Virus record (IMG/VR): IMGVR_UViG_3300023184_000025
Location: 62,001-126,000 of that record
Direction: 5' to 3' (one strand)
Length of the DNA: 64,000 nt
The notes beneath the pieces were generated by a model. The model saw only the letters and a list, made by a program, of their open reading frames with translations, searched no databases and was not told the DNA's origin. Each line of letters begins with the position of its first letter. Within the stretch, counting starts at the first letter, position 1. Shown one piece after another: positions 1 to 64,000 of the stretch. Both the position numbers and the translations under genes were made by a program.

Positions 1-34
1 GCCCCTGGGGAAAATTATACCTCTACGCAAGTTT

Positions 35-484
35 TTATTTGGCACGATTGTTAAGATATTGTTCGTGTTGTATCCATTTATTTTTTACCAAGAATCCCCA
101 TTCACGTTTCTGTGTACCGGGCATGAACATGGTCCAACATTCTACACTAGGGTCTAGTTCAATGCGATGAAAACTATTAGCACTACAAGTGCGAAAATGA
201 CCAGGCTTCCGCCAATGTGCAATTTCTCCAACTTTCTCTCCTTGGTTATTAAACTGTGGAATCCATTCCCAGTAGCCACCTTTTAAAATGAGAGTGGCAT
301 AAGGCCAAGGATGGTCATGCACATCATCAGGATCTGATTTGAGAAACTTGTGTATAAAGATGTTAAATGGAAACCATTTCCTATCTTTGAGAAAAACATA
401 GTATCGTTCCAGATATGGTTCGTTGCTTTGTCGATCCAGAATCAATCGATACCGTCCTAGTCGATGCATGAGTGTTTTAATCAT
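35..484 (-). CDS. Cupin-like protein (HDHPW motif)
   Basis: HDHPW...FHRIEL cupin-type motifs; start moved to ATG 484, 6 nt after a -10 box. Confidence 0.6.
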   Translation of the reverse strand: MIKTLMHRLGRYRLILDRQSNEPYLERYYVFLKDRKWFPFNIFIHKFLKSDPDDVHDHPWPYATLILKGGYWEWIPQFNNQGEKVGEIAHWRKPGHFRTCSANSFHRIELDPSVECWTMFMPGTQKREWGFLVKNKWIQHEQYLNNRAK

Positions 485-490
485 ATATGT

Positions 491-519
491 ATTATACACT
501 AAAATAATTTATTAGTCAA
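491..519 (-). promoter_or_regulatory. Sigma70-type early promoter TTGACT-N17-TATAAT
   Basis: Consensus hexamers with 17-nt spacer. Confidence 0.8.
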
Positions 520-546
520 GTTTAATGTAGAGTTAAATATTGCACT

Positions 547-1206
547 ATGGAATTCTCCGCTACTAATTGGTTGACTTGGCAACGTGCTTCTAATGCTGTT
601 AATTTTTTGGATCCACCATTTAGATTAGGCAACTATTATCCAGATTGGTTCAAAAATCTTAAAGCTGACGTTAGACATTACTTGCCCCAAGGTCATATGC
701 AAAATAACACAGCCCGGGTATGTTTAGGCTTACGTGGTATCAATAGTGTGGGATGGACCATCATTGATCCAAAGTACCCATACATTGGCGGCGCCGTGGT
801 ATTCCATCCTGAGCAGTTACATGGTACCAAGTGGTGCGAAAAAGATTCTTCTGGTGAATATGTTTGGAAAATAGTCCTTAATGCATTACCCTGGAGAGCA
901 AAAATGGCTCCAGGATGGAGATTGATTGTTGGAGATTATCCATTGGCATTCAGTGAGGATTGGCATACATTTTCAGGTTGTGTGGATGCAAACTACAAGA
1001 TCAATGATGATGGCCAATTGGGATCCTTTTACAAATATGATGAGCCCATTGACCCCAACTTTAACTATTACAATATTGAATCAGTGATGGCTGTTAAACA
1101 GCACATGGTTGCTACTCCATCAGGAGCTGTGACTTTTTCAATCATTCCATATTATGATCCTGATTATCAGGCACCGATGTTCAAAGGCTATCCAAGTCTT
1201 GATTAA
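547..1206 (+). CDS. Hypothetical protein
   Basis: 219-aa ORF, TAAATA at 534-539, terminator after the stop. Confidence 0.7.
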   Translation: MEFSATNWLTWQRASNAVNFLDPPFRLGNYYPDWFKNLKADVRHYLPQGHMQNNTARVCLGLRGINSVGWTIIDPKYPYIGGAVVFHPEQLHGTKWCEKDSSGEYVWKIVLNALPWRAKMAPGWRLIVGDYPLAFSEDWHTFSGCVDANYKINDDGQLGSFYKYDEPIDPNFNYYNIESVMAVKQHMVATPSGAVTFSIIPYYDPDYQAPMFKGYPSLD

Positions 1207-1215
1207 TCAGTCAAG

Positions 1216-1242
1216 CAAAAGCCCTACTTGGTAGGGCTTTTG
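1216..1242. terminator. Bidirectional intrinsic terminator
   Basis: CAAAAGCCCTAC-TTG-GTAGGGCTTTTG between convergent genes. Confidence 0.8.
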
Positions 1243-1287
1243 GCAAATGTGTCCAGTTTGGGCTGGACAGCGAATCTAGATTCTAGA

Positions 1288-1557
1288 TTAGACTAAACCA
1301 AGGGCCAGAGCCTTGTAACCAGCGGCAACAATCTTGCGGCTTGGCTTGCCGAGTGCGTACTCGGTAACACGAATGCCATTACCGGCTGTGCGGCTGTTGG
1401 CATAAACAGCAAAGCCGTTTTGGCGGATGCGGCTTACTTCAGCACCCAAGTTACCAACGCCAAAGCGTTTCTTGGCCTCAGCTGGGCTGAGTGTTTCACC
1501 GCTTTGCAAGGCGCGGAAGACCTTGTAAGTTTTAGTAGTTTCGTTAAAATGTTTCAT
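1288..1557 (-). CDS. Small winged-helix/HTH DNA-binding protein
   Basis: LSPAEAKKRFGVGNLGAEVSRIR HTH-like pattern; SD AAAGG. Confidence 0.6.
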   Translation of the reverse strand: MKHFNETTKTYKVFRALQSGETLSPAEAKKRFGVGNLGAEVSRIRQNGFAVYANSRTAGNGIRVTEYALGKPSRKIVAAGYKALALGLV

Positions 1558-1612
1558 AGTTTTTACCTTTCAGATTTAAAATAATGATGTTTTGTTTTTG
1601 CATCATGTGCTT

Positions 1613-1641
1613 ATTATAATATGTTTAGCGTAGATATGCAA
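1613..1641 (-). promoter_or_regulatory. Sigma70-type promoter TTGCAT-N17-TATAAT
   Basis: Hexamers with 17-nt spacer. Confidence 0.65.
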
Positions 1642-1697
1642 TAGCGTTTGGCAAACTAAGTTAAAACAGTTTGCCGATTACATGGACAATGTTTATT

Positions 1698-1931
1698 TTA
1701 TGTCCACTTCAACAACGATATAGTGTAATCTTTTGGATCTGACCATGTAACCCATTCTATTTCGGCATCAACATTGAATCCGTTGATCTGCAAAAACTTG
1801 AGAGCTTCTTCTCGGGCCTGTAGTCGTTTGGTCTGATCAAAGTTGGCTAATCTTGCGCCAAATCTCTGATCCAACTCGGTGCGAAGTCTAGCAAAATTGT
1901 TAAGTTGGTGAAATCTAATGCGTTTGGTCAT
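1698..1931 (-). CDS. Hypothetical protein
   Basis: ATGA overlap with the upstream gene. Confidence 0.65.
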   Translation of the reverse strand: MTKRIRFHQLNNFARLRTELDQRFGARLANFDQTKRLQAREEALKFLQINGFNVDAEIEWVTWSDPKDYTISLLKWT

Positions 1932-2275
1932 ACTGTGATTTTAACGTGTTTACAGTCGCCGCGAAATCTAAAACCACTACAAGTACAAGAATAGGTTCCG
2001 TTAAGTTCTGACACTTTGTATTCATCACCTTTACTACCTTTTACAGTCCACACACGACCTTCAGGTTGTTCCTCTTTAGCCTGGAATTTCCATGAATTTG
2101 GCACTTCAACAAATTTGCGACCACGTACATCGAACCCAATGGGCTTTTTAAATCTAAATGGGGAGGCGGTGCCATGCCTTACATAGGCATACATTTTGCT
2201 TTTGGAATCATTTAAAAAGTAAACATGGTTTGGGAACTTATCGGCCCACTCGGTCACTTCAAGAAATGCTTTCAT
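1928..2275 (-). CDS. SWIM zinc-finger protein
   Basis: C-terminal CTC...CKH motif. Confidence 0.7.
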   Translation of the reverse strand: MKAFLEVTEWADKFPNHVYFLNDSKSKMYAYVRHGTASPFRFKKPIGFDVRGRKFVEVPNSWKFQAKEEQPEGRVWTVKGSKGDEYKVSELNGTYSCTCSGFRFRGDCKHVKITV

Positions 2276-2454
2276 GATTTTAACGTTACACTAGATTTGA
2301 ATACGCCACCTATTACCACTATGGCCAACCAAGTCTCAAACGAGTAAGGAATAGCCAGTGAAGGAAACAATGTATTCAATGACCAAATGGTTGCAACAGG
2401 GCCAATAACGACCAAAAATACAACGAATAGAATTGCAAGAAAAAGTTTTGACAT
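2272..2454 (-). CDS. Small two-TM membrane protein
   Basis: Hydrophobic 60 aa, SD AAGGA, coupled to the next gene. Confidence 0.65.
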   Translation of the reverse strand: MSKLFLAILFVVFLVVIGPVATIWSLNTLFPSLAIPYSFETWLAIVVIGGVFKSSVTLKS

Positions 2455-2458
2455 AAAA

Positions 2459-2617
2459 TTATCCTTTTATTTGATGACGGTATTCACGTTTAAGCCAATA
2501 TTTGTATTTGTGAAAATACTCTTTCATGGTCATACGTGGCTGGCCCCAACCATCGTGTTCGTCGCAGTTGTCTCTCCAGAGATCATTGAGCCATTGACGA
2601 AACGGTTTAGCAGTCAT
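2459..2617 (-). CDS. Small hypothetical protein (52 aa, not in the ORF track)
   Basis: MTAKPFRQWLNDLW...HQIKG; ATGA overlap; fills the gap exactly. Confidence 0.65.
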   Translation of the reverse strand: MTAKPFRQWLNDLWRDNCDEHDGWGQPRMTMKEYFHKYKYWLKREYRHQIKG

Positions 2618-2907
2618 ACTACCTCTAACATGTTAGCAGGAACTTTCCACAACCCAGTGGTCAATCGACCATTATTAGATTCACGAATTGTAATGTATTT
2701 GATAGCAATCTTTTCCACAGTACCAACAACAGTTACTCCACGTTTGGCACTGGTGAACTTTACGGTGCTACCAATGGTCACACTTCGTTTCTTTTGTTGC
2801 GTGAGTTGGACACGGGCAAATCGAATTGCATCACCAATGCTAACAAGCTCATCATTGGTAAATGATCCGGCAATAATTGCACTATTAATTTCTTGGATGG
2901 TAGTCAT
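2614..2907 (-). CDS. Hypothetical protein (C-terminal SH3-like beta barrel)
   Basis: SD AAGGA before MTTIQE. Confidence 0.65.
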   Translation of the reverse strand: MTTIQEINSAIIAGSFTNDELVSIGDAIRFARVQLTQQKKRSVTIGSTVKFTSAKRGVTVVGTVEKIAIKYITIRESNNGRLTTGLWKVPANMLEVV

Positions 2908-2915
2908 ATGTTTCC

Positions 2916-3122
2916 TTAACATTCAATATCAATATTACGACCTTTGTCTAGATCTAAACGAAGGTTTCTACTTACTCTCTCTGCAATGATTTGTTCAACT
3001 CTGCGTTCTTCAATCTTTTTAGCATAGTCTTCAGTTCGTTGTTTTTCCAGCCGATTTTGATCAATTCGATACTGTTCTAGATTGTGTTTTACAACACTTT
3101 GTTCTGCTCTTGAGATATTCAT
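2916..3122 (-). CDS. Hypothetical protein
   Basis: SD AAGGA; operon context. Confidence 0.6.
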   Translation of the reverse strand: MNISRAEQSVVKHNLEQYRIDQNRLEKQRTEDYAKKIEERRVEQIIAERVSRNLRLDLDKGRNIDIEC

Positions 3123-3134
3123 ACTTGCAATCCT

Positions 3135-3512
3135 TTACGCTACCTTGCGAAAATATTGGTAGGGCAGGCCCAGGTCGTAGCACAAGTATTCCCAATCACC
3201 ATTGGCTGAGCTAGATTGCATGATCCAGCGAAGTGCAGTCTCACGGTCACCAGCACCCATACAGATGGTGTTGATAACATGACGTTCAAACTTGTCGATG
3301 GCCTCGGCCTCAGAAGCCTTGCGAGCGATCTCTTCTTGCTCAATAGCTACACCAAGTCCTTCAAACTCAGCATCAAACTGCTCCAAAGTCCAAGTTGAAG
3401 TGTCAACACCACGTGGGCGAACACCGTAAGCGTCCTTGTACATATCCCAGTAAAGTTCCCGGGCTTGTTCTAGCTCTGACAGCTCGTCCCAAGATTTAAA
3501 TTCTGTAGTCAT
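3135..3512 (-). CDS. Hypothetical phage protein (YWDMYKDAYGVRPR motif)
   Basis: SD AAGGAG before MTTEFK; own promoter. Confidence 0.7.
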   Translation of the reverse strand: MTTEFKSWDELSELEQARELYWDMYKDAYGVRPRGVDTSTWTLEQFDAEFEGLGVAIEQEEIARKASEAEAIDKFERHVINTICMGAGDRETALRWIMQSSSANGDWEYLCYDLGLPYQYFRKVA

Positions 3513-3542
3513 TTGTGGCTCCTTATTTCTTACTATGTTCAT

Positions 3543-3571
3543 ATTATAGCAAATTGGGATTATTTGGTCAA
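3543..3571 (-). promoter_or_regulatory. Early promoter TTGACC-N17-TATAAT
   Basis: Member of a repeated promoter family. Confidence 0.85.
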
Positions 3572-3685
3572 CCGTTTTATCAACAACTGATTCAGGGTTG
3601 GTTTGAGTCCTAGCTTCTTACGGAGCAGTTCACCCAGAGTTGGCTTTTTGATTTTTGTCATCTTCTTTTGTTTTTTTGTTTTCAT
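3560..3685 (-). CDS. Highly basic 41-aa peptide (not in the ORF track)
   Basis: MKTKKQKKMTKIKKPTLGELLRKKLGLKPTLNQLLIKRLTK; ATG 6 nt after a -10 box. Confidence 0.55.
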   Translation of the reverse strand: MKTKKQKKMTKIKKPTLGELLRKKLGLKPTLNQLLIKRLTK

Positions 3686-3691
3686 GTTCTA

Positions 3692-3720
3692 ATTATAGCA
3701 AAAGGGCAATTATTGGTCAA
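3692..3720 (-). promoter_or_regulatory. Early promoter TTGACC-N17-TATAAT
   Basis: Repeated promoter family. Confidence 0.85.
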
Positions 3721-3950
3721 CCAAATGCTTTTACTAGCCCTGTGAGCCCAATAATTACACTTACAAAGTTAACAAACATCTGTGGTTTATTTGCAACACG
3801 GATTGTCCATATTAAAAATAAGATAGTTCCCACAAAAAATGTAAGGATATTGTAAGGATATGCCGCAGGTCCAACGGCGTTTAAGCTGTGGCCTGCAACA
3901 ATAAACAGGGCTCCAGCCCACTGTAGTATTTCGTTAGTATCTAATTTCAT
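3717..3950 (-). CDS. Small three-TM membrane protein (PnuC half-like)
   Basis: Three hydrophobic segments. Confidence 0.6.
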   Translation of the reverse strand: MKLDTNEILQWAGALFIVAGHSLNAVGPAAYPYNILTFFVGTILFLIWTIRVANKPQMFVNFVSVIIGLTGLVKAFG

Positions 3951-3956
3951 GTTATT

Positions 3957-3985
3957 ATTATAGCAAAATGGTAATTATTGGTCAA
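3957..3985 (-). promoter_or_regulatory. Early promoter TTGACC-N17-TATAAT
   Basis: Repeated promoter family. Confidence 0.85.
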
Positions 3986-4038
3986 CCAAAATTTGTTGTG
4001 AAAAAACAACAAGAATTTAATAAAATTTACCCATTTTG

Positions 4039-4068
4039 TGTCAACGATCTTGTGAGCGCAGGCGTTAT
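4039..4068 (+). promoter_or_regulatory. Putative ECF-sigma promoter TGTCAAC-N17-CGTT
   Basis: Same architecture at 49991-50020. Confidence 0.5.
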
Positions 4069-4119
4069 TATATTATACAGAGATAATTCTGTATATTTTA
4101 ACTTTAAAGGAAATTTACC

Positions 4120-4335
4120 ATGAAATTAGTCGCAACATTAATCGCTTCAGCATTTGCTGTCACTGCTTTTGCCGCAGAACCTGCCAAAAAAGAAGAAAAG
4201 AAAGCTGATGCCAAGCCTGCTGTTACAGCGCCGGCCAAGCCAGCACCTGCCGCAACTGCGCCAGCAACGCCTGCAAAAAGTGAGCCTGCTAAGAAGGACG
4301 CACCAAAAGCAGACGCAAAGACAGCCGCGAAATAA
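4120..4335 (+). CDS. Secreted Ala/Lys/Pro-rich small protein
   Basis: Signal peptide ending AFA, low-complexity body, SD AAGGA. Confidence 0.75.
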   Translation: MKLVATLIASAFAVTAFAAEPAKKEEKKADAKPAVTAPAKPAPAATAPATPAKSEPAKKDAPKADAKTAAK

Positions 4336-4499
4336 TCTAGAAGAAGATGATGACTTTGAGATCAACGACGAAGTCACATTTGGACGTAATCGCAGGAGTT
4401 CACAGTTTGGAAAAGTTATACACGAGGACGAAGACCTTTCCGATTATGTCCTAAATAGATTGTACTTGGCCAGGATGTTGGCCTTAAAAAAACGTCAGG

Positions 4500-4531
4500 A
4501 AGTTTGGGGGTAAAATCCCAAACTTTTTTTT
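4500..4531 (+). terminator. Intrinsic terminator
   Basis: AAGTTTGGG/CCCAAACTT stem plus T run. Confidence 0.75.
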
Positions 4532-4561
4532 GACTATTTTCTCAGTAGAAACCATTAGAGA

Positions 4562-4576
4562 TATTGCAACGCAACA
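4562..4576. promoter_or_regulatory. PhaR-like operator TATTGC-N3-GCAACA
   Basis: Near-identical to the palindrome at 11334-11348; abuts TAAATA 4577-4582. Confidence 0.5.
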
Positions 4577-4624
4577 TAAATACTCCGTAGAAACCACGAG
4601 TACCTACTGACAAGGACACATATA

Positions 4625-4801
4625 ATGACATATCTATCAAACAAAATGCTGTCTATCTTGGAACGTTTAAGTGAAATGTTCCCTGGTAGTAGTTACCAAA
4701 GCCGCTTGGAACAATATCTAAGCACCAAAGGCATTACCGATGCCGCACAGTTGGAAAATTATATCCGACATTTTAATTCTCAAAAGGAAAACTATCTATG
4801 A
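4625..4801 (+). CDS. Small protein, DUF3563-like (58 aa, not in the ORF track)
   Basis: SD AAGGA; RLEQYLSTKGITDAAQLENYIRHF. Confidence 0.6.
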   Translation: MTYLSNKMLSILERLSEMFPGSSYQSRLEQYLSTKGITDAAQLENYIRHFNSQKENYL

Positions 4802-4896
4802 AAAAAATCGTCAACACACTTTACAAAGGCTTAATTAACTGGGCCGAAACTATTGCCGCTTATCGCAACAGTAATGCCAGTAAACACTACTATTAA
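4798..4896 (+). CDS. 32-aa peptide
   Basis: ATGA overlap, SD AAGGA; MKKIVNTLYKGLINWAETIAAYRNSNASKHYY. Confidence 0.55.
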   Translation: MKKIVNTLYKGLINWAETIAAYRNSNASKHYY

Positions 4897-4897
4897 A

Positions 4898-4996
4898 ATG
4901 AACTTTATAGACACCGTAATAATGTTGCTACGCTGGAAGCAACAAGGGTGGGAAGTACATCCTGTTATTGATGATGACTTTACTGGCTGGTTTTAA
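4898..4996 (+). CDS. 32-aa peptide
   Basis: Starts 1 nt after the previous stop; MNFIDTVIMLLRWKQQGWEVHPVIDDDFTGWF. Confidence 0.45.
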   Translation: MNFIDTVIMLLRWKQQGWEVHPVIDDDFTGWF

Positions 4997-4997
4997 G

Positions 4998-5450
4998 TTA
5001 CAACAACCAACCTAGATCTAGACGCTGATGTATCCAGGGATAAATTGGCGTTTCAAAATCCATATACCAAATGCCATTCCAGCCCAGGTAATTGGCATGT
5101 ACGATCTTATCCTTGTTTCCTAGCCAATCGTCAGGATATGTTGGCTGATATTTAGAATAAACTTTGAAATCTGATTTGATATTTTGAAATCTAACAGAAT
5201 CAATAATCACTGCCATGTCTAGTTCTGGCGGCTGTATTTCTTTATAATTTTTATTAAAAAACTCAATGCTTAGTCTATGCTGTCCAGGATACACCGACTG
5301 TACAATTAGAAAATCCTGGCTATGTGAATCTGTAACTGTCCATAACACATGATCATCAAGCTTGATAGTATATTCAGGAACAGTTGTTACCATTCTTGTA
5401 CTGACTGAAAGATTAATTTTGATATCGTTTTTTTGCATAACCGTACTCAT
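4998..5450 (-). CDS. Hypothetical protein linked to radical SAM gene
   Basis: Overlaps the 3' end of the radical SAM gene. Confidence 0.65.
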   Translation of the reverse strand: MSTVMQKNDIKINLSVSTRMVTTVPEYTIKLDDHVLWTVTDSHSQDFLIVQSVYPGQHRLSIEFFNKNYKEIQPPELDMAVIIDSVRFQNIKSDFKVYSKYQPTYPDDWLGNKDKIVHANYLGWNGIWYMDFETPIYPWIHQRLDLGWLL

Positions 5451-6720
5451 CTAAAAATTCTGCTAGTTCTGGCACAAACTCACGCAAGTCATGTTCTCGC
5501 AATTGATCAAACTTAGTACAATAGTCAGTTAGCTCTTGTCTAACAGTTTCTATATTGACTCCAGTCTGGTACAACAATCCTATAACCATTTGTGCATGAT
5601 GGGATATTGATTCTACCACTCTTGATTGATTTCTAACATTAATATCGTGCAGTATATCTTTATCTTTAAGAATAAATCTTGACAGTCTTGATTTAATTAT
5701 TTCCTTAGCTGAATTAGGAAGGTAACAGGGTCTAAAAAACTCTGGACGATGCAGGACATTACTGTCAATAATAATAGAATGTTCTAGACAAAAATCTAAA
5801 AGTTTATCGTAATGCATCAGACTTAACAGTTGAGGAACTGAGCGTAATACTGTGCTAAATTTTTCATTGGTGCAAGCCAGATATTGTCGAATGTTGTCGA
5901 CAATCTTGTTAGTTTTTCCTGGGTATCGAATATAATCATTGCTAATATCAAGGTTTTCAATGCTGATTTCAATCTGCACAGATTTAAATTTTTCTAATTG
6001 TGTCATCAACTCAGGGTCGTAGATAGTTCCATTGGTTACAAAAGTCAGATGAAAATCTGTGTGATTGTTATTGCACAAGAACGTTATCAAATCTCTAAAT
6101 CGCTTGTGGTACAACGGTTCTCCGCCCATGACATGCAGACAAATAATATCATTGTTGTTTAACAAGTGATCACAGAATTTTCCCCAGGTGGGTGTATCGG
6201 TCCAGTCGTGTTTGATCGGAATACTGGAATCTCTTAGACCAATTTTATTCAAATCAGCGGCTAAGAGTGTGCTGTTAAATCCATCACACATTACGCAGGC
6301 CATATTGCAAATATTACTAAAACTGATATGATAAAATCTTGGACTAGATTTATCAGCATTAATAATTTTCCAAACAGGACTTTCTTCGGCGCTTTGTTGG
6401 AAATCCTGTCCCGGAAATATAGCAGCCTGCAGATTTCTGCGACTACGAAATGTTACTTCACTATGCTGATCTTCTTTATAACAACGATGACATCGGGCAA
6501 CAGAGTCTCCGTTGAGTATGTTTTTTCTTGCTGATTGAACTGATTTTGAATTTGAAAAATATTCATCCACAGTCATTAAATTAATATGCTCATTGCCCGG
6601 TAAGTCAGCACGATCAGCAAAATGACAAAAGTTCATTGTGCCGTCAGAATTGATCCTGACTTCAGTCCAGGGACTGATACAAAAAGTTTGTTGGTTGATA
6701 TTCAATTTATTTTGTTCCAT
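5413..6720 (-). CDS. Radical SAM protein with N-terminal SPASM/twitch-like Cys cluster
   Basis: CNMACVMC, GGEP, TNG motifs. Confidence 0.85.
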   Translation of the reverse strand: MEQNKLNINQQTFCISPWTEVRINSDGTMNFCHFADRADLPGNEHINLMTVDEYFSNSKSVQSARKNILNGDSVARCHRCYKEDQHSEVTFRSRRNLQAAIFPGQDFQQSAEESPVWKIINADKSSPRFYHISFSNICNMACVMCDGFNSTLLAADLNKIGLRDSSIPIKHDWTDTPTWGKFCDHLLNNNDIICLHVMGGEPLYHKRFRDLITFLCNNNHTDFHLTFVTNGTIYDPELMTQLEKFKSVQIEISIENLDISNDYIRYPGKTNKIVDNIRQYLACTNEKFSTVLRSVPQLLSLMHYDKLLDFCLEHSIIIDSNVLHRPEFFRPCYLPNSAKEIIKSRLSRFILKDKDILHDINVRNQSRVVESISHHAQMVIGLLYQTGVNIETVRQELTDYCTKFDQLREHDLREFVPELAEFLDEYGYAKKRYQN

Positions 6721-6748
6721 TGTTGTTACTTATCGTGGTAAATATAGG

Positions 6749-8326
6749 ATGCGAGACTTAATCAATATTCTAGATAACTTTGTGTTTGAAGCACGTGGTC
6801 TTAGTGCCAGAAATCCCGGCGATGAGTTTGTACGTACCGGATCCACTGATGATAAGGACAAAATTGTTTTTCAAGGCATGCAATTTTACCCAGATCCGGG
6901 AAAATATCCCAGTTACGAAGATATGATCGCGGCGTTTGATCAAGTACAACGATCAATCAAACACCCAATTGAAAAAATTAATCAACCGTCTGCACGTACA
7001 CTGGCATTTGCAATTGCACAATTTGATACTGCTGTTGGTCGTAGATATCTTGCCAAGTTTGCCTCGGACATTAAACCAGTACGCACCCAAAATACCTTTT
7101 TTCAAACAGTAGATATCCCTGGCGGATTTAATCAAGTTAGTGCAAGAGGCAGCAAAGAAAAAGTTGGATACAAGCCCAGCGATGTGTTAACTAATTTTAA
7201 GAGCCAAACTGCGGCCGGCATACTAGAACAAATTCGATCCAAGTTTGGCGCGGACAGCACTGAGTATCAGGCGGCAGCAATTTTTAACAAGTCCACACAG
7301 TTCCCAATTGTGGTTCCTGCAGGTAACATGGACTTTGGGGCTTTTCGAGATTATTTCTGCGAGATGTTACAACCTATTGCACTGATGAATAGCATGCCAG
7401 TCAAGGGCAACGCCGGTAAGGCCGCTGAACTATTTCTGGGTGGCAACTACAGTGATTGTGTTGTGTCATTCAATGAAGGTGTGGGCGGAGAACTCTATGA
7501 CAGTTTATTAGTAGCGCCAAATGGCAAACAGATTAAACTATCTAGTAAGGGCGCAAAAGGTGCAATGGCATCCAGTGTTAACTTACTCAAGAGTGTGCGT
7601 GAACTTGAAGCGGCAGGGATGACACAGTTTACTGAGCAGTATGCAGATGTAATTGATATCTTGGAAACCATCAACAAAGGCAATCACGACTCGGGACCAT
7701 TGAACCTTGCCATACAACTTGACATGATTGACAAAACTGAAGCACAACAGGTAATGACTTTAAAACAGTACGCTGGTGTAAAGGGCTTTGATATTGACAA
7801 TACCGACCTTACTGACAATCTCAAAGCAATCTACAAAGAACGCAAAGCTGATGATCCATCTAAAATTGTTCCGTTAAATCACCTGGTATCTAGCATTGCC
7901 TACAAAGTCTGTAACGAAATTAATTTAAAAACAAATTTCAGTGAAGCAGGTGCAGATATTCTCAACAACTCTGCGTTTGTTCAAATGTACACTGAAGCTA
8001 AAAAAGGCAAAGAAGAATTTATCATCACTGGGTTTACCACAGTATGGCCCAGCAAGTTGTTTACCGAAGTAACATTAGAAGCACAAAAGAGTTATTCAAG
8101 TACTTCAAGTTCAGGAGGCAAGCTGGTGTTTAATATCAACAAAGAACCTAGAGTAGAACTCAACGTAGAAAAGTCAGCTACTACAAATGCGCCAGGCGCA
8201 AACAAAGCCGGGGAGTTGGTAGACTATATTCCACCACGCAGTGATATCAAAGCGGCGGGTGATGTTGGCACTCCAAAGCACCCTGACCAGGCATTGGGTC
8301 GTAAGCGTCGCCCTGGTGGCCGTTAA
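6749..8326 (+). CDS. Large hypothetical protein, probably head-packaged; possible degenerate PD-(D/E)xK domain
   Basis: TAAATA 4 nt upstream of MRDLINIL; YDS...IKLSSKG motif. Confidence 0.6.
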   Translation: MRDLINILDNFVFEARGLSARNPGDEFVRTGSTDDKDKIVFQGMQFYPDPGKYPSYEDMIAAFDQVQRSIKHPIEKINQPSARTLAFAIAQFDTAVGRRYLAKFASDIKPVRTQNTFFQTVDIPGGFNQVSARGSKEKVGYKPSDVLTNFKSQTAAGILEQIRSKFGADSTEYQAAAIFNKSTQFPIVVPAGNMDFGAFRDYFCEMLQPIALMNSMPVKGNAGKAAELFLGGNYSDCVVSFNEGVGGELYDSLLVAPNGKQIKLSSKGAKGAMASSVNLLKSVRELEAAGMTQFTEQYADVIDILETINKGNHDSGPLNLAIQLDMIDKTEAQQVMTLKQYAGVKGFDIDNTDLTDNLKAIYKERKADDPSKIVPLNHLVSSIAYKVCNEINLKTNFSEAGADILNNSAFVQMYTEAKKGKEEFIITGFTTVWPSKLFTEVTLEAQKSYSSTSSSGGKLVFNINKEPRVELNVEKSATTNAPGANKAGELVDYIPPRSDIKAAGDVGTPKHPDQALGRKRRPGGR

Positions 8327-8898
8327 CGTGCTAGACGGCTGATACTATCGCAGATACCAAATGCAAGTGCTTCTTCTGCACTGAGCCAAACATCATGTGG
8401 TGGCAACAAGCATTGCTTGAGTTTTTCTTCATCAAGTCCAGTTGCCTGCTTATAAAGATTAACCATGCGTTTTTGGCACAGCTCAAATTCTTTAATTGTG
8501 GCAAACAATTCATGCGCTTTGCCTTCGGATCCCCAGCTGAACTGGTGACTTAGAATACTGGTATTTGGAGTTAGAAGTCTACGTCCAGGTGAGCCAGCTA
8601 AAAAGATCAATAAACCTGCTGAAGAAATTTGTCCTAACCCAACTGTTTTAATTGGGATATTGCTACTTTGCATAACATCAATTAGGGCAAAGGCAGATTC
8701 AACTTCTCCACCCTCGCTACAAATCATCAACAGCAATTCTTTTTTCTTTTTCTTAACAACATAGTTGGCATGCAAAATCCACTCGACTACTGGCTTAACG
8801 CTTTCGGTGTCAACTGGACCCATAAAGGCATACATACCAGCTTCAAGTAAGCTTTGTCCAGGGCTAATGTAATCTTCATCATCTTTAATTTGTGTCAT
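8323..8898 (-). CDS. clpP: ClpP-like protease subunit
   Basis: ICSEGG, GQISSAG, ILSHQ, DVWLSAEEA motifs. Confidence 0.85.
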   Translation of the reverse strand: MTQIKDDEDYISPGQSLLEAGMYAFMGPVDTESVKPVVEWILHANYVVKKKKKELLLMICSEGGEVESAFALIDVMQSSNIPIKTVGLGQISSAGLLIFLAGSPGRRLLTPNTSILSHQFSWGSEGKAHELFATIKEFELCQKRMVNLYKQATGLDEEKLKQCLLPPHDVWLSAEEALAFGICDSISRLAR

Positions 8899-8918
8899 GT
8901 AATTTCGCTCAAAAGAAA

Positions 8919-8962
8919 AGGGCTAGCTAAAAGTGTGTTATAATATACTTTTAGCTAACCCT
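8919..8962. other. Long intergenic inverted repeat
   Basis: AGGGCTAGCTAAAAGTGT / ATACTTTTAGCTAACCCT. Confidence 0.6.
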
Positions 8963-8978
8963 AGTACTTATGGTGAAC

Positions 8979-9566
8979 TTACTCGGGCTTTTGAGTTTCT
9001 TTCCGTTCCATCTCTTTAAAGCTTTCACGACTACGGGTTTCGGCTAGTCTACGCTGGTTACGAGCATCGGTCACTTTCTGGATTCCGTTTGCTTCCCCAA
9101 TTGGTAGTGCAATTAAAACATAAGCTCTAAAACGCCCATTTTCAGAAATAACCTTGATACCTTCTGCGGCAACTTCTACGCCCGAAATATCAACACCTGG
9201 GCAATAGGTTTTGATTGCCAGTTCGCTGAACTCAGTACTGGCATTCTCACTGTCTGTTCGGTAAATCTTGCTTTGCTGGTCTACACGACCGCCTGCACTC
9301 ATACAAATTTTGCCAAATGCAACAGTTTTAGCCTTGGTAACTGCCATGCTATAGTCTGGGCTCACAGCCGTACCATTCTGATATACAGCAGATTTAGAAA
9401 CTGGTAGATTAGTCATCCATTTGGGTGCTTTGTCAATGGCCTGTTCAGCCGCTTTTTCTCTACGCTGTTCATCATCATAGGCCCTGCGTTCGTAAGGGTC
9501 TTTGGGAGACGAACTACATGCCGCCAAAATAACCACAATGGGTGCCAATAAAATAAGTTTTTTCAT
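8979..9566 (-). CDS. Lipoprotein (LPP20-like)
   Basis: Lipobox LAAC; P.W motif. Confidence 0.7.
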   Translation of the reverse strand: MKKLILLAPIVVILAACSSSPKDPYERRAYDDEQRREKAAEQAIDKAPKWMTNLPVSKSAVYQNGTAVSPDYSMAVTKAKTVAFGKICMSAGGRVDQQSKIYRTDSENASTEFSELAIKTYCPGVDISGVEVAAEGIKVISENGRFRAYVLIALPIGEANGIQKVTDARNQRRLAETRSRESFKEMERKETQKPE

Positions 9567-9575
9567 AATTTTTCC

Positions 9576-9698
9576 TTAACGAGTTTTAATCCATTCGCCG
9601 GCTTTTTTAAGATCTTCGCCGGCACCACCTACTGCCCCGCCCATGGTTCCACAGGCTGTGAGCATCGAGACAAGTAAAATAACAACTGCTTTTTTCAT
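9576..9698 (-). CDS. Entericidin EcnA/B-like small lipoprotein (40 aa, not in the ORF track)
   Basis: LTAC-GTMGGAVGGAGEDLKKAGE. Confidence 0.65.
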   Translation of the reverse strand: MKKAVVILLVSMLTACGTMGGAVGGAGEDLKKAGEWIKTR

Positions 9699-9823
9699 TT
9701 TGCCATCTCCTGACTTTGAGTTTTAACCGAGTCCACTCCTTTGTCAATCATACGAGCAATACCGCTGAATCCAACAGTAGCAAGTATTAGACCAAAAATG
9801 GTTCCAATAACAAACATCTTCAT
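9695..9823 (-). CDS. Small single-TM protein (42 aa, not in the ORF track)
   Basis: SD AGGAGG; MKMFVIGTIFGLILATVGFSG... Confidence 0.65.
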   Translation of the reverse strand: MKMFVIGTIFGLILATVGFSGIARMIDKGVDSVKTQSQEMAK

Positions 9824-9855
9824 TATAGCCTCCTGGCGTTAATTAACATAGCACA

Positions 9856-9884
9856 ATTATACATAAAATGCAATATCTAGTCAA
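9856..9884 (-). promoter_or_regulatory. Early promoter TTGACT-N17-TATAAT
   Basis: Consensus hexamers. Confidence 0.75.
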
Positions 9885-9885
9885 G

Positions 9886-10443
9886 TCAAAATTTGTCTGT
9901 AACTACCCATTTGCCTTCTCGGATTTGGCAAATAACACCCTGGTATGTTCGGATATCTCTAGCAACAAAGTTAGATTCCACAAACCATTTACATTCGGTT
10001 CCATTATGATAAAAACGGTTTGGGTATTCTGGATGGGGCCTAAATTGACCAACATCACCAACTGTACCAACTTGTGTGCTGGACAGGACGGACAATGTTG
10101 GTTGGTCCTTGCAGATCAGAGTCTTTTCACTAGTGGTTTGATTTTTGCCCACACGTTCTCTAACCGAATCGTCGGCTCTAGAAACTGCAATAGCACAGGC
10201 TTCATTTTCGGGACGGTCGCCGGACCAATTGTACTCTCCAAAAGCAGTATGCCAATTTACCCCTACTCTGGCCCTAAAGTCAACTAGACATTTTTTGCCA
10301 GTTGCAGTAGCAACCACATCTCTCCTGATCTGACTGCGTTCTGCAATAACCACAGAAGTTTTGGTAACGGAACGATCTTGTAGTACACATTCTTGAGCAC
10401 CAACAGCCGCTGGTATCAGTAAAAGTATTAATGTTTTTTTCAT
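9886..10443 (-). CDS. Secreted Cys-containing protein
   Basis: Signal peptide, six Cys. Confidence 0.7.
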   Translation of the reverse strand: MKKTLILLLIPAAVGAQECVLQDRSVTKTSVVIAERSQIRRDVVATATGKKCLVDFRARVGVNWHTAFGEYNWSGDRPENEACAIAVSRADDSVRERVGKNQTTSEKTLICKDQPTLSVLSSTQVGTVGDVGQFRPHPEYPNRFYHNGTECKWFVESNFVARDIRTYQGVICQIREGKWVVTDKF

Positions 10444-10781
10444 GAGCAATCTCTTGTCAAGTGCAGTAGATGTTGATTAATCAACCAGTTTGTGCGACCA
10501 CTGTGAATACTTTGTCGCTGATAGTGTTCTTCATTGTCTGTCCAACGGCTCCAGGGTTGTGTTAAATTTCCCACACCTGCTAGCATACGTTCATCTCTTC
10601 CAGAACGCATGCTCTGCAGAAACTTAATTTGCTGTTCTTTAATACGACAATTAATTTGAAAGCTTTCCAAATCAATAGCATGTATCGGCTGTTGTACAGC
10701 ACAGCCACTAAACAGGCTGACAAATATAACGGATGCGCCAAATGCGGCTACGAACCTGGCGTTGAAATTCTGCAGAATCAT
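10440..10781 (-). CDS. Putative lipoprotein
   Basis: FSGC lipobox-like. Confidence 0.6.
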   Translation of the reverse strand: MILQNFNARFVAAFGASVIFVSLFSGCAVQQPIHAIDLESFQINCRIKEQQIKFLQSMRSGRDERMLAGVGNLTQPWSRWTDNEEHYQRQSIHSGRTNWLINQHLLHLTRDCS

Positions 10782-10923
10782 TTTGGGTACTCTGAGTTTC
10801 TAACCATCTGATTATGGCATGTCGATTGGCACAATCATCTGGAATGAGTGTGACGTCAACAGGCGGCCGGGTAGATGTACACCCTGTAATTAATAAAATG
10901 GATAAAAGAAAAATCCTGTTCAT
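10708..10923 (-). CDS. Putative small lipoprotein
   Basis: ITGC lipobox; ATG 6 nt after a -10 box. Confidence 0.6.
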   Translation of the reverse strand: MNRIFLLSILLITGCTSTRPPVDVTLIPDDCANRHAIIRWLETQSTQNDSAEFQRQVRSRIWRIRYICQPV

Positions 10924-10929
10924 GTAGCT

Positions 10930-10958
10930 ATTATACACAAACAGGATTTATTGGTCAA
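10930..10958 (-). promoter_or_regulatory. Early promoter TTGACC-N17-TATAAT
   Basis: Repeated promoter family. Confidence 0.85.
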
Positions 10959-10975
10959 CTAGACCGATAGCCAAA

Positions 10976-11251
10976 TTACTTCTTGGCTGTGGTATTTTGG
11001 TAAGCTTTCATAACGCCTTCACCAAATTTGGTGTAGTCAAATTTCATTGCTTCCTGGCTGGCTTTTACCATTTCTTGTGCCACTGTGGTAAACGTATCTA
11101 CTCCGACCTTGGCGGCTTTTTTGGTGTAGTCTGCTTGGGCGTCAATGAACTTGACCATTGAGTCTTTAACAGTTTCGTTTTGAATGAATGTGTTAACAAA
11201 AGTTTTTTTACCGGTTTGAACGGTGTCGATTAGTGCGTCTGCTGTGAACAT
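10976..11251 (-). CDS. Phasin-like amphipathic helical protein
   Basis: All-helical Ala/Thr/Lys-rich sequence; PhaR-like box upstream. Confidence 0.5.
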   Translation of the reverse strand: MFTADALIDTVQTGKKTFVNTFIQNETVKDSMVKFIDAQADYTKKAAKVGVDTFTTVAQEMVKASQEAMKFDYTKFGEGVMKAYQNTTAKK

Positions 11252-11257
11252 AGTGTT

Positions 11258-11309
11258 CTCCTTTAATTAAGCGAGTTTACGATTTAGGACCCGGCCTATC
11301 CAGCGTCCT
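11258..11309 (-). promoter_or_regulatory. ROSE-like RNA thermometer leader
   Basis: CUC-G-CUU pairs with SD AAGGAG with a bulged G; upstream hairpin. Confidence 0.55.
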
Positions 11310-11317
11310 TAGTCTAT

Positions 11318-11348
11318 ATTATATATGATAAATTGTTGCGTTGCAACA
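11318..11348 (-). promoter_or_regulatory. Sigma70 promoter (TTGCAA-N17-TATAAT) with PhaR-like palindrome TGTTGC-N3-GCAACA over the -35
   Basis: Perfect palindrome at 11334-11348. Confidence 0.6.
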
Positions 11349-11460
11349 TTTTTACGTGTTATTTTGGTATGTTTGGATAAATTGATAGTGTTATATGGAA
11401 GTGTACTAATAAAATACCATTATCTTAAAGATCATAGTAAATAACACATAGGAGAATCAA

Positions 11461-11754
11461 ATGATTACATTTATTAAAAAACTTTTTGGGCTAGAAAAAC
11501 CCTCAGTTACAGAAGCACCGTATAAGGTAGAGACACCGACATCAGTTGTAACACCACTGACGGTGGGGTCTGAAGGAGTTGCACCAGCGGTTAAACCCAA
11601 AGCTGTTGTGGTTGAAAACACCGAAATTATACCCGTGAGCTTTTCTGACATACCAGTAATGGTTGCTACAACAAAAACACCTGCTAAAAGAGGACCCGCA
11701 AAACCAAAAGTTGCTAAAACGCCGCGAACACCTACAAAACCTGCGGCAAAATAA
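11461..11754 (+). CDS. Protein with N-terminal amphipathic helix and histone-H1-like Lys/Pro/Ala tail
   Basis: TAAATA 11438-11443, SD AGGAG. Confidence 0.7.
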   Translation: MITFIKKLFGLEKPSVTEAPYKVETPTSVVTPLTVGSEGVAPAVKPKAVVVENTEIIPVSFSDIPVMVATTKTPAKRGPAKPKVAKTPRTPTKPAAK

Positions 11755-11763
11755 ACAAGGTCA

Positions 11764-12471
11764 CTAAGTCTTTGCGCCGGAGAAATAATGTGCGGCGATC
11801 ACCGACTGTACAAGGCTGTCTAGGCTGTTAACAATGGGTATGCCATCCTCAATGGAAATGTTGATACTCAAGGGCAATTCGGTACAGCCTAGAACCACAG
11901 CTTGTGCGCCACGATCGATCAAGCTATGAATTACTTTCATTAGCAACAACTGAGATTCTGTAATCTTGCCGGCCTTGACCAGGTCAATAGCAGGTTGTAC
12001 AAAAAAGTCCATTTCAGCACGATCTGGAACTATACATCTCCAGCCTTGTTGCTCTAGTCTTTCTTGATATAAACCATATTCTATTGTGCCTTGTGTGCCC
12101 ATGATGCCAATGGTGGTATTGTCAAGCTGTAATTTACGGAGCTCGTCGGCTATGCTTTCTACTATGTGTAAGATGGGCACACCCATTTTGACCATGTCAT
12201 TGTACCAAAAATGTGCTGAGTTACAAGGAATAACAATACTGTCACACCCTAGTGTTTTTAATGCCTGTATACCTTGTAACATCAACAGTAATGGCCGATT
12301 GTCGCCGGCCTGTATACTTGTACTACGATCAGGAATTCTTGGCTCATTCCACAACACAAAAGGTATGTGTTCTTGATCGCAAGTGGCCGGCGACTGCCTG
12401 ATTAATCTAGTTACAAACTCTGCTGACGCTGCCGGTCCCATGCCTCCTAGTATGCCAAGTTTTTTTACCAT
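11764..12471 (-). CDS. Aspartate/glutamate racemase
   Basis: GILGGMGP, PCNSAH and GCTELP (both catalytic Cys present). Confidence 0.9.
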   Translation of the reverse strand: MVKKLGILGGMGPAASAEFVTRLIRQSPATCDQEHIPFVLWNEPRIPDRSTSIQAGDNRPLLLMLQGIQALKTLGCDSIVIPCNSAHFWYNDMVKMGVPILHIVESIADELRKLQLDNTTIGIMGTQGTIEYGLYQERLEQQGWRCIVPDRAEMDFFVQPAIDLVKAGKITESQLLLMKVIHSLIDRGAQAVVLGCTELPLSINISIEDGIPIVNSLDSLVQSVIAAHYFSGAKT

Positions 12472-12530
12472 ATTAAAATTAATACTATTAGTATGACTAT
12501 GATGCCAGCAATGACTCCTGGTAGTCTCAT
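12465..12530 (-). CDS. 21-aa single-TM peptide (not in the ORF track)
   Basis: MRLPGVIAGIIVILIVLILIW; overlaps both neighbours. Confidence 0.55.
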   Translation of the reverse strand: MRLPGVIAGIIVILIVLILIW

Positions 12531-13132
12531 TTTTTATCAAACAGTAAACTTGACGCAACAATTAGTACAGTCTGTGCTAACTCTACTTCTGTTGGTTGCT
12601 CTTTCCAACCTACACTTATTTGTCCTATAAACAATCCAGGGTCTGCTGGCACGCTTATGCGACACATGTATGTTACTCCATAGTTTTTATAAGTAAATCC
12701 AATATAACTTTGTGGTGTTAGATACGGACCGCATGGAATTTTGCCTGACATTAATCCAATTACATCTTCGTTGTTGCTGTGATTCTTAGTAAGCAACCCC
12801 ACATTGGTTCCATCATGGACTGTGTCATGTCCTGAGCCTCGTGTAGTTAGATATACTAATTTTCTGGTGTTCAGTAATGTGTTAACTTGGAATACAGCCA
12901 CAAGCTCTGCATCTGTATTCTTTAGTATAAAATTGACTGCTTGTTCATATTTGCCGTTCATCTTGGGCAAGGCCTGTTGAGCACGATAACTTGCCATGAA
13001 GTTATCTTTTTCAGTATAGGCTACCCATCCTAAAAAAGTGAATAGGCAAAGGAACACAACTGTAAATAGGCGAAATGGACTTTCGCCTATAAACTTTAAC
13101 AGTTCAAGCAGTAACTCTTTAAGTTTGTCCAC
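12527..13132 (-). CDS. T4 holin T-like protein (N-terminal TM plus periplasmic GAF-like domain)
   Basis: Size, topology and pattern similarity to T4 T, aligned by eye from memory. Confidence 0.5.
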   Translation of the reverse strand: MDKLKELLLELLKFIGESPFRLFTVVFLCLFTFLGWVAYTEKDNFMASYRAQQALPKMNGKYEQAVNFILKNTDAELVAVFQVNTLLNTRKLVYLTTRGSGHDTVHDGTNVGLLTKNHSNNEDVIGLMSGKIPCGPYLTPQSYIGFTYKNYGVTYMCRISVPADPGLFIGQISVGWKEQPTEVELAQTVLIVASSLLFDKK

Positions 13133-14396
13133 CGGCAGTTACCTCTTTGTCGCATACAAATGCTGTGACTGCTACGTTGCCGTGTACATGACTTGCTGTG
13201 CGAATCATATCCATTAATGGATCAACTGCTATCAACAATACCAATACAGCTTCGCTTGGTAGTTTTAACAAATCACAAACAACTGCTACAGTAGCAACTG
13301 TTAAGATACCTGTTGTACCTGCACTTGCTAATCCGGCTAAAATACTACCAAACAATACAACTGCTAAACCGGTAAGTCCTAGAGGAGCATCATAGATGTT
13401 GGCAATGAATACTGTAGCAATAGCATAGTAAACAATGCTACCAATACGGTTAACAGTGAAACTTAGTGGAACTGTTAGTTCAACTCCACCTTTGTCAAAA
13501 TGTAGTTTATGTAAGGCTTCTTGTGCGTATGGAATACAAGCCAATGAACTACGTGAACTAATAGCAACAATTAATGTTTCTTTAGTTTCACGGATAACAG
13601 TGGCAAGGCTTAATCCACTACGTGCCCAAATCACAGCAGTACCTGCGGCAACTACTAATAGTCCGCCAATGAACTGTTGGAACACAAAGTCAAACATTGT
13701 TAAGAAAATACCAACTCCAACTTTACCAACTTGACTGCTGATCATTGCCAACAATGCAAATGGTAGGAAGTAGTTTAAGAATTTGAAAATACTAATACTT
13801 GCTTGTTGAACACTCTTCAGTACTTCAACCAACATACGTTGTCCTTCTGTTTTCAAGTGACCCAGTGCAACTCCAAATATCAAACAGAAGATAACAATCT
13901 TCAAACTTTCACCATTGTTCAGTGTGGCAAAAATGTTTTCTGGGATAAACTTCTCTGCCATTTTACCAGCACTGACTGCGGGTGCCGTTGACATTGGTTC
14001 GTGAAGGGTAATGTTTAATTCAGTTCCGGTATCTTTGTTGTTGACTAGTACACCAAATTCTGTTTTCTTCTCAGGAGTCATTTCTGTACCTGTTACTAGT
14101 ACAGTTCCTACACCAATAACAGCAGCCAAGAACATACTGCCAACAAAGCCCACAATAATTTTGCGAATTAATTCCTGACTACCTTCTTTTTGTAATAGCC
14201 CAATGATACCAACTAGAATAGTTGCTAACAAAAATGGTAGTACAACTACCTTTAGCAAACTAATATAGATACTACCAATACTGTCAAGACCCATACTAAA
14301 CTCAGGTGCGTAAACGCCGCCTAAAATACCTGCGATAATTGATCCTAAAATAGTCCAAGGACTAGTCAGGAAACTTTTTAAATGTGTTGTTGTCAT
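13119..14396 (-). CDS. Dicarboxylate/amino acid:cation symporter (DAACS, GltP family)
   Basis: IPENIF, SSRSS hairpin-1 motif, DMIRT TM8 motif. Confidence 0.9.
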   Translation of the reverse strand: MTTTHLKSFLTSPWTILGSIIAGILGGVYAPEFSMGLDSIGSIYISLLKVVVLPFLLATILVGIIGLLQKEGSQELIRKIIVGFVGSMFLAAVIGVGTVLVTGTEMTPEKKTEFGVLVNNKDTGTELNITLHEPMSTAPAVSAGKMAEKFIPENIFATLNNGESLKIVIFCLIFGVALGHLKTEGQRMLVEVLKSVQQASISIFKFLNYFLPFALLAMISSQVGKVGVGIFLTMFDFVFQQFIGGLLVVAAGTAVIWARSGLSLATVIRETKETLIVAISSRSSLACIPYAQEALHKLHFDKGGVELTVPLSFTVNRIGSIVYYAIATVFIANIYDAPLGLTGLAVVLFGSILAGLASAGTTGILTVATVAVVCDLLKLPSEAVLVLLIAVDPLMDMIRTASHVHGNVAVTAFVCDKEVTAGGQT

Positions 14397-14405
14397 GCTA
14401 AATCC

Positions 14406-15239
14406 TTATTTCTTTTCAGCTTTGTAGCGATCCATTAACTTTTTAGTGTCAATGTTGTTGTATTCATTCTTAATAACGTAATTAACAATGCTTAACAATT
14501 GAATCGATTTGGGATTTACTGCTACTGCAATATAGTCCACGCTGTCACTAATTGCAATTGTTTTGGTACTAATTGCGGCATCTGGCTTTTCGAAGGCAAT
14601 TTTCTTAATTTCAAATTCGTCACGGTAAGCGGCAGCAATAGTGCCCTTGGTAACATTATCAATAATCACATCCCATTTTTCTTCAGGAATAAATGTTGCG
14701 TTAGGAAAGTTAATACGAGCAAATGTGTCGTAGCTGGAATTCTTGATAAAACTTATCTTGCCATTGAAGTCACGGATAACTTGATATGTTTCTTTACCTT
14801 GACTGTTTTGACTTAGCCATAGACGATTAACAATTAAACTTTGTCTTAGCTTAACATAAGGATCACTGAATCTAACTACTTGTAGTCGAGGACCAGTTAC
14901 TGACAGTTTACTAACTGCAATGTCTGCTTTGCCTTCTCTGATCTGTTCAACAACTTCAGCAAAGCTTTCTGCATCGCGTCTGAACTGCACAGGAACTCCA
15001 AGTAGGACACCAATTCGTCGAGCTATCTCGACGTCAAGACCATGAATGTTATCCCCTTCTCCGGAGAAGAAAGGAGGAACATCTTTTTTGGTCATTGACA
15101 CAACAAGAACATTAGCTTTCTTGATTGCGGCAATATCTGAAGGTAGTGGTACTGTTGAGTTAGCCAGCTGTGCTTGTCCCGTTGCCGGGGTAGTCCACAG
15201 GGTAACTAGTACGGATAGTAATAATAGTAGTTTTTTCAT
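14406..15239 (-). CDS. Periplasmic amino-acid-binding protein (SBP family 3)
   Basis: Signal peptide; PPF, GLDVEIA, GKADIA, FSDPY motifs. Confidence 0.9.
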   Translation of the reverse strand: MKKLLLLLSVLVTLWTTPATGQAQLANSTVPLPSDIAAIKKANVLVVSMTKKDVPPFFSGEGDNIHGLDVEIARRIGVLLGVPVQFRRDAESFAEVVEQIREGKADIAVSKLSVTGPRLQVVRFSDPYVKLRQSLIVNRLWLSQNSQGKETYQVIRDFNGKISFIKNSSYDTFARINFPNATFIPEEKWDVIIDNVTKGTIAAAYRDEFEIKKIAFEKPDAAISTKTIAISDSVDYIAVAVNPKSIQLLSIVNYVIKNEYNNIDTKKLMDRYKAEKK

Positions 15240-15244
15240 AATTA

Positions 15245-15252
15245 TATTTATA
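15245..15252 (-). promoter_or_regulatory. T4-like late promoter TATAAATA
   Basis: Exact T4 late consensus 5 nt before the ATG. Confidence 0.65.
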
Positions 15253-15319
15253 GTCAAATGTCCAGGACATACTTGCATTATGCCGAACAGTATCTAATAG
15301 AATTGTTGATTTAAAGAAT

Positions 15320-15346
15320 AAAAAAAGAGCCTTTTTTGGGGCTCTT
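15320..15346 (-). terminator. Intrinsic terminator
   Basis: AAGAGCC/GGCTCTT stem plus U run. Confidence 0.75.
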
Positions 15347-15427
15347 GGTACTGGTTACGCAAATCCAGCGACACGCTATCTTGTGCCCGGTTTTAAAGGG
15401 TTAAAAACTAACATTAAATGCTAGTCA

Positions 15428-16084
15428 TTACTTTCCTAATAATGTATCAACTTTAGCTTCAGCGGCGTCTAAACGTGCTTCAATAGCATCTAGTGCTGAA
15501 TTTGAAGGAATAGCAACTGCTTCAACAACTTGTTGAACTACTTCAGGAGCAACAGCTTCAACACCTGTTGCGGCAGCAATAACTTCGGCAACTGCTTCAG
15601 CAACTTGTTGTGCTACTTCGGCGGCCGGAGCTGGCATGTCAGCCACTGCTTGCATGATAGCTTCTGTGATTGCAATCGGGTCAACTACAACCTCTGGGTC
15701 GGCGGCGACGACTGCTTGAACTGCGGCTGAAATGATGTCAGCAACTTCTTCATGAGCAACTGCTTCTGATTCAACTTGTGCTGTAATAACGTCAGCAACA
15801 ATGTCAGCGGCTTCTGCGTGGTCAGCACTTGGAGAAAGTGCAACTACTTCTGCAACTGCGCTTTGAATGCTTTCAACTGCTTGTGCCGCTGCCGCAACAA
15901 TAGCGTCAACGTGTTCTTGAGTTTTTACAGCAATTAATTGCTCTACTTGAACTTCAACAACGGATAATCTTGCGTCTAGTTCTTCAATACTAGTAGCACC
16001 GTCTGTATTAACTGTTGTACCGGTTAAATTTGCTAATTTGGCTTCTACGGCTACTAATCTTGTAGCTAAATCATCTAATCTCAT
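15428..16084 (-). CDS. Acidic Ala/Val/Glu-rich helical protein with coiled-coil ends
   Basis: No F/W/Y/C; strong SD AAGGAG. Confidence 0.75.
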   Translation of the reverse strand: MRLDDLATRLVAVEAKLANLTGTTVNTDGATSIEELDARLSVVEVQVEQLIAVKTQEHVDAIVAAAAQAVESIQSAVAEVVALSPSADHAEAADIVADVITAQVESEAVAHEEVADIISAAVQAVVAADPEVVVDPIAITEAIMQAVADMPAPAAEVAQQVAEAVAEVIAAATGVEAVAPEVVQQVVEAVAIPSNSALDAIEARLDAAEAKVDTLLGK

Positions 16085-16148
16085 GGGTTTCTCCTTGTGG
16101 GGTTAGTTTGTGTGCCACCATGACACATAATTATTTAACAGATATTAT

Positions 16149-16166
16149 GTGACAGTGATGTTACAA
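16149..16166 (-). promoter_or_regulatory. Pho box TTGTAAC-ATCA-CTGTCAC
   Basis: Two 7-mers at 11-bp period matching CTGTCAY. Confidence 0.6.
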
Positions 16167-16167
16167 A

Positions 16168-16890
16168 TCACGACCAATATTTAGATGAGTCCAAACTATC
16201 CCAATATTTTTTATTGTTGCGATTTGCAAAGTTCTTGACAAGATACTTGGCCATGCCCATGTATCCCATTTTCTTAAACCTGCGCGAATCTTGGCCAAAG
16301 TGGTGTCGAACAATTCGAAACTTTCTAGGGCTGTATTTCCTAGATAAAAAGTAATCTTCCGACGTTGAAAACTGTTCAGGAAATCCTCCAAACTCCTCAA
16401 AACGATCTCTGCGGGTCAGCATGAATGCTCCCACAGCAAATGGACTAATGTATTTCAACACATGATTGATTAGGTTAAATGCTGTGAACCCAATCTTGGC
16501 ACGTAGGTCCTTGTCATAGCATTTAATATTGAGTCCAATAAGATCTAAATTTTTACGCTCAATTAAATTAACTGCATCACGTATAACCGTAGGTTTAAAG
16601 AAGCGAACATCAGCATCAATAAACAAGATGTAAGGTGTAGTTACCAGTCGTGCTCCACAATTTTTAGCAAAGGAAACAGGCCCACCATCTATGATTTCTA
16701 CATTCAAATTGCCCTTTGTTGCTTGGATAACTTCACGGGTATTGTCAGTTGAGCAGTCTGCAATAATAATTCTAGTGCTACCTATCATTTGATTGCGCAG
16801 ATGTGTTAGAAGATAGGAAATATAGTTTTCCTCATTCTTACAAGGAATCACAATAGTAATTTTATCACTGAATTTTATTGTTTCTTGCAT
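16168..16890 (-). CDS. Glycosyltransferase family 2
   Basis: IVIPCKNEE, DCSTD, FIDAD, SED motifs. Confidence 0.9.
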   Translation of the reverse strand: MQETIKFSDKITIVIPCKNEENYISYLLTHLRNQMIGSTRIIIADCSTDNTREVIQATKGNLNVEIIDGGPVSFAKNCGARLVTTPYILFIDADVRFFKPTVIRDAVNLIERKNLDLIGLNIKCYDKDLRAKIGFTAFNLINHVLKYISPFAVGAFMLTRRDRFEEFGGFPEQFSTSEDYFLSRKYSPRKFRIVRHHFGQDSRRFKKMGYMGMAKYLVKNFANRNNKKYWDSLDSSKYWS

Positions 16891-17045
16891 TCTGCTACCA
16901 CCTTAAAATTGTCAAACTTCAGTTTGTACTTAATTGTATTTAATGTCTGCAGGCAAGAGTGTTGATCCAGGAAAGTCAATTCTATCCGTCCCGGAACGTC
17001 CTGAGGATTGTTTACGTGAACTGCCAGTATTATCAGTATCCACAC
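16875..17045 (-). CDS. Small protein (56 aa, not in the ORF track)
   Basis: GTG start with SD AAGGAG; MWILIILAVHVNNPQDVPGRIEL...ECKKQ. Confidence 0.55.
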   Translation of the reverse strand: MWILIILAVHVNNPQDVPGRIELTFLDQHSCLQTLNTIKYKLKFDNFKVVAECKKQ

Positions 17046-17793
17046 GGTCTTTCTCCTTGGTCCATGTAACTATTTCCCATGTACCATCGTGGTGTTCTAC
17101 CAGTGCTGTACAACTTTCAACCCAGTCGCCATCATTCATATACGCAACACCATCTATGGTTTTTATTTCAGCGTGATGTATGTGTCCACAGATCACACCG
17201 TCAAACCCACGCTTCTTGCAGTAAGCGGCAAGATTCTGTTCAAATTTGAATATAAAGTCTACGGCTTTTTTTACTTTGTGTTTAAGATACTTACTAAGAC
17301 TAAAGTACCCAAAACCCATGCGATGACGGATCCAATTGAATTTGCTATTAAGCGATAAAATAATGTCATATGCTTTGTCTCCTAAAAATGCTAGCCATGG
17401 TGCCAGTCTGGTAATGCCATCAAACAGGTCACCGTGTGTGACTAGATAGTGCTTGCCGTTGGCACCTATATGTTCGATTTGATTGTGTATTTCTACATGA
17501 CCAAAACTAAAACCATACGGTATCATGGGTCTTAGAAACTCATCGTGGTTGCCTGCTATATAAACAACACGGGTGCCACGCTTGGCATGACCCAGAACTC
17601 TTCGTACTACATTGGTGTGGCTTTGCTTCCAACGCCATTTGTTTTGTTGTATGCGCCAGGCATCAATGATATCCCCTACCAAATATAATGTGTCGCAGGA
17701 ATTGTGTTTGAGAAAGTTGTTTAACTTATCCGCTTGACAGTCTTTGGTACCAAGATGAACATCGCTGACAAAGATACTGCGGTATGTCTTCAT
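16930..17793 (-). CDS. PlcP/LpxH-like metallophosphoesterase
   Basis: SDVHLG, GDIID, GNHD, HGD, CGHIH, GDWVES motifs. Confidence 0.85.
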   Translation of the reverse strand: MKTYRSIFVSDVHLGTKDCQADKLNNFLKHNSCDTLYLVGDIIDAWRIQQNKWRWKQSHTNVVRRVLGHAKRGTRVVYIAGNHDEFLRPMIPYGFSFGHVEIHNQIEHIGANGKHYLVTHGDLFDGITRLAPWLAFLGDKAYDIILSLNSKFNWIRHRMGFGYFSLSKYLKHKVKKAVDFIFKFEQNLAAYCKKRGFDGVICGHIHHAEIKTIDGVAYMNDGDWVESCTALVEHHDGTWEIVTWTKEKDRVDTDNTGSSRKQSSGRSGTDRIDFPGSTLLPADIKYN

Positions 17794-17824
17794 CTATTAT
17801 TTAAGATAAAGACTAACAAAGATC

Positions 17825-17842
17825 ATTACAATTTTATTACAA
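17825..17842 (-). promoter_or_regulatory. Pho box-like TTGTAAT-AAAA-TTGTAAT
   Basis: 11-bp period direct repeat upstream of the plcP-like gene. Confidence 0.55.
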
Positions 17843-17844
17843 AA

Positions 17845-18594
17845 TCATACTCTTGTTGATATTTTAGCCAACTTTAAAAAGCCAAATAATTTAAGATACA
17901 TCCATCCAACGTCAAATTCAAACCAGCGTCGACTCAGACGAGGATTGCCTGGATCAAGGTGATGGTTATTGTGTAGTTCTTCACCACCAATGACAATTCC
18001 CCAAGGACTGAAGTTACGACTATGATCTTTGGTTACGCCATTTCTGTACCCTATCCAATGCCCAACACCGTTGACAACACCTGCGGCCCAGAATGGAATC
18101 CATAACATCTGAACTCCCCACACTACAAATCCCCACCAGCTGAAACAAAGTAAATTTATGCCCAATAGCAAAGTAATTCCTAAACGACTGTGTGCGGAAT
18201 ATATGTTGTGTTCTATCCAATCATCCGGGGTTCCAACACCATAGGCATTGACCATGTTTGTATCTTTGCTTGCTGAATGATATAATCCTGCTCCTTTGAA
18301 TAACACATGCCAGAATCCATAAACATGCGGAGAGTGAGGATCGCCTTCTGCATCACTATGTCTGTGATGTTTGCGATGTATTGCTACCCACTGTTTGGTA
18401 ACCATGCCTGTTGTCAACCATAACCAGGCTCGCATAAAATGTTCAAGTATCGGATTGAATTCTATTCCCCGATGCGCTTGGCCACGATGTAAAAATAAAG
18501 TAACACATACTATGGTAATATGTGTCGCTGTCAATGTGTATATTAGTGCTATCATGTAGTATATAGCTGACAAAAATAGTGCTACATATAGCAC
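17845..18594 (-). CDS. desA: Membrane fatty-acid (delta-9-type) desaturase
   Basis: His boxes HRGQAH, HRKHH, HNNHH. Confidence 0.9.
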   Translation of the reverse strand: MLYVALFLSAIYYMIALIYTLTATHITIVCVTLFLHRGQAHRGIEFNPILEHFMRAWLWLTTGMVTKQWVAIHRKHHRHSDAEGDPHSPHVYGFWHVLFKGAGLYHSASKDTNMVNAYGVGTPDDWIEHNIYSAHSRLGITLLLGINLLCFSWWGFVVWGVQMLWIPFWAAGVVNGVGHWIGYRNGVTKDHSRNFSPWGIVIGGEELHNNHHLDPGNPRLSRRWFEFDVGWMYLKLFGFLKLAKISTRV

Positions 18595-18609
18595 TATTAC
18601 TACAAGGGA

Positions 18610-18897
18610 CTAAGCAAGCATCCTAATCAGGCCAATACTGTCAATGGTGGTTAGCAATAGGTAGTTAGCCAACATGCCAAATGATTTCCTAGTATAAGCA
18701 GCCCAAGCATAGAGAGCGCAGCCAGCAATCCAAATAGGGTACAGAATAAGTAGAGGCGGAGTTGGGACTGTTGTTGCCATAGTAATGGAACAGCCAATGC
18801 TAATAGCCCAAGCGAGCAACTCAATAACAAAACGAATTCTATTAGACTTAAAGTCATCTTGTATCCAATCAAATGTAGGTTTTAAAAGTTCATTCAT
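18610..18897 (-). CDS. Small three-TM membrane protein
   Basis: Hydrophobic; ATGA overlap. Confidence 0.7.
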   Translation of the reverse strand: MNELLKPTFDWIQDDFKSNRIRFVIELLAWAISIGCSITMATTVPTPPLLILYPIWIAGCALYAWAAYTRKSFGMLANYLLLTTIDSIGLIRMLA

Positions 18898-19952
18898 GAT
18901 TTGTTGGGGAAAAAATCCTGCATCACACCTTCTCTGTGCAGGTCAAGTGTTACACAATGTATGCCACCGTCCCAAAAATATCTATGTCTAAACGGCACAA
19001 TGTGAGGAGTAATACCATATCTATCCAAGGCATCAAACACTTGTTTGTTGTAGTTAAACACCATGACATTCTTGGGATCAATAATCAACATGTTGACATC
19101 AAACACAGTTTCTTCTACGTATCCTGTCCAATGTCCCAGCCAGGTTTCAATAGTTTCAATTACATCATTGTCGTATTCAAAACCTGGGATCCACCACTTG
19201 CCGCGATTTTTTTGTTTTAAATCTAAAAATGGTTTAACCTTGCTCCAACTTTGGTCTTGAAGATACACCACTTCCCATCCAGGAAAAGTTTTTTCATAAG
19301 TGGGGATGTCACACAAACTAATAATCAATCCAGGACAAACAGGGCAGAATACGCCATCGGCATGACCACCAGTTTTAACTATATGATTTCTTGTATGTAA
19401 AAAATTTTCATTAATTTCTTTTTCAAGATTTCTTACTTGATCTATATTGGGCATTGTTCCAAAATATAAATCTTTTCCTATCCTAGATATCATTGCACCA
19501 TTGATAGTTGGGTGATTACTTATTTTAATTTGATTGCCCTGAGATTGTACATGTTTTACAATATCTCCATAACAGTCTTGCATGGTGGCAGTTAGCTGAC
19601 TGCTATTCCACGTGCTGATATTTGTGTTAGAACCGAGAAACATTTCTGAATCTGGCTTAGATGTATAAAAATCTTCTCCAGCCATGATCATAATATCCCT
19701 CGGACACATTGGTGGTGGAATATATCTTTCGCCTAATATTTTTTCTGTAGGAAAATTAGGCCTTAGTATCTCTACTCCAAATTCTTGCAATTTTTCGATT
19801 ATGTGCTGGTAATCTTCTTCTGTTTCGGTGGCTATTTTTTCCATGAGTTTACGCACATGTGTTACCTTAATCCATGAATAAAATTCAGGTGGGTAGCTAC
19901 GACCTACTACACAAACTTTCAAAGGATCCCAGTGTTGGTACACACTATACAT
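18894..19952 (-). CDS. Amidinotransferase (glycine/inosamine amidinotransferase family), copy 2
   Basis: WDPLKVCVVG, CPRD, GHADG, GGIHCVT motifs. Confidence 0.85.
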   Translation of the reverse strand: MYSVYQHWDPLKVCVVGRSYPPEFYSWIKVTHVRKLMEKIATETEEDYQHIIEKLQEFGVEILRPNFPTEKILGERYIPPPMCPRDIMIMAGEDFYTSKPDSEMFLGSNTNISTWNSSQLTATMQDCYGDIVKHVQSQGNQIKISNHPTINGAMISRIGKDLYFGTMPNIDQVRNLEKEINENFLHTRNHIVKTGGHADGVFCPVCPGLIISLCDIPTYEKTFPGWEVVYLQDQSWSKVKPFLDLKQKNRGKWWIPGFEYDNDVIETIETWLGHWTGYVEETVFDVNMLIIDPKNVMVFNYNKQVFDALDRYGITPHIVPFRHRYFWDGGIHCVTLDLHREGVMQDFFPNKS

Positions 19953-19980
19953 TTACATGTCTTTCATAAACCTGTTCACT
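19927..19980. repeat. 54-bp exact direct repeat (second copy 21142-21195)
   Basis: Covers the uvsE 3' end and the amidinotransferase start. Confidence 0.9.
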
Positions 19981-20031
19981 GTTAAAGTTATCTTGAATAC
20001 ATTCAGGTGTGGGCTTTAGTAGTTCATTCAT
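19945..20031 (-). CDS. 28-aa chimeric ORF at the duplication junction
   Basis: MNELLKPTPECIQDNFN + SEQVYERHVNV. Confidence 0.55.
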   Translation of the reverse strand: MNELLKPTPECIQDNFNSEQVYERHVNV

Positions 20032-21167
20032 TTTTTATTTGGAAAAAAGTCTTGCATCACACCTTCTCTGTGTAGATCAAGTGTTACACAGTGGATGCCG
20101 CCGTCCCAGAAATATCTGTGTCTAAAATTAATAACGTGTGGAGTAATTCCATATCTACTTAGTGCTTCAAACACGCGATCGTTGTAATTGAACACAATGA
20201 CATTTTTTGGATCAATAATCAGCATGTTGACGTCAAACACAGTTTCCTCAACATACCCGGTCCAATGTCCTAGCCAATTTTCTACAACATCAACCACATT
20301 CTGATCGTATTCAAAACCCGGTATCCACCATTTACCGTTGTTTTTGGCTTTTAAATCTTTGAATGGTTTAATGTGGTCCCAACTCTGTCCTGGGAGATAA
20401 ACAACTTCCCAGCCTGGAAAAGTTTCTGCATAAGTTGGTACATCTTTTAAACTAATAATTAGTCCAGGACAAACCGGACAGTAAACAGCATCTCCGTGAC
20501 CACCGGTATTGATAACATGTGTACGATTATTTGGAAACTCTTGGTTGACCACTTGTTTGATCTTGTTCTGATCGTCAGTGTACGATTCTGTGGCAAAGTA
20601 TAAGTCTTTACCAATTCGAGATGCCATCATTCCTTGCACACAGGGATGAGGACTGGTCTTTATTATATTACCCTGTGATCGAATACGATCAAATATTTTT
20701 TTATAAGGGGAGTGATGACGAAATACTTCTTCTTTGCTTGCATCAAGCCAATTGTGTACTTCAAGGCATTCCTGTTGTACATGACTTGGTAAATCAGTGA
20801 TGTCTACTGATTTTTCTGGCCAGCTTGGATCTTTAACTACGTTATAGAATTCTTCCCACTGATTTTTTGGTCTATAAAATGTCTCACCAATCATAACCAT
20901 AATGTCTCTGGGTTGCAGAGGAGGAGGTGTAAAAGGAGTCCTTGTCTGATTAAACCATTCTACAGGAATCTCAGGACGCAATACCTCTACACCAAAAGTT
21001 TCTAGCACCGTTGCAATTTTTTGCAGATCTTCTTCTGTTTCAATGGCAATACGCTCAAACAGTCTGCGCACATGTGGGACTTTGATCCAGTTATAGAACT
21101 CAGGTGGGTAGCTACGACCTACTACACAAACTTTTAATGGGTCCCAGTGTTGGTACACACTATACAT
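20028..21167 (-). CDS. Amidinotransferase, copy 1
   Basis: Same motifs; paralog of 18894-19952. Confidence 0.85.
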   Translation of the reverse strand: MYSVYQHWDPLKVCVVGRSYPPEFYNWIKVPHVRRLFERIAIETEEDLQKIATVLETFGVEVLRPEIPVEWFNQTRTPFTPPPLQPRDIMVMIGETFYRPKNQWEEFYNVVKDPSWPEKSVDITDLPSHVQQECLEVHNWLDASKEEVFRHHSPYKKIFDRIRSQGNIIKTSPHPCVQGMMASRIGKDLYFATESYTDDQNKIKQVVNQEFPNNRTHVINTGGHGDAVYCPVCPGLIISLKDVPTYAETFPGWEVVYLPGQSWDHIKPFKDLKAKNNGKWWIPGFEYDQNVVDVVENWLGHWTGYVEETVFDVNMLIIDPKNVIVFNYNDRVFEALSRYGITPHVINFRHRYFWDGGIHCVTLDLHREGVMQDFFPNKK

Positions 21168-22179
21168 TTACATGTCTTTCATAAACCTGTTCACTAGCCA
21201 GGTTCTTGCCTTTGGCTTCGCATTGAATATCAAATGTATCAGCAAAGGTCAATGCCCAATCGGTCACAGCGTCGTTCCAATAGAAGTCACTGTGTGCCCG
21301 GAGTTTCTGTTTCTTATAACCTCTAGCAAGAAGTTTATCAAGATCGGGTCTAGTTCCTCGGTCATGGTCAACCAAAAGGTCCTCGCGACTAACACTATAA
21401 TGAAGTGCAGGACGAGCGCCGCGCCAAGAGTCAATAACCCGCTTGACACGATCGTCCTGCGCGGTAATGTACTCTCCCGAGTTAATCCAGTGGTGGTGTA
21501 GGTCCAATACAAGAGCCACATGCTGAGCCACAGCCAAAGTAGTGTCAAGTCCATTTGTCATCTCATCATTCTCGATGGTAATTAAGTTTCTTGCTTCGGG
21601 GCTGAGCCTACTCAGAGTCTGCAAGAATTTAGCGGCACCACCTTTACCGCTCAAGTGTACGTTGATCTTGAACCCGTTGTCATGCCATGTGTTACCATAG
21701 CCCATCCACCGTGCCATATCAGCGTGGTATTCAAATTCCAGGATTGAACGTTCTACAATTTCATCTGCTTCGCTTGCTAGTACACAAAACTGGCCAGGAT
21801 GGAAACTCAAACGCACACCGTATTTACGTGCGGCTTCGCCTACGGGGGCAAAGATCTTTGCACAGTGATCTTGAATTTCTTGCCGTTGCCACCAGGCAAT
21901 CCATGATGGTTCAGTATAGCCCTGGAGCATTTCGCTACCGAGACGAACCATTCTACGTTCAGGGGGTAGTGTGGCTACACGTTCGATCATCCGCACAGCC
22001 GCCGATGTATTGTGATTCATGATATCCCATTGGCGTTGGTCTGCTTCGTCCGCATGCTCACGAAGCCACCTCATGGTAGTTGATCTGCCGTTTAGGTCAC
22101 GGTCTTTTGCGTTAACTTTCATACCGCCACATTCTGTGGGGTCATTAAGCCATTTGCAACAAAATCCAATTCGTCCCAT
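21160..22179 (-). CDS. uvsE: UV damage endonuclease
   Basis: RLSFHPGQF, NVH, IENDE, LDLHHH, AHSD, EAKGK motifs. Confidence 0.9.
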   Translation of the reverse strand: MGRIGFCCKWLNDPTECGGMKVNAKDRDLNGRSTTMRWLREHADEADQRQWDIMNHNTSAAVRMIERVATLPPERRMVRLGSEMLQGYTEPSWIAWWQRQEIQDHCAKIFAPVGEAARKYGVRLSFHPGQFCVLASEADEIVERSILEFEYHADMARWMGYGNTWHDNGFKINVHLSGKGGAAKFLQTLSRLSPEARNLITIENDEMTNGLDTTLAVAQHVALVLDLHHHWINSGEYITAQDDRVKRVIDSWRGARPALHYSVSREDLLVDHDRGTRPDLDKLLARGYKKQKLRAHSDFYWNDAVTDWALTFADTFDIQCEAKGKNLASEQVYERHVNV

Positions 22180-22187
22180 AGTGGCTC

Positions 22188-22379
22188 CTACCATTGATGA
22201 ATAACGTTAACACAAATAAAGAAACATGTGATTATATGTATGATAACCCAAAATGTCTTAAGGAAAAGCGCAATTCTAGCTTCACGCAAAGAAAGAATGG
22301 GAACATCGGGTCGATCTTCATCTGTCTGGCCCATCAAATGCCCAGTGGCTCTGGACCAGATGCGTTCAAGTGAATTCAC
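22188..22379 (-). CDS. Small membrane protein
   Basis: C-terminal TM; SD AGGA. Confidence 0.65.
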   Translation of the reverse strand: MNSLERIWSRATGHLMGQTDEDRPDVPILSLREARIALFLKTFWVIIHIITCFFICVNVIHQW

Positions 22380-22401
22380 AATAAAATCCTAGTGAGTTTG
22401 T

Positions 22402-22956
22402 TTACACTAGTAATTTTAACACATTTGGCATTACATCGCAAGTGAGATTGGATAATTTTTTAAAGGATTTGTCAACAGAATTTGGATGATCAACCAAAAC
22501 CCATTGCGTATCTGGGCTAGCCATAATAATACTATGTATTAGGGCAAAATAATTGAAGTTTTTATGCTCTTGAAATCTGTCAGAGGTTTTTTCTTTTTCA
22601 GATAAATCAAATCCAGCTAATAATACAATATCCGAAATGTTGCTAACTAGGTGTAATGCCACAACATCTTCTGGGCAGTCTACTTCCTGTGTAAATGTAC
22701 CTTCGTAGAGTTTAACACCCATTGGTCTTCCTATAGATTGGTAATAGTCTTTAGGCACATAAAAATTACAAACAGCTTGAAATGCACGTTGAATTAATTC
22801 TTGTGCTTTTGTCATGTCGTGACATATAACATTGTCAGTGGAGCATCCACGCCAGGTCTTCCATGAACCCCAGGTTGGACCTATGCTTTTAATAGAATCA
22901 AGGTTAACTGTTGGATCAATTTGATAGCTGTCGGCAAATACCCAATTTATTTTCAT
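22402..22956 (-). CDS. Hypothetical protein, possible Maf/sialyltransferase-like fold
   Basis: ALHL...IVLLAGFD motif. Confidence 0.45.
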   Translation of the reverse strand: MKINWVFADSYQIDPTVNLDSIKSIGPTWGSWKTWRGCSTDNVICHDMTKAQELIQRAFQAVCNFYVPKDYYQSIGRPMGVKLYEGTFTQEVDCPEDVVALHLVSNISDIVLLAGFDLSEKEKTSDRFQEHKNFNYFALIHSIIMASPDTQWVLVDHPNSVDKSFKKLSNLTCDVMPNVLKLLV

Positions 22957-24230
22957 TCAACAGCCTTTAAAGATTGCCAACGAAATGCGCCAATACATAC
23001 CCAGGCAAACGGAGTGTTGGGTTTTGGATCACTGTTAAACACAATGTCTCCGCGTGAGCCACTATATCCAGGAACTGTTGGTTCAAATGCAATACGATGT
23101 TTGTCAATTCTAATTTTTTTGACAGTGGTCTGACCTTCGGCATCTATATCAATGCTGGCCTGTCTATTAACACCGATCGACAATCCTTGTTTCCGACCTG
23201 TTCCAAAATATGCTTGATCTTTAGAAATTTTGCCCGACAACAACGATACTTCTTCGTCCCACACACTCAGAGCCATCTCTGGTTGATTGGTATTGATACC
23301 CACACGTTTATTGATAACCGCTAGAGTATCAAAGATTTTGGCCTGGCCCAAAACAGCAAGTTCTCTAAGAGTGCCAACTTTTTGTAAATTTGATTCAACA
23401 ATTGTTGGATTAATACTGTCATTTGCAATAAGTGGTTTTCCGTTTAGTGTAACTTCACTGAAGTCAATTCCCCCAGCCTTGGCAATATCCAATACTTGAT
23501 TAACTAAATGATTTTTCCATTCATCGTTGGATAGTTCTAGTGTGAGTGACGCAATTTTTGTAGCAAGTTCATTCCACGAATTGTTATCGGTGTTGATTTG
23601 TCCTTTTACAACAAGATTTTGTACTGTTAATGTGTCATCAACAATGGCATTTTTAGAAATAAGATTATTTTCTACTATCACAGTATCGTCAGTGACAATT
23701 AATTCTAATTTGGTTGATTGATCAATAATGCCTGAAGTTTTAAAATTGGTAATTAGTCGATCTTGCCAACGAGTAATACCGTTGTCAATTTCATTAACTA
23801 ACATTTTGTTTAGATCTATTCCGCTGATCTTTTGCAAAAGTTTTAGTGACATTTGCTTGTGAATAGTATTTTCAATTTTGTTTAACCAAGTAGAATCAAC
23901 TACTAGATTATCAATTGTAGACTCAACAAAAGTCTGCACAGAATTATCAACTGCCATTGATATTTTACTAGCATCTATGTATGAATCTAATCCAGGCACA
24001 TGCCCTTGTTCAAATAATTTAGTAACACTATTTTGTACAGTGGATACCAAATCAGGAACTGTTGATATATTGCTAAATTTTGCAGTAATCCTATCTTGTA
24101 CATGTTTTGTAATTTGTTCTTCAATGGCATTGAGCCATTTGCCGTTGCTCATGACGGCAGCAACTTGTTCAGCAACTGCTTTTGCTATTTGTTGTTCTAC
24201 TAACTCTGTTACCGATTTGGTGTCAAGCAT
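22953..24230 (-). CDS. Putative virion/tail-associated protein
   Basis: Helical N-terminus, beta-rich C-terminus ending GDIVFNSDP...WVC. Confidence 0.5.
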   Translation of the reverse strand: MLDTKSVTELVEQQIAKAVAEQVAAVMSNGKWLNAIEEQITKHVQDRITAKFSNISTVPDLVSTVQNSVTKLFEQGHVPGLDSYIDASKISMAVDNSVQTFVESTIDNLVVDSTWLNKIENTIHKQMSLKLLQKISGIDLNKMLVNEIDNGITRWQDRLITNFKTSGIIDQSTKLELIVTDDTVIVENNLISKNAIVDDTLTVQNLVVKGQINTDNNSWNELATKIASLTLELSNDEWKNHLVNQVLDIAKAGGIDFSEVTLNGKPLIANDSINPTIVESNLQKVGTLRELAVLGQAKIFDTLAVINKRVGINTNQPEMALSVWDEEVSLLSGKISKDQAYFGTGRKQGLSIGVNRQASIDIDAEGQTTVKKIRIDKHRIAFEPTVPGYSGSRGDIVFNSDPKPNTPFAWVCIGAFRWQSLKAVE

Positions 24231-25140
24231 GTTCTCTCCATAAATCTAATGTCGTACAGTGAAAACCGCCGCCTAATGTTCTACTATGTCGTAATTCCAA
24301 CGGAACTACTGTAAAACCTCGTTGCTCTAGTATGCGTATCAACTCTGTTTGCTTTTGGTCAACAATCACTGTTGTTGGGTCAACCACTAACATATTTAAG
24401 GCAATCCACTTGCTAGCATACGGGTAATTATAGAAGTCTTGCTCAATAACTTCATCTATATAAATTTTATCCCATTTTTCAAAAATTTTAGGGCAATTTG
24501 ATGAATTAACCCTGCTACCATTCAACAATACAAGGCCTTCGCGCAATGCGGTAATTGTAGAGTCAATATGCACACCACTATAAAAATTACAAATTTCAAT
24601 CTCCACATCCGGGAACTGTTGTTGTAGCCAATCATATGCGGCACGATTGCCTGATGGTGACTCTAAAAATAGCATCTTATCGTTTAGACGCAGTAGATTG
24701 GCCGCATCCAAAATCATACCTTCATTCCTGGGCATGTGTAGATAATTTGGTGACAAGTCAACAATGTTGTGATAGCATTGTAATTCCATGTTTCGACATG
24801 GATACATCATGGCAGTATCTACAATGGTGTCTTTATAAACTAGCAATCTGTCACGTGGGCAATAGTTGTACATTCCATCATGTGTTTGAAAGTTAAGTGG
24901 TTCCGGACGCACAACTTCTACACCTAGGCTGATCAGGGTTGTTGCCAACTTATCCAGATCTTCATTGGCTTCGTCAATGATCCTTTGAGGCACAGGACCA
25001 CGTGGAACAGGAGTTTTTTTCCAGGAAGTTTTGTTACTTTCCAATTTAAACACAGGATCGTTCACAGGCCAGTTTGCATCTGTGGCAGATCCAACTACAC
25101 AAGTTTTAAGTTTATCCCATTCGTTTTGGCTATAAATCAT
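24223..25140 (-). CDS. Amidinotransferase, copy 3 (StrB1-like)
   Basis: NEWDKL, CPRD, HIDST, GGGFHCTT motifs. Confidence 0.85.
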   Translation of the reverse strand: MIYSQNEWDKLKTCVVGSATDANWPVNDPVFKLESNKTSWKKTPVPRGPVPQRIIDEANEDLDKLATTLISLGVEVVRPEPLNFQTHDGMYNYCPRDRLLVYKDTIVDTAMMYPCRNMELQCYHNIVDLSPNYLHMPRNEGMILDAANLLRLNDKMLFLESPSGNRAAYDWLQQQFPDVEIEICNFYSGVHIDSTITALREGLVLLNGSRVNSSNCPKIFEKWDKIYIDEVIEQDFYNYPYASKWIALNMLVVDPTTVIVDQKQTELIRILEQRGFTVVPLELRHSRTLGGGFHCTTLDLWREHA

Positions 25141-25655
25141 AGATGTCCAGTAATTTGAAGAGTGTACCTTGGTTCAAGTCCAATGTTAGCTGCCATATGT
25201 GGAGTATCGTATGACCATTCAACCACGGTGCCGGCTTGCCAATTAACAACAGGTTCTCCTAACACTTCAAGATAATGTCCTGACTTCCAGTCTTCTACCA
25301 GAACAATAGCTCGTCTTATTTTGTGCTCTTGACCTTTTAATTTAAAAATATCAACATACCTAACATAAAGATCACTATGGGCTGGCATCACTGTTCCAGT
25401 ATGCATTCTGTAATAAGCAGTACCAATATCTTTCCATCCCCGAGATTCAAACAAATTAATAAATTTTTGATTCCACGATGGTAATTGATGTCTCATGTCA
25501 CAAAGGTCACCAGTAATTTTGCTCTGATATCCTTGATTGATCCAATGGTTAACACTTATTGGATCGTTAAACGGTTCATTGATGTAGTCAAGATGTTTGT
25601 ATTCATTATCCCAGAATACATCAATGTTGTACTTACGACTGTCGTGTGTTGCCAT
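25137..25655 (-). CDS. 2OG-Fe(II) oxygenase-like protein
   Basis: HSD...H...RYTLQITG. Confidence 0.65.
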   Translation of the reverse strand: MATHDSRKYNIDVFWDNEYKHLDYINEPFNDPISVNHWINQGYQSKITGDLCDMRHQLPSWNQKFINLFESRGWKDIGTAYYRMHTGTVMPAHSDLYVRYVDIFKLKGQEHKIRRAIVLVEDWKSGHYLEVLGEPVVNWQAGTVVEWSYDTPHMAANIGLEPRYTLQITGHL

Positions 25656-26871
25656 AGTGGATAATTTTGTAACCTGTCATATCAACCATTTTGCGCCATG
25701 GATCTACAATGATACTGCCAGCTTCAATAGGAGTATAGAATGTATCGTCTCGTACATCTCCAGTGTATCCATAGGTAATTTGTCGATTGTGTGCCATTAA
25801 TAATACCACAGGGCCTTTGACAGATGCAATTACATCGTTGTTGTCATCTGCCAATGGATCTAAATATTTAACGGTGCGGCCTGCTTCTTTAATGTAGTGC
25901 CCAATTAAAGTGCTGTAGCTACCAATACAATAAGGAACATCAGGCTTGTATGCTTTGCCATGAATGATAATTGGTAAATTTTTCTTTTCAGCAATATCAA
26001 CAAGAAATAGTGCTAGATTTTTTGCTTGAACTTCTCGAGCATGCATGATTGTATCAAACAAGTCATATCCAATGTCATACTCTTCAGCCAGCCAGCGCAA
26101 GGCAATGTTGTCACGTGGGTGGCATGCTCCTGCATCGCCCATGCCAGCTGTCATGTACTTGGGTCCCATAATACGCATGTTTGACTGTGCCAGTGCGTCA
26201 GTGACAACGTCAACGTTGATGTTACCAATCTTTAGTGCAAAGTCTTGAATCATGTTGACCAGTCCTACCTTGGCACTGATGAATGTATTATAGAAGATTT
26301 TGATGGCTTCGCATTCGTCCCAGGTGCCAGTCACATAACGTGGATTGTTTTTCATCAATGGACGATAGATATCTATTAGATCTCGCATTTCGCTGGCATC
26401 GCCTGTTTCTGTACCAATCATGACCATTTCAGGATTGGCCATGTCCCATTTTACGCTTCCCATGGCAATCAAATAAGGGTTGTATAAAAACTGATGTTTG
26501 TTATCTAACAACGTGGCAAAATGTCTACGTGTAGTTCCTGGAAGTACTGTAGAAATCAACACTACTCGTTTTGGTGTGGTGGCAAATTTGTTTACTTTAA
26601 CCAGGGCATCCTTAACTGCGTCGTGTCCAAAATCTTTTGGCTCCATATGACTAGATGGTACACTTCCGTCATACCCTTCGGTATGCGGTGTTGGTACAGC
26701 AATGAAAATCCAGTCACTCTTGTTGACTACCTCTTCGATGTCACAAACTTTAACCGACTCGCTTTCTCGTGGGTAAATATCATAACCACGTACAGTATAT
26801 TTTTCAGCGAAGACTTCTGCGCAATCCAAACCTAGCTTACCTAGGCCAATAAACCCAATATTATTTGACAT
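25633..26871 (-). CDS. UDP-glucose/GDP-mannose dehydrogenase family protein
   Basis: GLGKLG, AVPTP, STVLPGT, GACHPRD, AYKP motifs. Confidence 0.9.
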   Translation of the reverse strand: MSNNIGFIGLGKLGLDCAEVFAEKYTVRGYDIYPRESESVKVCDIEEVVNKSDWIFIAVPTPHTEGYDGSVPSSHMEPKDFGHDAVKDALVKVNKFATTPKRVVLISTVLPGTTRRHFATLLDNKHQFLYNPYLIAMGSVKWDMANPEMVMIGTETGDASEMRDLIDIYRPLMKNNPRYVTGTWDECEAIKIFYNTFISAKVGLVNMIQDFALKIGNINVDVVTDALAQSNMRIMGPKYMTAGMGDAGACHPRDNIALRWLAEEYDIGYDLFDTIMHAREVQAKNLALFLVDIAEKKNLPIIIHGKAYKPDVPYCIGSYSTLIGHYIKEAGRTVKYLDPLADDNNDVIASVKGPVVLLMAHNRQITYGYTGDVRDDTFYTPIEAGSIIVDPWRKMVDMTGYKIIHYGNTRQS

Positions 26872-28174
26872 GTTAATTCCTATTGATAAAATGTATCACT
26901 ACCTCGAAAGTTGTGTTGATTGTGATGTATTAATTTATCACTTTTATCCACACGGTAGTAAAGAAATTGAAGACCTTTCACAGTTTTCTAGTAAAGATCG
27001 TTCTTGGTTTGAATGGAACACCAGTTTGCTTATGGTCATGCACGATCAGGAACCTTTGAATTTTGACTATTACGATGAGGATAATTTAACAAACAGTATG
27101 TTACCTTGGTTTGATAAACACGACAAGTTAACTGCAAAAACCATGGAATTGGTGCCCGAAACTAAAGATATTTTAAGTAGACAAAACTTAAACTTTGTCT
27201 GTTACGGTCGTTCAATCTATGATAAAACGCTAATTTGTCACAGTGAGCAAAGATCTGAAAATTTAAAAAAGTACCAAGAAAATAACATGGTAGGGGTTTA
27301 TTGGTGGAGTCATGCAATTATTTCTAGAGACTGGTATCGTTATGCCGAACTTGATCCGTTGTTGATTTATACAAACTCATTTAACAAAGACTTTAACATT
27401 TACAATCGAGCATGGTCTGGTTCTAGAGAATATCGTGTAAAATTTACAGACCTGCTTGTTGAAAACAATTTGATTAATAACTCAAACATTAAATTTTCTA
27501 CTACCTGTGATCAACAACATTATCAACAATATCTTTATAAAAATCCAAAATTTATACCTAACAATGATTTATCAATGTTGCCTGAACCAACAGCGTCATC
27601 GACTTATAGTGCAGATTATTCTGCGGACGACTACAAAGAATGTTGGTTTGATGTTGTGCTTGAAACACTATTTGATGATCAACGGTTGCATATCACAGAA
27701 AAAACCCTACGACCAATTGCCTGTGGCAAACCATTTATTTTGACAGCCACACACGGAAGCCTTGAGTATCTTCATAGTTATGGTTTTAAAACATTCGGGG
27801 ATTACATCAACGAAAGCTATGATTCGATCTCAGATCCGTATCAACGATTAGAAGCAATAATTCAGTTAATGACAAAAATATCAATGCTATCACCAAATGA
27901 AAAAGAAGAACTTAATAAAAAATTTCTTCCTATAATCAAATACAATCAGCAAAGATTCTTTAGTAAAGAATTTAGTGACCGGGTAATCAACGAATTTAAA
28001 ACAAATTATAAATTGGCCAGAGACATTGCTAATCAGCATTGCACTGGACAAGCTTGGAAATTTGTTAACAAACTTAACTGTACCAATCCTGAAATAAAAG
28101 AAAATCTGTTTAGCGAGAATCCCAAAAAATCCAAAGCTGATATTATTAAGTTTTTTAAACTAATTAAAAGCTAA
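26870..28174 (+). CDS. Putative glycosyltransferase-like protein
   Basis: VVLET...ITEKTLRPI...PFI...GFKTF motif; paralogous motif in 58783-59847. Confidence 0.55.
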   Translation: MLIPIDKMYHYLESCVDCDVLIYHFYPHGSKEIEDLSQFSSKDRSWFEWNTSLLMVMHDQEPLNFDYYDEDNLTNSMLPWFDKHDKLTAKTMELVPETKDILSRQNLNFVCYGRSIYDKTLICHSEQRSENLKKYQENNMVGVYWWSHAIISRDWYRYAELDPLLIYTNSFNKDFNIYNRAWSGSREYRVKFTDLLVENNLINNSNIKFSTTCDQQHYQQYLYKNPKFIPNNDLSMLPEPTASSTYSADYSADDYKECWFDVVLETLFDDQRLHITEKTLRPIACGKPFILTATHGSLEYLHSYGFKTFGDYINESYDSISDPYQRLEAIIQLMTKISMLSPNEKEELNKKFLPIIKYNQQRFFSKEFSDRVINEFKTNYKLARDIANQHCTGQAWKFVNKLNCTNPEIKENLFSENPKKSKADIIKFFKLIKS

Positions 28175-28529
28175 TCTTTTTTTCAATTACTCCGGCCCAA
28201 TGTTCTCCCGGATCTGCTTGTTTGTATTCTTTAATGCGTATAGCAACATCGTCATAAAAACTGTTGAGTTCACCTCGCCATTTGCCCATTAAATGCTCAA
28301 GTGCATCTTCGCAGTACTTCCAATTTTTAAGACGATAGTTTTTCATCATGTTATTGTGCAATTCTCTAAAACGATCCAGAGTCACAAACTCTTCAAGACC
28401 CACCTTTTCAACCAGGCAATATGCAGTTACTGGGGTAGCAGACCCTGAAAACAATAATGTATCTAATTCAAGTATTGTGTATTTTTGATCAATTTCTTTG
28501 ACGTTTTCTTCACCTAAAATTATGTTCAT
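28164..28529 (-). CDS. Hypothetical protein
   Basis: 121-aa ORF with SD AAGGA. Confidence 0.7.
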   Translation of the reverse strand: MNIILGEENVKEIDQKYTILELDTLLFSGSATPVTAYCLVEKVGLEEFVTLDRFRELHNNMMKNYRLKNWKYCEDALEHLMGKWRGELNSFYDDVAIRIKEYKQADPGEHWAGVIEKKISF

Positions 28530-28555
28530 GGTCTAAATCCTTTTAAATATGTATC

Positions 28556-29344
28556 ATGCAATTTTCATTTGATCTTATTTCAGACCTTCATTTAGAAACG
28601 TGGCCCGAGTTTAATTGGGAAGGCCAAGCCACCAGCCAATTCTGTATTGTTGCTGGGGATGTTTCAAAAAGTCACCAACTCCTTTCACAGTCCCTCAGTC
28701 ACCTTAGTGACTGTTACCAAGGTGTTTTTTATATCGACGGCAACGACGAGCATAAACAAAATCTCAATCAAATTGGGGGCAATTACAAAGAAATTCAAGG
28801 TATCCTTGATGAGTTTCCAAATGTCATTTATCTTCAAGACAACGCTGTGGTAGTCAATGGTGTAGCAATCATTGCAACCAATGGTTGGTGGACCTGGGAC
28901 TTTGATGCTGATCTTGATCCGGTCGAAAGCAAACAAGCATTTAGAGATAAGTTCAACTGTGAATCCTGGGTTCCTGAGGTTATTGAAAGTATTGCATTTA
29001 ATGATGTTGATTATCTGTCTTCGTCAGTTAAACGGCTACAAACTCATAGCGATGTTAAAAAAATTATTGTTGTCACACATACAGTACCGTCTAGAGATTT
29101 AATTAGTCACGACGTTGAACTAATAGGAACACATAGATACAATACCATGGGTAATAGTTTTATTCAACAAATACTACACGAAGATTCAGAAAATAAGATT
29201 AGTCATTGGTGCTTTGGGCATTATCATGGCAGCGTTGATCGAGTAATTGACGGAATACGATATGTTAACAACTGTAAAGGAAGAGGTGATACACAATGGA
29301 AGAAGTCAGTTTATCATCCTTTACGAATTGAAGTTGATTTTTAA
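28556..29344 (+). CDS. Calcineurin-like metallophosphoesterase
   Basis: SDLH, AGD, GNDEH, THTVP, FGHYH motifs. Confidence 0.85.
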   Translation: MQFSFDLISDLHLETWPEFNWEGQATSQFCIVAGDVSKSHQLLSQSLSHLSDCYQGVFYIDGNDEHKQNLNQIGGNYKEIQGILDEFPNVIYLQDNAVVVNGVAIIATNGWWTWDFDADLDPVESKQAFRDKFNCESWVPEVIESIAFNDVDYLSSSVKRLQTHSDVKKIIVVTHTVPSRDLISHDVELIGTHRYNTMGNSFIQQILHEDSENKISHWCFGHYHGSVDRVIDGIRYVNNCKGRGDTQWKKSVYHPLRIEVDF

Positions 29345-29643
29345 GCAATCTCGGGTTCTAATTTAATCTGCAGTGGGTACCCTTCGGTTCTGGCACTAAC
29401 AGTAATTTCAATTCCCTTTTGCTCGGCAATTTCATACGGCAAAACTGCAACACAGGCAGATCCTGCATCGTGAATATCTGTTGTAATTTTTTCAGCGGTA
29501 ACTGTGGTATATTCAAAATATTGAATTAAACTTCCAATTACAAATTCCATAGATGTTTGATTGTCGTTGATATAGATAACCTTAAACATTGGAGGCTCTG
29601 CCAATCTTACGTTTGGTTTAATTCTATTTTTGGTGTCGGCCAT
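29341..29643 (-). CDS. clpS: ClpS adaptor
   Basis: FKVIYINDNQTSMEFV, IHDAG, YEIAEQK, YPL motifs. Confidence 0.9.
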   Translation of the reverse strand: MADTKNRIKPNVRLAEPPMFKVIYINDNQTSMEFVIGSLIQYFEYTTVTAEKITTDIHDAGSACVAVLPYEIAEQKGIEITVSARTEGYPLQIKLEPEIA

Positions 29644-29664
29644 TGTTATTATCTTCCTTTGCGG

Positions 29665-29695
29665 ATACTTGTAGGGCACCGTGCCCTACAAGTAT
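29665..29695. repeat. Perfect 15-bp inverted repeat
   Basis: ATACTTGTAGGGCAC-C-GTGCCCTACAAGTAT. Confidence 0.85.
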
Positions 29696-29713
29696 TTAAC
29701 ATTAACTATTATA

Positions 29714-30148
29714 TTATGAAGCGTAGTTAATTGCAATAGTTTTTGGCTTGGCTGAGTCAGGAATTACACGCTCTAGCTTGACAGATAAGATTCCGTCTTT
29801 GGCCACAGCATCCTTAACTTCAACATGATCACCTAGACTAAATGTGCGAATAAACTTGCGAGCACTAATGCCCTGATGACGGAAAATATATCCTTCGGGC
29901 GTTGTTTCTGTTTTTTCGCCGGTGATAATAATTTCACCGTCTTTAACAGTGATTTCAAGATCGCCTTGATTAAATCCGGCCACGGCAACCTGTACTTCGT
30001 AGGTGTTTTCACCTGTTTCTACAATGTTATATGGAGGATAATTAGTTGCGGCGTGATCGATCTGATTAACAATACGATCAAATAGTCTATCAACGCCAAT
30101 AGCGTTACGATAGAAGGGGGTGATATCAAAAGATGTGATTTTAGTCAT
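29714..30148 (-). CDS. Small heat-shock protein (Hsp20/IbpA-like)
   Basis: NYPPYNI, AVAGF, GISARKF, GIL motifs. Confidence 0.92.
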   Translation of the reverse strand: MTKITSFDITPFYRNAIGVDRLFDRIVNQIDHAATNYPPYNIVETGENTYEVQVAVAGFNQGDLEITVKDGEIIITGEKTETTPEGYIFRHQGISARKFIRTFSLGDHVEVKDAVAKDGILSVKLERVIPDSAKPKTIAINYAS

Positions 30149-30155
30149 GTCATTT

Positions 30156-30206
30156 CTCCTTTATTAAGCAAGTTGACTATACATGTAGCCCGACCATCGG
30201 CGCTAC
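30156..30206 (-). promoter_or_regulatory. ROSE-like RNA thermometer leader
   Basis: CUU-G-CUU pairs with SD AAGGAG; upstream hairpin; precedes the sHsp gene. Confidence 0.7.
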
Positions 30207-30267
30207 AAAGTATATTTATACAGGAAATTTCTAGATAAGTCAATACTGTTTGGCGTTTTTGTCTACC

Positions 30268-30711
30268 TTAGCTGTGTAAGTTATGTTGTCGTTTGTCTTT
30301 AAGAATAGAAAGAGTCAGGCGAGCTACACAAGTCAATTTGCCAGCATCATTTTTTAAATCAATGGCCCACACATGAATAGAATTGCCTAATTGAATAGGA
30401 CAAGCTGTTGCAGTTACCCATCCTCTTTTTACTGGGGCAATATGATTGGCATTGATATCTAATCCCACGCATCGAAATCCTGATTCAATTGCATAATAGG
30501 CAGCATAAGATGCTACGGTCTCTGCCAGGACTACATTCATGCCACCGTTTATAGAACCCCAAGGTTGCATGGTTTTATGGTCAACAGGAATACGTGCAGT
30601 CACATAATTGTCACCAATGTCTGTAAATTCAATACCTACATGTTCCCCACTATTTCCTTTACTCAATGCATTGAGCAAGTCTAATGATATAGGTTTTTTC
30701 CAAATGGTCAT
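30268..30711 (-). CDS. Hotdog-fold thioesterase (PaaI/MenI-like)
   Basis: QPWGSINGG, LAET, VGLDINANH motifs. Confidence 0.85.
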   Translation of the reverse strand: MTIWKKPISLDLLNALSKGNSGEHVGIEFTDIGDNYVTARIPVDHKTMQPWGSINGGMNVVLAETVASYAAYYAIESGFRCVGLDINANHIAPVKRGWVTATACPIQLGNSIHVWAIDLKNDAGKLTCVARLTLSILKDKRQHNLHS

Positions 30712-30749
30712 TAATTATTCTCCCAACATTAATTGTGGTTACTATACCT

Positions 30750-30962
30750 CTATTTGATATTCCTGACCTTGTATTCGCAGTCTGCCCAAGTAATAAAAAA
30801 CAAAGTAAAGTGCTCAGGTTGATTTAATCCAAGTCGATATTTTAAACCCTTGGCTACTTTAGTTGTATAAGGTATGTTGTGTTTTTTTGCCCAGAGATCA
30901 ACTGCATCTTCAAGGTCATCAAAATTGTCCATTGCGTTTAAAATATCAAATTCAATGTACAT
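30750..30962 (-). CDS. Hypothetical protein
   Basis: 70-aa ORF in operon. Confidence 0.6.
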   Translation of the reverse strand: MYIEFDILNAMDNFDDLEDAVDLWAKKHNIPYTTKVAKGLKYRLGLNQPEHFTLFFITWADCEYKVRNIK

Positions 30963-31013
30963 TAATAAAGTTTTTTTTGGGAGCTCTTGACTTTATAGAA
31001 CTGCTTTCCCCAA
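30962..31013 (-). pseudogene. Possible deletion remnant of a phage bS21 gene
   Basis: SD + TTG-GKAVL-stop-SQELPKK(+1 A)LY-TAA overlapping the next ATG. Confidence 0.35.
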
Positions 31014-31023
31014 AATATTTTCC

Positions 31024-32220
31024 TTATATGTTATCAGGATTATTTATTAGGTCGGCATTGATATTCACGCATTTAATTTCTCGCTTGACATAGTCTCGTA
31101 GTTTAAACATGTGCGGCATTAGTGCTCGTTCAACTTCGGATTGCAAAGCTCTTGCTCCAGTTCCTGAATTAATTGCACGTTTTACAATTGCGTCAATACT
31201 GCTAGATTCAAAATTTAGTTCAACTTGATCTTGTTTGAAAATCCAACGATATTGATCTAAGATATTGTGTTTTACTTCAGTCAGTACACGAGTCATTGAT
31301 GACTCATCTAATTCTTCCAAAGTAACTACACTAGGAAAACGTCCTACAAATTCAGGAATCATTCCAAAACGCACCAGGTCGTCTGGAGTAACCTGGGTCA
31401 GGTCAACATCTCTGTTAGAAATCATTTCTGTGTTAAATCCAATATTTGATCCGTTGATACGATTTTTTAAAATGCTGTTAAGGCCAACAAATGCTCCACC
31501 TGTAATAAACAAAATTTTACTGGTGTCAATTTCGATCATTTCGCCTCCGGGATGTTTTCTACCACCGGAGTTTGGAATACGACATACAGTACCTTCAACT
31601 AGCTTTAGCAATGCTTGTTGAACACCTTCTCCTGATACGTCCCTGGTGATACTAGTGCTTTCACTTTTACGTGCAATTTTATCAATTTCATCTACAAATA
31701 CAATTCCATGCTGTGCTTTTTCAACGTCATTACCCGATGCCGCATATAATCGACTAATCAACATTTCAACGTCGTCACCAACATAGCCTGCTTCAGTAAT
31801 ACTGGTAGCATCTGCAATAACAAACGGAACATCTAAATATCTTGCCACTGTCTTGGCAAGAAGTGTTTTACCTGATCCAGTTGGGCCAAGCATAAGAATG
31901 TTGGCTTTGGATAGTTCAATTTCTGTTCCTATGTTTTGTAGTCGTTTGTAATGATTAACAATTGCAACGCTAAGAACAACTTTTGCACGATCTTGACCAA
32001 TAACGTATTGATCAAGAAATTCTTTAAGCTTCATGGGATCCATGCGTTCTACGTCATTGATGATTTCTGCTGGGGGCTGGTCTTCTAACAAGTCCTGGCA
32101 TAATGTAACACATTCGTTGCAGATTGCAACATCGTCACTGACAATTAGTTTTTTTACTACGTCTTTTTCTTTACCACAGAAGCTACAGGCGTGTTTGTGT
32201 TGTTGCAGTACAGCAGTCAT
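31024..32220 (-). CDS. clpX: ClpX ATPase
   Basis: CSFC/CNEC zinc domain, [28 protein letters not shown] motifs. Confidence 0.95.
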
Positions 32221-33701
32221 TAAATTGGTCCTTGTTTAAGTTTTTCTTCGATTTGAGAACGTTCACTGTCATTGAGCAGTTCAGGGTCGTACTCGCCTGA
32301 ACTTATTTTACTAATTAAATAATCAATATAAGAGTCATTGTATACATATCTGTCGGTTAATTTTTTATCAACTTCAATCCATTTTTGTCCATTATATTTA
32401 AATAACTTGGTTGGTTGGTATGTTATGTTAAGATACATGTCTCCTTTTGCAGAAGACTCGGGCAATTGGTCTCCATAAGGAATGTCTGAATCTTCATCAC
32501 TGGTGTTTAAATAATCCTCCCAGGGCGAATGATCAATAAAACCTGCGTCAACTAATCGCCGTTGATTTTTTAAAGTTTCTTTAGGATTATCTGCTTTCCA
32601 CCGACGTTTAGCTTCTTTGACTGCTTCGGAATCGTTATCAACTTCTTCTTGAACTTCTTCTTGAACTTCTTCTTCAACTGGGTCACAATCCGGGTTAGCA
32701 CAAACAAATCCTATGCTAGGCACATCGACTAATGGTATGCCACATTTTACACAAGGTATAGTATCTGGTTCAATTGATAGTATTTCAACTGGAGAAGTTT
32801 CTGGATCCTTAGGGAATAATTCTGTTTTGACTGCAACTTCGCCTTCGGGCAATCCAAATGCTTCTACTGATTTTTTAAGTTGGGCAATCTGTTCTTCGGT
32901 TAACGGCCCATCGTCTTCTTCGTATGCTGGTGTTTTTTCTAAATCTTCTTTACGCCACTTTAAACTTTCAGTTGCGGCCAACAACATCATGATAGCCAAC
33001 GGATCAAACACAGCAACAATGATGATAATAACCCAGGTAACTGCTTTTTCCAACAAGTTGGCATCGGGGTTATCCCCGTAGACAAATGCGGCAATGTATT
33101 TTATCGGTCCAACTTCGGCTTCTACTTTACGAACTTCTGCCGCAATCGGCGCTCGCTGTTCAGCAAGTATGCTAACTTTTTTCTGTTCGGCTTCAATTTC
33201 AGCAAGGAGACGCCCACGTTCCTTTTGTTGACTCCTACGGAGAGCCACGGACTTATCTGCACCCGTTTCTGTTGTACTTCGACCCATGACTTGGTCCACT
33301 GCCTCATCCATTTGTTTAAGCGCCTTACGATTTGCATCTATATTGTCCTTGGCTGTTTTAATTTTTTCATCGTATACTGCAATCTTGGCCTGCACATCAC
33401 CTGATACTAGGCTTTGGTCACTGTGTGCTTTTGACAAGAATCCAAAAATACCCATTGATGTTATTATCATCAATATACCAACTGCTGGCACTAGATACAA
33501 TTTCATGGTTAACCGGCAACGGTGCCAGTATTCATGTAGCCAGACCGTTACAACTAGTTTAGCAACCTCAAGTACGGACCCCATAATCATGATGGGCACC
33601 ACCGCCGCCGCAAATATAGCCGCTAGGCCTGCAATTGAATAGAAAGCGGCAATGGCAGATAAAGATAGGGCTATTGCCAAAGTTAGTAGTGACAAAAACA
33701 T
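32220..33701 (-). CDS. Membrane-anchored coiled-coil protein with acidic tail
   Basis: N-terminal TMs, coiled coil, fourth TM, CxxC pair. Confidence 0.7.
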
Positions 33702-33703
33702 AG

Positions 33704-33973
33704 TTAGTTATTTACCGGTTTTTTAATCTCTTCTTTGATCAACTCAACTCCTGTTTTAAGCGTAATCCATACACCAAACTTAGAATCCGGCACTTCAAAC
33801 CAAACATCAACTCGAGGGTCAATTGACCATTTAACTTTATCAAGTTTACGCCGTACCTTTCCTTGACAACACCATTCTTTACCAAACAAGCGGCGACACT
33901 CAGCCATGACATTATACCATTGCTGAGAGTTTTTTATTGCAAAATAAAACTTGTGGTATTCTTTATTTTCCAT
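33704..33973 (-). CDS. Hypothetical protein
   Basis: 89-aa ORF. Confidence 0.6.
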   Translation of the reverse strand: MENKEYHKFYFAIKNSQQWYNVMAECRRLFGKEWCCQGKVRRKLDKVKWSIDPRVDVWFEVPDSKFGVWITLKTGVELIKEEIKKPVNN

Positions 33974-34035
33974 CCATATCTTTATCTGCGACCTTCTTTA
34001 AAATAATAAAGTTTCTTCATTGAAGAATGGCTATA

Positions 34036-34251
34036 TTATTCTAATCCAAAATGTTTGAGTAAAGCTTTTTCCTTGCCAGATACTGTGGCACATTCGCGAA
34101 CAATGCCTTCAGCAAATAACTGTAATTCATCCAGGCGCAAGGCACAGAATAAACTTGGATTTGCTTTAAATGCATCAAGAAAGTCCTCCTCATTGAGTTT
34201 TTCTTTAAAAGCACTATCGGCAATTTTAATAAAATTTTCATGCATAGTCAT
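34036..34251 (-). CDS. Hypothetical protein
   Basis: ATGA overlap with the ligase; FAEGIVREC...KHFG motif. Confidence 0.65.
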   Translation of the reverse strand: MTMHENFIKIADSAFKEKLNEEDFLDAFKANPSLFCALRLDELQLFAEGIVRECATVSGKEKALLKHFGLE

Positions 34252-35621
34252 AATTTTTCTCCTTGTTCAAATCCACGGAATCGCAAAAATCGAGGAAACC
34301 TCAGACTGTACGATCCGTCTTGGTTTTGCGTAACTGCGTCAGCTTCAACTTCAACCACGCACCCCAAAAGTTTATCCCTAGCGGTCCAATACTCATCGCG
34401 ATCGCTATCAGACAAACCACTGCCAACATTAACCCTAATATTTCGGTCATTATCGACTCCTTCACAAATTATAGCACCCAACCGGCCAAGATTGCGACCG
34501 GTTCCTTCTTCGAAACCCACAATATCGAGATCAACAGTGATAGTAGGTTTCCATTTCATCCAAAAGTCTGAACGTTTGCACTCGTAAGGTGCATCCATTG
34601 TTTTGATCATAATGCCTTCGTAGCCTTCTTCTACTGACGCTTCGGCAAACCTACGCATGACATCATGCCCTTCTGCTGTGTCTAAGTCCACATCCATACC
34701 AGGCATGATTTGCACACACCCATTTTCTGGTAACATTGCTTGAGCACGTTTTAAGAGATCAATTCGCTTGTGCTGTTGCAAATTACAAAAGCCTTCACGG
34801 AACTCTGTCAACGGCAAGATGTCAAACACATGATACACCATGTTGTCTGTTCGAGCATTGCTCTTGCGTTGAGCCTGTTTCATCAGGTCCTGGAAATTCT
34901 TGCCCACAATCTCGCCATCCAACACAAACTGTCCACCAAAGGCAGAATTACGTTGAAATGCTTTGCGATGTTCTTCAACAAAGTCAACAATCTGTGGGAA
35001 GTTCTCAAACTCTTTGCCATTACGACTGTACAATGTACAAGCAGATCCATTCACAACTGCCAACACACGCACACCATCCAGCTTGACTTCCAGGCGCTTG
35101 ATGCCTTTTAGTTTCTTGGGCTGGTCTGTAGAGTCCTGTGCTAGCTGGCAACTGAAGATTGGTATCTTCCATTCAGTCTTGCCCAGTACTTTGTTTAGAG
35201 TTTTCTCTGAGATACCGCATCTCAAGTCCTTGATCAACACCCGTCGAGCCAAGTTATTCCACTCGTCTGAGTCAAACATTTGACTGCAAGTTTCAATTGC
35301 CTCTCTTGCACGATTACCGGTGACGCTTCTGGTACGTAGACTTTCTAACAAGGCCCAAAACGTAGTCCAGGGGTTAGGCATACCGGTCAGTCCGTTGGTC
35401 TCGGGTACCTGACGGATGTTAAAAGTGTAGAAAGGATTATAGGCCTGGTAGCAATTAAAGAGAAAACATTGTGCATCGGCACTACCAAGTCTTGCCGCCA
35501 TTAGTGCTTTTTCAATGGTTTTTTCTTTGTGTATGCGACTGTCCGAACTTTCTAAATCACGTATCCAGCCTGCGGCCATTGTGTTGTCAAACCTTTCGTC
35601 GCTAAAATTAATATCTTGCAT
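34248..35621 (-). CDS. ATP-dependent DNA ligase
   Basis: KLDGVR, LDGE, EGIMIK, WMKWK, SLRFPRF motifs. Confidence 0.95.
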   Translation of the reverse strand: MQDINFSDERFDNTMAAGWIRDLESSDSRIHKEKTIEKALMAARLGSADAQCFLFNCYQAYNPFYTFNIRQVPETNGLTGMPNPWTTFWALLESLRTRSVTGNRAREAIETCSQMFDSDEWNNLARRVLIKDLRCGISEKTLNKVLGKTEWKIPIFSCQLAQDSTDQPKKLKGIKRLEVKLDGVRVLAVVNGSACTLYSRNGKEFENFPQIVDFVEEHRKAFQRNSAFGGQFVLDGEIVGKNFQDLMKQAQRKSNARTDNMVYHVFDILPLTEFREGFCNLQQHKRIDLLKRAQAMLPENGCVQIMPGMDVDLDTAEGHDVMRRFAEASVEEGYEGIMIKTMDAPYECKRSDFWMKWKPTITVDLDIVGFEEGTGRNLGRLGAIICEGVDNDRNIRVNVGSGLSDSDRDEYWTARDKLLGCVVEVEADAVTQNQDGSYSLRFPRFLRFRGFEQGEKL

Positions 35622-35626
35622 AGTAT

Positions 35627-36121
35627 TTAACTTCCTGTAGAAAGGATAAGTGTACGTGGATCATCTTTGGCAATTTTAAAACCTTCAATAAACATGTGGT
35701 GTTCATCACCGCTGTCACGGATACAGGCATTGGCCGCAACATACAATGCCGACCAGGTCAGTCCATTGATCTCAGAAATCACTGTGTCGTCGCCCCAATG
35801 ATCTTTGTATAACACACGATTCACACCTTCAAAGGGATGACGATCGCTGAGATTGTTTGCGTCGTAGACACTCCACACAGCTGACAATCCTAGTTGATTT
35901 TGAACATCACTGTAATGCTCTTGTTTAAGTTCAAACGACTTGCTGTCTTGTTCGTATGCACTGGTAAGACCTTTGCGAATGTCTGTTGCGGCACGGGCCA
36001 GCTTGATGTACAGTTCAGGTTTGAGTACTTCTTCAAGCTGTGCCCTGACCTGATCCAACTCCCACAAGGCGTTGTGTATAGTCTTGAATTCTTCAGCAGT
36101 GATTGTAGGGCTACAGTTCAT
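35627..36121 (-). CDS. Hypothetical protein
   Basis: 164-aa ORF with SD AAGGA. Confidence 0.7.
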   Translation of the reverse strand: MNCSPTITAEEFKTIHNALWELDQVRAQLEEVLKPELYIKLARAATDIRKGLTSAYEQDSKSFELKQEHYSDVQNQLGLSAVWSVYDANNLSDRHPFEGVNRVLYKDHWGDDTVISEINGLTWSALYVAANACIRDSGDEHHMFIEGFKIAKDDPRTLILSTGS

Positions 36122-36127
36122 TATAAA

Positions 36128-36280
36128 TTATTCCTTAACAAACGACACACCTGATGCCATTATCATCAGACCAAATGATGCTGTCAATGCGGCGTAAAAT
36201 AAATCAAGATCTGTTTGACTGTGCTCAATGCCACCGACTGCACCAAAGGCAATCAATAACCCAATCATAATTCTAATCAT
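36128..36280 (-). CDS. Small two-TM protein (50 aa, not in the ORF track)
   Basis: TAATG overlap; MIRIMIGLLIAFGAVGGIE... Confidence 0.6.
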   Translation of the reverse strand: MIRIMIGLLIAFGAVGGIEHSQTDLDLFYAALTASFGLMIMASGVSFVKE

Positions 36281-36756
36281 TATGCTGTTTCCTTTACAGT
36301 TTCCAAGGCTTCTGACAGCAATACCAGTTTGTTATAAAACTTTGTATCACTCTCGTAAGTGTTACCCACATACCAGACACCATCTTGCATAATATAATAC
36401 CATTCTGCACAGCATCCGTCGGCACGTTCAAAGAACTTGGCAAAGGTTAAATCCACTGCAAAGTCGACGCCTTCTTCTCCACGGTCACGACCGTAGAACG
36501 TGCATGAATCTCCGTGGTCCAACTTGTATTGCTCACGTTCCGCTGGCGTGAGGTCAAAGTGACTGAAGGCATGTTTTTCGCCGATGTTCGGGCGGAGGCT
36601 ACTGAGGTCCCCAAGGGCCACAAGGTGGTTTGCTTTTGCTGAGTCATAGTGTTCCTGTAGAATAAGACCATTGTGTTCGAGATAGCCATCCCAGTGACAG
36701 TAAACTGATTTACATTTATCACCATGCATAACTGCGATGCGACTACGAGTACCCAT
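36280..36756 (-). CDS. Hypothetical phage protein (MGTRS...YCHWDGY)
   Basis: SD AAGGAG, own promoter. Confidence 0.75.
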   Translation of the reverse strand: MGTRSRIAVMHGDKCKSVYCHWDGYLEHNGLILQEHYDSAKANHLVALGDLSSLRPNIGEKHAFSHFDLTPAEREQYKLDHGDSCTFYGRDRGEEGVDFAVDLTFAKFFERADGCCAEWYYIMQDGVWYVGNTYESDTKFYNKLVLLSEALETVKETA

Positions 36757-36787
36757 ATCAAGCTCCTTTGTGTTTCAGTATATGTAT

Positions 36788-36816
36788 ATTATAGCAAATT
36801 GGGAATTATCGGTCAA
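36788..36816 (-). promoter_or_regulatory. Early promoter TTGACC-N17-TATAAT
   Basis: Repeated promoter family. Confidence 0.85.
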
Positions 36817-37235
36817 CCTAAAGGAATGACCCTGGGATTGTTGGCCAGTACCTTTTTGGCACTTGCAAGAAATTTGGTATCACGTTTAAAATCTGCAAGA
36901 CGGCTTTCGGGATAAAACTTGACAGTGAGTTCATCAATATTAAAGTGAGCTTTCTTAATCTGATCTGCTACCTTGTTATACGGTTGTGTCTCTAGCTCTT
37001 TGATTAGGGACTGTTCTTTGGCCACAGCCTTTTCAAATTTAGTTTTGTCTTTGTGATAGGTTGCAATGTAGTCTGTCCTAAGTTTAACATTAGTATGACA
37101 CATGTCAATTCCCCATTGTAAATGATGTTGGGCTTCTGCTAGATTCTTGTACTGCCTGGGCGTCTTACGCTCAGTCCAGCCCATGTCATTGACCTGCAAG
37201 TAGGTACCATTGTCTAATAGGATAGTGTGTTTCAT
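36813..37235 (-). CDS. Hypothetical protein
   Basis: SD AAGGA, own promoter. Confidence 0.7.
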   Translation of the reverse strand: MKHTILLDNGTYLQVNDMGWTERKTPRQYKNLAEAQHHLQWGIDMCHTNVKLRTDYIATYHKDKTKFEKAVAKEQSLIKELETQPYNKVADQIKKAHFNIDELTVKFYPESRLADFKRDTKFLASAKKVLANNPRVIPLG

Positions 37236-37268
37236 TTTGGTGGCTTCCTTTTTAATTGCAGTACAAGT

Positions 37269-37297
37269 ATTATAACAAAACGGGAATTATCGGTCAA
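37269..37297 (-). promoter_or_regulatory. Early promoter TTGACC-N17-TATAAT
   Basis: Repeated promoter family. Confidence 0.85.
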
Positions 37298-37623
37298 TCG
37301 ATATATTTTGGATACTTGGGACGTTTAGGGCAGAAGGGACAGTCGGCATCCTTGCAAACGCCTTCCAGCCACTTGTTGCAAGGGTCACAATAATTGCTGT
37401 CAAATTCAACATTATAACTACGGAAAGTTCCACAATGAAAACACCCAATATCTTCCTCAGGGTCGAACTGTAGTCGGACCTTGGGATTGGCATTACGACG
37501 ACTAAGATTTGGATTGCGGTCGTGCGCCTCCGCTTTCATTGTTGTGAGATACGGTCTACAATTTTCCCAACCATTATGCATCATAATCTTACTCCGAAAA
37601 TTCGTAAAACTTAACGCTGGCAT
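37294..37623 (-). CDS. Cys-rich small protein (true start probably internal)
   Basis: CxxC, CxxC and C-x4-CxxC motifs. Confidence 0.55.
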   Translation of the reverse strand: MPALSFTNFRSKIMMHNGWENCRPYLTTMKAEAHDRNPNLSRRNANPKVRLQFDPEEDIGCFHCGTFRSYNVEFDSNYCDPCNKWLEGVCKDADCPFCPKRPKYPKYID

Positions 37624-37849
37624 CCAACTTTTGTAATTCTTTTGCCGCCGCAGTCAATTCCTTGTAACGTGATTGGACCAGGCTACGGGGCAATTCACCA
37701 TCGCATGTGAGATTCTCAGGACTCAGATCTGAGTCGATTGAATCAGCAATCTTCTGACGGTCAGTAGCATTGTCCAGGGTAAGTTCTTTGGCGCCAAAGA
37801 TTGTGGCATAAGCGTTTTTACGAACTAGGTATGTTTTTAATGCTGACAT
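37589..37849 (-). CDS. Hypothetical phage protein (LSPENLTCDGE motif)
   Basis: SD AAGGAG, own promoter. Confidence 0.75.
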   Translation of the reverse strand: MSALKTYLVRKNAYATIFGAKELTLDNATDRQKIADSIDSDLSPENLTCDGELPRSLVQSRYKELTAAAKELQKLDASVKFYEFSE

Positions 37850-37879
37850 TGTTAACTCCTTTTTAATTACTATACAAGT

Positions 37880-37908
37880 AGTATAGCAAATTAACAATTA
37901 TCGGTCAA
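37880..37908 (-). promoter_or_regulatory. Early promoter TTGACC-N17-TATACT
   Basis: Repeated promoter family. Confidence 0.8.
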
Positions 37909-37916
37909 CCAAAAAG

Positions 37917-37942
37917 AAAACCCCAGGAATTCCTAGGGTTTT
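37917..37942. terminator. Intrinsic terminator
   Basis: AAAACCCCAGG-AATT-CCTAGGGTTTT. Confidence 0.65.
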
Positions 37943-37963
37943 TGTTGTAAAAAAGCCACAAAT

Positions 37964-38185
37964 TTAGGTTGACAAGCAACGAAATAATTGGGAATTCAGA
38001 TCATCAATTTCTTCGCGAGGAACATAGAAATCTGTAGTACTATCGTAGTACTCACCGGCTTTGGGGTCATAGTACAAAACCCTGCCATTGACATAATGAA
38101 ACGGACCTTCTAGCCCTTTGCGGGGCAAAAAACGGTCATCCTTTTGAAACTTTACCCAGGCCATTTCTGAACTCCTTGTCAACAT
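37964..38185 (-). CDS. Hypothetical protein (GLEGPF...YYDPK motif)
   Basis: SD AAGGAG before MAWVKF (likely true start). Confidence 0.65.
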   Translation of the reverse strand: MLTRSSEMAWVKFQKDDRFLPRKGLEGPFHYVNGRVLYYDPKAGEYYDSTTDFYVPREEIDDLNSQLFRCLST

Positions 38186-38369
38186 AAAATTGGATTAGTT
38201 CTCGTTGAATTTGTGTGATCAAATCACCGTGGTCTTCGTTGACAACAAAACGTACCGGGCATCTGCCCCAGGCTTCATTTTGGTTAAAGTCAGCAAACCA
38301 CTTTCGATGTTCTTTGTTGTAAGGGTTAAACACAACCCAGGGGCGACCGTGCAATGATAATCTACTCAT
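38136..38369 (-). CDS. Hypothetical protein
   Basis: SD GGAG; promoter at 38409-38437. Confidence 0.7.
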   Translation of the reverse strand: MSRLSLHGRPWVVFNPYNKEHRKWFADFNQNEAWGRCPVRFVVNEDHGDLITQIQRELIQFYVDKEFRNGLGKVSKG

Positions 38370-38408
38370 TTAATAGGCTCCGTGTTCTAAAGTTTTAAAC
38401 ATAACGCA

Positions 38409-38437
38409 ATTATAAAATAATTCCAATTTTGTGTCAA
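38409..38437 (-). promoter_or_regulatory. Early promoter TTGACA-N17-TATAAT
   Basis: Perfect sigma70 consensus. Confidence 0.85.
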
Positions 38438-38456
38438 CCTCTAAGTTAGTAACTGC

Positions 38457-40334
38457 TTACAATTGGGTATCTGTAGGAACACCAACAGCACCCAAAGCGG
38501 CAATATTTCTAGCTTCACGCATTGACGCAATAATTGCCTGGCCTGTCTGGTTGCTGGTATCAGCTACACTATTGATGTAGTCTGCGGCTTGTCCGGGCTC
38601 TACATCTTTACCATAAGAGTGCAGACTTGACGCAAACGACAGCACAGAAGATGTTGCATTTGGCTGTAGGTTAGCAAAGTCAATCTGTGCTTTAGTCTGA
38701 TTGGTTTTTTCTCTTTCCAACTGAGCTGCCATATTACCAAATGCCGATGTTGTTATAGCAACATTGGTGGAATTTGTTGTGGCAATGTTTGAAATATCGC
38801 TGGCCGCAATTGGGATTAGCACATCAAAAACACTAGCATACAAACTTGGAGCAGAGTTTGCTGGCCCATACGTTCCTGCACCGGGCTGTGGTGCTGGTAT
38901 TATAATTTCTCCCAGTTCTGCCGGTGGTGGCGACGGATTTGGATTAGATTGATTGTAGGATCCACTTAACACGTAATTCATCACTGTAAAAACGCCAAGC
39001 TTGACAGAACTATTTGGATTTCCGTTATCAAATGATAGAGTGTAAAATGCGTTTGCTGTTGCAAGGTTTGACATGGTTGCTGTCACAATCGGTAATTCAA
39101 CATTTTGTGTGGCGCCAGCGGCTGTACCGATTACGTCGTTTAATACAAGAGTATTCCCTGGACCAGTTCCTGATCCCAGCTGAGATTGTAGTGTAGAACC
39201 AACTGAAGCCGGCACCGGTGTTGTTAACGCATTTATATCTCCAAGACCTGTGTTGGTTTCTATGCCAGTAACAGCTTTGCTCATTGATACCAGCGTGGAA
39301 TTAAAAATTCCCTTGATCTGCATTAGAGATGCTACCAGTGCTTTGTTAGCCAAGGCTTGGTCTTGAGGGATAATTTTTTGTAACGTGTTATAAAGATCAA
39401 TGTATGTTTGTGGCAATACTGTTGCTAATTGTTGATTAACGCTGCCTGACTGGTCTACATAAATTTTTTGTAATCCGTTGGCAGTAGGTGCAGTAAATCC
39501 GCCAAAGCTGGTAGGGAAAATCTTAACAGGGTTTAATAAATCAGCCATTGTTGAAATATTACTTGTGGTAACTTTCATAATAGCATTGACCTGTGATAGT
39601 GCATCACCTGTAATTTTTGTCATGCCTTCATACAAGGCCTTGTTTACGTTTTCGGCAAACTCAACTTTGGCTATACTGTTTAATTGACTGTCAGTGGCAC
39701 CGGCAGCAATGGCCATGGCACGTATAGCAGGTGTTAGTCCGGCAACATTTATAAACTGTTTTAGTAATGCGGCTGGGCTACCAAGACTATTAAGGTCTTT
39801 AAGATTGATCAGGCTGCCAAGCTTTTGCAGATCTTCACCAAACTTTTGCAAATTTGAATTAACACTGGAAAATCCACCAGTGGTCAGATCATCCATGTTG
39901 GTAAACGTGGTTGCAAGTGTTTTAGATTTTTCGTTGGCCTTTAAGAATTCGTTGGCCTGTGAAATGTATCCTTTTGACTGAGAAAAGATTTGCGTAAATT
40001 TGCTGACATCACTGTTACCTGTTTCTGTATTGGCGATCATGGTGATATAGCCAGTAAACCCAGTGGTATAGGTATTGCCTAATACATTGGCCGCTGTTGA
40101 TGGGATAGCATTAGTAACAGCAGGAAAGTTTGATGCTCCTAGTGTTTGTAAATTGGCTATTGTGGCATTGCCAATATTGCCAGCAATGGCATTGGCCACC
40201 ACACCCATGAACTGCTTAACAACAGCAACGTTGTTGTAATTGGTAATATTTAAAGTTAGATTACCACTGACAGTGATGCCTTGATTTTCTGTAAGGCCTG
40301 CGCTGGCAATCAATTGAGAAGGACTCAGACCCAT
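38457..40334 (-). CDS. Putative virion (baseplate/tail) protein
   Basis: 625 aa, Ala/Asn/Thr/Gly-rich, directly after PAAR. Confidence 0.55.
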   Translation of the reverse strand: MGLSPSQLIASAGLTENQGITVSGNLTLNITNYNNVAVVKQFMGVVANAIAGNIGNATIANLQTLGASNFPAVTNAIPSTAANVLGNTYTTGFTGYITMIANTETGNSDVSKFTQIFSQSKGYISQANEFLKANEKSKTLATTFTNMDDLTTGGFSSVNSNLQKFGEDLQKLGSLINLKDLNSLGSPAALLKQFINVAGLTPAIRAMAIAAGATDSQLNSIAKVEFAENVNKALYEGMTKITGDALSQVNAIMKVTTSNISTMADLLNPVKIFPTSFGGFTAPTANGLQKIYVDQSGSVNQQLATVLPQTYIDLYNTLQKIIPQDQALANKALVASLMQIKGIFNSTLVSMSKAVTGIETNTGLGDINALTTPVPASVGSTLQSQLGSGTGPGNTLVLNDVIGTAAGATQNVELPIVTATMSNLATANAFYTLSFDNGNPNSSVKLGVFTVMNYVLSGSYNQSNPNPSPPPAELGEIIIPAPQPGAGTYGPANSAPSLYASVFDVLIPIAASDISNIATTNSTNVAITTSAFGNMAAQLEREKTNQTKAQIDFANLQPNATSSVLSFASSLHSYGKDVEPGQAADYINSVADTSNQTGQAIIASMREARNIAALGAVGVPTDTQL

Positions 40335-40337
40335 TTT

Positions 40338-40628
40338 TTATCCTGCAAATACATCGCCGGATCCTTGACTAATTTGTGTGCATTGTGGGCCAAGGGCGTC
40401 ACCAACTCTGGCAATGGGTTTACCATTCACAAATACAGATCCCGACCCACCAGTGACTTTTGATTCGTGAATAGGGCATTTGCCCTTTTTAAGTTTATGC
40501 GGATCAGTACTGTCGCCTTGGCGTACAACGCCAACGCCGTTTACTTTTACGTCTCCACTGCCAGAGATCAACGTAGGCGGACTACAATCAACCACACACT
40601 TATCACCAATTCTTGCTACTGCTGGCAC
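40338..40628 (-). CDS. PAAR-repeat spike-tip protein
   Basis: PAVARIGD, VVRQGD, PIARVGD; GTG start at 40628. Confidence 0.9.
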   Translation of the reverse strand: MPAVARIGDKCVVDCSPPTLISGSGDVKVNGVGVVRQGDSTDPHKLKKGKCPIHESKVTGGSGSVFVNGKPIARVGDALGPQCTQISQGSGDVFAG

Positions 40629-40818
40629 GTTCTCTCTCCATAAGATCTTTAAATCTACTTTTCCAAAGATCAATTTCATCGTGATCTTTATCATTGTGTG
40701 GCAGCGGAGGAATCTCCGGGTCAAACTCAATAACATGATCAAGAATTTCGGGAATGTCTTCGTACCTTAGATAGGTATTGACTTTCCCGTTAACCATAAT
40801 TTTAAAGCAATGCGGCAT
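40603..40818 (-). CDS. Small protein upstream of PAAR
   Basis: YEDIPE...HVIEF.P..PP.PH pattern seen in T4-like phages. Confidence 0.65.
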   Translation of the reverse strand: MPHCFKIMVNGKVNTYLRYEDIPEILDHVIEFDPEIPPLPHNDKDHDEIDLWKSRFKDLMERERASSSKNW

Positions 40819-41117
40819 TAGCCCGTGATAATTTGCTTGCTAATTGGTGCAATTCCAGTGGTAGCCTGAATGTAACTGTTACGAACATCCTCACGAGCTT
40901 CGGCAATCATTGCCCAACTAGAATTATTTAGTCGCATATCTTTGTCCTTGTTTGCACTAAACAAAGTTGGCATCATTTGTAAACCTTGTGGGCTTAGTAT
41001 GCAACTAATTGGTTCTTTGATAATCATGTAATCAGCATGAATTTCAAGTATCTTTGCAACTAGTTCTTCTCCGGTAATGAGTTTAAATGTATAAGTTTCG
41101 TTAATTTTTGGTGTCAT
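40818..41117 (-). CDS. Sm-like fold phage protein
   Basis: FKLITGEELVA...YIQATTGI. Confidence 0.6.
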   Translation of the reverse strand: MTPKINETYTFKLITGEELVAKILEIHADYMIIKEPISCILSPQGLQMMPTLFSANKDKDMRLNNSSWAMIAEAREDVRNSYIQATTGIAPISKQIITG

Positions 41118-41377
41118 AGTGTTCCTAAGTTAATACCCAAACGTGTTCTAATTTCGTCTGCGTTAAGCTTACTTAAACCTTGAAAGCCACCATCGACAAA
41201 TAATTTATTGCCGTTGTAAATTTGTGGAACTGTGCGGTGTCCTTCACCAACAATAAAGTCACGGGCACCGGTGTCTTGGTCAATTTTAACTTCATTAAAT
41301 GGTATTTCCCATTTTGTTAGTAGTGCTTTTGCCTGATCGCAAAATGGGCAATGATTTTTTGAATATACTGTTATCAT
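41114..41377 (-). CDS. Glutaredoxin
   Basis: CPFC, TVPQI, GGF motifs. Confidence 0.92.
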   Translation of the reverse strand: MITVYSKNHCPFCDQAKALLTKWEIPFNEVKIDQDTGARDFIVGEGHRTVPQIYNGNKLFVDGGFQGLSKLNADEIRTRLGINLGTL

Positions 41378-41402
41378 TATTGTTTTCCTAATATAGATTA
41401 AT

Positions 41403-42530
41403 TTATAAACTTAATCCTGTAAATGTATTTGAATCAACATCTTGTTTTGTGCCGCCGACAATGTAACTAGAGATTTCTGTTTCCTGTGGCGCTACCTGTA
41501 CCTCTGCGCCAGCAATCCATTTAGCAGTCCACGGTAATGGATTACTGCCCAGTTTCATTCCACAGTCTAACCCTATTGCAGTCATGCGTTTACAGGTCAA
41601 CCAGTCCACGTAGTCAGATAACAATTTTTCGTTGAGTCCAATCATTGATCCATCTTTAAACAAATACCGTGCCCAGGATTTTTCTTGTGAGGCAGCGGCC
41701 AAAAACATTTTTTCACATTCAACTTTGGTTTCTTCTCTGATAGAAGCAAAGTCGGGATCATCTTTAGGTAGGATTTTAATCAATGTTTGTGTAGATGCCA
41801 GGTGCAGATTTTCGTCGCGAGCAATTAATTTAATAATCTTGGCATTGCCTTCCATTTTCTTGAGTTCTGCAAATGCCCAACTACAAGCAAAACTAACATA
41901 AAAACGAATGCCTTCAAGTGCATTGACGCTGTTGATAGCTAACCATAGTTTTTTCTTAAGTTCATATTCGTTCACTACAATATCTTTGCCATTAACGACG
42001 TGATTGCCTGCACCCAGATATTGATATGCAGTACTTGCTTCGATGCAGTCATCATAATATTTACTGATGTCCTTGGCACATTCCATGATTTCTTCAATGT
42101 TAGTTAGTTCATCAAATACTACACTTGGATCAGAAAATACATTTCGAATAATGTGAGTGTAACTGCGACTGTGAATAGTTTCGCTAAATGCCCAGGTCTC
42201 AATCCAAGTTTCTAATTCAGGAATTGATACCAATGGTAAAAAAGCAAGATTAGGACTGCGGCCTTGTACACTATCTAACAAGATCTGTCGTTTTAAATTG
42301 CTAGTAAAAATATGTTGTTCAAAGGTTGTTAAGTCTTTAAAGTCTTTAGCATCTCGTAATACATCAACTTCTTCTGGTCTCCAAAAGAAACCCAATTGTT
42401 TGTCAGTCAACTTGTCAAATTGTTTGTACTTTAGTGTTTCGTATCGTTGTACGTTAACCGGTCCGGCAGGGTCCAGAAAAGCTAGTTTTTCCGTGTGGTG
42501 TTTTGTTGTTATTGGATTGAATACCGACAT
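41403..42530 (-). CDS. nrdB: Ribonucleotide reductase class Ia beta subunit
   Basis: [27 protein letters not shown] motifs. Confidence 0.97.
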
Positions 42531-42542
42531 GTTATTTCTCTT

Positions 42543-44861
42543 TTAAATCTTACAACTGTCACAATCATCCATGGATTGATCAACAGTAGAGTCAATACTT
42601 TCTAACAGTATTGACTTTCCTTGCGACAGTCTTTCTGCGTCAATTTCTCCGCTGCCATCGTATGTATTGAAATAGTATAGCTGTTTACCACCATACTTGA
42701 AGAACATGATAAGATGCTTGAGCATTTCGCTCATTGGAATCTTTTCATCTTCAAAGAATTGTGGATTATAACTTGTGTTAACACTAATACCCTGATCAAT
42801 ATATTTTTGCAGAACTGCCATAATTTTCAAATATCCCTCTGGGCTTTTTTGACTCCATAGCAATTCATATTTGTTTTTTAGTCGACGATACTCTGGCACA
42901 ACCTGCTTGAGCACACCATCTTTACTTTGTTTGATAGAAACATAACTACGAGGTGGTTCAACCCCGTTGGTACTGTTACTAATCTGCGCACTGGTTTCTG
43001 CTGGCATTAGAGCCATTAATGTAGAATTGCGTATACCATGCTCGCGCAGTTGACTACGCAGACCTTCCCAGTTAACATAGTCAACATGCGGTACTAATTC
43101 ATCAACTTCATGTTTGTATGTGTCAATGGGGAGAATGCCATCACCGTATTTGGTTTCATTGTTTTTAGGACATGCTCCTCTTTCTTTGGCAAGATCTGCG
43201 CTGGCTTTGATTAGATAATAACTCCAGTACTGTGCCCACTTGTCAACCACCGGCAATGCCCGTGGATCAGTATAGGTTAGATCATTTTTTGCTAACCAGT
43301 AGGCAAAATTGATAATACCAACGCCCAACGGTCTACGATTCTGTGTAGCAAGTTCAGCGGCAATAACAGGATAACTCTGATAGGATAACAAATTGTCTAG
43401 TCCTCGAACAGCAAGTGTGCAGGCTTTTTCCATGTCTTCAGGGTCCTTGAACACTCCCCAGTTGATAGCACTCAGTGTACATAGTGCAATTTCGCCTTCG
43501 GCGTCATGGATATCTTTAAGGGGTTTAGTCGGTAAATCAATTTCACAGCAAAGATTGCTTTGTTTAATTGGTGCAAGTTCAGGTTTAAAACTGCTGTGAC
43601 TGTTGGCATGATCAACATTTTGCAAGTACACACGACCTGTGTCTTTACGTTCTTGCATGAATGCAGTAAACAGATCAATTGCCTTGACTTTCTTTTTACG
43701 CAACTTGGTATTACGCTCGGCTGTTTCGTATAGTTCTCTGAACCGATCTACATCTGCATAAAATGCATCAAACATTTCAGGAACATCGTGTGGACTAAAC
43801 AAAGTGATGTCGCCGCCAGTGAGTAATCGTTCGTACATGACCTTGTTGAACTGTACTCCGTAGTCCATGTGACGAACACGATTGTCTTCAGTGCCTTTAT
43901 TGTTTTTAAGAACCAACAGATCCTCAACTTCTAGATGCCATACTGGATAATACAATGTTGCCGCTCCATTGCGAACCCCACCTTGACTACAACTGCGTGT
44001 GCCAGCCTGGAACATCTTATAAAAAGGAATAACACCGGTATGATATGCATCACCGTTACGAATAGGACTACCAATGGCACGAATACGGCCGGCGCCTATG
44101 CCGATGCCAGCCTTTTGACTTACATATTTTACAATACTAGATGTTGTGGCATTGATGCTGTCAAGACTATCGTCAGTTTCAATTAGCACACAGCTACTGA
44201 ATTGACGTTGCGGTGTTCTAACTCCAGCCATCACCGGAGTAGGCAAACTAATTTGATGTGTGCTAATTGCATCGTAGTAATCTTTGACCCACATCATCCG
44301 TGCTTCTCGAGGATATTTACTAAACAATGTTGCCGCAATAAGCAGGTATGCGATCTGGGGTGTTTCTAATATCTCTTTGGTTACACGATTTTGTACAAGA
44401 TACTTGCCGCGGAACTGTTCCATGGCTGCATAGGTCAACTGGTCATCACGATCATGTTTAATGTATCCATTTAAACGTTCCCACTCCTCGGAACTATAAT
44501 CATTTATCAACTCACGGTCGTAGAATCCACGAGCTACGTTTTGTTCCACTAATTGGAAAAGATTGCATGGTTCATATTTGCCATAGACTTCTTTACGCAG
44601 ATGATAGTTGATTAAACGACCAGCAACATATTGGTAATTTGGTGTTTCTTCACTGATTAAATCAGCGGCGCTTTTGATCAGGGTTTCTTGGATGTTTGCA
44701 GTTGGGATTCCATTATAAAACTGTAAATGGCTTTTGATTTCTAGTTCACTAGCACTGACTCCTGTGATTCCTTCTGTTGCCCAAAAAACTACTTTATGCA
44801 TTTTTTCGAGATTGAGTGGTTCTCGAGTACCATCTCTTTTTGTTACTTGTATTTGTGTCAT
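42543..44861 (-). CDS. nrdA: Ribonucleotide reductase class Ia alpha subunit
   Basis: ATP cone, SSC, SNLCCEI, YY, C-terminal CDSC. Confidence 0.97.
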   Translation of the reverse strand: MTQIQVTKRDGTREPLNLEKMHKVVFWATEGITGVSASELEIKSHLQFYNGIPTANIQETLIKSAADLISEETPNYQYVAGRLINYHLRKEVYGKYEPCNLFQLVEQNVARGFYDRELINDYSSEEWERLNGYIKHDRDDQLTYAAMEQFRGKYLVQNRVTKEILETPQIAYLLIAATLFSKYPREARMMWVKDYYDAISTHQISLPTPVMAGVRTPQRQFSSCVLIETDDSLDSINATTSSIVKYVSQKAGIGIGAGRIRAIGSPIRNGDAYHTGVIPFYKMFQAGTRSCSQGGVRNGAATLYYPVWHLEVEDLLVLKNNKGTEDNRVRHMDYGVQFNKVMYERLLTGGDITLFSPHDVPEMFDAFYADVDRFRELYETAERNTKLRKKKVKAIDLFTAFMQERKDTGRVYLQNVDHANSHSSFKPELAPIKQSNLCCEIDLPTKPLKDIHDAEGEIALCTLSAINWGVFKDPEDMEKACTLAVRGLDNLLSYQSYPVIAAELATQNRRPLGVGIINFAYWLAKNDLTYTDPRALPVVDKWAQYWSYYLIKASADLAKERGACPKNNETKYGDGILPIDTYKHEVDELVPHVDYVNWEGLRSQLREHGIRNSTLMALMPAETSAQISNSTNGVEPPRSYVSIKQSKDGVLKQVVPEYRRLKNKYELLWSQKSPEGYLKIMAVLQKYIDQGISVNTSYNPQFFEDEKIPMSEMLKHLIMFFKYGGKQLYYFNTYDGSGEIDAERLSQGKSILLESIDSTVDQSMDDCDSCKI

Positions 44862-44864
44862 TGT

Positions 44865-45290
44865 TTAACCTATTAAATGGCGTACTTGTTCGCCGTCGAC
44901 TGTTTTTTTAATTTTAATGTTTGCGGTAGAAATATTTAACAACTCTTCCGTGGACCAATTCAATATATATTTCCCTTGGTTGATTAGGACTAAATTAGTC
45001 TCTTCACAACTGGCCAATTCAATGTTGTTAATGTCTGGATGATCTATCATTATAGTAGTATACACTATTCCTAGAGATCTTGCAAGATCACAGAACAGAT
45101 TATCTGATAAAAGTTCCCAGGGATTTGGCCAAGTTTCCTGATCGTCCCAGTGTAGATGATAAGGAGTCCAGGGTGTTTGTTGCCACCACCGGTTTATTTT
45201 GTTTAAAGAAGATTCGAGGCTAAGATTCTTAGCCTCTTCTCGAAGAATGGACCATTGTATTAAACGGTCCTCAAATTTTACAGGCCACAT
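44865..45290 (-). CDS. Hypothetical protein
   Basis: 141-aa ORF in operon. Confidence 0.7.
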   Translation of the reverse strand: MWPVKFEDRLIQWSILREEAKNLSLESSLNKINRWWQQTPWTPYHLHWDDQETWPNPWELLSDNLFCDLARSLGIVYTTIMIDHPDINNIELASCEETNLVLINQGKYILNWSTEELLNISTANIKIKKTVDGEQVRHLIG

Positions 45291-45293
45291 TAA

Positions 45294-46880
45294 TTAAGCA
45301 AGGTGAGCAATAGAATAGGTTAGTGTTCCGGGGTCCCCGGTGTTGGTTGTTGCATATTTTACAGATACAGTATTAACTACCTGTGTGGCAGAAAGTGTGA
45401 CTCCAGCAGTTAAGTTTTCAGTGTAGTCATCACTGTAAGATAATGTTAAACTACTGTCATCGCTGACTTGCGCAGTAACAATCATTGTGCCGTGTCTGAT
45501 TGAACTAGAACGAGAGATGGTATAATCAAGTCTAAAGGCCTTGGTGTCAACTGAATTGACACTAAAGATTGTTTGGTTGGACTGATTATTACCTAGAGTA
45601 AAAGTTTTTCCTGATTCTCTAGCATATCTGCCCAGTTGAATCAATGTGGTAGTGTCCACTGACCCGCCAACAATGTCTATCCGTGGGTAGATGTTGTTGT
45701 CAGCATCTGTTCTTGCAAACAAATCACTGACTGAAATATTATTATCATTGCCAAATTTAACAACTGAACAAGCTGGGCTAGTTGTGTAATTGTTACCAAC
45801 GTCTAAGAATGCATTATATGCACTAACGTTTAATCCGACTTCGTCATAATATATGCCTTCAGCATATATTCTATCAAATATGTTGTGTACGGCACGGAAT
45901 CCCGACGGGCCTCCATTAATGGGTGTTCCTTCTCCAAGTACAATACCTCTATAGAGTGTGTCAAATTTACTGTTGCTAACTGTTATACCTTCAATTTGAT
46001 AATCTGTGTTTATACCATATGTTAGGCCTTGGAACTGACATTTATCAAATACTATTTGATTGCAAACCAAGTTTGTTGTGCTATAAAATCTCACACCGGC
46101 AACGTCGTCGATACTTTGATTTGTGCTAATGTCAGTGTCCGACAATGGTCCAATAAAGTTAACACTATCAAACCAACATTGTGTTGCATCTTCAACATTG
46201 AAAATATCCGTTACCACTGTACTTTCAAAAGTCATTGAAGAAATTTCAATGTTGCGAGGAGCAACTGCTCCATTGTTTCCAATATTTGCACCAGTTTGTT
46301 GTTGACTATCACCATAACGTGCAACATAAGCAGATAAGCTACTTAAATCAGTAGAAATATCAAGTTGGATGATAGAGCAGTTTGCACCTTCGCCGACTAG
46401 TTTTGCGTAAGTTGGAATAATAAGTGATTCTGTAATTTTATATGTTCCGGCTGGAAAATACAAAGTTCGACGTATCTGACTATTTGTGTCTCTACAATAA
46501 AGTTGGAATAATGCTCGATTAATGGCTTGGGTATCGTCAGCATGGCCATCACCTTTTGCTCCAAAATCTCGTACATCGGCAATATCATCTAGTTTGGCCT
46601 GAAGCGTTCTAATAGTTGGGTCGTCTGGAGTTGGCCCGGTCTGTGCGGCATACCCCACAGCAATATCTTGATAAGTGTAATTGCTTAAAACAGTGATGTC
46701 TGAAAATTCTGTTAAAATTTCAGTGTTGCCGATGACTGGAGCACCTTCGTCGGGTGTTCCGTTGCCTATAAAAAGTTGGCGACTGTCAATACACCAGCCG
46801 AATTCAGCTCCCGAAAGCTGTGGAAGGTTCTCCTGGAGACCTTTCCGATTTGTAATTCTTGATACTTGTACTATAGCCAT
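45294..46880 (-). CDS. Tail fibre/spike-like protein with pectate-lyase-like beta helix
   Basis: LPQL..AEFGW..D...LFIGNG N-terminus; VRDFGAKGDG..DDT, YFPAGTY motifs. Confidence 0.75.
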   Translation of the reverse strand: MAIVQVSRITNRKGLQENLPQLSGAEFGWCIDSRQLFIGNGTPDEGAPVIGNTEILTEFSDITVLSNYTYQDIAVGYAAQTGPTPDDPTIRTLQAKLDDIADVRDFGAKGDGHADDTQAINRALFQLYCRDTNSQIRRTLYFPAGTYKITESLIIPTYAKLVGEGANCSIIQLDISTDLSSLSAYVARYGDSQQQTGANIGNNGAVAPRNIEISSMTFESTVVTDIFNVEDATQCWFDSVNFIGPLSDTDISTNQSIDDVAGVRFYSTTNLVCNQIVFDKCQFQGLTYGINTDYQIEGITVSNSKFDTLYRGIVLGEGTPINGGPSGFRAVHNIFDRIYAEGIYYDEVGLNVSAYNAFLDVGNNYTTSPACSVVKFGNDNNISVSDLFARTDADNNIYPRIDIVGGSVDTTTLIQLGRYARESGKTFTLGNNQSNQTIFSVNSVDTKAFRLDYTISRSSSIRHGTMIVTAQVSDDSSLTLSYSDDYTENLTAGVTLSATQVVNTVSVKYATTNTGDPGTLTYSIAHLA

Positions 46881-46925
46881 GTTGTGAGATCCGTTTAGTT
46901 CTAGTATTTATTCAGGATTGCAAGC

Positions 46926-47645
46926 TTACTGTTGTAGATAGAATTGCTCTACTTTACGCCACCACTGGTCTCTATAGTGCTCAAACTCTGCGCCTTCAAT
47001 CACAAATTCTTGATATTCCGGGGGCTTAATGATGTTAAACTGGTCGTCTAAGTCTGGTTTAACGCACATTAAAACAACACCTTTTTTAATATTTGTTCCG
47101 TGCAGTTCGTTGTGCGCTTCGGCGTAGGCACACAATTGCATAAAATAATCATCTACCCATTCGCGTTTTTTAGGTTTATTAGTTTGTTTATAATCCAAGA
47201 TAGCTTCTTGGTTTAGGTGTATTCCTGCACCATCTGTGGTACCTGCATAGATATTAGGAAAATACAGCGGAACTTCAATACCCCAAAACTCATCGACGTT
47301 TTTTAAACCTTTGTCCGCTACAACTTTAGCCATGGCATGACTGGGCCATGAATAAGGGTTACTGCCCGGATCTTTAATTTCGCCGTCACGTACATACTGC
47401 TCAAGATATGTGTGCATACGTGTTCCTCGGTTGGCGGCTTCTGTGGTGATCTGTTGTGCTTTTTCTACCCCTACACTTCGGCGCCAGCGATTTAAAGCTT
47501 CGACTTTTTCTTGTGGTTTAGTTTTATCCAAAATTGTAGTTACGCTAGGAAGATTTTTGCCGTCGGGTGTGGCATAAAAACGTTTACCATCGACGGTGAC
47601 TCGAGGAATTGGTTGGTAGTTATATCGGTTAATTAATTTTGTCAT
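46926..47645 (-). CDS. PD-(D/E)xK exonuclease
   Basis: PSVTTIL, GTRMH, E...AGTTD...DYK, QLCAY motifs. Confidence 0.85.
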   Translation of the reverse strand: MTKLINRYNYQPIPRVTVDGKRFYATPDGKNLPSVTTILDKTKPQEKVEALNRWRRSVGVEKAQQITTEAANRGTRMHTYLEQYVRDGEIKDPGSNPYSWPSHAMAKVVADKGLKNVDEFWGIEVPLYFPNIYAGTTDGAGIHLNQEAILDYKQTNKPKKREWVDDYFMQLCAYAEAHNELHGTNIKKGVVLMCVKPDLDDQFNIIKPPEYQEFVIEGAEFEHYRDQWWRKVEQFYLQQ

Positions 47646-48240
47646 TGTGAATTTTATCAAGTTGGTTTTCTTTAAGTGGATCGTATGCGGTATGCGGTCT
47701 AAACACTTCTGATTCCATCATTGAATCAAACGTGTCTTTGCACTGATTATAATTTTTAATTAAAGTTTTAATATTATGTGGGGATTTTTGAGTTTCTTTT
47801 ATTTTTCTAATTGGAACAATGTTTAGTCTGTCAAATACCAGTTGATAGTTATTGATGAAATCTTCAAAATAAAAAATTTCTATGTTCTTATATAATTTTG
47901 CAGTTTCAGAAGTTGTGCAACTTTGTTGATACCACCGATGCCAATTAAACTGATATGCAAATTCTGAATCAGAGCCAGCACAATCAATATCAAATGGTTC
48001 TATAGTGTTTCCTGAATATTCAACATATTCGTTGGTTCGTTTGGCAATGCACATTGACAAAATAGATGCAAGAAGGTCTCTTCGGTCGCAAATTACTAAA
48101 ACTGAATTTTTATTGATAGTTGGTAATACCAGATCATGTGTATGTGTAACTTGGTGCCAGTCAACACAACATCCAATAAGTTTGCTTAAAAATATACTGC
48201 CGGTCCTGCCAGCAGATGTAACCAGGTACTCAACACTCAT
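47629..48240 (-). CDS. Sulfotransferase-like (Stf0-type) protein
   Basis: GRTGS PAPS loop, RRD...S, FEDF motifs. Confidence 0.65.
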   Translation of the reverse strand: MSVEYLVTSAGRTGSIFLSKLIGCCVDWHQVTHTHDLVLPTINKNSVLVICDRRDLLASILSMCIAKRTNEYVEYSGNTIEPFDIDCAGSDSEFAYQFNWHRWYQQSCTTSETAKLYKNIEIFYFEDFINNYQLVFDRLNIVPIRKIKETQKSPHNIKTLIKNYNQCKDTFDSMMESEVFRPHTAYDPLKENQLDKIHNDKIN

Positions 48241-48563
48241 TACACTCTAAAACTTTCTCCGCAACCGCAACGATCTCTTTCATTGGGATTGATAAAATCC
48301 ATGCCTTGTTTGAGACCATCGCTTTTCCATACCATGGTTAGTCCATTTAGATAAGGCATATCTTTTGGACTAACATAAACTTTAAAGCCGCTTGGATCTT
48401 CATAGTCTACTACATCATCCAGTGGGTTGTCAACAAATTCTACTCGATAGGCTAATCCACTACAGCCAGTGGTATGCACACTTATTCGTATTCCTAGACC
48501 TTTGCCTCGACTGACTAGTGCTTGTTGTATTTTTTCTGAGGCGTCATCAGATATATTAATCAT
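48240..48563 (-). CDS. iscA: Fe-S cluster carrier IscA
   Basis: GCSGLAY, CGCGESF motifs. Confidence 0.92.
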   Translation of the reverse strand: MINISDDASEKIQQALVSRGKGLGIRISVHTTGCSGLAYRVEFVDNPLDDVVDYEDPSGFKVYVSPKDMPYLNGLTMVWKSDGLKQGMDFINPNERDRCGCGESFRV

Positions 48564-49146
48564 TTTTAAAATAACCTCCGCAAGCAAAGCTAACACGTAA
48601 TATATCATCAACTACAGGGCCAAGTGGTTGATGCAGGCAAGAGCCGTTATGCCCCACTAGCTGGCCCGGCTCGGGCAAAATTCTCTCTGTGACATTTAAA
48701 TTGGTGTCATAATAGAGTAATGGGCCGCCCCAGCTTTGTTCCCAGGTTGGGTTTAAATAAATCACAGTTGATTCGTAGCTAGAAATATCATCTTCTAGGT
48801 CTCTATGAATTACATCATCCTGTCCTTTTGTTAGCCCGTTAATTACAAAATTAAATATTTGAAAATTTGGACCATATGCCTGCATAACTTTATTTAGAAT
48901 TGTAACCCAGATTGGAGATATGGTTGACTGCCAATTAGGCTGATTTATAAACCAGGTACTAGGGTCTGACTGTAATATTTTACCTGAGTAACTAGAAAAC
49001 ACTCGATAACGCCATACATTTTTAGTTACGCTGTTATCAAAAGAACACCTCTTAGAATATTGCCACTTTGGGATATTTTCAATTTCAGTCCAGGCCAGAT
49101 CTAATTCGTCTTTTGTTAAAAAATTTGGAATATTTCTTAAAATCAT
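48556..49146 (-). CDS. 2OG-Fe(II) oxygenase
   Basis: HRD, YLNPTW...WGG, H...R motifs. Confidence 0.8.
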   Translation of the reverse strand: MILRNIPNFLTKDELDLAWTEIENIPKWQYSKRCSFDNSVTKNVWRYRVFSSYSGKILQSDPSTWFINQPNWQSTISPIWVTILNKVMQAYGPNFQIFNFVINGLTKGQDDVIHRDLEDDISSYESTVIYLNPTWEQSWGGPLLYYDTNLNVTERILPEPGQLVGHNGSCLHQPLGPVVDDILRVSFACGGYFKND

Positions 49147-49529
49147 CTAGCATGTCTTTTTTTATAATCTTCTACAGCCGCTTTGATTGCGTCTTCTGCA
49201 AGAATAGAGCAGTGAATCTTAACAGGGGGCAGGGCTAGTTCTTCGGCAATTTCGGAATTTTTAAGTTGGCTGGCTTGGTTGATGTGCATGCCTTTGACCC
49301 ATTCTGTAACAAGGCTCGAGCTTGCAATAGCCGATCCGCAACCATACGTTTTGAATTTTGCATCTGTAATAATACCTGTATCATGATCAACCTTTATCTG
49401 TAATTTCATTACATCTCCGCAAGCAGGTGCGCCCACCATGCCGGTGCCCACATCTTCGTCGTCCTTTTCAAAGGAGCCCACGTTGCGGGGATTTTCGTAA
49501 TGATCAATTACCTTGTTTGAGTATGCCAT
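49143..49529 (-). CDS. iscU: Fe-S scaffold IscU
   Basis: GAPACGD, GCGSA, LPPVKIHC motifs. Confidence 0.97.
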   Translation of the reverse strand: MAYSNKVIDHYENPRNVGSFEKDDEDVGTGMVGAPACGDVMKLQIKVDHDTGIITDAKFKTYGCGSAIASSSLVTEWVKGMHINQASQLKNSEIAEELALPPVKIHCSILAEDAIKAAVEDYKKRHAR

Positions 49530-49537
49530 GTGATTTC

Positions 49538-49657
49538 CTAATTCATTATTCCGTGGGCTATGCACCATAGCTCTAAACTTATCTTATACAATAAGTATGT
49601 GCTGAGTAATCCTGTTAGCAACAACAAGATCTTGTTTTGTAATAACTTTGTTGTCAT
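49538..49657 (-). CDS. Small TM protein
   Basis: ATGA overlap; hydrophobic. Confidence 0.5.
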   Translation of the reverse strand: MTTKLLQNKILLLLTGLLSTYLLYKISLELWCIAHGIMN

Positions 49658-49965
49658 TGAGTGCAAGTCCGTGTGCGTGTGATTGTTCCGTCTGCGTGTT
49701 GTGTTTCTGTCCAAGGTGTACAATTTTGTTGCACAACCACTGGAGGATTTTGTACAATTACAGGCGGTTGAACAATAACCTGCTGTTGTTTGGCAATTTC
49801 ATAACCTATTACACCTGTTACAACAGGTGCAACCCACCACCCGATACCTGGACCACGATAATATCCATGATGATGGTGACTATAACGAATGCCGTTTCCA
49901 TGATGTTGTGCCAATGCCGGCAATGTTGCACAGGTTAATGCCAGGGTGATGAATAATTTTTTCAT
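49654..49965 (-). CDS. Secreted His/Pro/Val-rich small protein
   Basis: Signal peptide ending ALA; QPPVIVQNPPVVV. Confidence 0.7.
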   Translation of the reverse strand: MKKLFITLALTCATLPALAQHHGNGIRYSHHHHGYYRGPGIGWWVAPVVTGVIGYEIAKQQQVIVQPPVIVQNPPVVVQQNCTPWTETQHADGTITRTRTCTQ

Positions 49966-49990
49966 AACATTTCTCCGAAAGTATTATAAT

Positions 49991-50020
49991 ATAACGCCTT
50001 AGAACTGTTATTAGTTTACA
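49991..50020 (-). promoter_or_regulatory. Putative ECF-sigma promoter TGTAAAC-N17-CGTT
   Basis: Matches 4039-4068. Confidence 0.5.
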
Positions 50021-50046
50021 GGATTTAACTGATTAAGTCAAGTCTT

Positions 50047-50382
50047 TTATAAACCTTTTTTGTTCAAAGCTCGTTTGGCCATTTTGTCAACTGTGTCTCT
50101 AGCCTTGTCTACGGACATGGTAGAGTCTGGAACTTGTGCTCCTGCAAAAACGATGTCGTTGCCCTGAATATTATCTATTAGATTACTAAGGGGAGGTTGT
50201 TGTATTGCTGTTATCAATTGATCCTTACTAAGACTAATTCCCATACTTTGGGCTAATCTTAAAAAGGCATCAACTGATATTTGTTTTTGGGCGTTGGTGT
50301 CACCCGCACGTCCAATTAAAAATTGTGTTAACGCTTCGAGTTCTGAATTGTTAACACCTTGTTCAATCTCGTCTAGTCGCAT
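50047..50382 (-). CDS. Putative head-associated protein
   Basis: MRLDEIE N-terminus; TAATG overlap. Confidence 0.6.
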   Translation of the reverse strand: MRLDEIEQGVNNSELEALTQFLIGRAGDTNAQKQISVDAFLRLAQSMGISLSKDQLITAIQQPPLSNLIDNIQGNDIVFAGAQVPDSTMSVDKARDTVDKMAKRALNKKGL

Positions 50383-51287
50383 TATCGACGATCACGACCC
50401 AACGACGACGCTGGAGGTAAATCATCTTCGGCAGCGTCGACATCTAGGTCGGCAGCATCTGCGTCAAGATCAGCGGCATCGCCATCTAGGTCAGCACCAG
50501 CATCAAGATCGGCAGCTGGGTCAGCGGCTAAATCTTCTTCGCCAGGAACAACAGGTGCTTGTCCAGTTAATACGGCTTGGGCGCCTTCAAGTTGAGTTTT
50601 GCCTGCTTGCACAGCACCCAGCAATGTGCTCAATGCGGCTGTGGCATCAGCTTGGAACTTGGTGGCTTGATCAATCCCCATGTCGTTACGAATGCTGTCA
50701 GTCAATGCTGGTAAGTCTTTGAACTGCATTTCAGATATCTGTTCAAGCATTTTTTGAATCTGGTCAACCATGTCCTGTGCGGCTAGCACAACTTGAGCTT
50801 GTTGAATTTCGCTTTCTCTTAATCGACGTTTTGCAATTCTTGTTGTCTCTGCCATGCCTAAATTAGGTTGGCTTATTTGCTTCTGAATATTACGAACCTG
50901 TTCCTGCGCTGCCTTCAGTTGATCTTGTAGAGCTTTTTTCTGCTTGGCAATTTGAGCAGCCTGCTGTGCAGGGTTAACTGCTGGCTGACCAGGAACAGCG
51001 CCTGGAGCAGTAGGTGCAGTACCTGGTGTTGGAGGAATTTCCTCTGACAGTCTACTAGCAAGTCCTTGCTCAAGCATGATTAGCTTTAGGTAAGCAGGCT
51101 GTCTTTCACTCTTGTGAAAAGCAGGAGTGCGTTGATGCTCTTTGATTAGGTTTCTAACCTGTGTGAGCATCTGGCGTGTTTGGCCAGTGTTTAACCGGTC
51201 AAAGTGTACAGAATAACCTAAACGGTTTTCAAGTACCTTTTCGGTCTGTTTTGAAATTCGACGTGCGTCCAGTTCTTGCAGTTTCAT
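50382..51287 (-). CDS. Putative prohead core/scaffold-like protein
   Basis: Coiled coils, LxE sites, acidic DLDA repeats; TAAATA 51311-51316. Confidence 0.5.
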   Translation of the reverse strand: MKLQELDARRISKQTEKVLENRLGYSVHFDRLNTGQTRQMLTQVRNLIKEHQRTPAFHKSERQPAYLKLIMLEQGLASRLSEEIPPTPGTAPTAPGAVPGQPAVNPAQQAAQIAKQKKALQDQLKAAQEQVRNIQKQISQPNLGMAETTRIAKRRLRESEIQQAQVVLAAQDMVDQIQKMLEQISEMQFKDLPALTDSIRNDMGIDQATKFQADATAALSTLLGAVQAGKTQLEGAQAVLTGQAPVVPGEEDLAADPAADLDAGADLDGDAADLDADAADLDVDAAEDDLPPASSLGRDRR

Positions 51288-51756
51288 TATTGAATCCTCT
51301 AATTTGCCAGTATTTAGCCAGATTTACACATTTGTCTAGCTGTTCTTTTATAGATACTATGTGCATCTTTTTGCTTTGAACTTTAAGATATGCAATTTCT
51401 CTATGATTTTGATCTTTAAAACTTCGAGCCAGCAATTCACGAACGCCGACATCTCTAGATAAATGTGTGAGTTTTTCATCTAGCATTTTTATAGTATTAG
51501 ATAAGGTATACTGATTGTACTTGTCTGAAATGCACCAACTAATAGCATGGCGCATTACTGAAAATTCTCCACAGACAGTATCTCTTATTTTAACTACAAA
51601 TACGTTGTTTTCTTTAAAGATAAAGTATTTGTCAAACACCTGGTATTGATTGTTTCCTTCTAATGGAATAATCATATTGGTTTTCAACGAATCCAGGTCA
51701 GGCTGGACTAGTTGCTCAAGACGAACCAGTGCGTTTTTTATTGTTTGTTTTTTCAT
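51229..51756 (-). CDS. Hypothetical protein
   Basis: 175-aa ORF. Confidence 0.65.
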   Translation of the reverse strand: MKKQTIKNALVRLEQLVQPDLDSLKTNMIIPLEGNNQYQVFDKYFIFKENNVFVVKIRDTVCGEFSVMRHAISWCISDKYNQYTLSNTIKMLDEKLTHLSRDVGVRELLARSFKDQNHREIAYLKVQSKKMHIVSIKEQLDKCVNLAKYWQIRGFNNETARTGRTSNFKTDRKGT

Positions 51757-52013
51757 TTAAGTATATACTGTGTCACTAACCAAGCCACTGTGGCAGTTAG
51801 TGTCCCAATAATTCCTAAGCCCCAATTGATCAACTGAGTGTTTCGTTTTTCTGCCATTGACTGAACCATGGCATGCATTTCTTTAATGTCATTTTTAATT
51901 TCGTCGATGCAAACAATCATGCTGTCTATACGAATTTCCAATGCATTGTAGCGTTCTGCGCACAGTTCAACGTGTGCTTCTAAACTTTTCTTTTCAATAT
52001 CAGTTGTATCCAT
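51753..52013 (-). CDS. Coiled-coil protein with C-terminal TM
   Basis: LEAHVELCAERY motif plus TM. Confidence 0.65.
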   Translation of the reverse strand: MDTTDIEKKSLEAHVELCAERYNALEIRIDSMIVCIDEIKNDIKEMHAMVQSMAEKRNTQLINWGLGIIGTLTATVAWLVTQYILK

Positions 52014-52031
52014 GATTGTTTCCCCAATACG

Positions 52032-52457
52032 TTATTTATTGTGTGCAGACTCAAAAACAATGTTTGTTCTAGGGATTAACACACCATCAAATCTATCTGT
52101 TTCTTCTAAGTTAACCAACATAGGAACACCGTTGCAGTCGTAGTATAGTGCGCCTACACTATCGTTGCCTAATTGTAAGGCAGTTGGTTGTTCAACTGTG
52201 AATTCAAATTCCCAGATCTTTTTTCCATCTTCTATCACTGTCACAGGATCAGTAATGTCTACAGGAGAGGTTCTAAGACTAATGATTTGATTAACTGTTT
52301 CCCAGTTTCTCTGTTGATTTCTAGCATGATGCCAATCAGTCTGATTATTAACAGTTGTACCTGTTTTTGTTGTTAACGGTATCTGTGAGGATTTAAAATG
52401 ACTTTTTATACCAGTTGGCGTAATGTCAAAATACGTATAACATCTTAATCTTATCAT
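52032..52457 (-). CDS. Hypothetical protein (FDITPTG...RNQQRNWET)
   Basis: TAAATA 4 nt before MIRLRC. Confidence 0.7.
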   Translation of the reverse strand: MIRLRCYTYFDITPTGIKSHFKSSQIPLTTKTGTTVNNQTDWHHARNQQRNWETVNQIISLRTSPVDITDPVTVIEDGKKIWEFEFTVEQPTALQLGNDSVGALYYDCNGVPMLVNLEETDRFDGVLIPRTNIVFESAHNK

Positions 52458-52473
52458 ATGGTATTTAACGGCC

Positions 52474-52501
52474 AAAAAAAACCCTGGAATAAATCCAGGG
52501 T
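52474..52501 (-). terminator. Intrinsic terminator
   Basis: ACCCTGGA/TCCAGGGT stem plus U run. Confidence 0.75.
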
Positions 52502-52523
52502 AGTTTTACACGGTGAGTGTTGA

Positions 52524-52994
52524 TTAGGCCAACTTGAAGCCTGGGTTAGTAACAAGTGTGCCGCTAACGTTAACACCAGTCACTGTACCATCGCTGGCTG
52601 TGATCTGGATGTTGCCAAGAGCTTGCAATTGTGTCTGCAATGTGCCAGCAGTATAAGCGCCACTTGGGTAAATAGCGTAGCTGATTTGACCGTTTGAAGC
52701 GTCGCCTTCTACTTGGTAGATAGCAATAGTAGATGTAGTCTGGATCGACTGGTTGAGTTGAACAACAACACCTGGATTGAATACTGTACCGCCGCCACTG
52801 TAGTTACCCAGTTGTGGACGCAGATCGATTGCTGTAGCTGAGCCGTCTTTAACTAGAACTTTGAAAAAGTCTAGCTTTGGACCTTGCATCTGCACTAGTG
52901 CATCAGCTGAAATTGTACCAGTCTGTGGACCGTTGTTAATGTCTAACGCAAATACCGGTTGCGCATCACCGTTGAATGGTGGAAAATATGCCAT
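52524..52994 (-). CDS. Putative abundant virion structural protein
   Basis: TAAATA, strong SD, own terminator, G/T/A/N-rich. Confidence 0.55.
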   Translation of the reverse strand: MAYFPPFNGDAQPVFALDINNGPQTGTISADALVQMQGPKLDFFKVLVKDGSATAIDLRPQLGNYSGGGTVFNPGVVVQLNQSIQTTSTIAIYQVEGDASNGQISYAIYPSGAYTAGTLQTQLQALGNIQITASDGTVTGVNVSGTLVTNPGFKLA

Positions 52995-53063
52995 TTTAAA
53001 ATCTCCTTATGTTTGTGGCCTTGTTGGGCCTGCTTTTATTTATGTCAAATCGGAAAAAATGGC

Positions 53064-55016
53064 TTATCTGGGATTGTTTTGTTGGGCGTTACCAGCTGAA
53101 AAAACGCCGCGGTTTACCAGCTTAACCAGGCCGTGAGGTGTGTTAACCACAAACCCTTCGCCTTCGGCTTTACCAGCTGTGGTTTGTTTTAATCCATTCA
53201 CTTGTTGTTCAAGCTGTTGCGCCATGCCAAGCTTGGCATTATAAATGCCGTCCCAAATTTGTTGTAGGCCTGTGTATGCAGGACTGGGAACAATTTTACC
53301 TGCTCGATCTAAAGTGAACAATTTGCCTGGCAGGTTGTCAGTTTTAGCATTGTATTGTCCTTGAACATCCGGATTGCCAGCCACTAACTCAGCATATTGT
53401 TTGCCGCTGGTATTGACTTTGAGCCAGTTGTGTAGGCTCAGCGTTGTGCCGCCAATGATGCGCTGATTGAAATAGGTCTGAATTCTCTGTCTGACAGATC
53501 CAGGAAGCGAGTTCAGCAATTCGTCTACTGCCGTGCCGTATGTGGATACTGCTTTTTTGGCCGCTGAAAGATTGGGCTTAGACAGTTTGAATTTTGTGCC
53601 CAGAGTTGGTGTTAATATAGCCACACCACCCGGTACATTCTCTAATCCTTGTCCATCCCATACTTGTGCTGTTTTATCACCCAGCTTGTTAAAGTGTTGA
53701 TGCACAACAATGCCTCCCGACTTGCCATTGATAATTTGTCCTTCGGGGCTGTTGGCTGGGATAGAATATTGAACCAAATTGGGTCTGAACTGGTATTCAC
53801 CGCTGGTGGGTGTTAGCTTGCCAGCCCACAACAAATCCCCCCAGTAAAATCCTGAGCCTTTGGTAGCCGCATCTAGGCCAGGCCAAATAGCTTTTAACTT
53901 AGGGTATAAATCTGTTCTTAAATTGCCACTTTTCTTTTGTTGATCGTATTTGATCCAATCTTCAGGGCTTTGTGCGGCATAGCCAGCGTCGAACATGTAC
54001 TTGTCCATCACAGACAGACGTCCATTGGGCAAGCGACCAAAGACCAATGCAGGTTTACCGTCCCATTTGATTGTGATATTTTTGTCATTGCTGGCGGCAG
54101 CTTCTAGGCCTTGTATGGCTCGAGATGCGGCTTGGCTATTGCCCATAAAGAAAGCATCTTCGGGGTGCGGAATTCTTGGATCTTTCTTGGCAGGCATTGT
54201 TGTGTCGGCTTCAACCAAGGGTTGCATGCCTTGATTAACAATTCTGTCACGAAGTTTTGCAATAAAACTCACATCACTTTCTTGCACTTGCCCTGGCTCT
54301 TGTAAGCCGTCTCTGGTTAGGTATTCTCTAAAGTCCTGTAACTTGGCTTCACGGTCAGGATCTTTGGACAATGCGGTATAGATGTTTTCAACTGTGGACA
54401 AATCTTTAATAGTAGCTGTAGGGCCAAGTAAAATTTTTGCCGCTTGATCAGGATCCAGAGTTAACACATTTTCTGTGGCACGACTAATGATTCCTTTGGC
54501 ACTGGCCTTAAGTCCCAATGCTTTGGCCACGCTACTCATCAAGACATTTCTATACATGCCTTTGTATTCTGAACCGGCGCCTCCACCTAACCAAAAAGTA
54601 CCCCAATTGAGATTGGGCATTAACATAAAGTCCGTTTGCACAAATCCTTTTGTTGGATCTCCTGCAATAGGAGTTTTAAAATGTACTGCTTCGCCGCTTA
54701 ATTTTACCCATTCTTTTGGGTCTTGTTTCATTTTAATAATGAACTGGTCTAGATTTGCTTTTAACTGTGGTTTACTGATTTCGTTGCTATCAACTGCAAG
54801 GTCCAGGTCACCAGATGTGGGTTTTTTTCCTGTACTGCCCAGCCAGCGTCGCGGATATCCAGTGGATGGATCTTTGTCGTCGCTTAGATCAAGACCTGTG
54901 ACTCCTTCTAACCATTTAATGGTTGCCGGAACATCACTTTGACTGATACGCTGTGTTAATGGCTGACCCTGTGCATCTTTAAACACGTTGCCGCCTTCTA
55001 GCAACCTGTTGATCAT
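53064..55016 (-). CDS. Nucleotidyltransferase + ligase-like (KWDG) fusion protein
   Basis: LGSTG...GDLDLAVD; HPED, IKWDGKPA, EGFV, VKLVNR motifs. Confidence 0.65.
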   Translation of the reverse strand: MINRLLEGGNVFKDAQGQPLTQRISQSDVPATIKWLEGVTGLDLSDDKDPSTGYPRRWLGSTGKKPTSGDLDLAVDSNEISKPQLKANLDQFIIKMKQDPKEWVKLSGEAVHFKTPIAGDPTKGFVQTDFMLMPNLNWGTFWLGGGAGSEYKGMYRNVLMSSVAKALGLKASAKGIISRATENVLTLDPDQAAKILLGPTATIKDLSTVENIYTALSKDPDREAKLQDFREYLTRDGLQEPGQVQESDVSFIAKLRDRIVNQGMQPLVEADTTMPAKKDPRIPHPEDAFFMGNSQAASRAIQGLEAAASNDKNITIKWDGKPALVFGRLPNGRLSVMDKYMFDAGYAAQSPEDWIKYDQQKKSGNLRTDLYPKLKAIWPGLDAATKGSGFYWGDLLWAGKLTPTSGEYQFRPNLVQYSIPANSPEGQIINGKSGGIVVHQHFNKLGDKTAQVWDGQGLENVPGGVAILTPTLGTKFKLSKPNLSAAKKAVSTYGTAVDELLNSLPGSVRQRIQTYFNQRIIGGTTLSLHNWLKVNTSGKQYAELVAGNPDVQGQYNAKTDNLPGKLFTLDRAGKIVPSPAYTGLQQIWDGIYNAKLGMAQQLEQQVNGLKQTTAGKAEGEGFVVNTPHGLVKLVNRGVFSAGNAQQNNPR

Positions 55017-55978
55017 TTTTTACCTTTAGATTCAACCACTGCTATTTTTTTCTTTTTCTTGACTCTACTCTCTTTTAAGTCAGTACCTCCTGTGCGCATC
55101 CACATATTTCGTATGGCTGATCTCACAGCTGGAGAGCCAGTGGATCCATCAGCATCTGCAAACTCATCAAACATCTTGGTAATCTTTTCTGCAAACTCAT
55201 TTGAATTTGGTTTTACTGGTGCTGCCGGGGCAGACGCAGGTTCAGGAGTTGTGCCGCCTGCCATTTGTTGCTGTGCGGCATTAGCGGCAGCGGTTTGCTT
55301 TTGTTGTCTAATTTGTGCAGGTGTTTGTGCTGGTGTAATAGTTGGATTAGGCGCCATTTGTTGCTGTGCAGTGGTGGCAGCAGCCGCTTGCTTTTGTTGT
55401 CTAATTTGTGCAGGTGTTGGTTGAGCAGGTGTTGGTGTTGTTGCTGGAGTAGTAGCCGGTGGTGTTGTTGCTGGTGGCGTTGCTGGAGTAGTAGCCGGAG
55501 TAGTAGCTGGTGGCGTTGCTGGATTATTTCCGCCGCGTTGACCTTTGGGTTGTCTTTGTTGCATACGTGCGGCACTAGTTCTGACAGCCAACGACTGAAA
55601 TGCCGCAGGTAACTCCTTGGGAGCATTTTTCTTAGATGCAACATACTGAATAGCCTGATCTACCCGAGCCTTGCTGGTCGGGTCAAGTTGACTCATTTGA
55701 CCACCTAACATAACTTTGTTAACAAAATCTGAAAGGTTAGCAGTATATTCCTGATCACTAATAGGTTGTCCCATATTAGCACGTTGCAGATTCACGGTCT
55801 TGTTAATCCAATTTTGGGAGGCAACCTGTGCCAATTTTTTCATTGACTCGTCGTTTTGCATGGCTTTGATTTTTTGATCGTAGCTCATGTTTGCCAATGC
55901 AGGATCTCGGCTCACAGCCGCTTTTAAATAATCCATAACACCTGCTTCGGTAAGTTTTGTTAGCTCATGAATCTGCAT
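55013..55978 (-). CDS. Putative head-associated protein with Pro/Ala/Thr/Gln repeats
   Basis: MQIHELTKLTE N-terminus; internal repeats. Confidence 0.6.
   Translation of the reverse strand: MQIHELTKLTEAGVMDYLKAAVSRDPALANMSYDQKIKAMQNDESMKKLAQVASQNWINKTVNLQRANMGQPISDQEYTANLSDFVNKVMLGGQMSQLDPTSKARVDQAIQYVASKKNAPKELPAAFQSLAVRTSAARMQQRQPKGQRGGNNPATPPATTPATTPATPPATTPPATTPATTPTPAQPTPAQIRQQKQAAAATTAQQQMAPNPTITPAQTPAQIRQQKQTAAANAAQQQMAGGTTPEPASAPAAPVKPNSNEFAEKITKMFDEFADADGSTGSPAVRSAIRNMWMRTGGTDLKESRVKKKKKIAVVESKGKK
55260..55525. repeat. Coding repeats: 2 x ~66 bp at 93-bp period plus PATT array
   Basis: TPAQIRQQKQ.AAA..AQQQMA twice; PATT/PATP tandem. Confidence 0.85.
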
Positions 55979-56225
55979 TTGTTCTTCTCACTGTTCTAGT
56001 AAATTTACTTGGGTCTTTGTCCCTTATTGCATTGAACAGTTTGCGAACTAGATTTTCTGACTGCTCAGGCGTAAATGATGACTCAATTTGTTCAATCAAT
56101 CTTATAGCTGATGCTATAACATGGTCAGCGCGGCTTTCAATGATATAGCGTTTATCCTGATCTTTATGTCGATCATTGTATAAACCATCTAATTCTTCAA
56201 GAATACTACGTGTTTTCTTTTGCAT
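55965..56225 (-). CDS. Hypothetical protein
   Basis: TAAATA 56249-56254. Confidence 0.7.
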   Translation of the reverse strand: MQKKTRSILEELDGLYNDRHKDQDKRYIIESRADHVIASAIRLIEQIESSFTPEQSENLVRKLFNAIRDKDPSKFTRTVRRTNADS

Positions 56226-56288
56226 AATTTGCTCAGGACCTTTAATATTATTTATTTGATTATAACATAGTTTGTCTGTAAATACAAT

Positions 56289-57350
56289 ATGGATACATTT
56301 TGCGTATTACCGTGGTTTAGCAAAGAAATTGACTATAACCACAACGAAACACCGTGTTGTTTATTGCCCAAGAATCACAATCTTGAAGAAATTAAAAAAG
56401 ACTTATTATCTGGTCAACAATCATCTGCTTGTCAAAAATGCTGGTCATTGGAAGATCAAGGTTTAAAAAGTGATCGTCAAGTTAAAAACGAATCTTTAGA
56501 TTTTTATTGGGATAAAGACTTAACAAAAATCATGGAGGATGCCACACACGGTATTACTCCTACACGCATACTAAAATTAACAACCAGTTATACTTGTAAT
56601 GCTACCTGTGTAAGCTGTGGCGCTGGTGCAAGCAGTAGCTGGGCACAACTTGATCGTCGCACAGATCCAACTATACCAATTAAAAAATACAAATTCATTG
56701 ACATAGAAAAAATCAAGCAAGGTGTAGATTTTAAAGAATTAAAAATGCTAAGTTTGCTCGGCGGTGAACCACTGTACGAAAAGAAAAACTTTGACCTGCT
56801 AGAACATTTGCTCGATACAGGCAACGATCAACTATTTGTAAGTATGATAACAAACGGAAGTGTTGTACTGTCAGATAAACAAAAAAGAATACTGTCAAAA
56901 TTTAAAAATCTTAATTTTTCTCTCAGTATTGACGGAGTTGGACCAGTTTTTGAATATCTTAGATTTCCGTTAAAATGGGATCAGTTGATTCAGAATCTTC
57001 AATTCTTTAAAGAAATTTCTGAGAATGTTAGTTCAAATTATACATTAAGTAATTTGAATTTATTGTACCATAATCAAACAAAACAATGGTTTGATCAAAA
57101 TCATATAGTATATTCTGTAAATCCAATTTATAAACCAGTTTGGTTACAGCCAAGATCGTTGACATCAAGTATCAAACAGGTGCTTAAAGAAAAACTCAGC
57201 CCAATGGATTATAACATGTTTGTGGGAGTAGTACACACAGATCAAGACCAACAAAATTTTAATTTAATGTTGGAAAATATCAAATTACAAGACTCTTCAA
57301 AAAATATTTTAATTAAAGATTATTTGCCTGAACTTGTTAACCTGTTTTAA
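56289..57350 (+). CDS. Radical SAM protein with N-terminal Cys cluster
   Basis: CNATCVSC, GGEP, TNG, SIDG motifs. Confidence 0.85.
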   Translation: MDTFCVLPWFSKEIDYNHNETPCCLLPKNHNLEEIKKDLLSGQQSSACQKCWSLEDQGLKSDRQVKNESLDFYWDKDLTKIMEDATHGITPTRILKLTTSYTCNATCVSCGAGASSSWAQLDRRTDPTIPIKKYKFIDIEKIKQGVDFKELKMLSLLGGEPLYEKKNFDLLEHLLDTGNDQLFVSMITNGSVVLSDKQKRILSKFKNLNFSLSIDGVGPVFEYLRFPLKWDQLIQNLQFFKEISENVSSNYTLSNLNLLYHNQTKQWFDQNHIVYSVNPIYKPVWLQPRSLTSSIKQVLKEKLSPMDYNMFVGVVHTDQDQQNFNLMLENIKLQDSSKNILIKDYLPELVNLF

Positions 57351-58779
57351 TTTGTCCTAGCAATTGCTTTAATTTAGCACTTTGAACATCAGCTGACACC
57401 TTCGGTGGTTGTTCCCATGCTGGTGTTCCTGTAGGCTTTTCCCATTTGGTTGACGTTGGAGTTACAGTTGTGTTGTCAGTCACATTACTTTTTGTTTTGA
57501 TTGAGTCCATAATGTTAAACTTAGGACCTCCTCGAAAATTATCATTATCTGCAATGCCTGGATCAGTAATACGCATAGTTTCAATGTTGTATTCCAAATC
57601 AATCTTTTGTCCTACACCTGTTGAACTCCGACTCTTCATGCACTGGATTTGATACTTGCCACGCTCTTTCATAGCGCGACTTGTAAAGATACCAAACACG
57701 TTGTCAGCTGTATTAATTTTAGAAATACCACCTGAAATATGACTGTGGTCAAATTCAATTTCTTCCACAGCTGATCGATTCAACTGCGATGCTGTAACCA
57801 TTAACATGCCAAGTTCCTTGGCCAAGTTACGTAATTCCTCACTCACATACTTGTCTTTTACAAACAAGTCATTGGGGCTAACCTTGGCACTTACCGGCAT
57901 CAACAAGTCCAAATAGTCAATCATCATAAAGTCTACTTTGATTCCTGTCTGGATCTGTACTTCTTTAACATAACTCCTAATGTCATTAATGTTGCTTTGT
58001 GCTGGCAATGCCTTGACTCGATATTGTCCAGATTTTTTACTGACCAGTCGAACCTTCAGAGTAGTAGTATCAATGTCTTTGCGGATGTCTTTGGTACTCA
58101 TGCTGGTTAGCATAGCATCTGTGCGCAAACTAGTGAGCTCTTCACTAAGTTCCAGTGTAATGTACACTCCACTGAGTCCTTGTTGTAACCAGTTAAGCGC
58201 AATGTTCATCATGACCAAACTCTTGCCTGATCCTGATCCGCCTGCAAAGATGTTGAGTTCGCCCCTGCTAAATCCACCATACAACAACTTATCCAGTTGC
58301 GGCCAACCTGTTGATACTTGCCCACCCGAGTTAAAGTATTTGTTGATACGTGCCGCAGGATCAGCAAAGTAATCTGTGCCCATGTCTTTGGTGAGAGAGA
58401 TTTGCACAGCGTCTTTGATCAGTTTTTCTACAGGTTCAAAATCGCCTTTTTCCAACAGGTCTGCACTTTTAAGAATAGCACGTTCAAGTTCCTGACGCTT
58501 GGTAAACGATTCAAACTCTCCCATAAACCAATCAAAGTGTCCTCCGTTTAAATCTGGTACGGATGCAAGTTTGATTCCTGTGGTGGCACTGATCTGTGTC
58601 CTGTCAGGCATAGTTTTGTGTTTGTCGGTGTGTTCTTTAATGAACTCGGCTGCCGGTCTTAAACTACGATCAAAGTTTTGCGGATTGTAAATATTTTGAA
58701 CACGCACATAACTACTTGCGTCCTCAAGCATCATTTCTAAGAATAATCGTTGAACATCAACACTATAGTTAGTAAGCAT
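57337..58779 (-). CDS. DnaB/gp41-like replicative helicase
   Basis: GGSGSGKS, IDYLDL, TASQLNR motifs. Confidence 0.92.
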   Translation of the reverse strand: MLTNYSVDVQRLFLEMMLEDASSYVRVQNIYNPQNFDRSLRPAAEFIKEHTDKHKTMPDRTQISATTGIKLASVPDLNGGHFDWFMGEFESFTKRQELERAILKSADLLEKGDFEPVEKLIKDAVQISLTKDMGTDYFADPAARINKYFNSGGQVSTGWPQLDKLLYGGFSRGELNIFAGGSGSGKSLVMMNIALNWLQQGLSGVYITLELSEELTSLRTDAMLTSMSTKDIRKDIDTTTLKVRLVSKKSGQYRVKALPAQSNINDIRSYVKEVQIQTGIKVDFMMIDYLDLLMPVSAKVSPNDLFVKDKYVSEELRNLAKELGMLMVTASQLNRSAVEEIEFDHSHISGGISKINTADNVFGIFTSRAMKERGKYQIQCMKSRSSTGVGQKIDLEYNIETMRITDPGIADNDNFRGGPKFNIMDSIKTKSNVTDNTTVTPTSTKWEKPTGTPAWEQPPKVSADVQSAKLKQLLGQIKTG

Positions 58780-58782
58780 AAT

Positions 58783-59847
58783 TTAAATAATCTCTAAAAT
58801 TGTTTTTCCAAATTCTGCTAAATTGTTTGCCTGTCGTTGTCGATCAAAAAATAATTTTTGATTGTGTTGGCAAATGTCATCAATTTCATTTGTATGGGTT
58901 TTACTACTATCAACCAATTGTTTAATTGCCTGAACAACTTTTTGCATTCGTAAATCTAGGTTTTTTTCTGAATCATACGATTCGTCACAGAAATTTGCAA
59001 ATGTTTTAAATCCCTGGGTTTTTAATTTAGCTAGAATATTTGTATCTCCTAAAATAACAAACGGGCGGCGGTGCGCTAATATTTTAAATGTTTTTTCTGT
59101 ACAATATGGCTCCGTTATGTCTCTAACAGTGGTTTCCAATGCCACATTAACTTTGGCAATTGCATGCATTTTTTTGTGAGGCAAATGATCTAGAGATCTG
59201 CTCATATTGGTATCATAGAAACTAGGATAACATGTATGTAAAGAATACTTTTCTAAATTTACTTTATTAAAGTAAACTTCAATTCCCAATTGCTGAAATC
59301 TAAGATCAGTTTCTAAAATATCTTGCAAATTGTCTGTGACTATGGTTAAATTGTCTCGAAGCTGATCAAACAGTTTCATGAATTGTATTCTATGTGGCCT
59401 AGGACTACCAAATGGTATTACCACATCATATATTGCATTACCCAACGGTTCTCTGTTTATTTCGTAGTATAGTGTAGTGTTGGTAAACTCATTGAATATA
59501 TGGTGGTCCCAATAGTCAAACCCAACAGTTGTATAATTTTTAAAATTATTCAAATGTTTATGACCAGTTATCAATAGTGCATTTGGAGGGAACCATTCAT
59601 CAGATGTCCAATAGTCATGATGGCCTTCAAATACACAACCATAGTTATCAACTTCAGAATCTAGGAATCCTTTCCAATCTTTAATTACAAAATTTTTTTC
59701 AAAGTTTCCAAACTCAAGTTTGTCAAACTGATTTTGTTGACTATAGTAAGCACTAATTCCTGCATACACCCAAGATTGTGTATAAAATGGAGCATGCTGG
59801 GGGAGATCTTTTTTTAGTATTTCTAAAGATGTAAATTTATTTTTCAT
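58783..59847 (-). CDS. Putative glycosyltransferase-like protein
   Basis: RPHR, VALET, TEKTFK...PFV, GFKTF motifs. Confidence 0.55.
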   Translation of the reverse strand: MKNKFTSLEILKKDLPQHAPFYTQSWVYAGISAYYSQQNQFDKLEFGNFEKNFVIKDWKGFLDSEVDNYGCVFEGHHDYWTSDEWFPPNALLITGHKHLNNFKNYTTVGFDYWDHHIFNEFTNTTLYYEINREPLGNAIYDVVIPFGSPRPHRIQFMKLFDQLRDNLTIVTDNLQDILETDLRFQQLGIEVYFNKVNLEKYSLHTCYPSFYDTNMSRSLDHLPHKKMHAIAKVNVALETTVRDITEPYCTEKTFKILAHRRPFVILGDTNILAKLKTQGFKTFANFCDESYDSEKNLDLRMQKVVQAIKQLVDSSKTHTNEIDDICQHNQKLFFDRQRQANNLAEFGKTILEII

Positions 59848-60830
59848 GATAATTTTTTGACAAGTTGTTTTTTCTTCATTTCTATTTTGATTTTACTAGT
59901 TTCTCTATTTGCAAATATACTTTGCAATGTTGCTAGCTTGCCAAATTTAATTACAGCATCATTGACATCTTTAACGTCACTGGGCCAACTAGGAATACTT
60001 ACTGCCCATCCCAGTTCTACTGCACGATCAATTAATTCAACACCAGCTTTGTCCATATCGGGCACCACAGTGATTTCTTTGCCCAGGCTACGTATTAATC
60101 TAGCTTGACTATCGCTTACAGTATTATGCATTAGTGCAATACCGCCAATGCTTAGTGCATCAAATATACCTTCCATTACTAAAACATGCTGCCAGTTGTT
60201 GTGCTGTAAGTCAGTGCCAAATACGTAGCCTGGTTGTGAGTGATTAATATATTTAGGAATTTTGTTATCTAAGAATCTAGCACACCAGCCTATGATCTTG
60301 CCGTCATATGTGAATGGCACAGTGACATGCAGTCTGGTCCAGTGTATACTGTCGTTTTTGACAGCAGTCATGATTGGATAGTCTTCAGGAACACATCGTT
60401 GCCTTAGGTAATTCCAGTAGTACTGATGTTCGGGCGTGACTTGTTCAGTGTATGGTGGAAAGTCATCTGACTCGTCAAACTCAATTGCACTTACGGCATT
60501 GGATACCCGTTGTCTATCTTCCAAGATGCCGTGTATGTTGCGATGTCTTAGGCTTTCAAGATTGAGCATTTCAATTTCGTTGTCGGGTACACCCATCCAT
60601 CCCATAAGTCGTTTAGCTTTAAAGCTAACTGTGCGACCTAACACAAAACTGGCTGTGTAGGAACAGTTGAAACAGTGATAACTCCAACCTTGTTCAGTTA
60701 TCTTGATGCCCCCACGCCCACGGCGGTCCGCACTATTACCATTATGGGTACAACACACAGCATTAAAACTGGTCCAGCCCTGTGGGCTAGATTTTTTCTT
60801 AACAGGTAGATAATTGATTATGTCTATCAC
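59844..60830 (-). CDS. DNA primase (zinc-binding + TOPRIM)
   Basis: CC..H / HCFNC, EGIFDA, PDMDKAG, KDVND motifs. Confidence 0.9.
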   Translation of the reverse strand: MIDIINYLPVKKKSSPQGWTSFNAVCCTHNGNSADRRGRGGIKITEQGWSYHCFNCSYTASFVLGRTVSFKAKRLMGWMGVPDNEIEMLNLESLRHRNIHGILEDRQRVSNAVSAIEFDESDDFPPYTEQVTPEHQYYWNYLRQRCVPEDYPIMTAVKNDSIHWTRLHVTVPFTYDGKIIGWCARFLDNKIPKYINHSQPGYVFGTDLQHNNWQHVLVMEGIFDALSIGGIALMHNTVSDSQARLIRSLGKEITVVPDMDKAGVELIDRAVELGWAVSIPSWPSDVKDVNDAVIKFGKLATLQSIFANRETSKIKIEMKKKQLVKKLS

Positions 60831-61564
60831 TTAGACATTATAACACGATCTATCTCTTGTTGCAACATGTTTTGTAGTATTATATGTCCGTTTTCATTGG
60901 GGTGTCCGCCCGGAAACGTTAATTCCATTTCGTTTGGATGTTGGCGTAGCCAATGTACAAAATTAAATCCTGGCAATATTTTGGAAGGAACTGTGATTTC
61001 TTCTTGTGGCGGGCTTATGTCCCAGATCAACATTGGTAGATTTCTTCTAGCTGCCACACCATCAAAAAAGTACAACGCTTGTTCGTAGTTCAGCATTGAC
61101 AATGGGTCACTTTCACTCAGTACCATGTATCGTTTAATCATATCGGTCCATTCGCGAGTCACAGCACCGTCTTGGACTCCAGCATGTACCCACGAACTGT
61201 GAACAAATCTATCCCACGTGGGAGCATTAGGGTAAGTTTCATGATTAGGGTTATAAAAACTCATTCGACTACCTTCGGTTAATCCTACTAGAACAATACA
61301 TTCTTCAGGTCTAGGTTCGTTGCGTAACCACCACAAAAAAGTCCACATAGTGCTCTGTAAACTGCCACCAGGTATGCCAAAGTTTTTTGTGGGCAATTGA
61401 TAATGTCTACCAAGTAATCCCAGGAAGCATTTTCGTTCACGATAAGACGTATTCTCTACTAGACTTGGATGTGCATCAGGATTGTGTTTTAACAACTCTG
61501 GGTCAATTAACTCGTCGCCCCAGAACCAACTGTCTCCAAACCCAACAATTTTTTTAAATTTCAT
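60827..61564 (-). CDS. SGNH/GDSL hydrolase-like protein
   Basis: FGDSW, NFGIPGGS, GHPNENGH motifs. Confidence 0.7.
   Translation of the reverse strand: MKFKKIVGFGDSWFWGDELIDPELLKHNPDAHPSLVENTSYRERKCFLGLLGRHYQLPTKNFGIPGGSLQSTMWTFLWWLRNEPRPEECIVLVGLTEGSRMSFYNPNHETYPNAPTWDRFVHSSWVHAGVQDGAVTREWTDMIKRYMVLSESDPLSMLNYEQALYFFDGVAARRNLPMLIWDISPPQEEITVPSKILPGFNFVHWLRQHPNEMELTFPGGHPNENGHIILQNMLQQEIDRVIMSK
60837..60865 (-). promoter_or_regulatory. Sigma70 promoter TTGCAA-N17-TATAAT inside the upstream gene
   Basis: GTG of primase 6 nt after the -10. Confidence 0.6.
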
Positions 61565-62352
61565 CGGTACTGTATTAAATCAATGTTTCCGTCAGATATA
61601 CCAAATGATAATCTTAGATAAGGATGATACCCCTCAACGTTGATGCCTAATCTTTCAACTGCATGAATAAAGTTTATTTCTGACACAGTATTACTTGTTT
61701 TTAAATCTTCAAAGTCTACATCGTACCATTCAACAGTATTGGCTGTGGCATCTGACGATCCTTGTACTTGAAGTGTGCCAGTAAAGTCCACTGGATCAAT
61801 TTGGAATGTAGTAATACGTGTACCATTTGTGGTAATTGTACTGGTGTAATGGATAGAGCTGTCAGGGGCTTGGCTTGGGATAGTTAATTCTTGGCTGGCA
61901 ACAAAAGCTGGAAATACGCTGTCTACAATATCAATATTCCCACGAGCGCCTGCATAGTCGTCTGTGAATACTGCTTGATTTAAAACGCCGGACGTAATTT
62001 CTAAACTCCAACTAGCGGGCTGTGCTTGAAAATATGTTGTCTCTTCGGCAGTGACAGTTACTTTAGCTCTACCTGTTGGTGCATTAAGTGTTACAAGCTC
62101 TTTGGCATATAACAAATTTTCTCCGTCTTGACTAATCATACGAAACGTAAACGTTGCGCCTGTGATGTTTACAGGTTTTTGGTCCTGGTTTAGAAATTGG
62201 AATAAAATAACATTATCCACTCCTAAATTTAATTTTAAGTCTTTTGCGTACACTGGTTGCCACCTTCTATCAAAAGTTGAGCCAATGCCTGACGTGTCAA
62301 TCAGAATTACCTGTTGGATTTGCTGATATAAATAGGCAGTGGTTGAATACAT
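61561..62352 (-). CDS. Putative virion structural protein (BppU-like beta domain)
   Basis: TAAATA 62369-62374; F.NQDQKPVNITG motif. Confidence 0.55.
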   Translation of the reverse strand: MYSTTAYLYQQIQQVILIDTSGIGSTFDRRWQPVYAKDLKLNLGVDNVILFQFLNQDQKPVNITGATFTFRMISQDGENLLYAKELVTLNAPTGRAKVTVTAEETTYFQAQPASWSLEITSGVLNQAVFTDDYAGARGNIDIVDSVFPAFVASQELTIPSQAPDSSIHYTSTITTNGTRITTFQIDPVDFTGTLQVQGSSDATANTVEWYDVDFEDLKTSNTVSEINFIHAVERLGINVEGYHPYLRLSFGISDGNIDLIQYR

Positions 62353-62373
62353 TTGGATCTCCAACTAATATTT

Positions 62374-62751
62374 ATGGGTGATAATATCTTTACAAAATTG
62401 ACTAAAAAGTATCCGTTTATAACTCTGTGTTTATATGCAGGGATAGAATACGTAGGAATTATACAAAATCAAGATGACGCAATTACAACAATCTACGACT
62501 TTGGTGATGTTTCTGACCCTGAACTAAAAAAGCTGTTTATTGAGCTGGCCAATGATTGGTGGTGGGAAAGTAACCATAGTATACCTATAAACATATACTT
62601 AAAAGCAGAGTGGGCTCCATTTAAGCCATATTTAAGAACTTTTGCCAACAAAGACCTTGAAATATTACACGGACCTGTTTGCAGTTTAAGTGACATCTCT
62701 CGACGAAAAAGTAAACGTAAATCAATTACATTAGTCAGGAAGATTGACTAA
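62374..62751 (+). CDS. Hypothetical protein (WWWESN motif)
   Basis: TATAAATA at 62327-62334. Confidence 0.7.
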   Translation: MGDNIFTKLTKKYPFITLCLYAGIEYVGIIQNQDDAITTIYDFGDVSDPELKKLFIELANDWWWESNHSIPINIYLKAEWAPFKPYLRTFANKDLEILHGPVCSLSDISRRKSKRKSITLVRKID

Positions 62752-63331
62752 TTTTTTCAAATTGATCTGCTTCGTTTAACAAATTCATGTGCAGGGCCAC
62801 TAACACAGCATAGCTAATTGCATGTGATTTTTTAAATGTATATCCACGACTATCATCACCGTTCCAAACATCAGCAAAGACGGTGTTCCAATCTTTATTT
62901 TGTAAGTGTGCTTTTCCTGGCCTAATAATACTGATAAACGCAGCCATCCTAGTTATTGAATCTGGTTGCATTGACTTTAACAATTCTGTATAGTTTCCAA
63001 CGTGTACCAACCGAGAAGCCCAGGCGTTATCTGTCCATAGTCTTGTCCATGTGGGTGTGGTTTTGATCATTTGATCATAGTGTTCAGGATTTTTAACCAA
63101 CTGATAAACGCTCATGTTTAAAAAGTCTATCTTAAAATATCCACGTTGTTCGGCTTCTTCGTAGTTTATAGCCGCACACTGATTCACTGGATCAAATGGA
63201 ATATCAGTAACGTAAACACCACTGTTGTGTCGACGCACTTGTTCATTAATTGACTGTCGTGCAGGAATATGCTGTATTAATTTTAATACTGTTTCTCTGT
63301 CAGCAAAATCAATATCAATATCTGCGCTCAT
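62735..63331 (-). CDS. Miniature DNA polymerase III alpha (DnaE)-like catalytic fragment
   Basis: DIDIDF, HNSGV, KIDFL, IRPG, GYTFKKSHAISY motifs. Confidence 0.8.
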   Translation of the reverse strand: MSADIDIDFADRETVLKLIQHIPARQSINEQVRRHNSGVYVTDIPFDPVNQCAAINYEEAEQRGYFKIDFLNMSVYQLVKNPEHYDQMIKTTPTWTRLWTDNAWASRLVHVGNYTELLKSMQPDSITRMAAFISIIRPGKAHLQNKDWNTVFADVWNGDDSRGYTFKKSHAISYAVLVALHMNLLNEADQFEKISQSS

Positions 63332-63999
63332 TACCATCCTGCCTTTGCTAAAATATCCTTAGCATACTCTTGATCTGCCATGTAATCTTTAAATTTTTGT
63401 TGCCAAACATCTGCGTCAATGTATGGCCATATCATTGCAATTTGATTTTCATCTAAGCTGTTTAGGAACTCCTGGCCACTGTCACAGTTGTAAATTATCC
63501 AAGGACTAATCTTGCCAGTGGTAATTGCATGACAGATTATATTGATGTTACCGTATCTAAGATAATCCTTTGATGCATGACCATTCTTCTCTTCCCAGTC
63601 AATACTATGTTCAATGGACCTGGCCAAAGCATCATTGACGGACTCAATTTTAAGATACCACAACAGATACTCTGTGTAGATAGTATCTTTACACCAATAA
63701 TCAAGTTTTTTATTTTGTTTGACCACCCATTCAGTAAACCTAGCTGGATTAATTGCTCGAATATCCACACAGTATCTACCAAACTTGGCAAATGCTCGAT
63801 AATACGAACTGTTGGCAAAGTCATCAAATGTTTTTAATTTGGCCGACCCTTGTGTGACTTCATAGAATTTTAAATATGCTTGGAACCCAAGCTGGACTCC
63901 GCGTTCATTCTGATCTTGTCTGCGCTTCTTTTGTTCACAGACGTGTACTGCTAAACTATTTTCTCTAGAAAAGTCTTTTTTACAATACTGGCACTGGTA
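63331..63999 (-). CDS. Zinc-finger protein, 5' end outside the window
   Basis: Frame open to the window edge: YQCQYCKKDFSRENSLAVHVCE. Confidence 0.7.
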   Translation of the reverse strand, partial: YQCQYCKKDFSRENSLAVHVCEQKKRRQDQNERGVQLGFQAYLKFYEVTQGSAKLKTFDDFANSSYYRAFAKFGRYCVDIRAINPARFTEWVVKQNKKLDYWCKDTIYTEYLLWYLKIESVNDALARSIEHSIDWEEKNGHASKDYLRYGNINIICHAITTGKISPWIIYNCDSGQEFLNSLDENQIAMIWPYIDADVWQQKFKDYMADQEYAKDILAKAGW

Positions 64000-64000
64000 T

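What the first reader, a model, noticed from the sequence alone, without database searches (positions are those of the whole stretch)
482..60865. Repeated sigma70 promoter family, many copies placing a start codon at +1 (leaderless mRNAs)
Thirteen TTGACN/TTGCAN-N17-TATAAT(or TATACT) promoters occur, with -10 boxes at 491, 1613, 3543, 3692, 3957, 9856, 10930, 11318, 36788, 37269, 37880, 38409 and 60837. In eight (491, 1613, 3692, 3957, 9856, 10930, 38409, 60837) an ATG/GTG lies exactly 6 nt after the -10. For genes 35-484, 3560-3685, 3717-3950, 10708-10923 and primase this codon is the gene start with no room for an SD. Inference: systematic leaderless translation.
Basis: partly seen in the sequence, partly recalled or inferred. 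Interest (0 to 1): 0.65.

Follow-up and report, generated by a model that had tools for sequence, protein, structure and literature searches.

The report
Phage promoters that start mRNAs at ATG
A 345-kb freshwater jumbo phage carries about 40 copies of one strong bacterial-type promoter, and in about a fifth of them (and at its DNA primase gene) the gene's start codon sits where transcription should begin, a layout kept across dozens of related phages, which points to routine translation of mRNAs without a ribosome-binding leader.

Summary
All 13 -10 boxes lie at the stated coordinates, all on the minus strand. Genome-wide (345,154 bp) there are 40 TTGACN-N17-TATA[AC]T sites, all on one strand.

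The +1 region is a conserved Y-A-T-R motif, so ATG there partly arises by chance. Sites 1613, 9856 and 38409 open only 20-, 8- and 10-codon frames ahead of Shine-Dalgarno (SD)-led genes. ORF 3560-3685 is ambiguous.

Leaderless starts are well supported for 35-484, 3717-3950, 10708-10923 and the primase (59844-60830).
- Distances from -10 to ORF-opening ATGs spike at 6 nt, with almost nothing up to about 20 nt. Two related genomes repeat this.
- Across relatives the 6-nt spacing is kept while the spacer sequence varies: 44 of 47, 41 of 41 and 45 of 45 distinct upstream sequences for three gene families.
- N-termini match homologues, and 10708-10923 begins with a lipoprotein signal peptide.
- A conserved terminator-like hairpin encloses that gene's -10 box and AUG.

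No transcription start was mapped. This is a new member of a known kind: leaderless genes on promoter cassettes like those of T4.

The parts
491..519 (-). Family promoter (TTGACT-N17-TATAAT). ATG at 484-482 lies 6 nt after the -10.
35..484 (-). Leaderless candidate gene, 149 aa (phrog_4786, named 'cysteine dioxygenase').
   Evidence: PHROG E 2e-35. Residues 1-13 are conserved in homologues from many phages. Some of those homologues are SD-led and others have -10-N5/6-ATG. This rules out the TTG at codon 14 as the start.
1613..1641 (-). Weaker promoter-like site (TTGCAT-N17-TATAAT). The ATG at +1 opens only 20 codons. The real gene 1288-1557 (winged-helix protein) is SD-led about 50 nt downstream.
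3543..3571 (-). Family promoter of the leadered class: ATA at +1, a leader of about 24 nt with TAAGGAG, then gene 3135-3512.
3692..3720 (-). Family promoter with ATG 6 nt after the -10.
3560..3685 (-). Basic 41-aa ORF with an ambiguous start: the +1 ATG (3685) or the in-frame ATG at 3661 (33 aa).
   Evidence: The peptide is conserved in relatives L046 and L024. Both carry AAGGAA 6 nt before codon 9, mirroring the leadered cassette. In the window that SD has decayed to AAAAGAAG.
3957..3985 (-). Family promoter with ATG 6 nt after the -10.
3717..3950 (-). Leaderless candidate gene, 77-aa membrane protein (weak DUF6552 match over nearly its full length).
   Evidence: Pfam E 9e-5, below the curated cutoff. 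Of 47 distinct upstream sequences in relatives, 44 keep TATAAT-like -10, N6, ATG, with 18 different N6 among the 43 that also keep a TTGAC-like -35; two or three relatives are SD-led instead.
9856..9884 (-). Family promoter. The ATG at +1 opens 8 codons. The SD-led (AGGAGG) gene 9695-9823 follows.
10930..10958 (-). Family promoter with ATG 6 nt after the -10.
10708..10923 (-). Leaderless candidate gene, 71-aa predicted lipoprotein. The N-terminus MNRIFLLSILLITGC reads as a signal peptide with lipobox.
   Evidence: Translation. There is no other in-frame start. Relatives at 53-54% identity keep a promoter 5-6 nt before the ATG.
10911..10949 (-). A 16-bp hairpin followed by a U-rich run. It encloses the -10 box and the AUG of 10708-10923 and looks like an intrinsic terminator for read-through RNA.
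   Evidence: Folding gives -18.2 kcal/mol, z -4.3. RNA started at +1 folds at only -3.4. The pairing is kept through compensatory changes in L173, L174 and G003.
11318..11346 (-). Weaker promoter-like site (TTGCAA-N17-TATAAT), leadered. The SD-led gene 10976-11251 follows.
36788..36816 (-). Family promoter, leadered class; gene 36280-36756.
37269..37297 (-). Family promoter, leadered class; gene 36813-37235.
37880..37908 (-). Family promoter (TATACT), leadered class; gene 37589-37849.
38409..38437 (-). Family promoter. The ATG at +1 opens 10 codons. The SD-led gene 38136-38369 follows.
60837..60865 (-). Primase promoter (TTGCAA-N17-TGT-TATAAT, an extended -10), embedded in the 3' end of the upstream ORF 60827-61564. 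GTG lies 6 nt after the -10.
59844..60830 (-). DNA primase, 328 aa, leaderless candidate. It starts with GTG here and ATG in 43 of 45 distinct upstream sequences of the family (the window's own lineage included).
   Evidence: Toprim_2 and phrog_47 matches. All 45 distinct upstream sequences show TAnnnT-N6-start, TG at -15/-14 and TTG at -35, with 21 different N6. The layout also holds in G003, G005 and Pseudomonas phage PA5oct.
45057..45085 (-). It lies in frame inside ORF 44865-45290 and is probably a chance match.
29708..29736 (-).

Best explanation
The window is part of a 345-kb jumbo phage from lake metagenomes. The phage is distantly related to the Rak2, PA5oct and Atu_ph07 group of phages that infect Proteobacteria.

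Its small early genes lie behind copies of one sigma-70-type promoter cassette: TTGACC, 17 bp, then TGn-TATAAT. In relatives a terminator T-run often precedes the cassette. The cassette comes in two forms.
- Leadered form: transcription should start at an A 7 nt after the -10, and a conserved leader of about 24 nt carries AAGGAG before the ATG.
- Leaderless form: the same A is the first base of the gene's ATG, so the mRNA would have no 5' UTR and no SD.

Such mRNAs would be bound at their 5'-terminal AUG by ribosomes, through the known leaderless pathway. In the window this applies to 35-484, 3717-3950 and 10708-10923, possibly to 3560-3685, and, from a weaker extended -10 promoter, to the primase.

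One inferred consequence is that translation is tied to the gene's own promoter. A read-through transcript would carry the AUG internally without an SD. At 10708-10923 it would fold or terminate in a hairpin that contains the AUG.

Shown: the motifs, their spacing, their conservation and the N-termini. Inferred: the transcription start and the mode of translation.
For: Promoter family.
- There are 40 of 40 TTGACN-N17-TATA[AC]T sites on the gene strand; base-shuffled sequence gives none above 12 bits with a weight matrix built from them.
- The window holds 15 against 0.15-0.2 expected per strand.

Geometry.
- Among the 40 promoters, ATG occurs 11 times at offset 6 and never at offsets 3-5 or 7-13. 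Seven of the 11 open 40 codons or more, with no SD-led in-frame start.
- For all TATA[AC]T on the minus strand, 12 ORF-opening ATGs lie at offset 6, against a mean of 1.7 at offsets 0-20.
- Relatives G003 (5 of 39) and G005 (8 of 58) repeat the pattern.

Conservation of spacing with variable spacer sequence.
- DUF6552-like gene: 44 of 47 distinct upstream sequences.
- GIY-YIG-like gene: 41 of 41, with N6 or N5.
- Primase: 45 of 45. PA5oct has TTGACA-17-TATAAT-GTGCGC-GTG.

N-termini.
- Residues 1-13 of 35-484 are conserved in SD-led homologues.
- The phrog_11279 match of another leaderless candidate (genome 126843-127343) starts at residue 1 and profile position 1.
- 10708-10923 begins with a lipoprotein signal peptide.

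Other support.
- A hairpin plus U-run encloses the -10 and the AUG, and compensatory changes preserve it.
- Of 32 candidates in three genomes, 29 use ATG, and their first 40 nt are slightly less structured than the first 40 nt of SD-led coding sequences (median -2.2 against -3.1 kcal/mol, p 0.02).
Against: - No 5' ends were mapped. The one RNA run is held as contigs, its sequences are diverged relatives, and one contig spans the promoter.
- ATG at +1 is expected fairly often because of the conserved Y-A-T-R start motif. Eight of 28 such ATGs in three genomes open only short frames.
- By my crude gene caller about 40% of genes lack a recognisable SD, so missing an SD is not distinctive in this genome.
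- The window's primase starts with GTG, which the leaderless pathway in E. coli uses poorly (established knowledge).
- ORF 3560-3685 may start at an SD-led internal ATG.
- The host is unknown, so its capacity for leaderless translation is unknown.
Confidence: 0.75

Rival explanations
1. All the '+1 ATG' cases are by-products of the conserved Y-A-T-R start motif. The real starts would be downstream codons, as in the leadered cassettes.
For: ATA (36) and ATG (28) differ by one base at the same position. Sites 1613, 9856, 38409 and genome 283498 are exactly this: a short frame followed by an SD-led gene. ORF 3560-3685 may be an in-frame version of the same thing.
Against: Twenty of 28 such ATGs open 40 codons or more, where random sequence would give about 7% (my estimate from base composition). 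There is no SD-led in-frame alternative for 3717-3950, 10708-10923 or genome 309083. N-terminal residues are conserved and functionally needed: a signal peptide, and what reads as the first strand of the GIY-YIG-like fold (my reading of the sequence). The spacing is kept while the spacer sequence drifts.
Confidence: 0.05
2. The promoters are real, but these genes are translated mainly from longer read-through transcripts by SD-independent internal initiation. The -10 lies next to the ATG only because the genome is tightly packed.
For: About 40% of called genes lack a recognisable SD. The genes are densely arrayed on one strand. The AU-rich -10 region could help ribosomes bind (inference).
Against: Packing alone does not predict an exact 6-nt spacing in 44 of 47, 35 of 41 (the other 6 at 5 nt) and 45 of 45 distinct upstream sequences, nor the absence of ATG at offsets 7-13. 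At 10708-10923 a read-through RNA would hide the AUG in a -18 kcal/mol hairpin followed by a U run. T-runs lie just upstream of many cassettes in relatives.
Confidence: 0.12
3. The repeats matter chiefly as recombination cassettes that shuffle small genes, like the promoter-early stem-loop elements (PeSLs) of T4-type phages. Whether a given copy is leaderless would then be selectively neutral.
For: In metagenome contigs many pieces match only the promoter and then diverge on both sides (tables 5 and 7). Neighbouring genes differ between relatives while the cassettes stay. PeSLs are described in PMC2839356 and PMC4122927.
Against: This is not exclusive of leaderless expression. The same gene families stay leaderless across lineages down to 37-52% protein identity, which argues for selection on the arrangement. 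Switches to SD-led forms do occur for the same genes.
Confidence: 0.05

Closest known systems
Leaderless phage and transposon mRNAs: lambda cI from PRM, P2 gene V, Tn1721 tetR (established knowledge; review PMC9031893)
   Same: A sigma-70 promoter whose start site is the A of the start codon. There is no SD. The 5'-terminal AUG is recognised directly by ribosomes.
   Different: Those are single regulatory genes. Here a repeated cassette supplies many genes, including a replication enzyme, and the layout is conserved across a clade of jumbo phages. No start site is mapped here.
PeSL promoter/terminator cassettes of T4-type phages (PMC2839356, PMC4122927)
   Same: Repeated composite terminator plus early-promoter motifs flank small variable genes on one strand. 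There are signs of cassette-mediated shuffling.
   Different: I did not find a leaderless form mentioned in what I read of PeSLs (abstract and outline of PMC4122927; abstract opening of PMC2839356). Here the cassette has a leadered form with a fixed SD leader and a form that starts at ATG. Recombination was not tested.
Promoters of Pseudomonas jumbo phage PA5oct: 32 putative promoters with TTGAC and TATAATA motifs (PMC7318152)
   Same: The consensus is the same in a distant cultured relative (primase 30% identical). Its primase gene has TTGACA-17-TATAAT with GTG 6 nt downstream.
   Different: That paper does not mention leaderless transcripts: a text search for UTR, Shine and start codon gave 0 hits. 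Only 9 strict matches occur in PA5oct.
Jumbo phages with mapped transcription starts: phiKZ (PMC8244752) and AR9 (PMC5312081)
   Same: Large phage genomes with repeated early promoters.
   Different: phiKZ has no leaderless transcript, and AR9 has 5' UTRs of 26-491 nt. Both use phage-encoded RNA polymerases and other promoter motifs.
Leaderless genes of Actinobacteria and Deinococcus (TANNNT-N6-7-A/GTG; review PMC9031893)
   Same: The -10-to-start geometry is the same, and GTG occurs as a leaderless start (the primase here).
   Different: The phage's relatives infect Proteobacteria, and it encodes a betaproteobacterial-type tmRNA. Its promoters have a strong -35.

Membership tests
Sigma-70-type promoter | -35 TTGACA-like and -10 TATAAT-like hexamers 17 +/- 1 bp apart, far more frequent than chance and oriented with the genes | tested here: met
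   40 of 40 sites lie on the gene strand. The window has 15 against 0.15-0.2 per strand in shuffles. TG lies upstream of the -10 in many copies.
Sigma-70-type promoter | Drives transcription initiation by the host RNA polymerase holoenzyme | not testable with these tools
   No raw RNA reads with 5' ends were on hand; only contigs.
Leaderless mRNA gene | The transcription start coincides with the start codon, or lies within a few nt of it | tested here: inconclusive
   Only the geometry could be tested. The start codon's A is the 7th nt after the -10, the usual start position, and a pyrimidine precedes it in the cassette family. No 5' mapping was done.
Leaderless mRNA gene | The codon at +1 is the true N-terminus of the protein | tested here: met
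   Met for 35-484, 3717-3950, 10708-10923 and the primase, through homologue N-termini and the signal peptide. Not met for 1613, 9856 and 38409. Unclear for 3560-3685.
Leaderless mRNA gene | AUG start codon (needed in E. coli; GUG is also used in mycobacteria) | tested here: met
   29 of 32 candidates in three genomes use ATG. The window's primase uses GTG, while 43 of 45 distinct upstream sequences of the family have ATG.
Leaderless mRNA gene | The arrangement is kept by selection and is not a one-off | tested here: met
   The spacing is fixed at 6 nt (sometimes 5) with 18, 10 and 21 different spacer sequences in three gene families.
PeSL-type mobile promoter/terminator cassette (T4-type phages) | A composite terminator stem-loop plus early promoter flanking small variable genes | tested here: inconclusive
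   T-runs directly precede many cassettes in relatives, and two promoters per genome sit inside terminator-like hairpins. Terminators upstream of each window cassette were not scored one by one.
PeSL-type mobile promoter/terminator cassette (T4-type phages) | Cassettes act as recombination points that swap genes | tested here: inconclusive
   Contigs match the promoter alone and diverge on both sides. The gene content between cassettes differs among relatives. No breakpoint analysis was done.

The most novel reading that the evidence does not exclude
The phage lineage does more than tolerate leaderless mRNAs: it favours them. It carries its own IF1 (also found in relatives G003 and G005) and an initiator-type tRNA-fMet (also in G003). 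A published review reports that both stimulate leaderless translation in vitro, the initiator tRNA much more than it stimulates SD-led translation. It also uses promoter-inside-terminator hairpins, so that certain genes can be expressed only from their own leaderless start. Together these would form a phage-encoded programme that shifts host translation towards 5'-AUG mRNAs for early and replication genes.
Probability: 0.15. Interest if true: 0.8.

Novelty: new member of a known kind. Interest (0 to 1): 0.5.

Why it matters
Leaderless mRNAs are regarded as rare in Proteobacteria such as E. coli, and in phages they are known mostly from single repressor genes. Here one repeated promoter cassette appears to deliver a sizeable share of a jumbo phage's early genes, and its primase, as leaderless messages. 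The layout is conserved across many uncultured freshwater relatives and, for the primase, reaches the cultured Pseudomonas phage PA5oct, which makes it testable.

It also matters for annotation. Gene callers that require an SD or pick the longest frame mis-start these genes. PA5oct's primase is annotated from a GTG that directly abuts the -10 box.

If the link to the phage's own IF1 and initiator tRNA held, it would give a function to translation genes that huge phages often carry.

Tried and rejected
- A megablast of window 1-12000 against 50,697 phage records found nothing. The more sensitive blastn matched only the nrdAB genes, at about 64% identity.
- RNA evidence failed. The only RNA run holding related sequence (X20) is stored as contigs, its sequences are under 95% alike, and one contig runs through the promoter. 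It says nothing about starts.
- Using absence of an SD as a criterion proved weak. My simple caller finds no SD for about 40% of genes in all three genomes.
- Genome sites 215566 (SbcD-like) and 212067 (SbcC-like) have TATAAT-N6-start in this genome. The SbcC-like arrangement is not kept in G003, and G005 has only TACAAT-N5 with no clear -35. The SbcD-like one was not compared. I do not count either.
- Genome 172895 (48 aa, GTG) lies in a stretch nearly identical in G003, so it is not informative.
- Atu_ph07's primase has a nearby TATAAT but a leader of about 20 nt with AAGG, so it is not leaderless.
- Searches of the genome for ribosomal protein S21, IF3 and S1 domains were negative.
- The PA5oct supplementary promoter table is not held in the library.
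- Literature searches for 'leaderless' with 'jumbo phage', 'PA5oct' or 'cappable-seq' found no report of this arrangement.
- The large protein searches, structure prediction and complex prediction were not needed and were not run.


Full report
**What the window is.** The window is positions 62,001-126,000 of a 345,154-bp virus record, 40% G+C and estimated 99% complete. Nearly identical DNA occurs in lake and other freshwater metagenomes from several studies. No close relative is in the phage collection. The nrdAB genes are about 64% identical in DNA to those of Rak2, CBB and PBECO4-type jumbo phages. The primase protein is 27-33% identical to those of Agrobacterium phage Atu_ph07, Pseudomonas phage PA5oct, Sinorhizobium phage Phosso, CBB and GAP32. 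It is therefore an uncultured member of the large group of jumbo myoviruses that infect Proteobacteria.

**The observation.**
Dinucleotide shuffles give 0.15-0.2 per strand.
- The two extra sites have their -10 at 29708 and 45057.
- In the whole genome TTGACN-N17-TATA[AC]T occurs 40 times, always on the minus strand. The consensus is GGTTGACCAATAATTCCCATTTTGCTATAAT, which includes a TGn extension of the -10.

**Two forms of one cassette.** Downstream of the -10 the copies fall into two classes.
- The leadered class reads TATAAT, six bases ending in a pyrimidine, ATA, then a conserved stretch such as GTAATTAAAAAGGAG, then 5-6 bases and ATG.
- The second class has ATG where the first has ATA, and that ATG opens the gene.

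Across 137 such promoters in three genomes the bases after the -10 follow Y at -1, A at +1, T at +2 and A or G at +3. ATA occurs 36 times and ATG 28 times. This fits the usual rule that RNA polymerase starts at a purine about 7 nt after the -10, preceded by a pyrimidine (established knowledge). It also means that an ATG at this position is, on its own, no evidence for a leaderless gene.

**Is it more than chance?** Yes, once ORF length is taken into account.
- Among the 40 promoters, ATG occurs 11 times at offset 6, never at offsets 3-5 or 7-13, and then again from offset 21 onwards, where the SD-led starts lie.
- Seven of the 11 open frames of 41-149 codons with no SD-led in-frame start. The other four open 8-23 codons and are followed by an SD-led gene.
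- For every TATA[AC]T on the minus strand (279 sites), ATGs that open 40 codons or more number 12 at offset 6. The mean at the other offsets from 0 to 20 is 1.7.
- I fetched two related genomes whole: G003 (346,856 bp) and G005 (353,123 bp). Their primases are 61% and 37% identical to the window's. They show the same two-peaked distribution, with 5 of 39 and 8 of 58 promoters placing an ORF-opening ATG at offset 6.

**Gene by gene in the window.**
- *35-484 (149 aa).* It matches phrog_4786. Its first 13 residues are conserved in homologues from many other phages. Some of these have a plain SD before the same ATG, and others have -10-N5 or N6-ATG. This excludes the TTG at codon 14 that I had considered.
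- *3717-3950 (77 aa, membrane protein, weak DUF6552 match).* There are 47 distinct upstream sequences among relatives down to 52% identity. Of these, 44 keep a TATAAT-like box, exactly six bases, then ATG, with 18 different six-base spacers. Two or three relatives have an SD-led start instead.
- *10708-10923 (71 aa).* It begins MNRIFLLSILLITGC, a lipoprotein signal peptide, and has no other in-frame start. Two relatives at 53-54% identity keep the arrangement.
- *Primase (59844-60830).* Its promoter lies inside the end of the upstream ORF, has a weaker -35 (TTGCAA) and an extended -10, and is followed after six bases by GTG. In 45 distinct upstream sequences from relatives, all have TAnnnT, six bases, then the start codon. 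All have TG at -15/-14 and TTG at -35. There are 21 different spacers, with ATG in 43 and GTG in 2. G003 and G005 agree. The cultured phage PA5oct has TTGACA, 17 bases, TATAAT, GTGCGC, GTG, followed by codons that resemble the window's N-terminus. Its annotation starts instead at the GTG that abuts the -10.
- *3560-3685 (41 aa, very basic).* The start is ambiguous. The peptide is conserved in two relatives, but there an AAGGAA lies six bases before an in-frame ATG at codon 9, just where leadered cassettes have their SD.
- *Sites 1613, 9856 and 38409.* Each is a short frame (20, 8 and 10 codons) ahead of an SD-led gene.

**Outside the window.** Further candidates in the same genome are:
- a GIY-YIG-like protein at genome 308742-309083 (weak PHROG matches to GIY-YIG homing endonucleases), with 41 of 41 distinct upstream sequences leaderless at N6 or N5;
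- ORFs at genome 44085 and 47007;
- a 166-aa protein at genome 126843-127343, whose PHROG match starts at residue 1 and profile position 1;
- a 102-aa protein on the other strand at genome 245432, conserved with the same geometry in G003.

Several gene families switch between leaderless and SD-led forms among the three genomes. This suggests that the hosts can use both.

**A hairpin that argues for the mechanism.** At 10911-10949 a 16-bp stem followed by a U-rich run encloses the -10 box and the AUG of the lipoprotein gene.
- As RNA read through from upstream it folds at -18.2 kcal/mol (z -4.3).
- RNA begun at the AUG holds only the 3' arm and folds at -3.4 kcal/mol.
- The pairing is kept through compensatory changes in L173, L174 and a G003 copy.

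A transcript from upstream would thus terminate, or hide the AUG, a few codons into the gene. Only a transcript begun at the gene's own promoter could be translated, and that transcript has no leader. Similar promoter-in-terminator designs occur once or twice per genome.

**Weaknesses.**
- No 5' end was mapped. The only RNA run is stored as contigs of diverged relatives.
- About 40% of genes lack an SD by my crude caller.
- GTG at the window's primase would be a poor leaderless start in E. coli.
- The host is unknown.

**Comparison with what is known.**
- The mechanism matches lambda cI and other single leaderless phage genes.
- The repeated terminator/promoter cassettes resemble the PeSLs of T4-type phages (PMC2839356, PMC4122927).
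- The motif itself was reported for PA5oct, without mention of leaderless starts (PMC7318152).
- Mapped jumbo phages phiKZ and AR9 have no leaderless transcripts.
- Four literature searches found no report of this arrangement.

I file it as a new member of a known kind, with moderate interest.

**The more novel reading.** The phage encodes IF1 (also in G003 and G005). It also encodes an initiator-type tRNA with the C1xA72 mismatch and three G-C pairs in the anticodon stem (also in G003). A review states that both stimulate leaderless translation in vitro (PMC9031893). This is circumstantial, and I give it 15%.

Noticed in passing
Genome G000:C1:287900-288233 (minus strand), outside the window; locus L281:426-770: The phage encodes a two-piece (permuted) tmRNA with tag ANDEQFALAA. 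It matches Rfam beta_tmRNA (RF01850) over its full length at 120 bits. This hints at a betaproteobacterial host.
   Followed up: partly
Genome G000:C1:41696-41914 (minus strand), outside the window; locus L284: A translation initiation factor IF1 homologue: Pfam PF01176 at 72 bits, 72 aa, GTG start. It is also present in relatives G003 and G005.
   Followed up: partly
Genome G000:C1:293608-307992, outside the window: There are 28 tRNA genes. The CAT-anticodon tRNA at 299000-299074 has the hallmarks of an initiator tRNA: a C1xA72 mismatch and a GGG/CCC anticodon stem. G003 has a copy 91% identical.
   Followed up: partly
Window 10911-10949 (minus strand); also genome 30589, G003 47874 and 333718, G005 339959: Promoters sit inside terminator-like hairpins. 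The 5' arm lies in the promoter spacer, the -10 lies in the loop or stem, the 3' arm lies at or after +1, and a T-run follows.
   Followed up: partly
Window 3533-3573 and 3956-3994; read laying tables 5 and 7: Many metagenome contigs match only the promoter cassette and then continue into unrelated sequence on either side. Some join one cassette directly to another. This is what cassette-mediated gene shuffling would produce.
   Followed up: no
Locus L285:365-379 (PA5oct, MK797984 about 145,878-145,892): The annotated primase CDS of PA5oct starts at a GTG that directly abuts the TATAAT box. A second GTG 6 nt after the box fits the homologous N-terminus and the geometry seen here, so the start is probably mis-annotated.
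   Followed up: partly
Window 1288-1557 (minus strand): A winged-helix (HTH_39) protein of 89 aa. Its PHROG match covers only profile positions 65-145 of 149, so homologues carry about 60 more N-terminal residues.
   Followed up: no
Whole genome and relatives G003, G005: Only about 55-60% of genes called by a simple codon-usage caller have a recognisable SD (4 bases or more of AAGGAGG) near a plausible start. This is despite the very strong SD in the leadered cassettes. It may reflect caller error or real SD-independent initiation.
   Followed up: no

Follow-up and report, generated by a model that had tools for sequence, protein, structure and literature searches.

PhaR-type operator palindromes upstream of small-protein genes in a freshwater jumbo phage

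PhaR (AniA) is the bacterial repressor that senses PHB storage granules, and the PhaR-phaP circuit of Ralstonia eutropha/Cupriavidus necator and Sinorhizobium meliloti is the closest described counterpart of the locus analyzed here. The published PhaR consensus is YTKNTGCRNYGCANMAR for R. eutropha, where up to 3 mismatches were accepted (PMC12849132), and WNWD2NYGCRNYGCRNH2WNW for S. meliloti (PMC12542648). The phage locus shares with this circuit a TGC-RNY-GCA dyad with a conserved flanking T/A at position 7, placed at or around the -35, -10 or TSS of a gene for a small, predicted amphipathic helical protein, and the phage promoter layout mirrors that of Polynucleobacter phaP promoters. It differs in that the putative operator lies in a virus in which no phaR, phaC or phaZ-type genes were found (no PHB_acc_N protein and no PHB depolymerase match), and in that the protein encoded downstream is half the length of cellular phasins and falls below the family thresholds. 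Phage auxiliary genes controlled by host nutrient regulators, such as cyanophage genes with Pho boxes or NtcA sites, likewise place a host regulator's operator before a viral gene so that expression follows the physiological state of the host; here the signal would be carbon-storage (PHB granule) status sensed through PhaR, for which no published precedent was found in the library searched. PhaM of R. eutropha and PhaF of Pseudomonas putida are granule-nucleoid tethers with histone-H1-like tails, and the product of the divergent neighboring gene, with its homologs, ends in a comparable tail and is encoded next to a phasin-like gene, although its N-terminal part shows no detectable similarity to any family. 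DUF3563 (PF12086) comprises small proteins of large-genome Burkholderiaceae, and the first protein of the micropeptide operon shares with them a length of 58 aa and a hydrophobic N-terminal helix followed by a YL..(S/A)..D...LE motif, without reaching the Pfam model.

The analyzed DNA (hereafter the window) comprised 64,000 nucleotides of the IMG/VR virus record IMGVR_UViG_3300023184_000025 (positions 62,001 to 126,000), part of a 345-kb phage genome. A sequence-only reading had placed two near-identical palindromes, one over the -35 of a phasin-like gene and one beside the promoter of three coupled small ORFs with a flanking 10-bp direct repeat, and this observation was confirmed: both palindromes, the repeat and the three ORFs are located as described, except that no sigma-70 consensus promoter was found next to the second site (box 1) on the + strand. 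The site at the 91-aa gene (box 2) is TGTTGCGTTGCAACA, a perfect 6-N3-6 palindrome, and box 1 is a 14 of 15 match. Read in the direction of the downstream gene, both contain the same 13-mer, TTGCAACGCAACA. In the window the palindrome pattern with up to 1 mismatch gave 2 matches against 0.41 expected, and 6 of 100 shuffles reached 2, so the window alone is only suggestive. In the whole genome the 13-mer with up to 1 mismatch had two more matches, both inside long ORFs, leaving these two sites as the only intergenic copies; the motif is not enriched genome-wide (2 strict sites against 1.1 expected). Features are listed in Table 1.

Table 1. Coordinates of the features in the window (position 1 is its first nucleotide).
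Feature	Position	Strand	Description
Upstream gene	4154-4513		Closed by the terminator-like hairpin
Terminator-like hairpin and T run	4507..4528	+	Hairpin at 4507-4519; box 1 lies just after it
Upstream partial leader duplicate	4541..4560	+	CTCAGTAGAAACCATTAGAG; contains the first GTAGAAACCA copy
10-bp direct repeat	4545 and 4587		GTAGAAACCA; no other exact copy in the window
Box 1 (PhaR-type operator, putative)	4562..4576	+	TATTGCAACGCAACA; 49 nt upstream of the P0003 start codon
5' leader element	4587..4607	+	GTAGAAAC core, invariant in the 26 aligned leaders; downstream complement CTAC at 4604-4607
P0003	4625..4801	+	58-aa protein, first gene of the operon, possibly DUF3563-like
P0004	4798..4896	+	32-aa ORF; start overlaps the P0003 stop (ATGA)
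P0005	4898..4996	+	32-aa ORF
Terminator-like hairpin	10911..10949	-	16-bp stem followed by a T run, after P0001
P0001	10976..11251	-	91-aa protein, predicted all-helical and amphipathic ('phasin-like'); AGGAGA Shine-Dalgarno at 11257-11262
Conserved stem-loop	11286..11309	-	AAGGACGCUGGAUAGGCCGGGUCCU; predicted 5' end of the P0001 mRNA
Predicted P0001 promoter	11318..11346	-	Sigma-70 type: TTGCAA (-35), 17-nt spacer, TATAAT (-10)
Box 2 (PhaR-type operator, putative)	11334..11348	-	TGTTGCAACGCAACA on the gene strand; centered near -30, overlapping the -35 and spacer of the P0001 promoter
P0002	11461..11754	+	Divergently transcribed 97-aa protein with a K/P/A/T-rich basic C-terminal tail, TTKTPAKRGPAKPKVAKTPRTPTKPAAK

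The evidence that box 2 exceeds chance is comparative. The P0001 promoter scored 10 of 12, and homologous promoters carry TATAAT or an extended TGTTACAAT -10. Upstream of P0001 homologs from diverged phages the palindrome recurred in 15 of 25 distinct promoters under the strict pattern, with several more in degenerate form. The arms ATGTTGC and GCAACAT are kept while the 3-nt spacer varies and is almost always R-N-Y (AAC, GGT, AGT, ACT, ACC, ATT, GCC, GTT), which gives a 7-N1-7 dyad at a fixed distance from the -10. At the level of sequence conservation this marks a protein-binding operator. Some P0001 promoters instead carry a dyad with N4 spacing (TGC-N4-GCA) or no dyad.

The boxes were then compared with the published consensus and with the genomes of a candidate host genus. 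Box 2 matches 16 of 17 positions of the R. eutropha consensus and box 1 matches 14 of 17, within the accepted tolerance. Polynucleobacter is a candidate host on the basis of MAG binning (a relative's contig is binned in a Polynucleobacter MAG) and motif similarity only; another relative's contig is binned in a Haliscomenobacter MAG with no PhaR match, and two phage genes of cellular type, a symporter and a racemase, are only 22-28% identical to Polynucleobacter proteins. PhaR (PF07879) was present in 28 of 31 Polynucleobacter genomes, with 3-5 Phasin_2 matches per genome, and the PhaR core pattern occurred 7-11 times per genome against 0-1 for the control pattern. Of 14 phasin genes examined, 9 have a TGCRNYGCA box within about 110 nt upstream. 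These boxes include GATATTGCAACGCAATATAAT and AAATGTTGCGTTGCCGCAAATAAT, which are close to the phage promoters beyond the core, and GATATTGCAACGCAA at box 1 is identical over 15 nt, flank included, to the box at the main phasin gene of one Polynucleobacter genome (G031). The phage uses sigma-70 promoters and AGGAG ribosome-binding sites.

The interpretation offered by the sequence-only reading, that the phage reads host carbon-storage status through PhaR sites and manipulates PHA granules, was partly supported. The description of P0001 as phasin-like is only weakly supported. P0001 itself hit no phasin model (Phasin_2, PF09361; TIGR01841). In its family, 15 of 91 members gave sub-threshold Phasin_2 hits in a mostly consistent register; in four of the five hits inspected, residues 26-71 aligned to profile positions 48-95, with a best score of 22.6 bits against a cut-off of 24.9. 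TIGR01841 phasin was the top recurrent NCBIfam model among family members. Similarity to phasins had been named beforehand as a check, and hhalign of the family against Polynucleobacter phasins was not significant; fold searches gave nothing significant. The AF2 model has three helices with a mean pLDDT of 70, and the mean hydrophobic moment was 0.96 against 0.63 in shuffles, a value reached by 0.2% of shuffles. P0001 has more than 1200 homologous clusters and is 81% and 76% identical between phages whose RNR is 49% and 48% identical.

P0002, which had been likened to the PhaF/PhaM tails, gave no family match in Pfam or PHROGs, and thus no recognizable N-terminal PHA- or PhaC-binding domain. 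Its 28-residue tail is histone-H1-like in composition (7 K, 6 P, 6 T, 5 A and 2 R). A divergent small gene with a conserved N-terminus and an AAKP/PAKK-type tail is present in most related loci, although some homologs begin with a hydrophobic, membrane-type helix.

The favored interpretation, held with moderate confidence, is that the palindromes are operators for the host's PHB-responsive repressor PhaR. In this view, PhaR bound at box 2, which covers the -35 and spacer of a strong sigma-70-type promoter, would block transcription of P0001 in cells without PHB granules, whereas in granule-rich cells PhaR would be titrated onto the polymer and P0001 would be made in quantity; the 5' hairpin and strong Shine-Dalgarno site fit high expression. 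P0001 would probably act at the granule surface as a phasin does, P0002 may link it to DNA, and in this phage lineage box 1 would place the P0003-P0005 operon under the same signal. The phage would then read its host's carbon-storage state. The sites, their conservation, their fit to the PhaR consensus and the presence of the same boxes at host-type phasin genes were demonstrated computationally, whereas PhaR binding and its release by PHB, repression, granule association, DNA binding by P0002 and the identity of the host are inferred. A further-reaching possibility, considered less likely than not, is that a widespread group of freshwater jumbo phages uses PhaR as an infection-time switch and encodes its own carbonosome module, an abundant mini-phasin plus a basic-tailed tether, that would take over or mobilize the host's storage granules; this would be a virus-encoded granule-remodeling system governed by a host repressor's operator. 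PHB is a major carbon and energy reserve of planktonic and soil bacteria, and whether viruses sense or exploit it is essentially unexplored. The locus offers a short, conserved operator and two small proteins more conserved than ribonucleotide reductase across the phage group, and relatives of the 91-aa gene are represented in lake and river RNA libraries, which together give a directly testable link between phage gene expression and host carbon storage. Regulator boxes shared with host promoters also provide a host-prediction clue for a large family of uncultured jumbo phages.

An alternative, considered doubtful, is that the dyad is a real operator bound by a phage-encoded regulator or another host regulator, with the PhaR fit reflecting convergence or coincidence. 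The host assignment is only a candidate one, a jumbo phage encodes many uncharacterized proteins that could include a regulator, and the N4 dyad (TGTGCGGTCGCA), which replaces the N3 box in 29 of 43 distinct P0003 promoters and in some P0001 promoters, was not seen in the Polynucleobacter phasin promoters examined, hinting at a binder with other rules. Against this stand the fit of the N3 box to the experimentally derived PhaR consensus in every constrained position, its match, including flanking bases, to boxes at phasin genes of a candidate host, and the absence of a detectable PhaR-like DNA-binding domain in the phage.

A second alternative, also unlikely, is that box 1 is a non-functional by-product of a promoter rearrangement and only box 2 is an operator, so that there is no two-gene regulon. 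Box 1 sits between two copies of the leader element, the upstream copy has lost its promoter to a terminator, no consensus -10 or -35 accompanies the box, and two phages (G095 and G096) have a PhaR-type box at P0001 but none at P0003. However, the arrangement is kept in relatives whose P0001 is 93% identical (L100, L106 and L109), independent lineages (L036, L057, and in degenerate form L075, L101 and L108) carry N3 boxes at P0003 just before the -10 or overlapping it, and box 1 shares the 15-nt identity with a Polynucleobacter box described above. That the palindromes are chance matches, RNA hairpins or terminators is very unlikely: although perfect 6-N3-6 palindromes are common (209 in the genome), the shuffle result above is only suggestive and a pattern scan flagged box 2 as terminator-like, the arm sequences are conserved rather than co-varying, the palindrome is weak as RNA (-4.2 kcal/mol, z = -1.2), no gene ends there and its position relative to the -10 is fixed across phages.

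The neighboring stem-loop, by contrast, does co-vary, with 97% of cells paired and compensatory changes in 5 of 9 pairs, far above the slid controls. Its free energy was -12.4 kcal/mol (z = -2.4), and three metatranscriptome contigs of relatives end at 11309. At the micropeptide operon, most relatives carry the N4 dyad or none, so the 'mini-regulon' holds for this lineage and a few others. The upstream GTAGAAACCA copy is not part of the operator but a lineage-specific duplication of the conserved leader element, present only in the window, L034, L100, L106 and L109; the predicted stability of the leader in this phage is weak (-3.4 kcal/mol). P0003 was found in 335 IMG/VR loci and more than 2100 clusters. 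Its proposed DUF3563 similarity rests on a protein atlas lead (score 0.89, 184 shared features) and is not significant: P0003 did not reach the Pfam model, the best relative scored 13.4 bits against a cut-off of 26.9, hhalign gave P = 0.13, and DUF3563 was not found in 5 Polynucleobacter genomes. The position of P0004 is kept in most loci but its sequence is conserved only in some, at 53-69%, and P0005 is 50-81% identical in a subset of the loci.

The IMG/VR virus record that contains the window (bases 62001-126000) is 345,154 bp long, has a G+C content of 40% and is estimated to be 99% complete. It encodes ribonucleotide reductase, an ATP-dependent DNA ligase, a DnaB-type helicase and a ClpP-type protease, among others, and is therefore a jumbo phage. 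The phage is present in lake samples. Megablast of positions 4000-12000 and tblastn of the 91-aa protein P0001 against 50,697 phage records found no cultured relative. PHROGs has no family for P0001, for its divergent neighbor P0002 or for the micropeptide-operon proteins P0003, P0004 and P0005, and Rfam has no match in 4300-11900. Literature searches found no report of phage phasins or of these phages.

Positions of the two palindromes (boxes 1 and 2) and of other features of the window
Feature	Position	Strand	Description
Box 1	4562-4576		TATTGC-AAC-GCAACA, upstream of the P0003 operon
Box 2	11334-11348		TGTTGC-GTT-GCAACA, perfect palindrome, upstream of P0001
Repeat GTAGAAACCA	4545 and 4587		exact copies; box 1 lies between them
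P0003	4625-4801		58 aa, followed by two ORFs of 32 aa each
ORF	4998-5450	-	150 aa
Radical-SAM/SPASM enzyme	5413-6720	-	adjacent to the micropeptide operon
ClpP-like or head-maturation-protease-like protein	8323-8898	-	191 aa; phrog_94, E 2e-23
P0001	10976-11251		91 aa
Stem-loop	11286-11309	-	predicted 5' end of the P0001 mRNA, loop AUAGG
P0002	11461-11754		divergent from P0001
Asp/Glu racemase-family protein	11764-12561	-	cellular-type metabolic gene
Sodium:dicarboxylate symporter-family protein	13119-14396	-	cellular-type transport gene
Ribonucleotide reductase, large subunit	42543-44861

The sequence-only reading had located both palindromes, the 10-bp repeat and three coupled ORFs of 58, 32 and 32 aa, and these observations held at every coordinate. 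Read towards the gene that each site precedes, both boxes contain the same 13-mer TTGCAACGCAACA, which with up to one mismatch occurs only twice more in the whole genome, both times inside long ORFs. Statistics from the window alone were only suggestive (0.41 matches expected; two matches in 6 of 100 shuffles), and the PhaR pattern is not enriched in the phage genome as a whole. Box 2 overlaps the -35 hexamer and spacer of TTGCAA-17-TATAAT. The three ORFs are tightly coupled, but no consensus promoter was detectable next to box 1, where the same reading had placed one. Its interpretation, a PhaR-controlled mini-regulon acting on PHA granules, was only partly supported, as set out below.

P0001 has more than 1200 homologous 90%-identity clusters and 29 IMG/VR loci, many on contigs of 300-350 kb. 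Its identity is 81% and 76% between this phage and two relatives whose ribonucleotide reductase is only 49% and 48% identical, and it is thus among the most constrained genes of the group. P0001 and P0003 are 71-81% identical between phages whose ribonucleotide reductase large subunit is 48-49% identical, which points to unusually strong constraint or to exchange among phages. Upstream of the P0001 homologs, the dyad ATGTTGC-N3-GCAACAT recurs about 10-11 nt before a TATAAT or TGTTACAAT -10, with arms fixed in sequence and a spacer that varies but is almost always purine-N-pyrimidine. Fixed arms with a free center are the signature of a dimeric DNA-binding protein, not of an RNA hairpin, and as RNA the palindrome is weak. 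A few lineages have no dyad, or a variant with a 4-nt spacer. Many relatives (among loci L009-L033 of the P0001 homologs) carry another palindrome, TTAGTGA-N4-5-TCACTAA, about 20-30 nt upstream of the PhaR-type box; this phage has only two such sites, neither near the locus.

The neighboring stem-loop in the 5' UTR behaves in the opposite way, with 97% of cells paired, compensatory changes at 5 of 9 pairs and a free energy of -12.4 kcal/mol. It is found at the same position in loci L006-L033, has a conserved loop and is followed by a conserved GUAAACUCGCUUAA and a strong Shine-Dalgarno site. Covariation support is strong, and the element, which is unique in this genome, may stabilize the mRNA or serve as a translational operator. 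Contigs from four lake, river and marine-labelled metatranscriptomes, derived from relatives at 80-99% likeness, cover the P0001 coding region and 5' UTR. Three of these contigs end at 11309, the first base of the hairpin and 9 nt after the -10, while two others run on to about 11353. This fits the predicted start site but is weak evidence, because the contigs carry no strand information, DNA carry-over is possible, and only the conserved part of the locus can recruit relatives.

The boxes were compared with the published operators of PhaR. For R. eutropha the consensus is YTKNTGCRNYGCANMAR, described as degenerate palindromes with a single central base in which positions 1-4 and 7 from the center are conserved (PMC12849132), and for S. 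meliloti it is WNWD2NYGCRNYGCRNH2WNW, confirmed there by EMSA and mutation (PMC12542648). Box 2 fits 16 of 17 positions and box 1 fits 14 of 17, and the R-N-Y spacer rule seen in the phages is exactly the consensus rule. The phage itself has no PHB_acc_N domain and no PHB_depo_C.

Two relatives of the P0001 locus lie on contigs binned in MAGs, one Polynucleobacter and one Haliscomenobacter, and neither MAG shows PhaR. In the genus Polynucleobacter, 28 of 31 genomes have PhaR. Five genomes have 3-5 Phasin_2 matches each, and the R. eutropha core pattern occurs 7-11 times per genome, against 0-1 for the reversed control. Of 14 phasin genes examined, 9 have a TGCRNYGCA box within about 110 nt upstream, and some of these boxes match the phage beyond the core: host GATATTGCAACGCAATATAAT compares with window GATATTGCAACGCAACATAAAT, and host AAATGTTGCGTTGCCGCAAATAAT with phage AAATGTTGCGCTGCCGCATAAATAAT. 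PhaR-type boxes (for example G031:C1:84684-84698 and 36053-36067) are also conserved about 50 nt upstream of a lepA-like gene in all five of Polynucleobacter genomes G031, G024, G007, G021 and G012, and lie upstream of a LivH-like permease gene in two genomes, which hints at a wider PhaR regulon in this genus. The sigma-70-type promoters and AGGAG ribosome-binding sites of the phage would, by inference from established promoter biology, fit a proteobacterial host better than a Bacteroidota host. The dicarboxylate symporter and the racemase gave no host signal, being only 22-28% identical to Polynucleobacter proteins, and there are no tRNA genes in the window. No P0003 homolog was found in the 31 Polynucleobacter genomes, and no DUF3563 in 5 of them. 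Polynucleobacter is therefore a lead, not a result.

P0001, which the sequence-only reading had called phasin-like, hits no Pfam, NCBIfam or PHROG model. A profile search found 343 representatives at the 50%-identity level, all small proteins. Among 91 diverse members, Phasin_2 is by far the most recurrent Pfam hit, in 15 members and with a best score of 22.6 bits against a cut-off of 24.9; in four of the five hits inspected, residues 26-71 align to profile positions 48-95. TIGR01841 phasin is the top NCBIfam hit, in 7 members. The AF2 model has three helices with a pLDDT of 70, and the sequence is significantly amphipathic. In contrast, hhalign of the P0001 family against Polynucleobacter phasins was not significant, and an HMM built from those phasins gave only noise-level scores on the family. 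A profile search of PDB sequences and Foldseek against PDB and AFDB clusters gave nothing significant, and two weak 'phasin domain' rows among generic helical hits carry no weight. Cluster look-ups returned no informative names, and the name 'ATP phosphoribosyltransferase', which many JGI records give to this protein, is not backed by any domain hit. 'Phasin-like' is therefore reasonable as a description of how the protein may work, but family membership is not shown.

P0002 ends in TTKTPAKRGPAKPKVAKTPRTPTKPAAK. In most related loci the gene divergent from P0001 encodes an 80-135-aa protein with a conserved N-terminus (M-x-x-x-I-K/F-x-F/W-F ... APYKVE) and an AAKP/PAKK-type tail, although a minority instead begin with a hydrophobic helix. 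The tail resembles those of PhaM and PhaF, as the sequence-only reading had suggested, but the N-terminus matches nothing in Pfam or PHROGs.

P0003 is even more widespread, with 335 IMG/VR loci and more than 2100 clusters at 80-93% identity. A small ORF overlapping its stop codon is kept in position, and P0005 is conserved in a subset of loci. The leader contains the 8-mer GTAGAAAC, invariant in the 26 aligned leaders and preceded by TAAATACTCA, and most loci also have a downstream CUAC complement. The downstream copy of the repeat (4587) belongs to this leader, whereas the upstream copy (4545) belongs to a partial duplicate found only in the window lineage, whose promoter has been replaced by the terminator of the preceding gene. 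The resemblance of P0003 to DUF3563, a family that the sequence-only reading had named for a check, consists of equal length, the same layout and a protein atlas score of 0.89, and stays below significance. The possibility that the micropeptides are RiPP precursors for the radical-SAM/SPASM enzyme was considered, since this enzyme and the 150-aa ORF converge on the operon in an arrangement that recalls RiPP clusters, but the enzyme neighbors the operon only in the window lineage, so the idea has no comparative support.

Among 43 distinct P0003 upstream regions, 4 carry a strict N3 box (the window lineage plus related loci L036 and L057), and L075, L101 and L108 carry degenerate N3 boxes. A different dyad with a 4-nt spacer, TGTGC-GGTC-GCA (N4; TGTGCGGTCGCA), lies between the -35 and -10 in 29, including L035, L041, L046, L053 and L060, and the rest have none. 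Two complete relatives with a PhaR-type box at P0001 have none at P0003. The inferred two-promoter regulon thus applies to this lineage but is not general. The N4 core TGCGGTCGCA also occurs, inverted, in some P0001 promoters (L017, L028, L032, L114). This dyad replaces the N3 box in many relatives, at both genes and in either orientation. It was not seen at the Polynucleobacter phasin genes examined.

In the most likely explanation, rated about as likely as not, host PhaR would repress P0001, and in this lineage the P0003 operon too, until it is titrated by PHB granules; P0001 would then accumulate and act at the granule surface, with P0002 as a basic-tailed partner. The sites, their recurrence and their fit to the PhaR consensus were established from sequence, whereas PhaR binding, repression, granule association and the host are inferred. 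That the site is a genuine conserved operator is very probable, that PhaR is its binder is somewhat more likely than not, and granule association of P0001 is a tentative proposal. It is unlikely, but the foremost rival, that another regulator binds the dyad. It is slightly less likely that box 1 is non-functional, a reading that concerns only that part of the model. Chance or an RNA hairpin is very improbable. Host regulator boxes in phage promoters are a known principle; a PhaR-type box in a phage, controlling a phasin-like gene, was not found in the literature library searched. The two operator-bearing loci are separated by, among others, the gene for the ClpP-like or head-maturation-protease-like protein.

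What the first reader, a model, noticed from the sequence alone, without database searches (positions are those of the whole stretch)
11258..30206. Two ROSE-like thermometers with the same two-hairpin design, one on a non-chaperone gene
The hsp20 leader (30156-30206) and phasin-like leader (11258-11309) share AACUYGCUUAAU(U)AAAGGAGAA, which can pair the SD with a bulged G (the ROSE hallmark UYGCU). Each is preceded by a hairpin of different sequence but the same geometry with a bulged G (GUAGC-G-CCGA/UCGG-GCUAC; AGGAC-G-CUGG/CCGG-GUCCU). This suggests shared thermal or protein-mediated translational control; phasins have reported chaperone-like roles.
Basis: partly seen in the sequence, partly recalled or inferred. 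Interest (0 to 1): 0.65.

Follow-up and report, generated by a model that had tools for sequence, protein, structure and literature searches.

The report
ROSE-like RNA thermometers in a jumbo phage
A 345-kb uncultured jumbo phage puts the same short two-hairpin "ROSE-like" leader, known from bacterial small heat-shock genes, in front of three of its own genes (a small heat-shock protein, GroES-GroEL and a conserved 91-residue protein of unknown function), which suggests a phage-encoded stress regulon controlled at translation.

Summary
Both leaders lie on the minus strand at the stated coordinates. They share AACUYGCUUAAU(U)AAAGGAGAA (2 matches, 0 expected), and each follows a 5' hairpin with one bulged G.

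I found a third copy outside the window, upstream of groES-groEL. A covariance model built only from relatives' hsp20 leaders finds exactly these three sites in the 345-kb genome; the next hit has E about 0.8.

Rfam ROSE_3 (the short Pseudomonas ibpA thermometer) matches all three full-length but below its cut-off of 43 bits (27.7, 20.4, 32.5). One relative's hsp20 leader reaches 43.4.

Across 94 loci from related uncultured jumbo phages (65 unique leaders):
- Hairpin I covaries strongly.
- The bulged base is G in 62 of 62 leaders, in both hairpins.
- The anti-SD motif YUYG(C/U) is present in 65 of 65.

The best reading is three ROSE-like translational thermometers behind sigma70-like promoters. 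Temperature response is inferred, not shown, and nearest-neighbour folding does not separate these leaders from 83 control leaders.

A live rival or added layer is repression by the phage IbpA-like protein binding the leader. The "phasin-like" label for the 91-aa protein has only weak support.

This is a new member of a known kind, in a new setting (phage, groES, a phage-specific gene).

The parts
11318..11346 (-). sigma70-like promoter of the 91-aa gene: -35 TTGCAA (11346-11341), 17-nt spacer, -10 TATAAT (11323-11318). The inferred transcription start is about 11311, 1-2 nt before hairpin I.
   Evidence: 10 of 12 matches to consensus; sequence; position conserved in relatives
11334..11348 (.). 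Palindrome TGTTGC-AAC-GCAACA overlapping the -35; a probable protein operator. Its core TGCAACGCA fits the published PhaR consensus YGCRNYGCR.
   Evidence: unique in the genome, and present at the same position in 14 of 22 distinct relatives' promoters with a variable central triplet. Consensus taken from PMC12542648.
11286..11309 (-). Hairpin I of the 91-aa gene leader: AGGAC-G-CUGG / CCGG-GUCCU, bulged G at 11304.
   Evidence: always predicted; RNAalifold on a MAFFT alignment; 7 pairs with compensatory changes; bulge is G in 62 of 62
11258..11275 (-). Hairpin II of the 91-aa gene leader: anti-SD CUC-G-CUU paired with AAG-GAG (SD GGAG at 11261-11258), bulged G at 11272.
   Evidence: (ROSE_3 alignment)
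10976..11251 (-). 91-aa ORF (P0001), predicted all-helical, phage-specific family, function unknown.
10911..10949 (-). Terminator-like hairpin plus T-run just after the 91-aa ORF, which makes the gene look monocistronic.
30215..30243 (-). sigma70-like promoter of hsp20: -35 TTGACT (30243-30238), 17-nt spacer, -10 TATAAA (30220-30215). The inferred transcription start is about 30208.
   Evidence: read; TTGACA-N17-TATAAAT is conserved in relatives. The consensus scan did not list it because the last base of the -10 is A.
30184..30207 (-). Hairpin I of the hsp20 leader: UGUAGC-G-CCGA / UCGG-GCUACA, bulged G at 30201.
   Evidence: 96.7% of cells paired; 7 of 11 pairs with changes on both sides, on a MAFFT-only alignment
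30156..30172 (-). Hairpin II of the hsp20 leader: anti-SD CUU-G-CUU paired with AAG-GAG (SD GGAG at 30159-30156), bulged G at 30169.
30142..30179 (-). Possible third helix enclosing hairpin II: UAGUCA (30179-30174) pairs with UGACUA (30147-30142), which covers the last two bases of the start codon and the Thr codon.
   Evidence: (88.8% paired; compensatory changes in L036 UGGUCA/UGACCA and L035 UGUCAU/AUGACA)
29714..30148 (-). Phage small heat-shock protein, IbpA-like (P0002).
29341..29679 (-). ClpS adaptor homologue 34 nt downstream of hsp20. It may be co-transcribed, although a promoter-like site overlaps the end of hsp20.

Best explanation
The two leaders in the window, and a third one upstream of groES-groEL elsewhere in the same 345-kb jumbo phage genome, are short ROSE-like RNA thermometers of the two-hairpin type described for Pseudomonas ibpA. 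Each mRNA starts at a sigma70-like promoter, about 1-2 nt before a stable 5' hairpin (hairpin I) with an invariant bulged G. A short spacer leads to a weak hairpin II, in which the motif C-U-Y-[G]-C-U-U pairs with A-A-G-G-A-G, so the Shine-Dalgarno sequence is masked with one G bulged out. In the hsp20 leader an outer helix also ties up part of the start codon and the next codon. At low temperature hairpin II limits 30S binding. Warming melts it and raises translation of the phage small heat-shock protein, of GroES (and GroEL behind it) and of the 91-aa protein. Hairpin I does not melt; it probably helps folding and protects the 5' end. Shown: the sequence elements, their restriction to three genes, conservation and covariation, and reciprocal similarity to ROSE_3. 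Inferred: the transcription start, SD masking in vivo, and any response to temperature.
For: Rfam ROSE_3 (RF02523) aligns full-length (positions 1-69 of 69) to all three leaders with the AUG in register: 27.7 bits (E 3e-4), 20.4 bits (E 0.02) and 32.5 bits. A relative's hsp20 leader (L037) reaches 43.4 bits against the cut-off of 43, and seven other leaders of the 20 loci scanned (six hsp20, one 91-aa gene) score 29-37. In the reverse direction, the phage-derived model R2 finds a bacterial ibpA with a canonical ROSE_3-type leader (L153, 31.8 bits). Model R1, built only from relatives' hsp20 leaders, finds just three significant sites in the genome: 85, 36 and 32 bits, next best 14.8 bits at E 0.8. 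Two of the three genes are classic heat-shock genes: Hsp20/IbpA-like and GroES followed by a Cpn60 gene. The design is conserved in front of all three gene families in IMG/VR relatives. Hairpin I is 96-98% paired with many double-sided changes, on a CM alignment (116 cells changed on both sides against 35.5 in shuffles, 0 of 500 shuffles as high; slid controls 31-58% paired) and on MAFFT-only alignments. RNAalifold independently predicts both hairpins, each with a one-base bulge, for the 91-aa and groES groups. The bulged base is G in 62 of 62 leaders in both hairpins. The anti-SD is YUYG(C/U) in 65 of 65; the positions opposite G vary only between C and U, and the position opposite A is always U. 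In the groES group the outer part of hairpin II switches between UUUU/AAAA and CUUU/AAGG or AGAG. Predicted hairpin II stability is marginal and falls with temperature: median -6.1 to -0.5 kcal/mol from 15 to 45 C for the hsp20 group. Published work on P. putida and P. aeruginosa ibpA shows that this same design melts at hairpin II while hairpin I stays closed (PMC3669281).
Against: None of the three leaders in this genome reaches Rfam's gathering score. With the nearest-neighbour model, the probability that the SD is unpaired (0.31-0.35 at 37 C) lies within the spread of 83 control leaders with GGAG from the same genome (median 0.41). For the 91-aa leader it barely changes between 10 and 37 C. 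Hairpin II has almost no true compensatory change, because the SD cannot vary, so its pairing rests on conservation. The host and its temperature range are unknown. The promoters are sigma70-like, not sigma32-like, so nothing else marks these as heat-induced transcripts. The closest bacterial IbpA homologues (48% identity or less) have leaders that the phage model barely detects.
Confidence: 0.62

Rival explanations
1. The shared leader is mainly, or additionally, the binding site of the phage IbpA-like small heat-shock protein. Free sHSP oligomers bind the structured 5' UTRs of its own mRNA, the groES mRNA and the 91-aa mRNA and repress translation. When the sHSP is drawn onto aggregating proteins during infection or stress, all three are derepressed. 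This would be an aggregation sensor rather than, or layered on, a thermometer.
For: E. coli, Cedecea and Vibrio IbpA repress their own translation by binding the ibpA 5' UTR. E. coli IbpA also represses ibpB, and the stem-loops matter for this (PMC10474464; bioRxiv 10.1101/2020.04.20.050740). The residues required, R93 and an aromatic residue at position 34, are kept in the window's sHSP and three phage relatives, while IbpB has Q and F there (alignment A4). The C-terminal I-x-I motif is kept as well. An invariant bulged G followed by C in both hairpins, inside stems whose sequences otherwise drift, is the kind of feature a protein could read. One regulator encoded together with three targets that share a leader fits a regulon.
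Against: R93 is common in alpha- and gamma-proteobacterial IbpAs, so keeping it proves little. No RNA-binding determinant on the RNA side is defined in the literature, so nothing can be matched. The same features are fully explained by ROSE folding alone.
Confidence: 0.22
2. The leader is a constitutive expression cassette: a 5'-terminal stem-loop that protects the mRNA from 5'-end-dependent decay, plus a strong AGGAG ribosome-binding site in an A/U-rich context, with no regulatory switching.
For: Hairpin I sits at the inferred 5' end. 5' stem-loops are known to stabilise mRNAs (discussed in PMC3669281). Predicted SD masking is no stronger than in control leaders. The 91-aa protein family is very abundant in metagenomes (over 1,200 relatives), as expected for a highly expressed gene.
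Against: This does not explain why YUYG(C/U)UU lies in register with the SD in 65 of 65 leaders, why G is bulged in 62 of 62 in both hairpins, why only 3 sites in a 345-kb genome have the cassette, why two of the three genes are heat-shock genes, or why the element matches ROSE_3 in both directions.
Confidence: 0.08
3. Another trans-acting factor, such as a phage or host RNA-binding protein or a small RNA, recognises the repeated Y-G-C bulge motif and co-regulates the three mRNAs in step with the infection programme rather than with temperature.
For: The same local motif (bulged G 5' of a C-G pair) occurs twice per leader and never varies. The promoters are not stress-type. Jumbo phages have elaborate gene-expression timing (general knowledge).
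Against: No candidate factor was identified. There is no complementary small RNA site: the motif occurs only three times in the genome. ROSE homology offers a simpler account.
Confidence: 0.06

Closest known systems
Short ROSE-like RNA thermometers of Pseudomonas ibpA (Rfam ROSE_3, RF02523; Krajewski et al. 2013, PMC3669281)
   Same: Two hairpins. A G+C-rich 5' hairpin I with a one-base bulge and nearly the same core (GAUGCCG...CGGGUC in several phage relatives). A short hairpin II in which U(U/C)GCU masks the SD with a bulged G. Placement directly upstream of an IbpA-type gene, with AUGAC(U) at the start. Full-length alignment to the Rfam model, and mutual detection in both directions.
   Different: Encoded by a phage. 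Driven by sigma70-like rather than sigma32 promoters. Also used on groES-groEL and on a 91-aa phage gene. Hairpin II is A/U-richer and predicted weaker (-2 to -4.5 against -5.5 kcal/mol at 37 C) and lacks the flanking G-C clamp pairs of the Pseudomonas element. The hsp20 copies add an outer helix over the start codon. The window's copies score below the Rfam cut-off.
Classical ROSE elements of rhizobia (ROSE1 of Bradyrhizobium hspA; Nocker et al. 2001, Chowdhury et al. 2006, cited in PMC4166951)
   Same: A sigma70-type promoter followed by a thermometer, so control is purely translational. The last hairpin holds both the SD and, as in the phage hsp20 leader, the start codon. Bulged G opposite the SD.
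   Different: Classical ROSE has three to four hairpins and is 70-120 nt long; the phage leaders have two hairpins and are about 55-60 nt.
ROSE-like thermometers on genes other than sHSP genes (ABC transporter genes, PMC11342760; rhlA and lasI of P. aeruginosa, from my own knowledge)
   Same: A precedent that the U(U/C)GCU/SD hairpin is used outside small heat-shock genes, as here for the 91-aa gene and groES.
   Different: Those are bacterial genes, each with its own leader. They are not a set of leaders with matched two-hairpin geometry inside one phage genome.
Known phage RNA thermometers: lambda cIII; the SPbeta blyA fourU; a fourU before a sigma70 gene in a gut Caudoviricetes (PMC11182007, PMC10586365)
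   Same: Temperature-sensitive 5' UTR structures encoded in phage genomes.
   Different: None is of the ROSE type, none controls chaperone genes, and each is a single gene. PMC11182007 counts only a handful of phage thermometers in total.
IbpA self-repression through its own 5' UTR (Miwa et al., bioRxiv 10.1101/2020.04.20.050740; PMC10474464; PMC10410725 for rpoH, title and abstract only)
   Same: An IbpA-type protein with the R93 and Y34 equivalents, encoded behind a ROSE-like leader, and several mRNAs sharing that type of leader.
   Different: Binding has not been tested for the phage protein. Targets in E. coli are ibpA, ibpB and rpoH, not groES or a phage gene.

Membership tests
ROSE-like RNA thermometer (ROSE family; Rfam ROSE_3 RF02523) | Conserved U(U/C)GCU motif that pairs imperfectly with the Shine-Dalgarno sequence in the 3'-proximal hairpin | tested here: met
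   CUUGCU and CUCGCU lie in register with G-GAG in the window's two leaders and in the groES leader. YUYG(C/U) is present in 65 of 65 unique relatives' leaders. RNAalifold predicts the pairing.
ROSE-like RNA thermometer (ROSE family; Rfam ROSE_3 RF02523) | Bulged G opposite the SD | tested here: met
   In the predicted structures the unpaired base of hairpin II is G in 62 of 62 aligned leaders. The ROSE_3 model places it at its own bulge position. This is a prediction, not a probed structure.
ROSE-like RNA thermometer (ROSE family; Rfam ROSE_3 RF02523) | Two to four hairpins, with one or more stable 5' hairpins preceding the SD hairpin | tested here: met
   Hairpin I is predicted in every leader, is 96-98% paired, and has compensatory changes in most of its pairs.
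ROSE-like RNA thermometer (ROSE family; Rfam ROSE_3 RF02523) | Score at or above Rfam's gathering threshold (43 bits) | tested here: not met
   27.7 bits (hsp20), 20.4 bits (91-aa gene) and 32.5 bits (groES); nothing at the gathering threshold in the window. One relative (L037) reaches 43.4 bits. The window's copies are therefore ROSE-like by features, not Rfam-certified members.
ROSE-like RNA thermometer (ROSE family; Rfam ROSE_3 RF02523) | Location in the 5' UTR of a small heat-shock gene | tested here: met
   Met for the hsp20 leader (PF00011). The groES and 91-aa leaders depart from this; later literature accepts ROSE-like elements on other genes (PMC11342760).
ROSE-like RNA thermometer (ROSE family; Rfam ROSE_3 RF02523) | Temperature-dependent melting of the SD hairpin and temperature-dependent translation | not testable with these tools
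   Only nearest-neighbour predictions were possible. Hairpin II is marginally stable and weakens with temperature, but SD accessibility is not distinguishable from 83 control leaders.
IbpA-type small heat-shock protein (for P0002) | Alpha-crystallin domain, and the NCBIfam IbpA equivalog score | tested here: inconclusive
   PF00011 at 63 bits (cut-off 20.8) is met. NCBIfam IbpA NF008013 gives 126 bits against a cut-off of 212, which is not met. It is 42% identical to Salmonella IbpA and keeps the R93 and Y34 equivalents and the I-x-I tail. Call it IbpA-like, not an equivalog.
Phasin (Pfam Phasin_2 PF09361) (for P0001) | Significant match to the family profile or to known phasins | tested here: not met
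   P0001 has no Phasin_2 hit even at E 10, and the genome gives none. Relatives give 6 of 29 (best E 0.008) and 4 of 60 (best E 1e-4) weak hits. hhalign of the family profile against a Vibrio phasin and a Hephaestia (Sphingomonadales) phasin gives 0.1% and 1.9% probability. Foldseek finds no PDB match. Language-model neighbours (Phasin_2 0.88, PHB_acc 0.86, PHA_synth_III_E 0.84) are leads only.
PhaR operator (for the palindrome at the 91-aa gene promoter) | Palindrome CTGC-N3-GCAG / YGCRNYGCR at or next to the -35 of a phasin promoter, bound by PhaR | tested here: inconclusive
   The sequence fits: TGC-AAC-GCA lies within TGTTGC-N3-GCAACA and overlaps the -35. Fourteen of 22 distinct relatives' promoters have a match at -88 to -94 from the ATG, and L073 has GCTGC-ATT-GCAGC (consensus from PMC12542648). 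The short motif occurs 30 times in the genome. The phage has no PhaR-type gene. The host is unknown and binding is untestable here.

The most novel reading that the evidence does not exclude
A large clade of uncultured jumbo phages carries its own post-transcriptional proteostasis regulon. The phage IbpA-like protein acts as a sensor of aggregation or heat by binding a ROSE-like leader shared by its own mRNA, groES-groEL and a phage-specific 91-aa protein. That 91-aa protein would then be a new stress-linked factor, possibly a phasin-like granule or aggregate coat protein whose transcription is also gated by the host PHB regulator PhaR through the palindrome at its -35. The phage would thereby read temperature, protein damage and host carbon-storage state without using host sigma32.
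Probability: 0.15. Interest if true: 0.8.

Novelty: new member of a known kind. Interest (0 to 1): 0.6.

Why it matters
ROSE elements are the best-known class of bacterial RNA thermometers, and a 2014 review described them as always associated with small heat-shock genes. Only a handful of RNA thermometers of any kind are known in phages (lambda cIII and two fourU elements), and none is of the ROSE type.

Here one element is used three times in a single phage genome and is conserved with covariation across many related 300-350-kb phages from metagenomes. This would mean that:
- Jumbo phages tune their own chaperones (sHSP, GroES/EL) directly to temperature or proteotoxic stress, independently of the host heat-shock sigma factor.
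- ROSE-type control extends to groES.
- A very abundant, uncharacterised 91-aa phage protein can be assigned to a stress-response set by shared regulation, which gives a starting point for finding its function.

The leaders are short (about 55-60 nt) and predicted to melt at lower temperatures than the Pseudomonas element. They may be useful as low-temperature parts for synthetic biology. The whole claim can be tested with simple reporter fusions.

Tried and rejected
- Rfam at gathering thresholds over the whole window gave nothing. Only the permissive scan showed ROSE_3.
- No cultured relative was found. Megablast of the hsp20 region and tblastn of P0001 against 50,697 phage records gave no match. 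The sHSP's best hits among cultured phages are 42% identical or less.
- Thermodynamic test of SD masking against 83 control leaders from the same genome showed no separation. This neither supports nor refutes a ROSE mechanism, which relies on non-canonical pairs that the energy model does not capture.
- Bacterial origin or host: the 40 closest bacterial IbpA loci (48% identity or less; mostly Gammaproteobacteria, plus Nitrosomonas and a few Alphaproteobacteria) have leaders that model R1 hardly detects (three hits at 12-13 bits), and 20 of them scanned with Rfam gave no ROSE hit at E 0.01. Model R2 found nothing in 151 genomes sampled from the order that contains a Nitrosomonas MAG (strict filters, so not evidence of absence) and 4 of 151 in the order that contains Cellvibrio. 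One of these four is a canonical ROSE_3-type ibpA leader. The host remains unknown.
I did not try another route.
- Function of P0001: Pfam, NCBIfam and PHROGs, an AlphaFold2 model (pLDDT 77, three helices), Foldseek against the PDB (no match at E 0.001 or better), a PDB profile search (only designed helical bundles) and hhalign against two phasins gave no assignment. JGI's name 'ATP phosphoribosyltransferase' for relatives probably stems from weak spurious HisG hits (10 of 29, best E 0.0055).
- Further members of the regulon: model R2 on five near-complete genomes found only hsp20 and 91-aa leaders in all five and groES in this genome. Two weak hits, before an rpoZ-like gene and a peroxiredoxin-like gene (17.8 and 21.3 bits), were not accepted.
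- A start-codon helix for the 91-aa leader (GUAAAC with GUUUAC) shows no covariation and is broken in the window's own copy (UUC codon), so I do not claim it.

Full report
**What the window is.** The window is bases 62001-126000 of a single 345,154-bp virus record: 40% G+C, CheckV completeness 99%, linear. It is a jumbo phage with no close cultured relative.

**Checking the observation.** Both genes of the finding lie on the minus strand.
- The 91-aa ORF is at window 10976-11251 and the sHSP gene at 29714-30148.
- The shared string AACUYGCUUAAU(U)AAAGGAGAA occurs at 11256-11277(-) and 30154-30174(-) and nowhere else in the window. Shuffles gave 0 matches.
- Read 5' to 3' on the minus strand, each gene has the same layout: a sigma70-like promoter (TTGCAA-N17-TATAAT at 11346-11318; TTGACT-N17-TATAAA at 30243-30215), then about 7 nt, then hairpin I, a 10-11-nt spacer, hairpin II ending in the SD, 6-7 nt, and the AUG.
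- Hairpin I is AGGAC-G-CUGG/CCGG-GUCCU (11309-11286) and UGUAGC-G-CCGA/UCGG-GCUACA (30207-30184).
- Hairpin II is CUC-G-CUU/AAG-GAG (11275-11258) and CUU-G-CUU/AAG-GAG (30172-30156).

**A third copy.**
- Searching the whole genome with Rfam ROSE_3 gave a hit at G000:C1:306036-306099(-), 32.5 bits. It has the same layout: UUCGUGAU-G-CCG[UUCG]CGG-GUCAUGAA, then AUCUU-G-CUU...AAG-GAGAA.
- It lies directly upstream of a GroES homologue (NCBIfam 135 bits). An ORF with a Cpn60 domain (PF00118, E 8.5e-54) follows.
- The relaxed pattern CTYGCT-N3-12-AGGAG occurs exactly three times in the 345 kb.
- A covariance model (R1) built only from the hsp20 leaders of other phages scores the three sites at 85.1, 36.3 and 31.8 bits. 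The next best site has 14.8 bits, E 0.8.

The element therefore marks three genes in this genome, and two of them are textbook heat-shock genes.

**Relation to ROSE.**
- At Rfam's gathering thresholds the window has no hit.
- With permissive thresholds, the only meaningful family is ROSE_3 (RF02523, the short Pseudomonas ibpA thermometer). It aligns over model positions 1-69 of 69 to both leaders, with the model's two bulges on the two bulged Gs and the model's AUG on the start codon: 27.7 bits (E 3e-4) and 20.4 bits (E 0.02) against a cut-off of 43.
- Of 20 relatives' loci scanned, L037's hsp20 leader reaches 43.4 bits. Seven other leaders (six before hsp20, one before the 91-aa gene) reach 29-37 bits.
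- In the reverse direction, the phage-derived model R2 picks out a bacterial ibpA gene whose leader is a canonical ROSE_3 sequence (L153, 31.8 bits).
- The published Pseudomonas elements have this architecture: a G+C-rich hairpin I that does not melt, and a short hairpin II with U(U/C)GCU on the SD that does (PMC3669281).

**Conservation and covariation.** IMG/VR holds 47 loci with relatives of the sHSP, 29 with relatives of the 91-aa protein and 18 with relatives of GroES. Many lie on contigs of 300-350 kb.
- Nearly all carry the same leader design, giving 65 unique leader sequences.
- Single-sequence folding predicts hairpin I with its bulge in essentially every one.
- On a MAFFT-only alignment of 32 hsp20 leaders, hairpin I is 96.7% paired, and 7 of its 11 pairs have changes on both sides. 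Sliding the partners drops pairing to 35-50%.
- RNAalifold on MAFFT alignments of the 91-aa group and the groES group independently returns both hairpins, each with a one-base bulge. Each group has 7 pairs showing compensatory change.
- On the CM alignment of 62 leaders from all three groups, 116 cells have changes on both sides against 35.5 in shuffles (0 of 500 shuffles as high). This alignment is fitted to the model, so it leans that way.
- The bulged base is G in 62 of 62 leaders in both hairpins.
- The anti-SD is CUUGC, CUCGC, UUCGC, UUCGU or UUUGU in 65 of 65. Positions opposite G are C or U, and the position opposite A is always U. This is the signature of pairing to GAG.
- In the groES group, the outer part of hairpin II switches between UUUU/AAAA and CUUU/AAGG or AGAG.

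**A possible third helix.**
- In the hsp20 group, UAGUCA upstream of the anti-SD can pair with UGACUA, which covers part of the start codon and the Thr codon.
- Two relatives show compensatory changes at the wobble position of that codon: L036 UGGUCA/UGACCA and L035 UGUCAU/AUGACA.
- In the window this is 30179-30174 with 30147-30142.
- A similar helix in the 91-aa leaders shows no covariation and is broken in the window's copy, so I do not claim it.

**Thermodynamics.**
- The nearest-neighbour model gives hairpin II marginal stability that falls with temperature. The median for the hsp20 group is -6.1, -4.2, -2.0 and -0.5 kcal/mol at 15, 25, 37 and 45 C. The groES group is stronger, and the bacterial ROSE_3-type hairpin is -5.5 at 37 C.
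- In full-leader ensembles, however, the SD is no more masked than in 83 control leaders with a GGAG SD from the same genome (0.31-0.35 against a median of 0.41 at 37 C). The 91-aa leader shows almost no temperature trend.
- This is a neutral result. ROSE function depends on non-canonical pairs outside the energy model, but it means the thermometer function is inferred from homology and gene association, not computed.

**How it most likely works.** Transcription from a sigma70-like promoter gives an mRNA that begins with hairpin I. At low temperature the anti-SD holds the SD in hairpin II, and in hsp20 part of the start codon is held in the outer helix. Warming opens hairpin II and translation rises. 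This gives the phage its own sHSP, GroES/GroEL and the 91-aa protein on demand, without relying on host sigma32. Confidence is about 0.6. The structure itself is close to certain; the switch is the inferred step.

**Rivals.**
- The strongest rival, which may equally be an added layer, is repression by the phage sHSP itself. IbpA of E. coli, Cedecea and Vibrio binds its own ROSE-type 5' UTR. This requires R93 and an aromatic residue at position 34 (PMC10474464; preprint). The window's sHSP and three phage relatives keep both residues, whereas IbpB does not. The invariant bulged-G motif in both hairpins could be a protein contact.
- A purely constitutive stabiliser-plus-RBS cassette does not explain the anti-SD, the restriction to three genes or the ROSE_3 match.
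- An unknown trans-acting factor cannot be excluded.

**The 91-aa protein.**
- It belongs to a large, well-conserved, apparently phage-only family: over 1,200 relatives at 64-99% identity, and 338 clusters at 50% identity with a profile search.
- It is predicted to be three helices (pLDDT 77). It has no PDB fold match and no family assignment.
- The 'phasin-like' idea has only weak leads: language-model neighbours are Phasin_2, PHB_acc and PHA_synth_III_E at 0.84-0.88, and scattered Phasin_2 hits occur in relatives. Profile comparison with two real phasins fails.
- One observation points the same way. The promoter carries the palindrome TGTTGC-N3-GCAACA over the -35 (window 11334-11348). It is unique in the genome and found at the same place in 14 of 22 distinct relatives' promoters. 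Its core fits the published PhaR operator (CTGCNNNGCAG; YGCRNYGCR), which sits at the -35 of phasin promoters (PMC12542648).
- The phage has no PhaR gene. This remains a lead, not a finding.

**Comparison with what is known, and novelty.**
[quoted passage not shown] Later work added ABC transporter genes (PMC11342760).
- Salmonella groES has a thermometer, but PMC4166951 does not describe it as a ROSE element.
- Phage thermometers reported so far are lambda cIII and two fourU elements (PMC11182007).
- My literature searches found no report of ROSE-like elements in phages or of a shared thermometer on several phage chaperone genes. The library is not complete.

I therefore file this as a new member of a known kind in a new setting. 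The window's copies meet the structural definition of ROSE-like elements but not Rfam's score cut-off, and the defining behaviour (temperature response) could not be tested.

**Limits.** The host is unknown. The groES leader lies outside the window and is given in genome and locus coordinates only (G000:C1:306033-306099, L001 1498-1564).

Noticed in passing
window 11334-11348 (both strands): The palindrome TGTTGC-AAC-GCAACA overlaps the -35 of the 91-aa gene promoter. It is unique in the 345-kb genome and is found at the same position in 14 of 22 distinct relatives' promoters, with a variable central triplet. Its core fits the PhaR operator consensus YGCRNYGCR / CTGC-N3-GCAG. The phage has no PhaR-type gene.
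   Followed up: partly
G000:C1:306033-306099 (-), which is L001 1498-1564; outside the window: A third ROSE-like leader lies upstream of a phage groES followed by a groEL (Cpn60) gene, inside the phage's tRNA-rich region.
   Followed up: yes
G000:C1:287900-288233 and 293608-307992; outside the window: The phage encodes a permuted (two-piece) tmRNA with tag ANDEQFALAA and 28 tRNA genes. In a relative (L092 380-762) Rfam calls the tmRNA the betaproteobacterial type, which hints at a betaproteobacterial host.
   Followed up: partly
window 29341-29679 (-) and 30268-30711 (-): A ClpS protease-adaptor homologue lies 34 nt downstream of hsp20, and a 4HBT-type thioesterase gene lies just upstream. The phage therefore groups proteostasis genes here.
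   Followed up: no
L149 1501-1561 (relative G003:C1:134854-134914): A weak match (17.8 bits) of the leader model, with a GUUGCUU...GGAG hairpin, lies before an RNA polymerase omega (RpoZ)-like 78-aa gene. Another weak match (21.3 bits, L148) lies before a peroxiredoxin-like gene in G004. Both are too weak to count as members.
   Followed up: partly
L053-L077, about 110-130 nt upstream of the 91-aa gene start: Many relatives carry a second inverted repeat, TAGTGA-N4-5-TCACTA, upstream of the promoter palindrome. I did not see a clear counterpart in the window's copy.
   Followed up: no
window 10911-10958 (-): The terminator-like hairpin after the 91-aa gene contains a near-consensus promoter (TTGACC-N17-TATAAT) inside its stem-loop, possibly for the next gene downstream.
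   Followed up: no
relatives of P0001: JGI annotates many members of the 91-aa family as 'ATP phosphoribosyltransferase'. This looks like a mis-annotation caused by weak HisG profile hits (10 of 29 members, best E 0.0055).
   Followed up: partly
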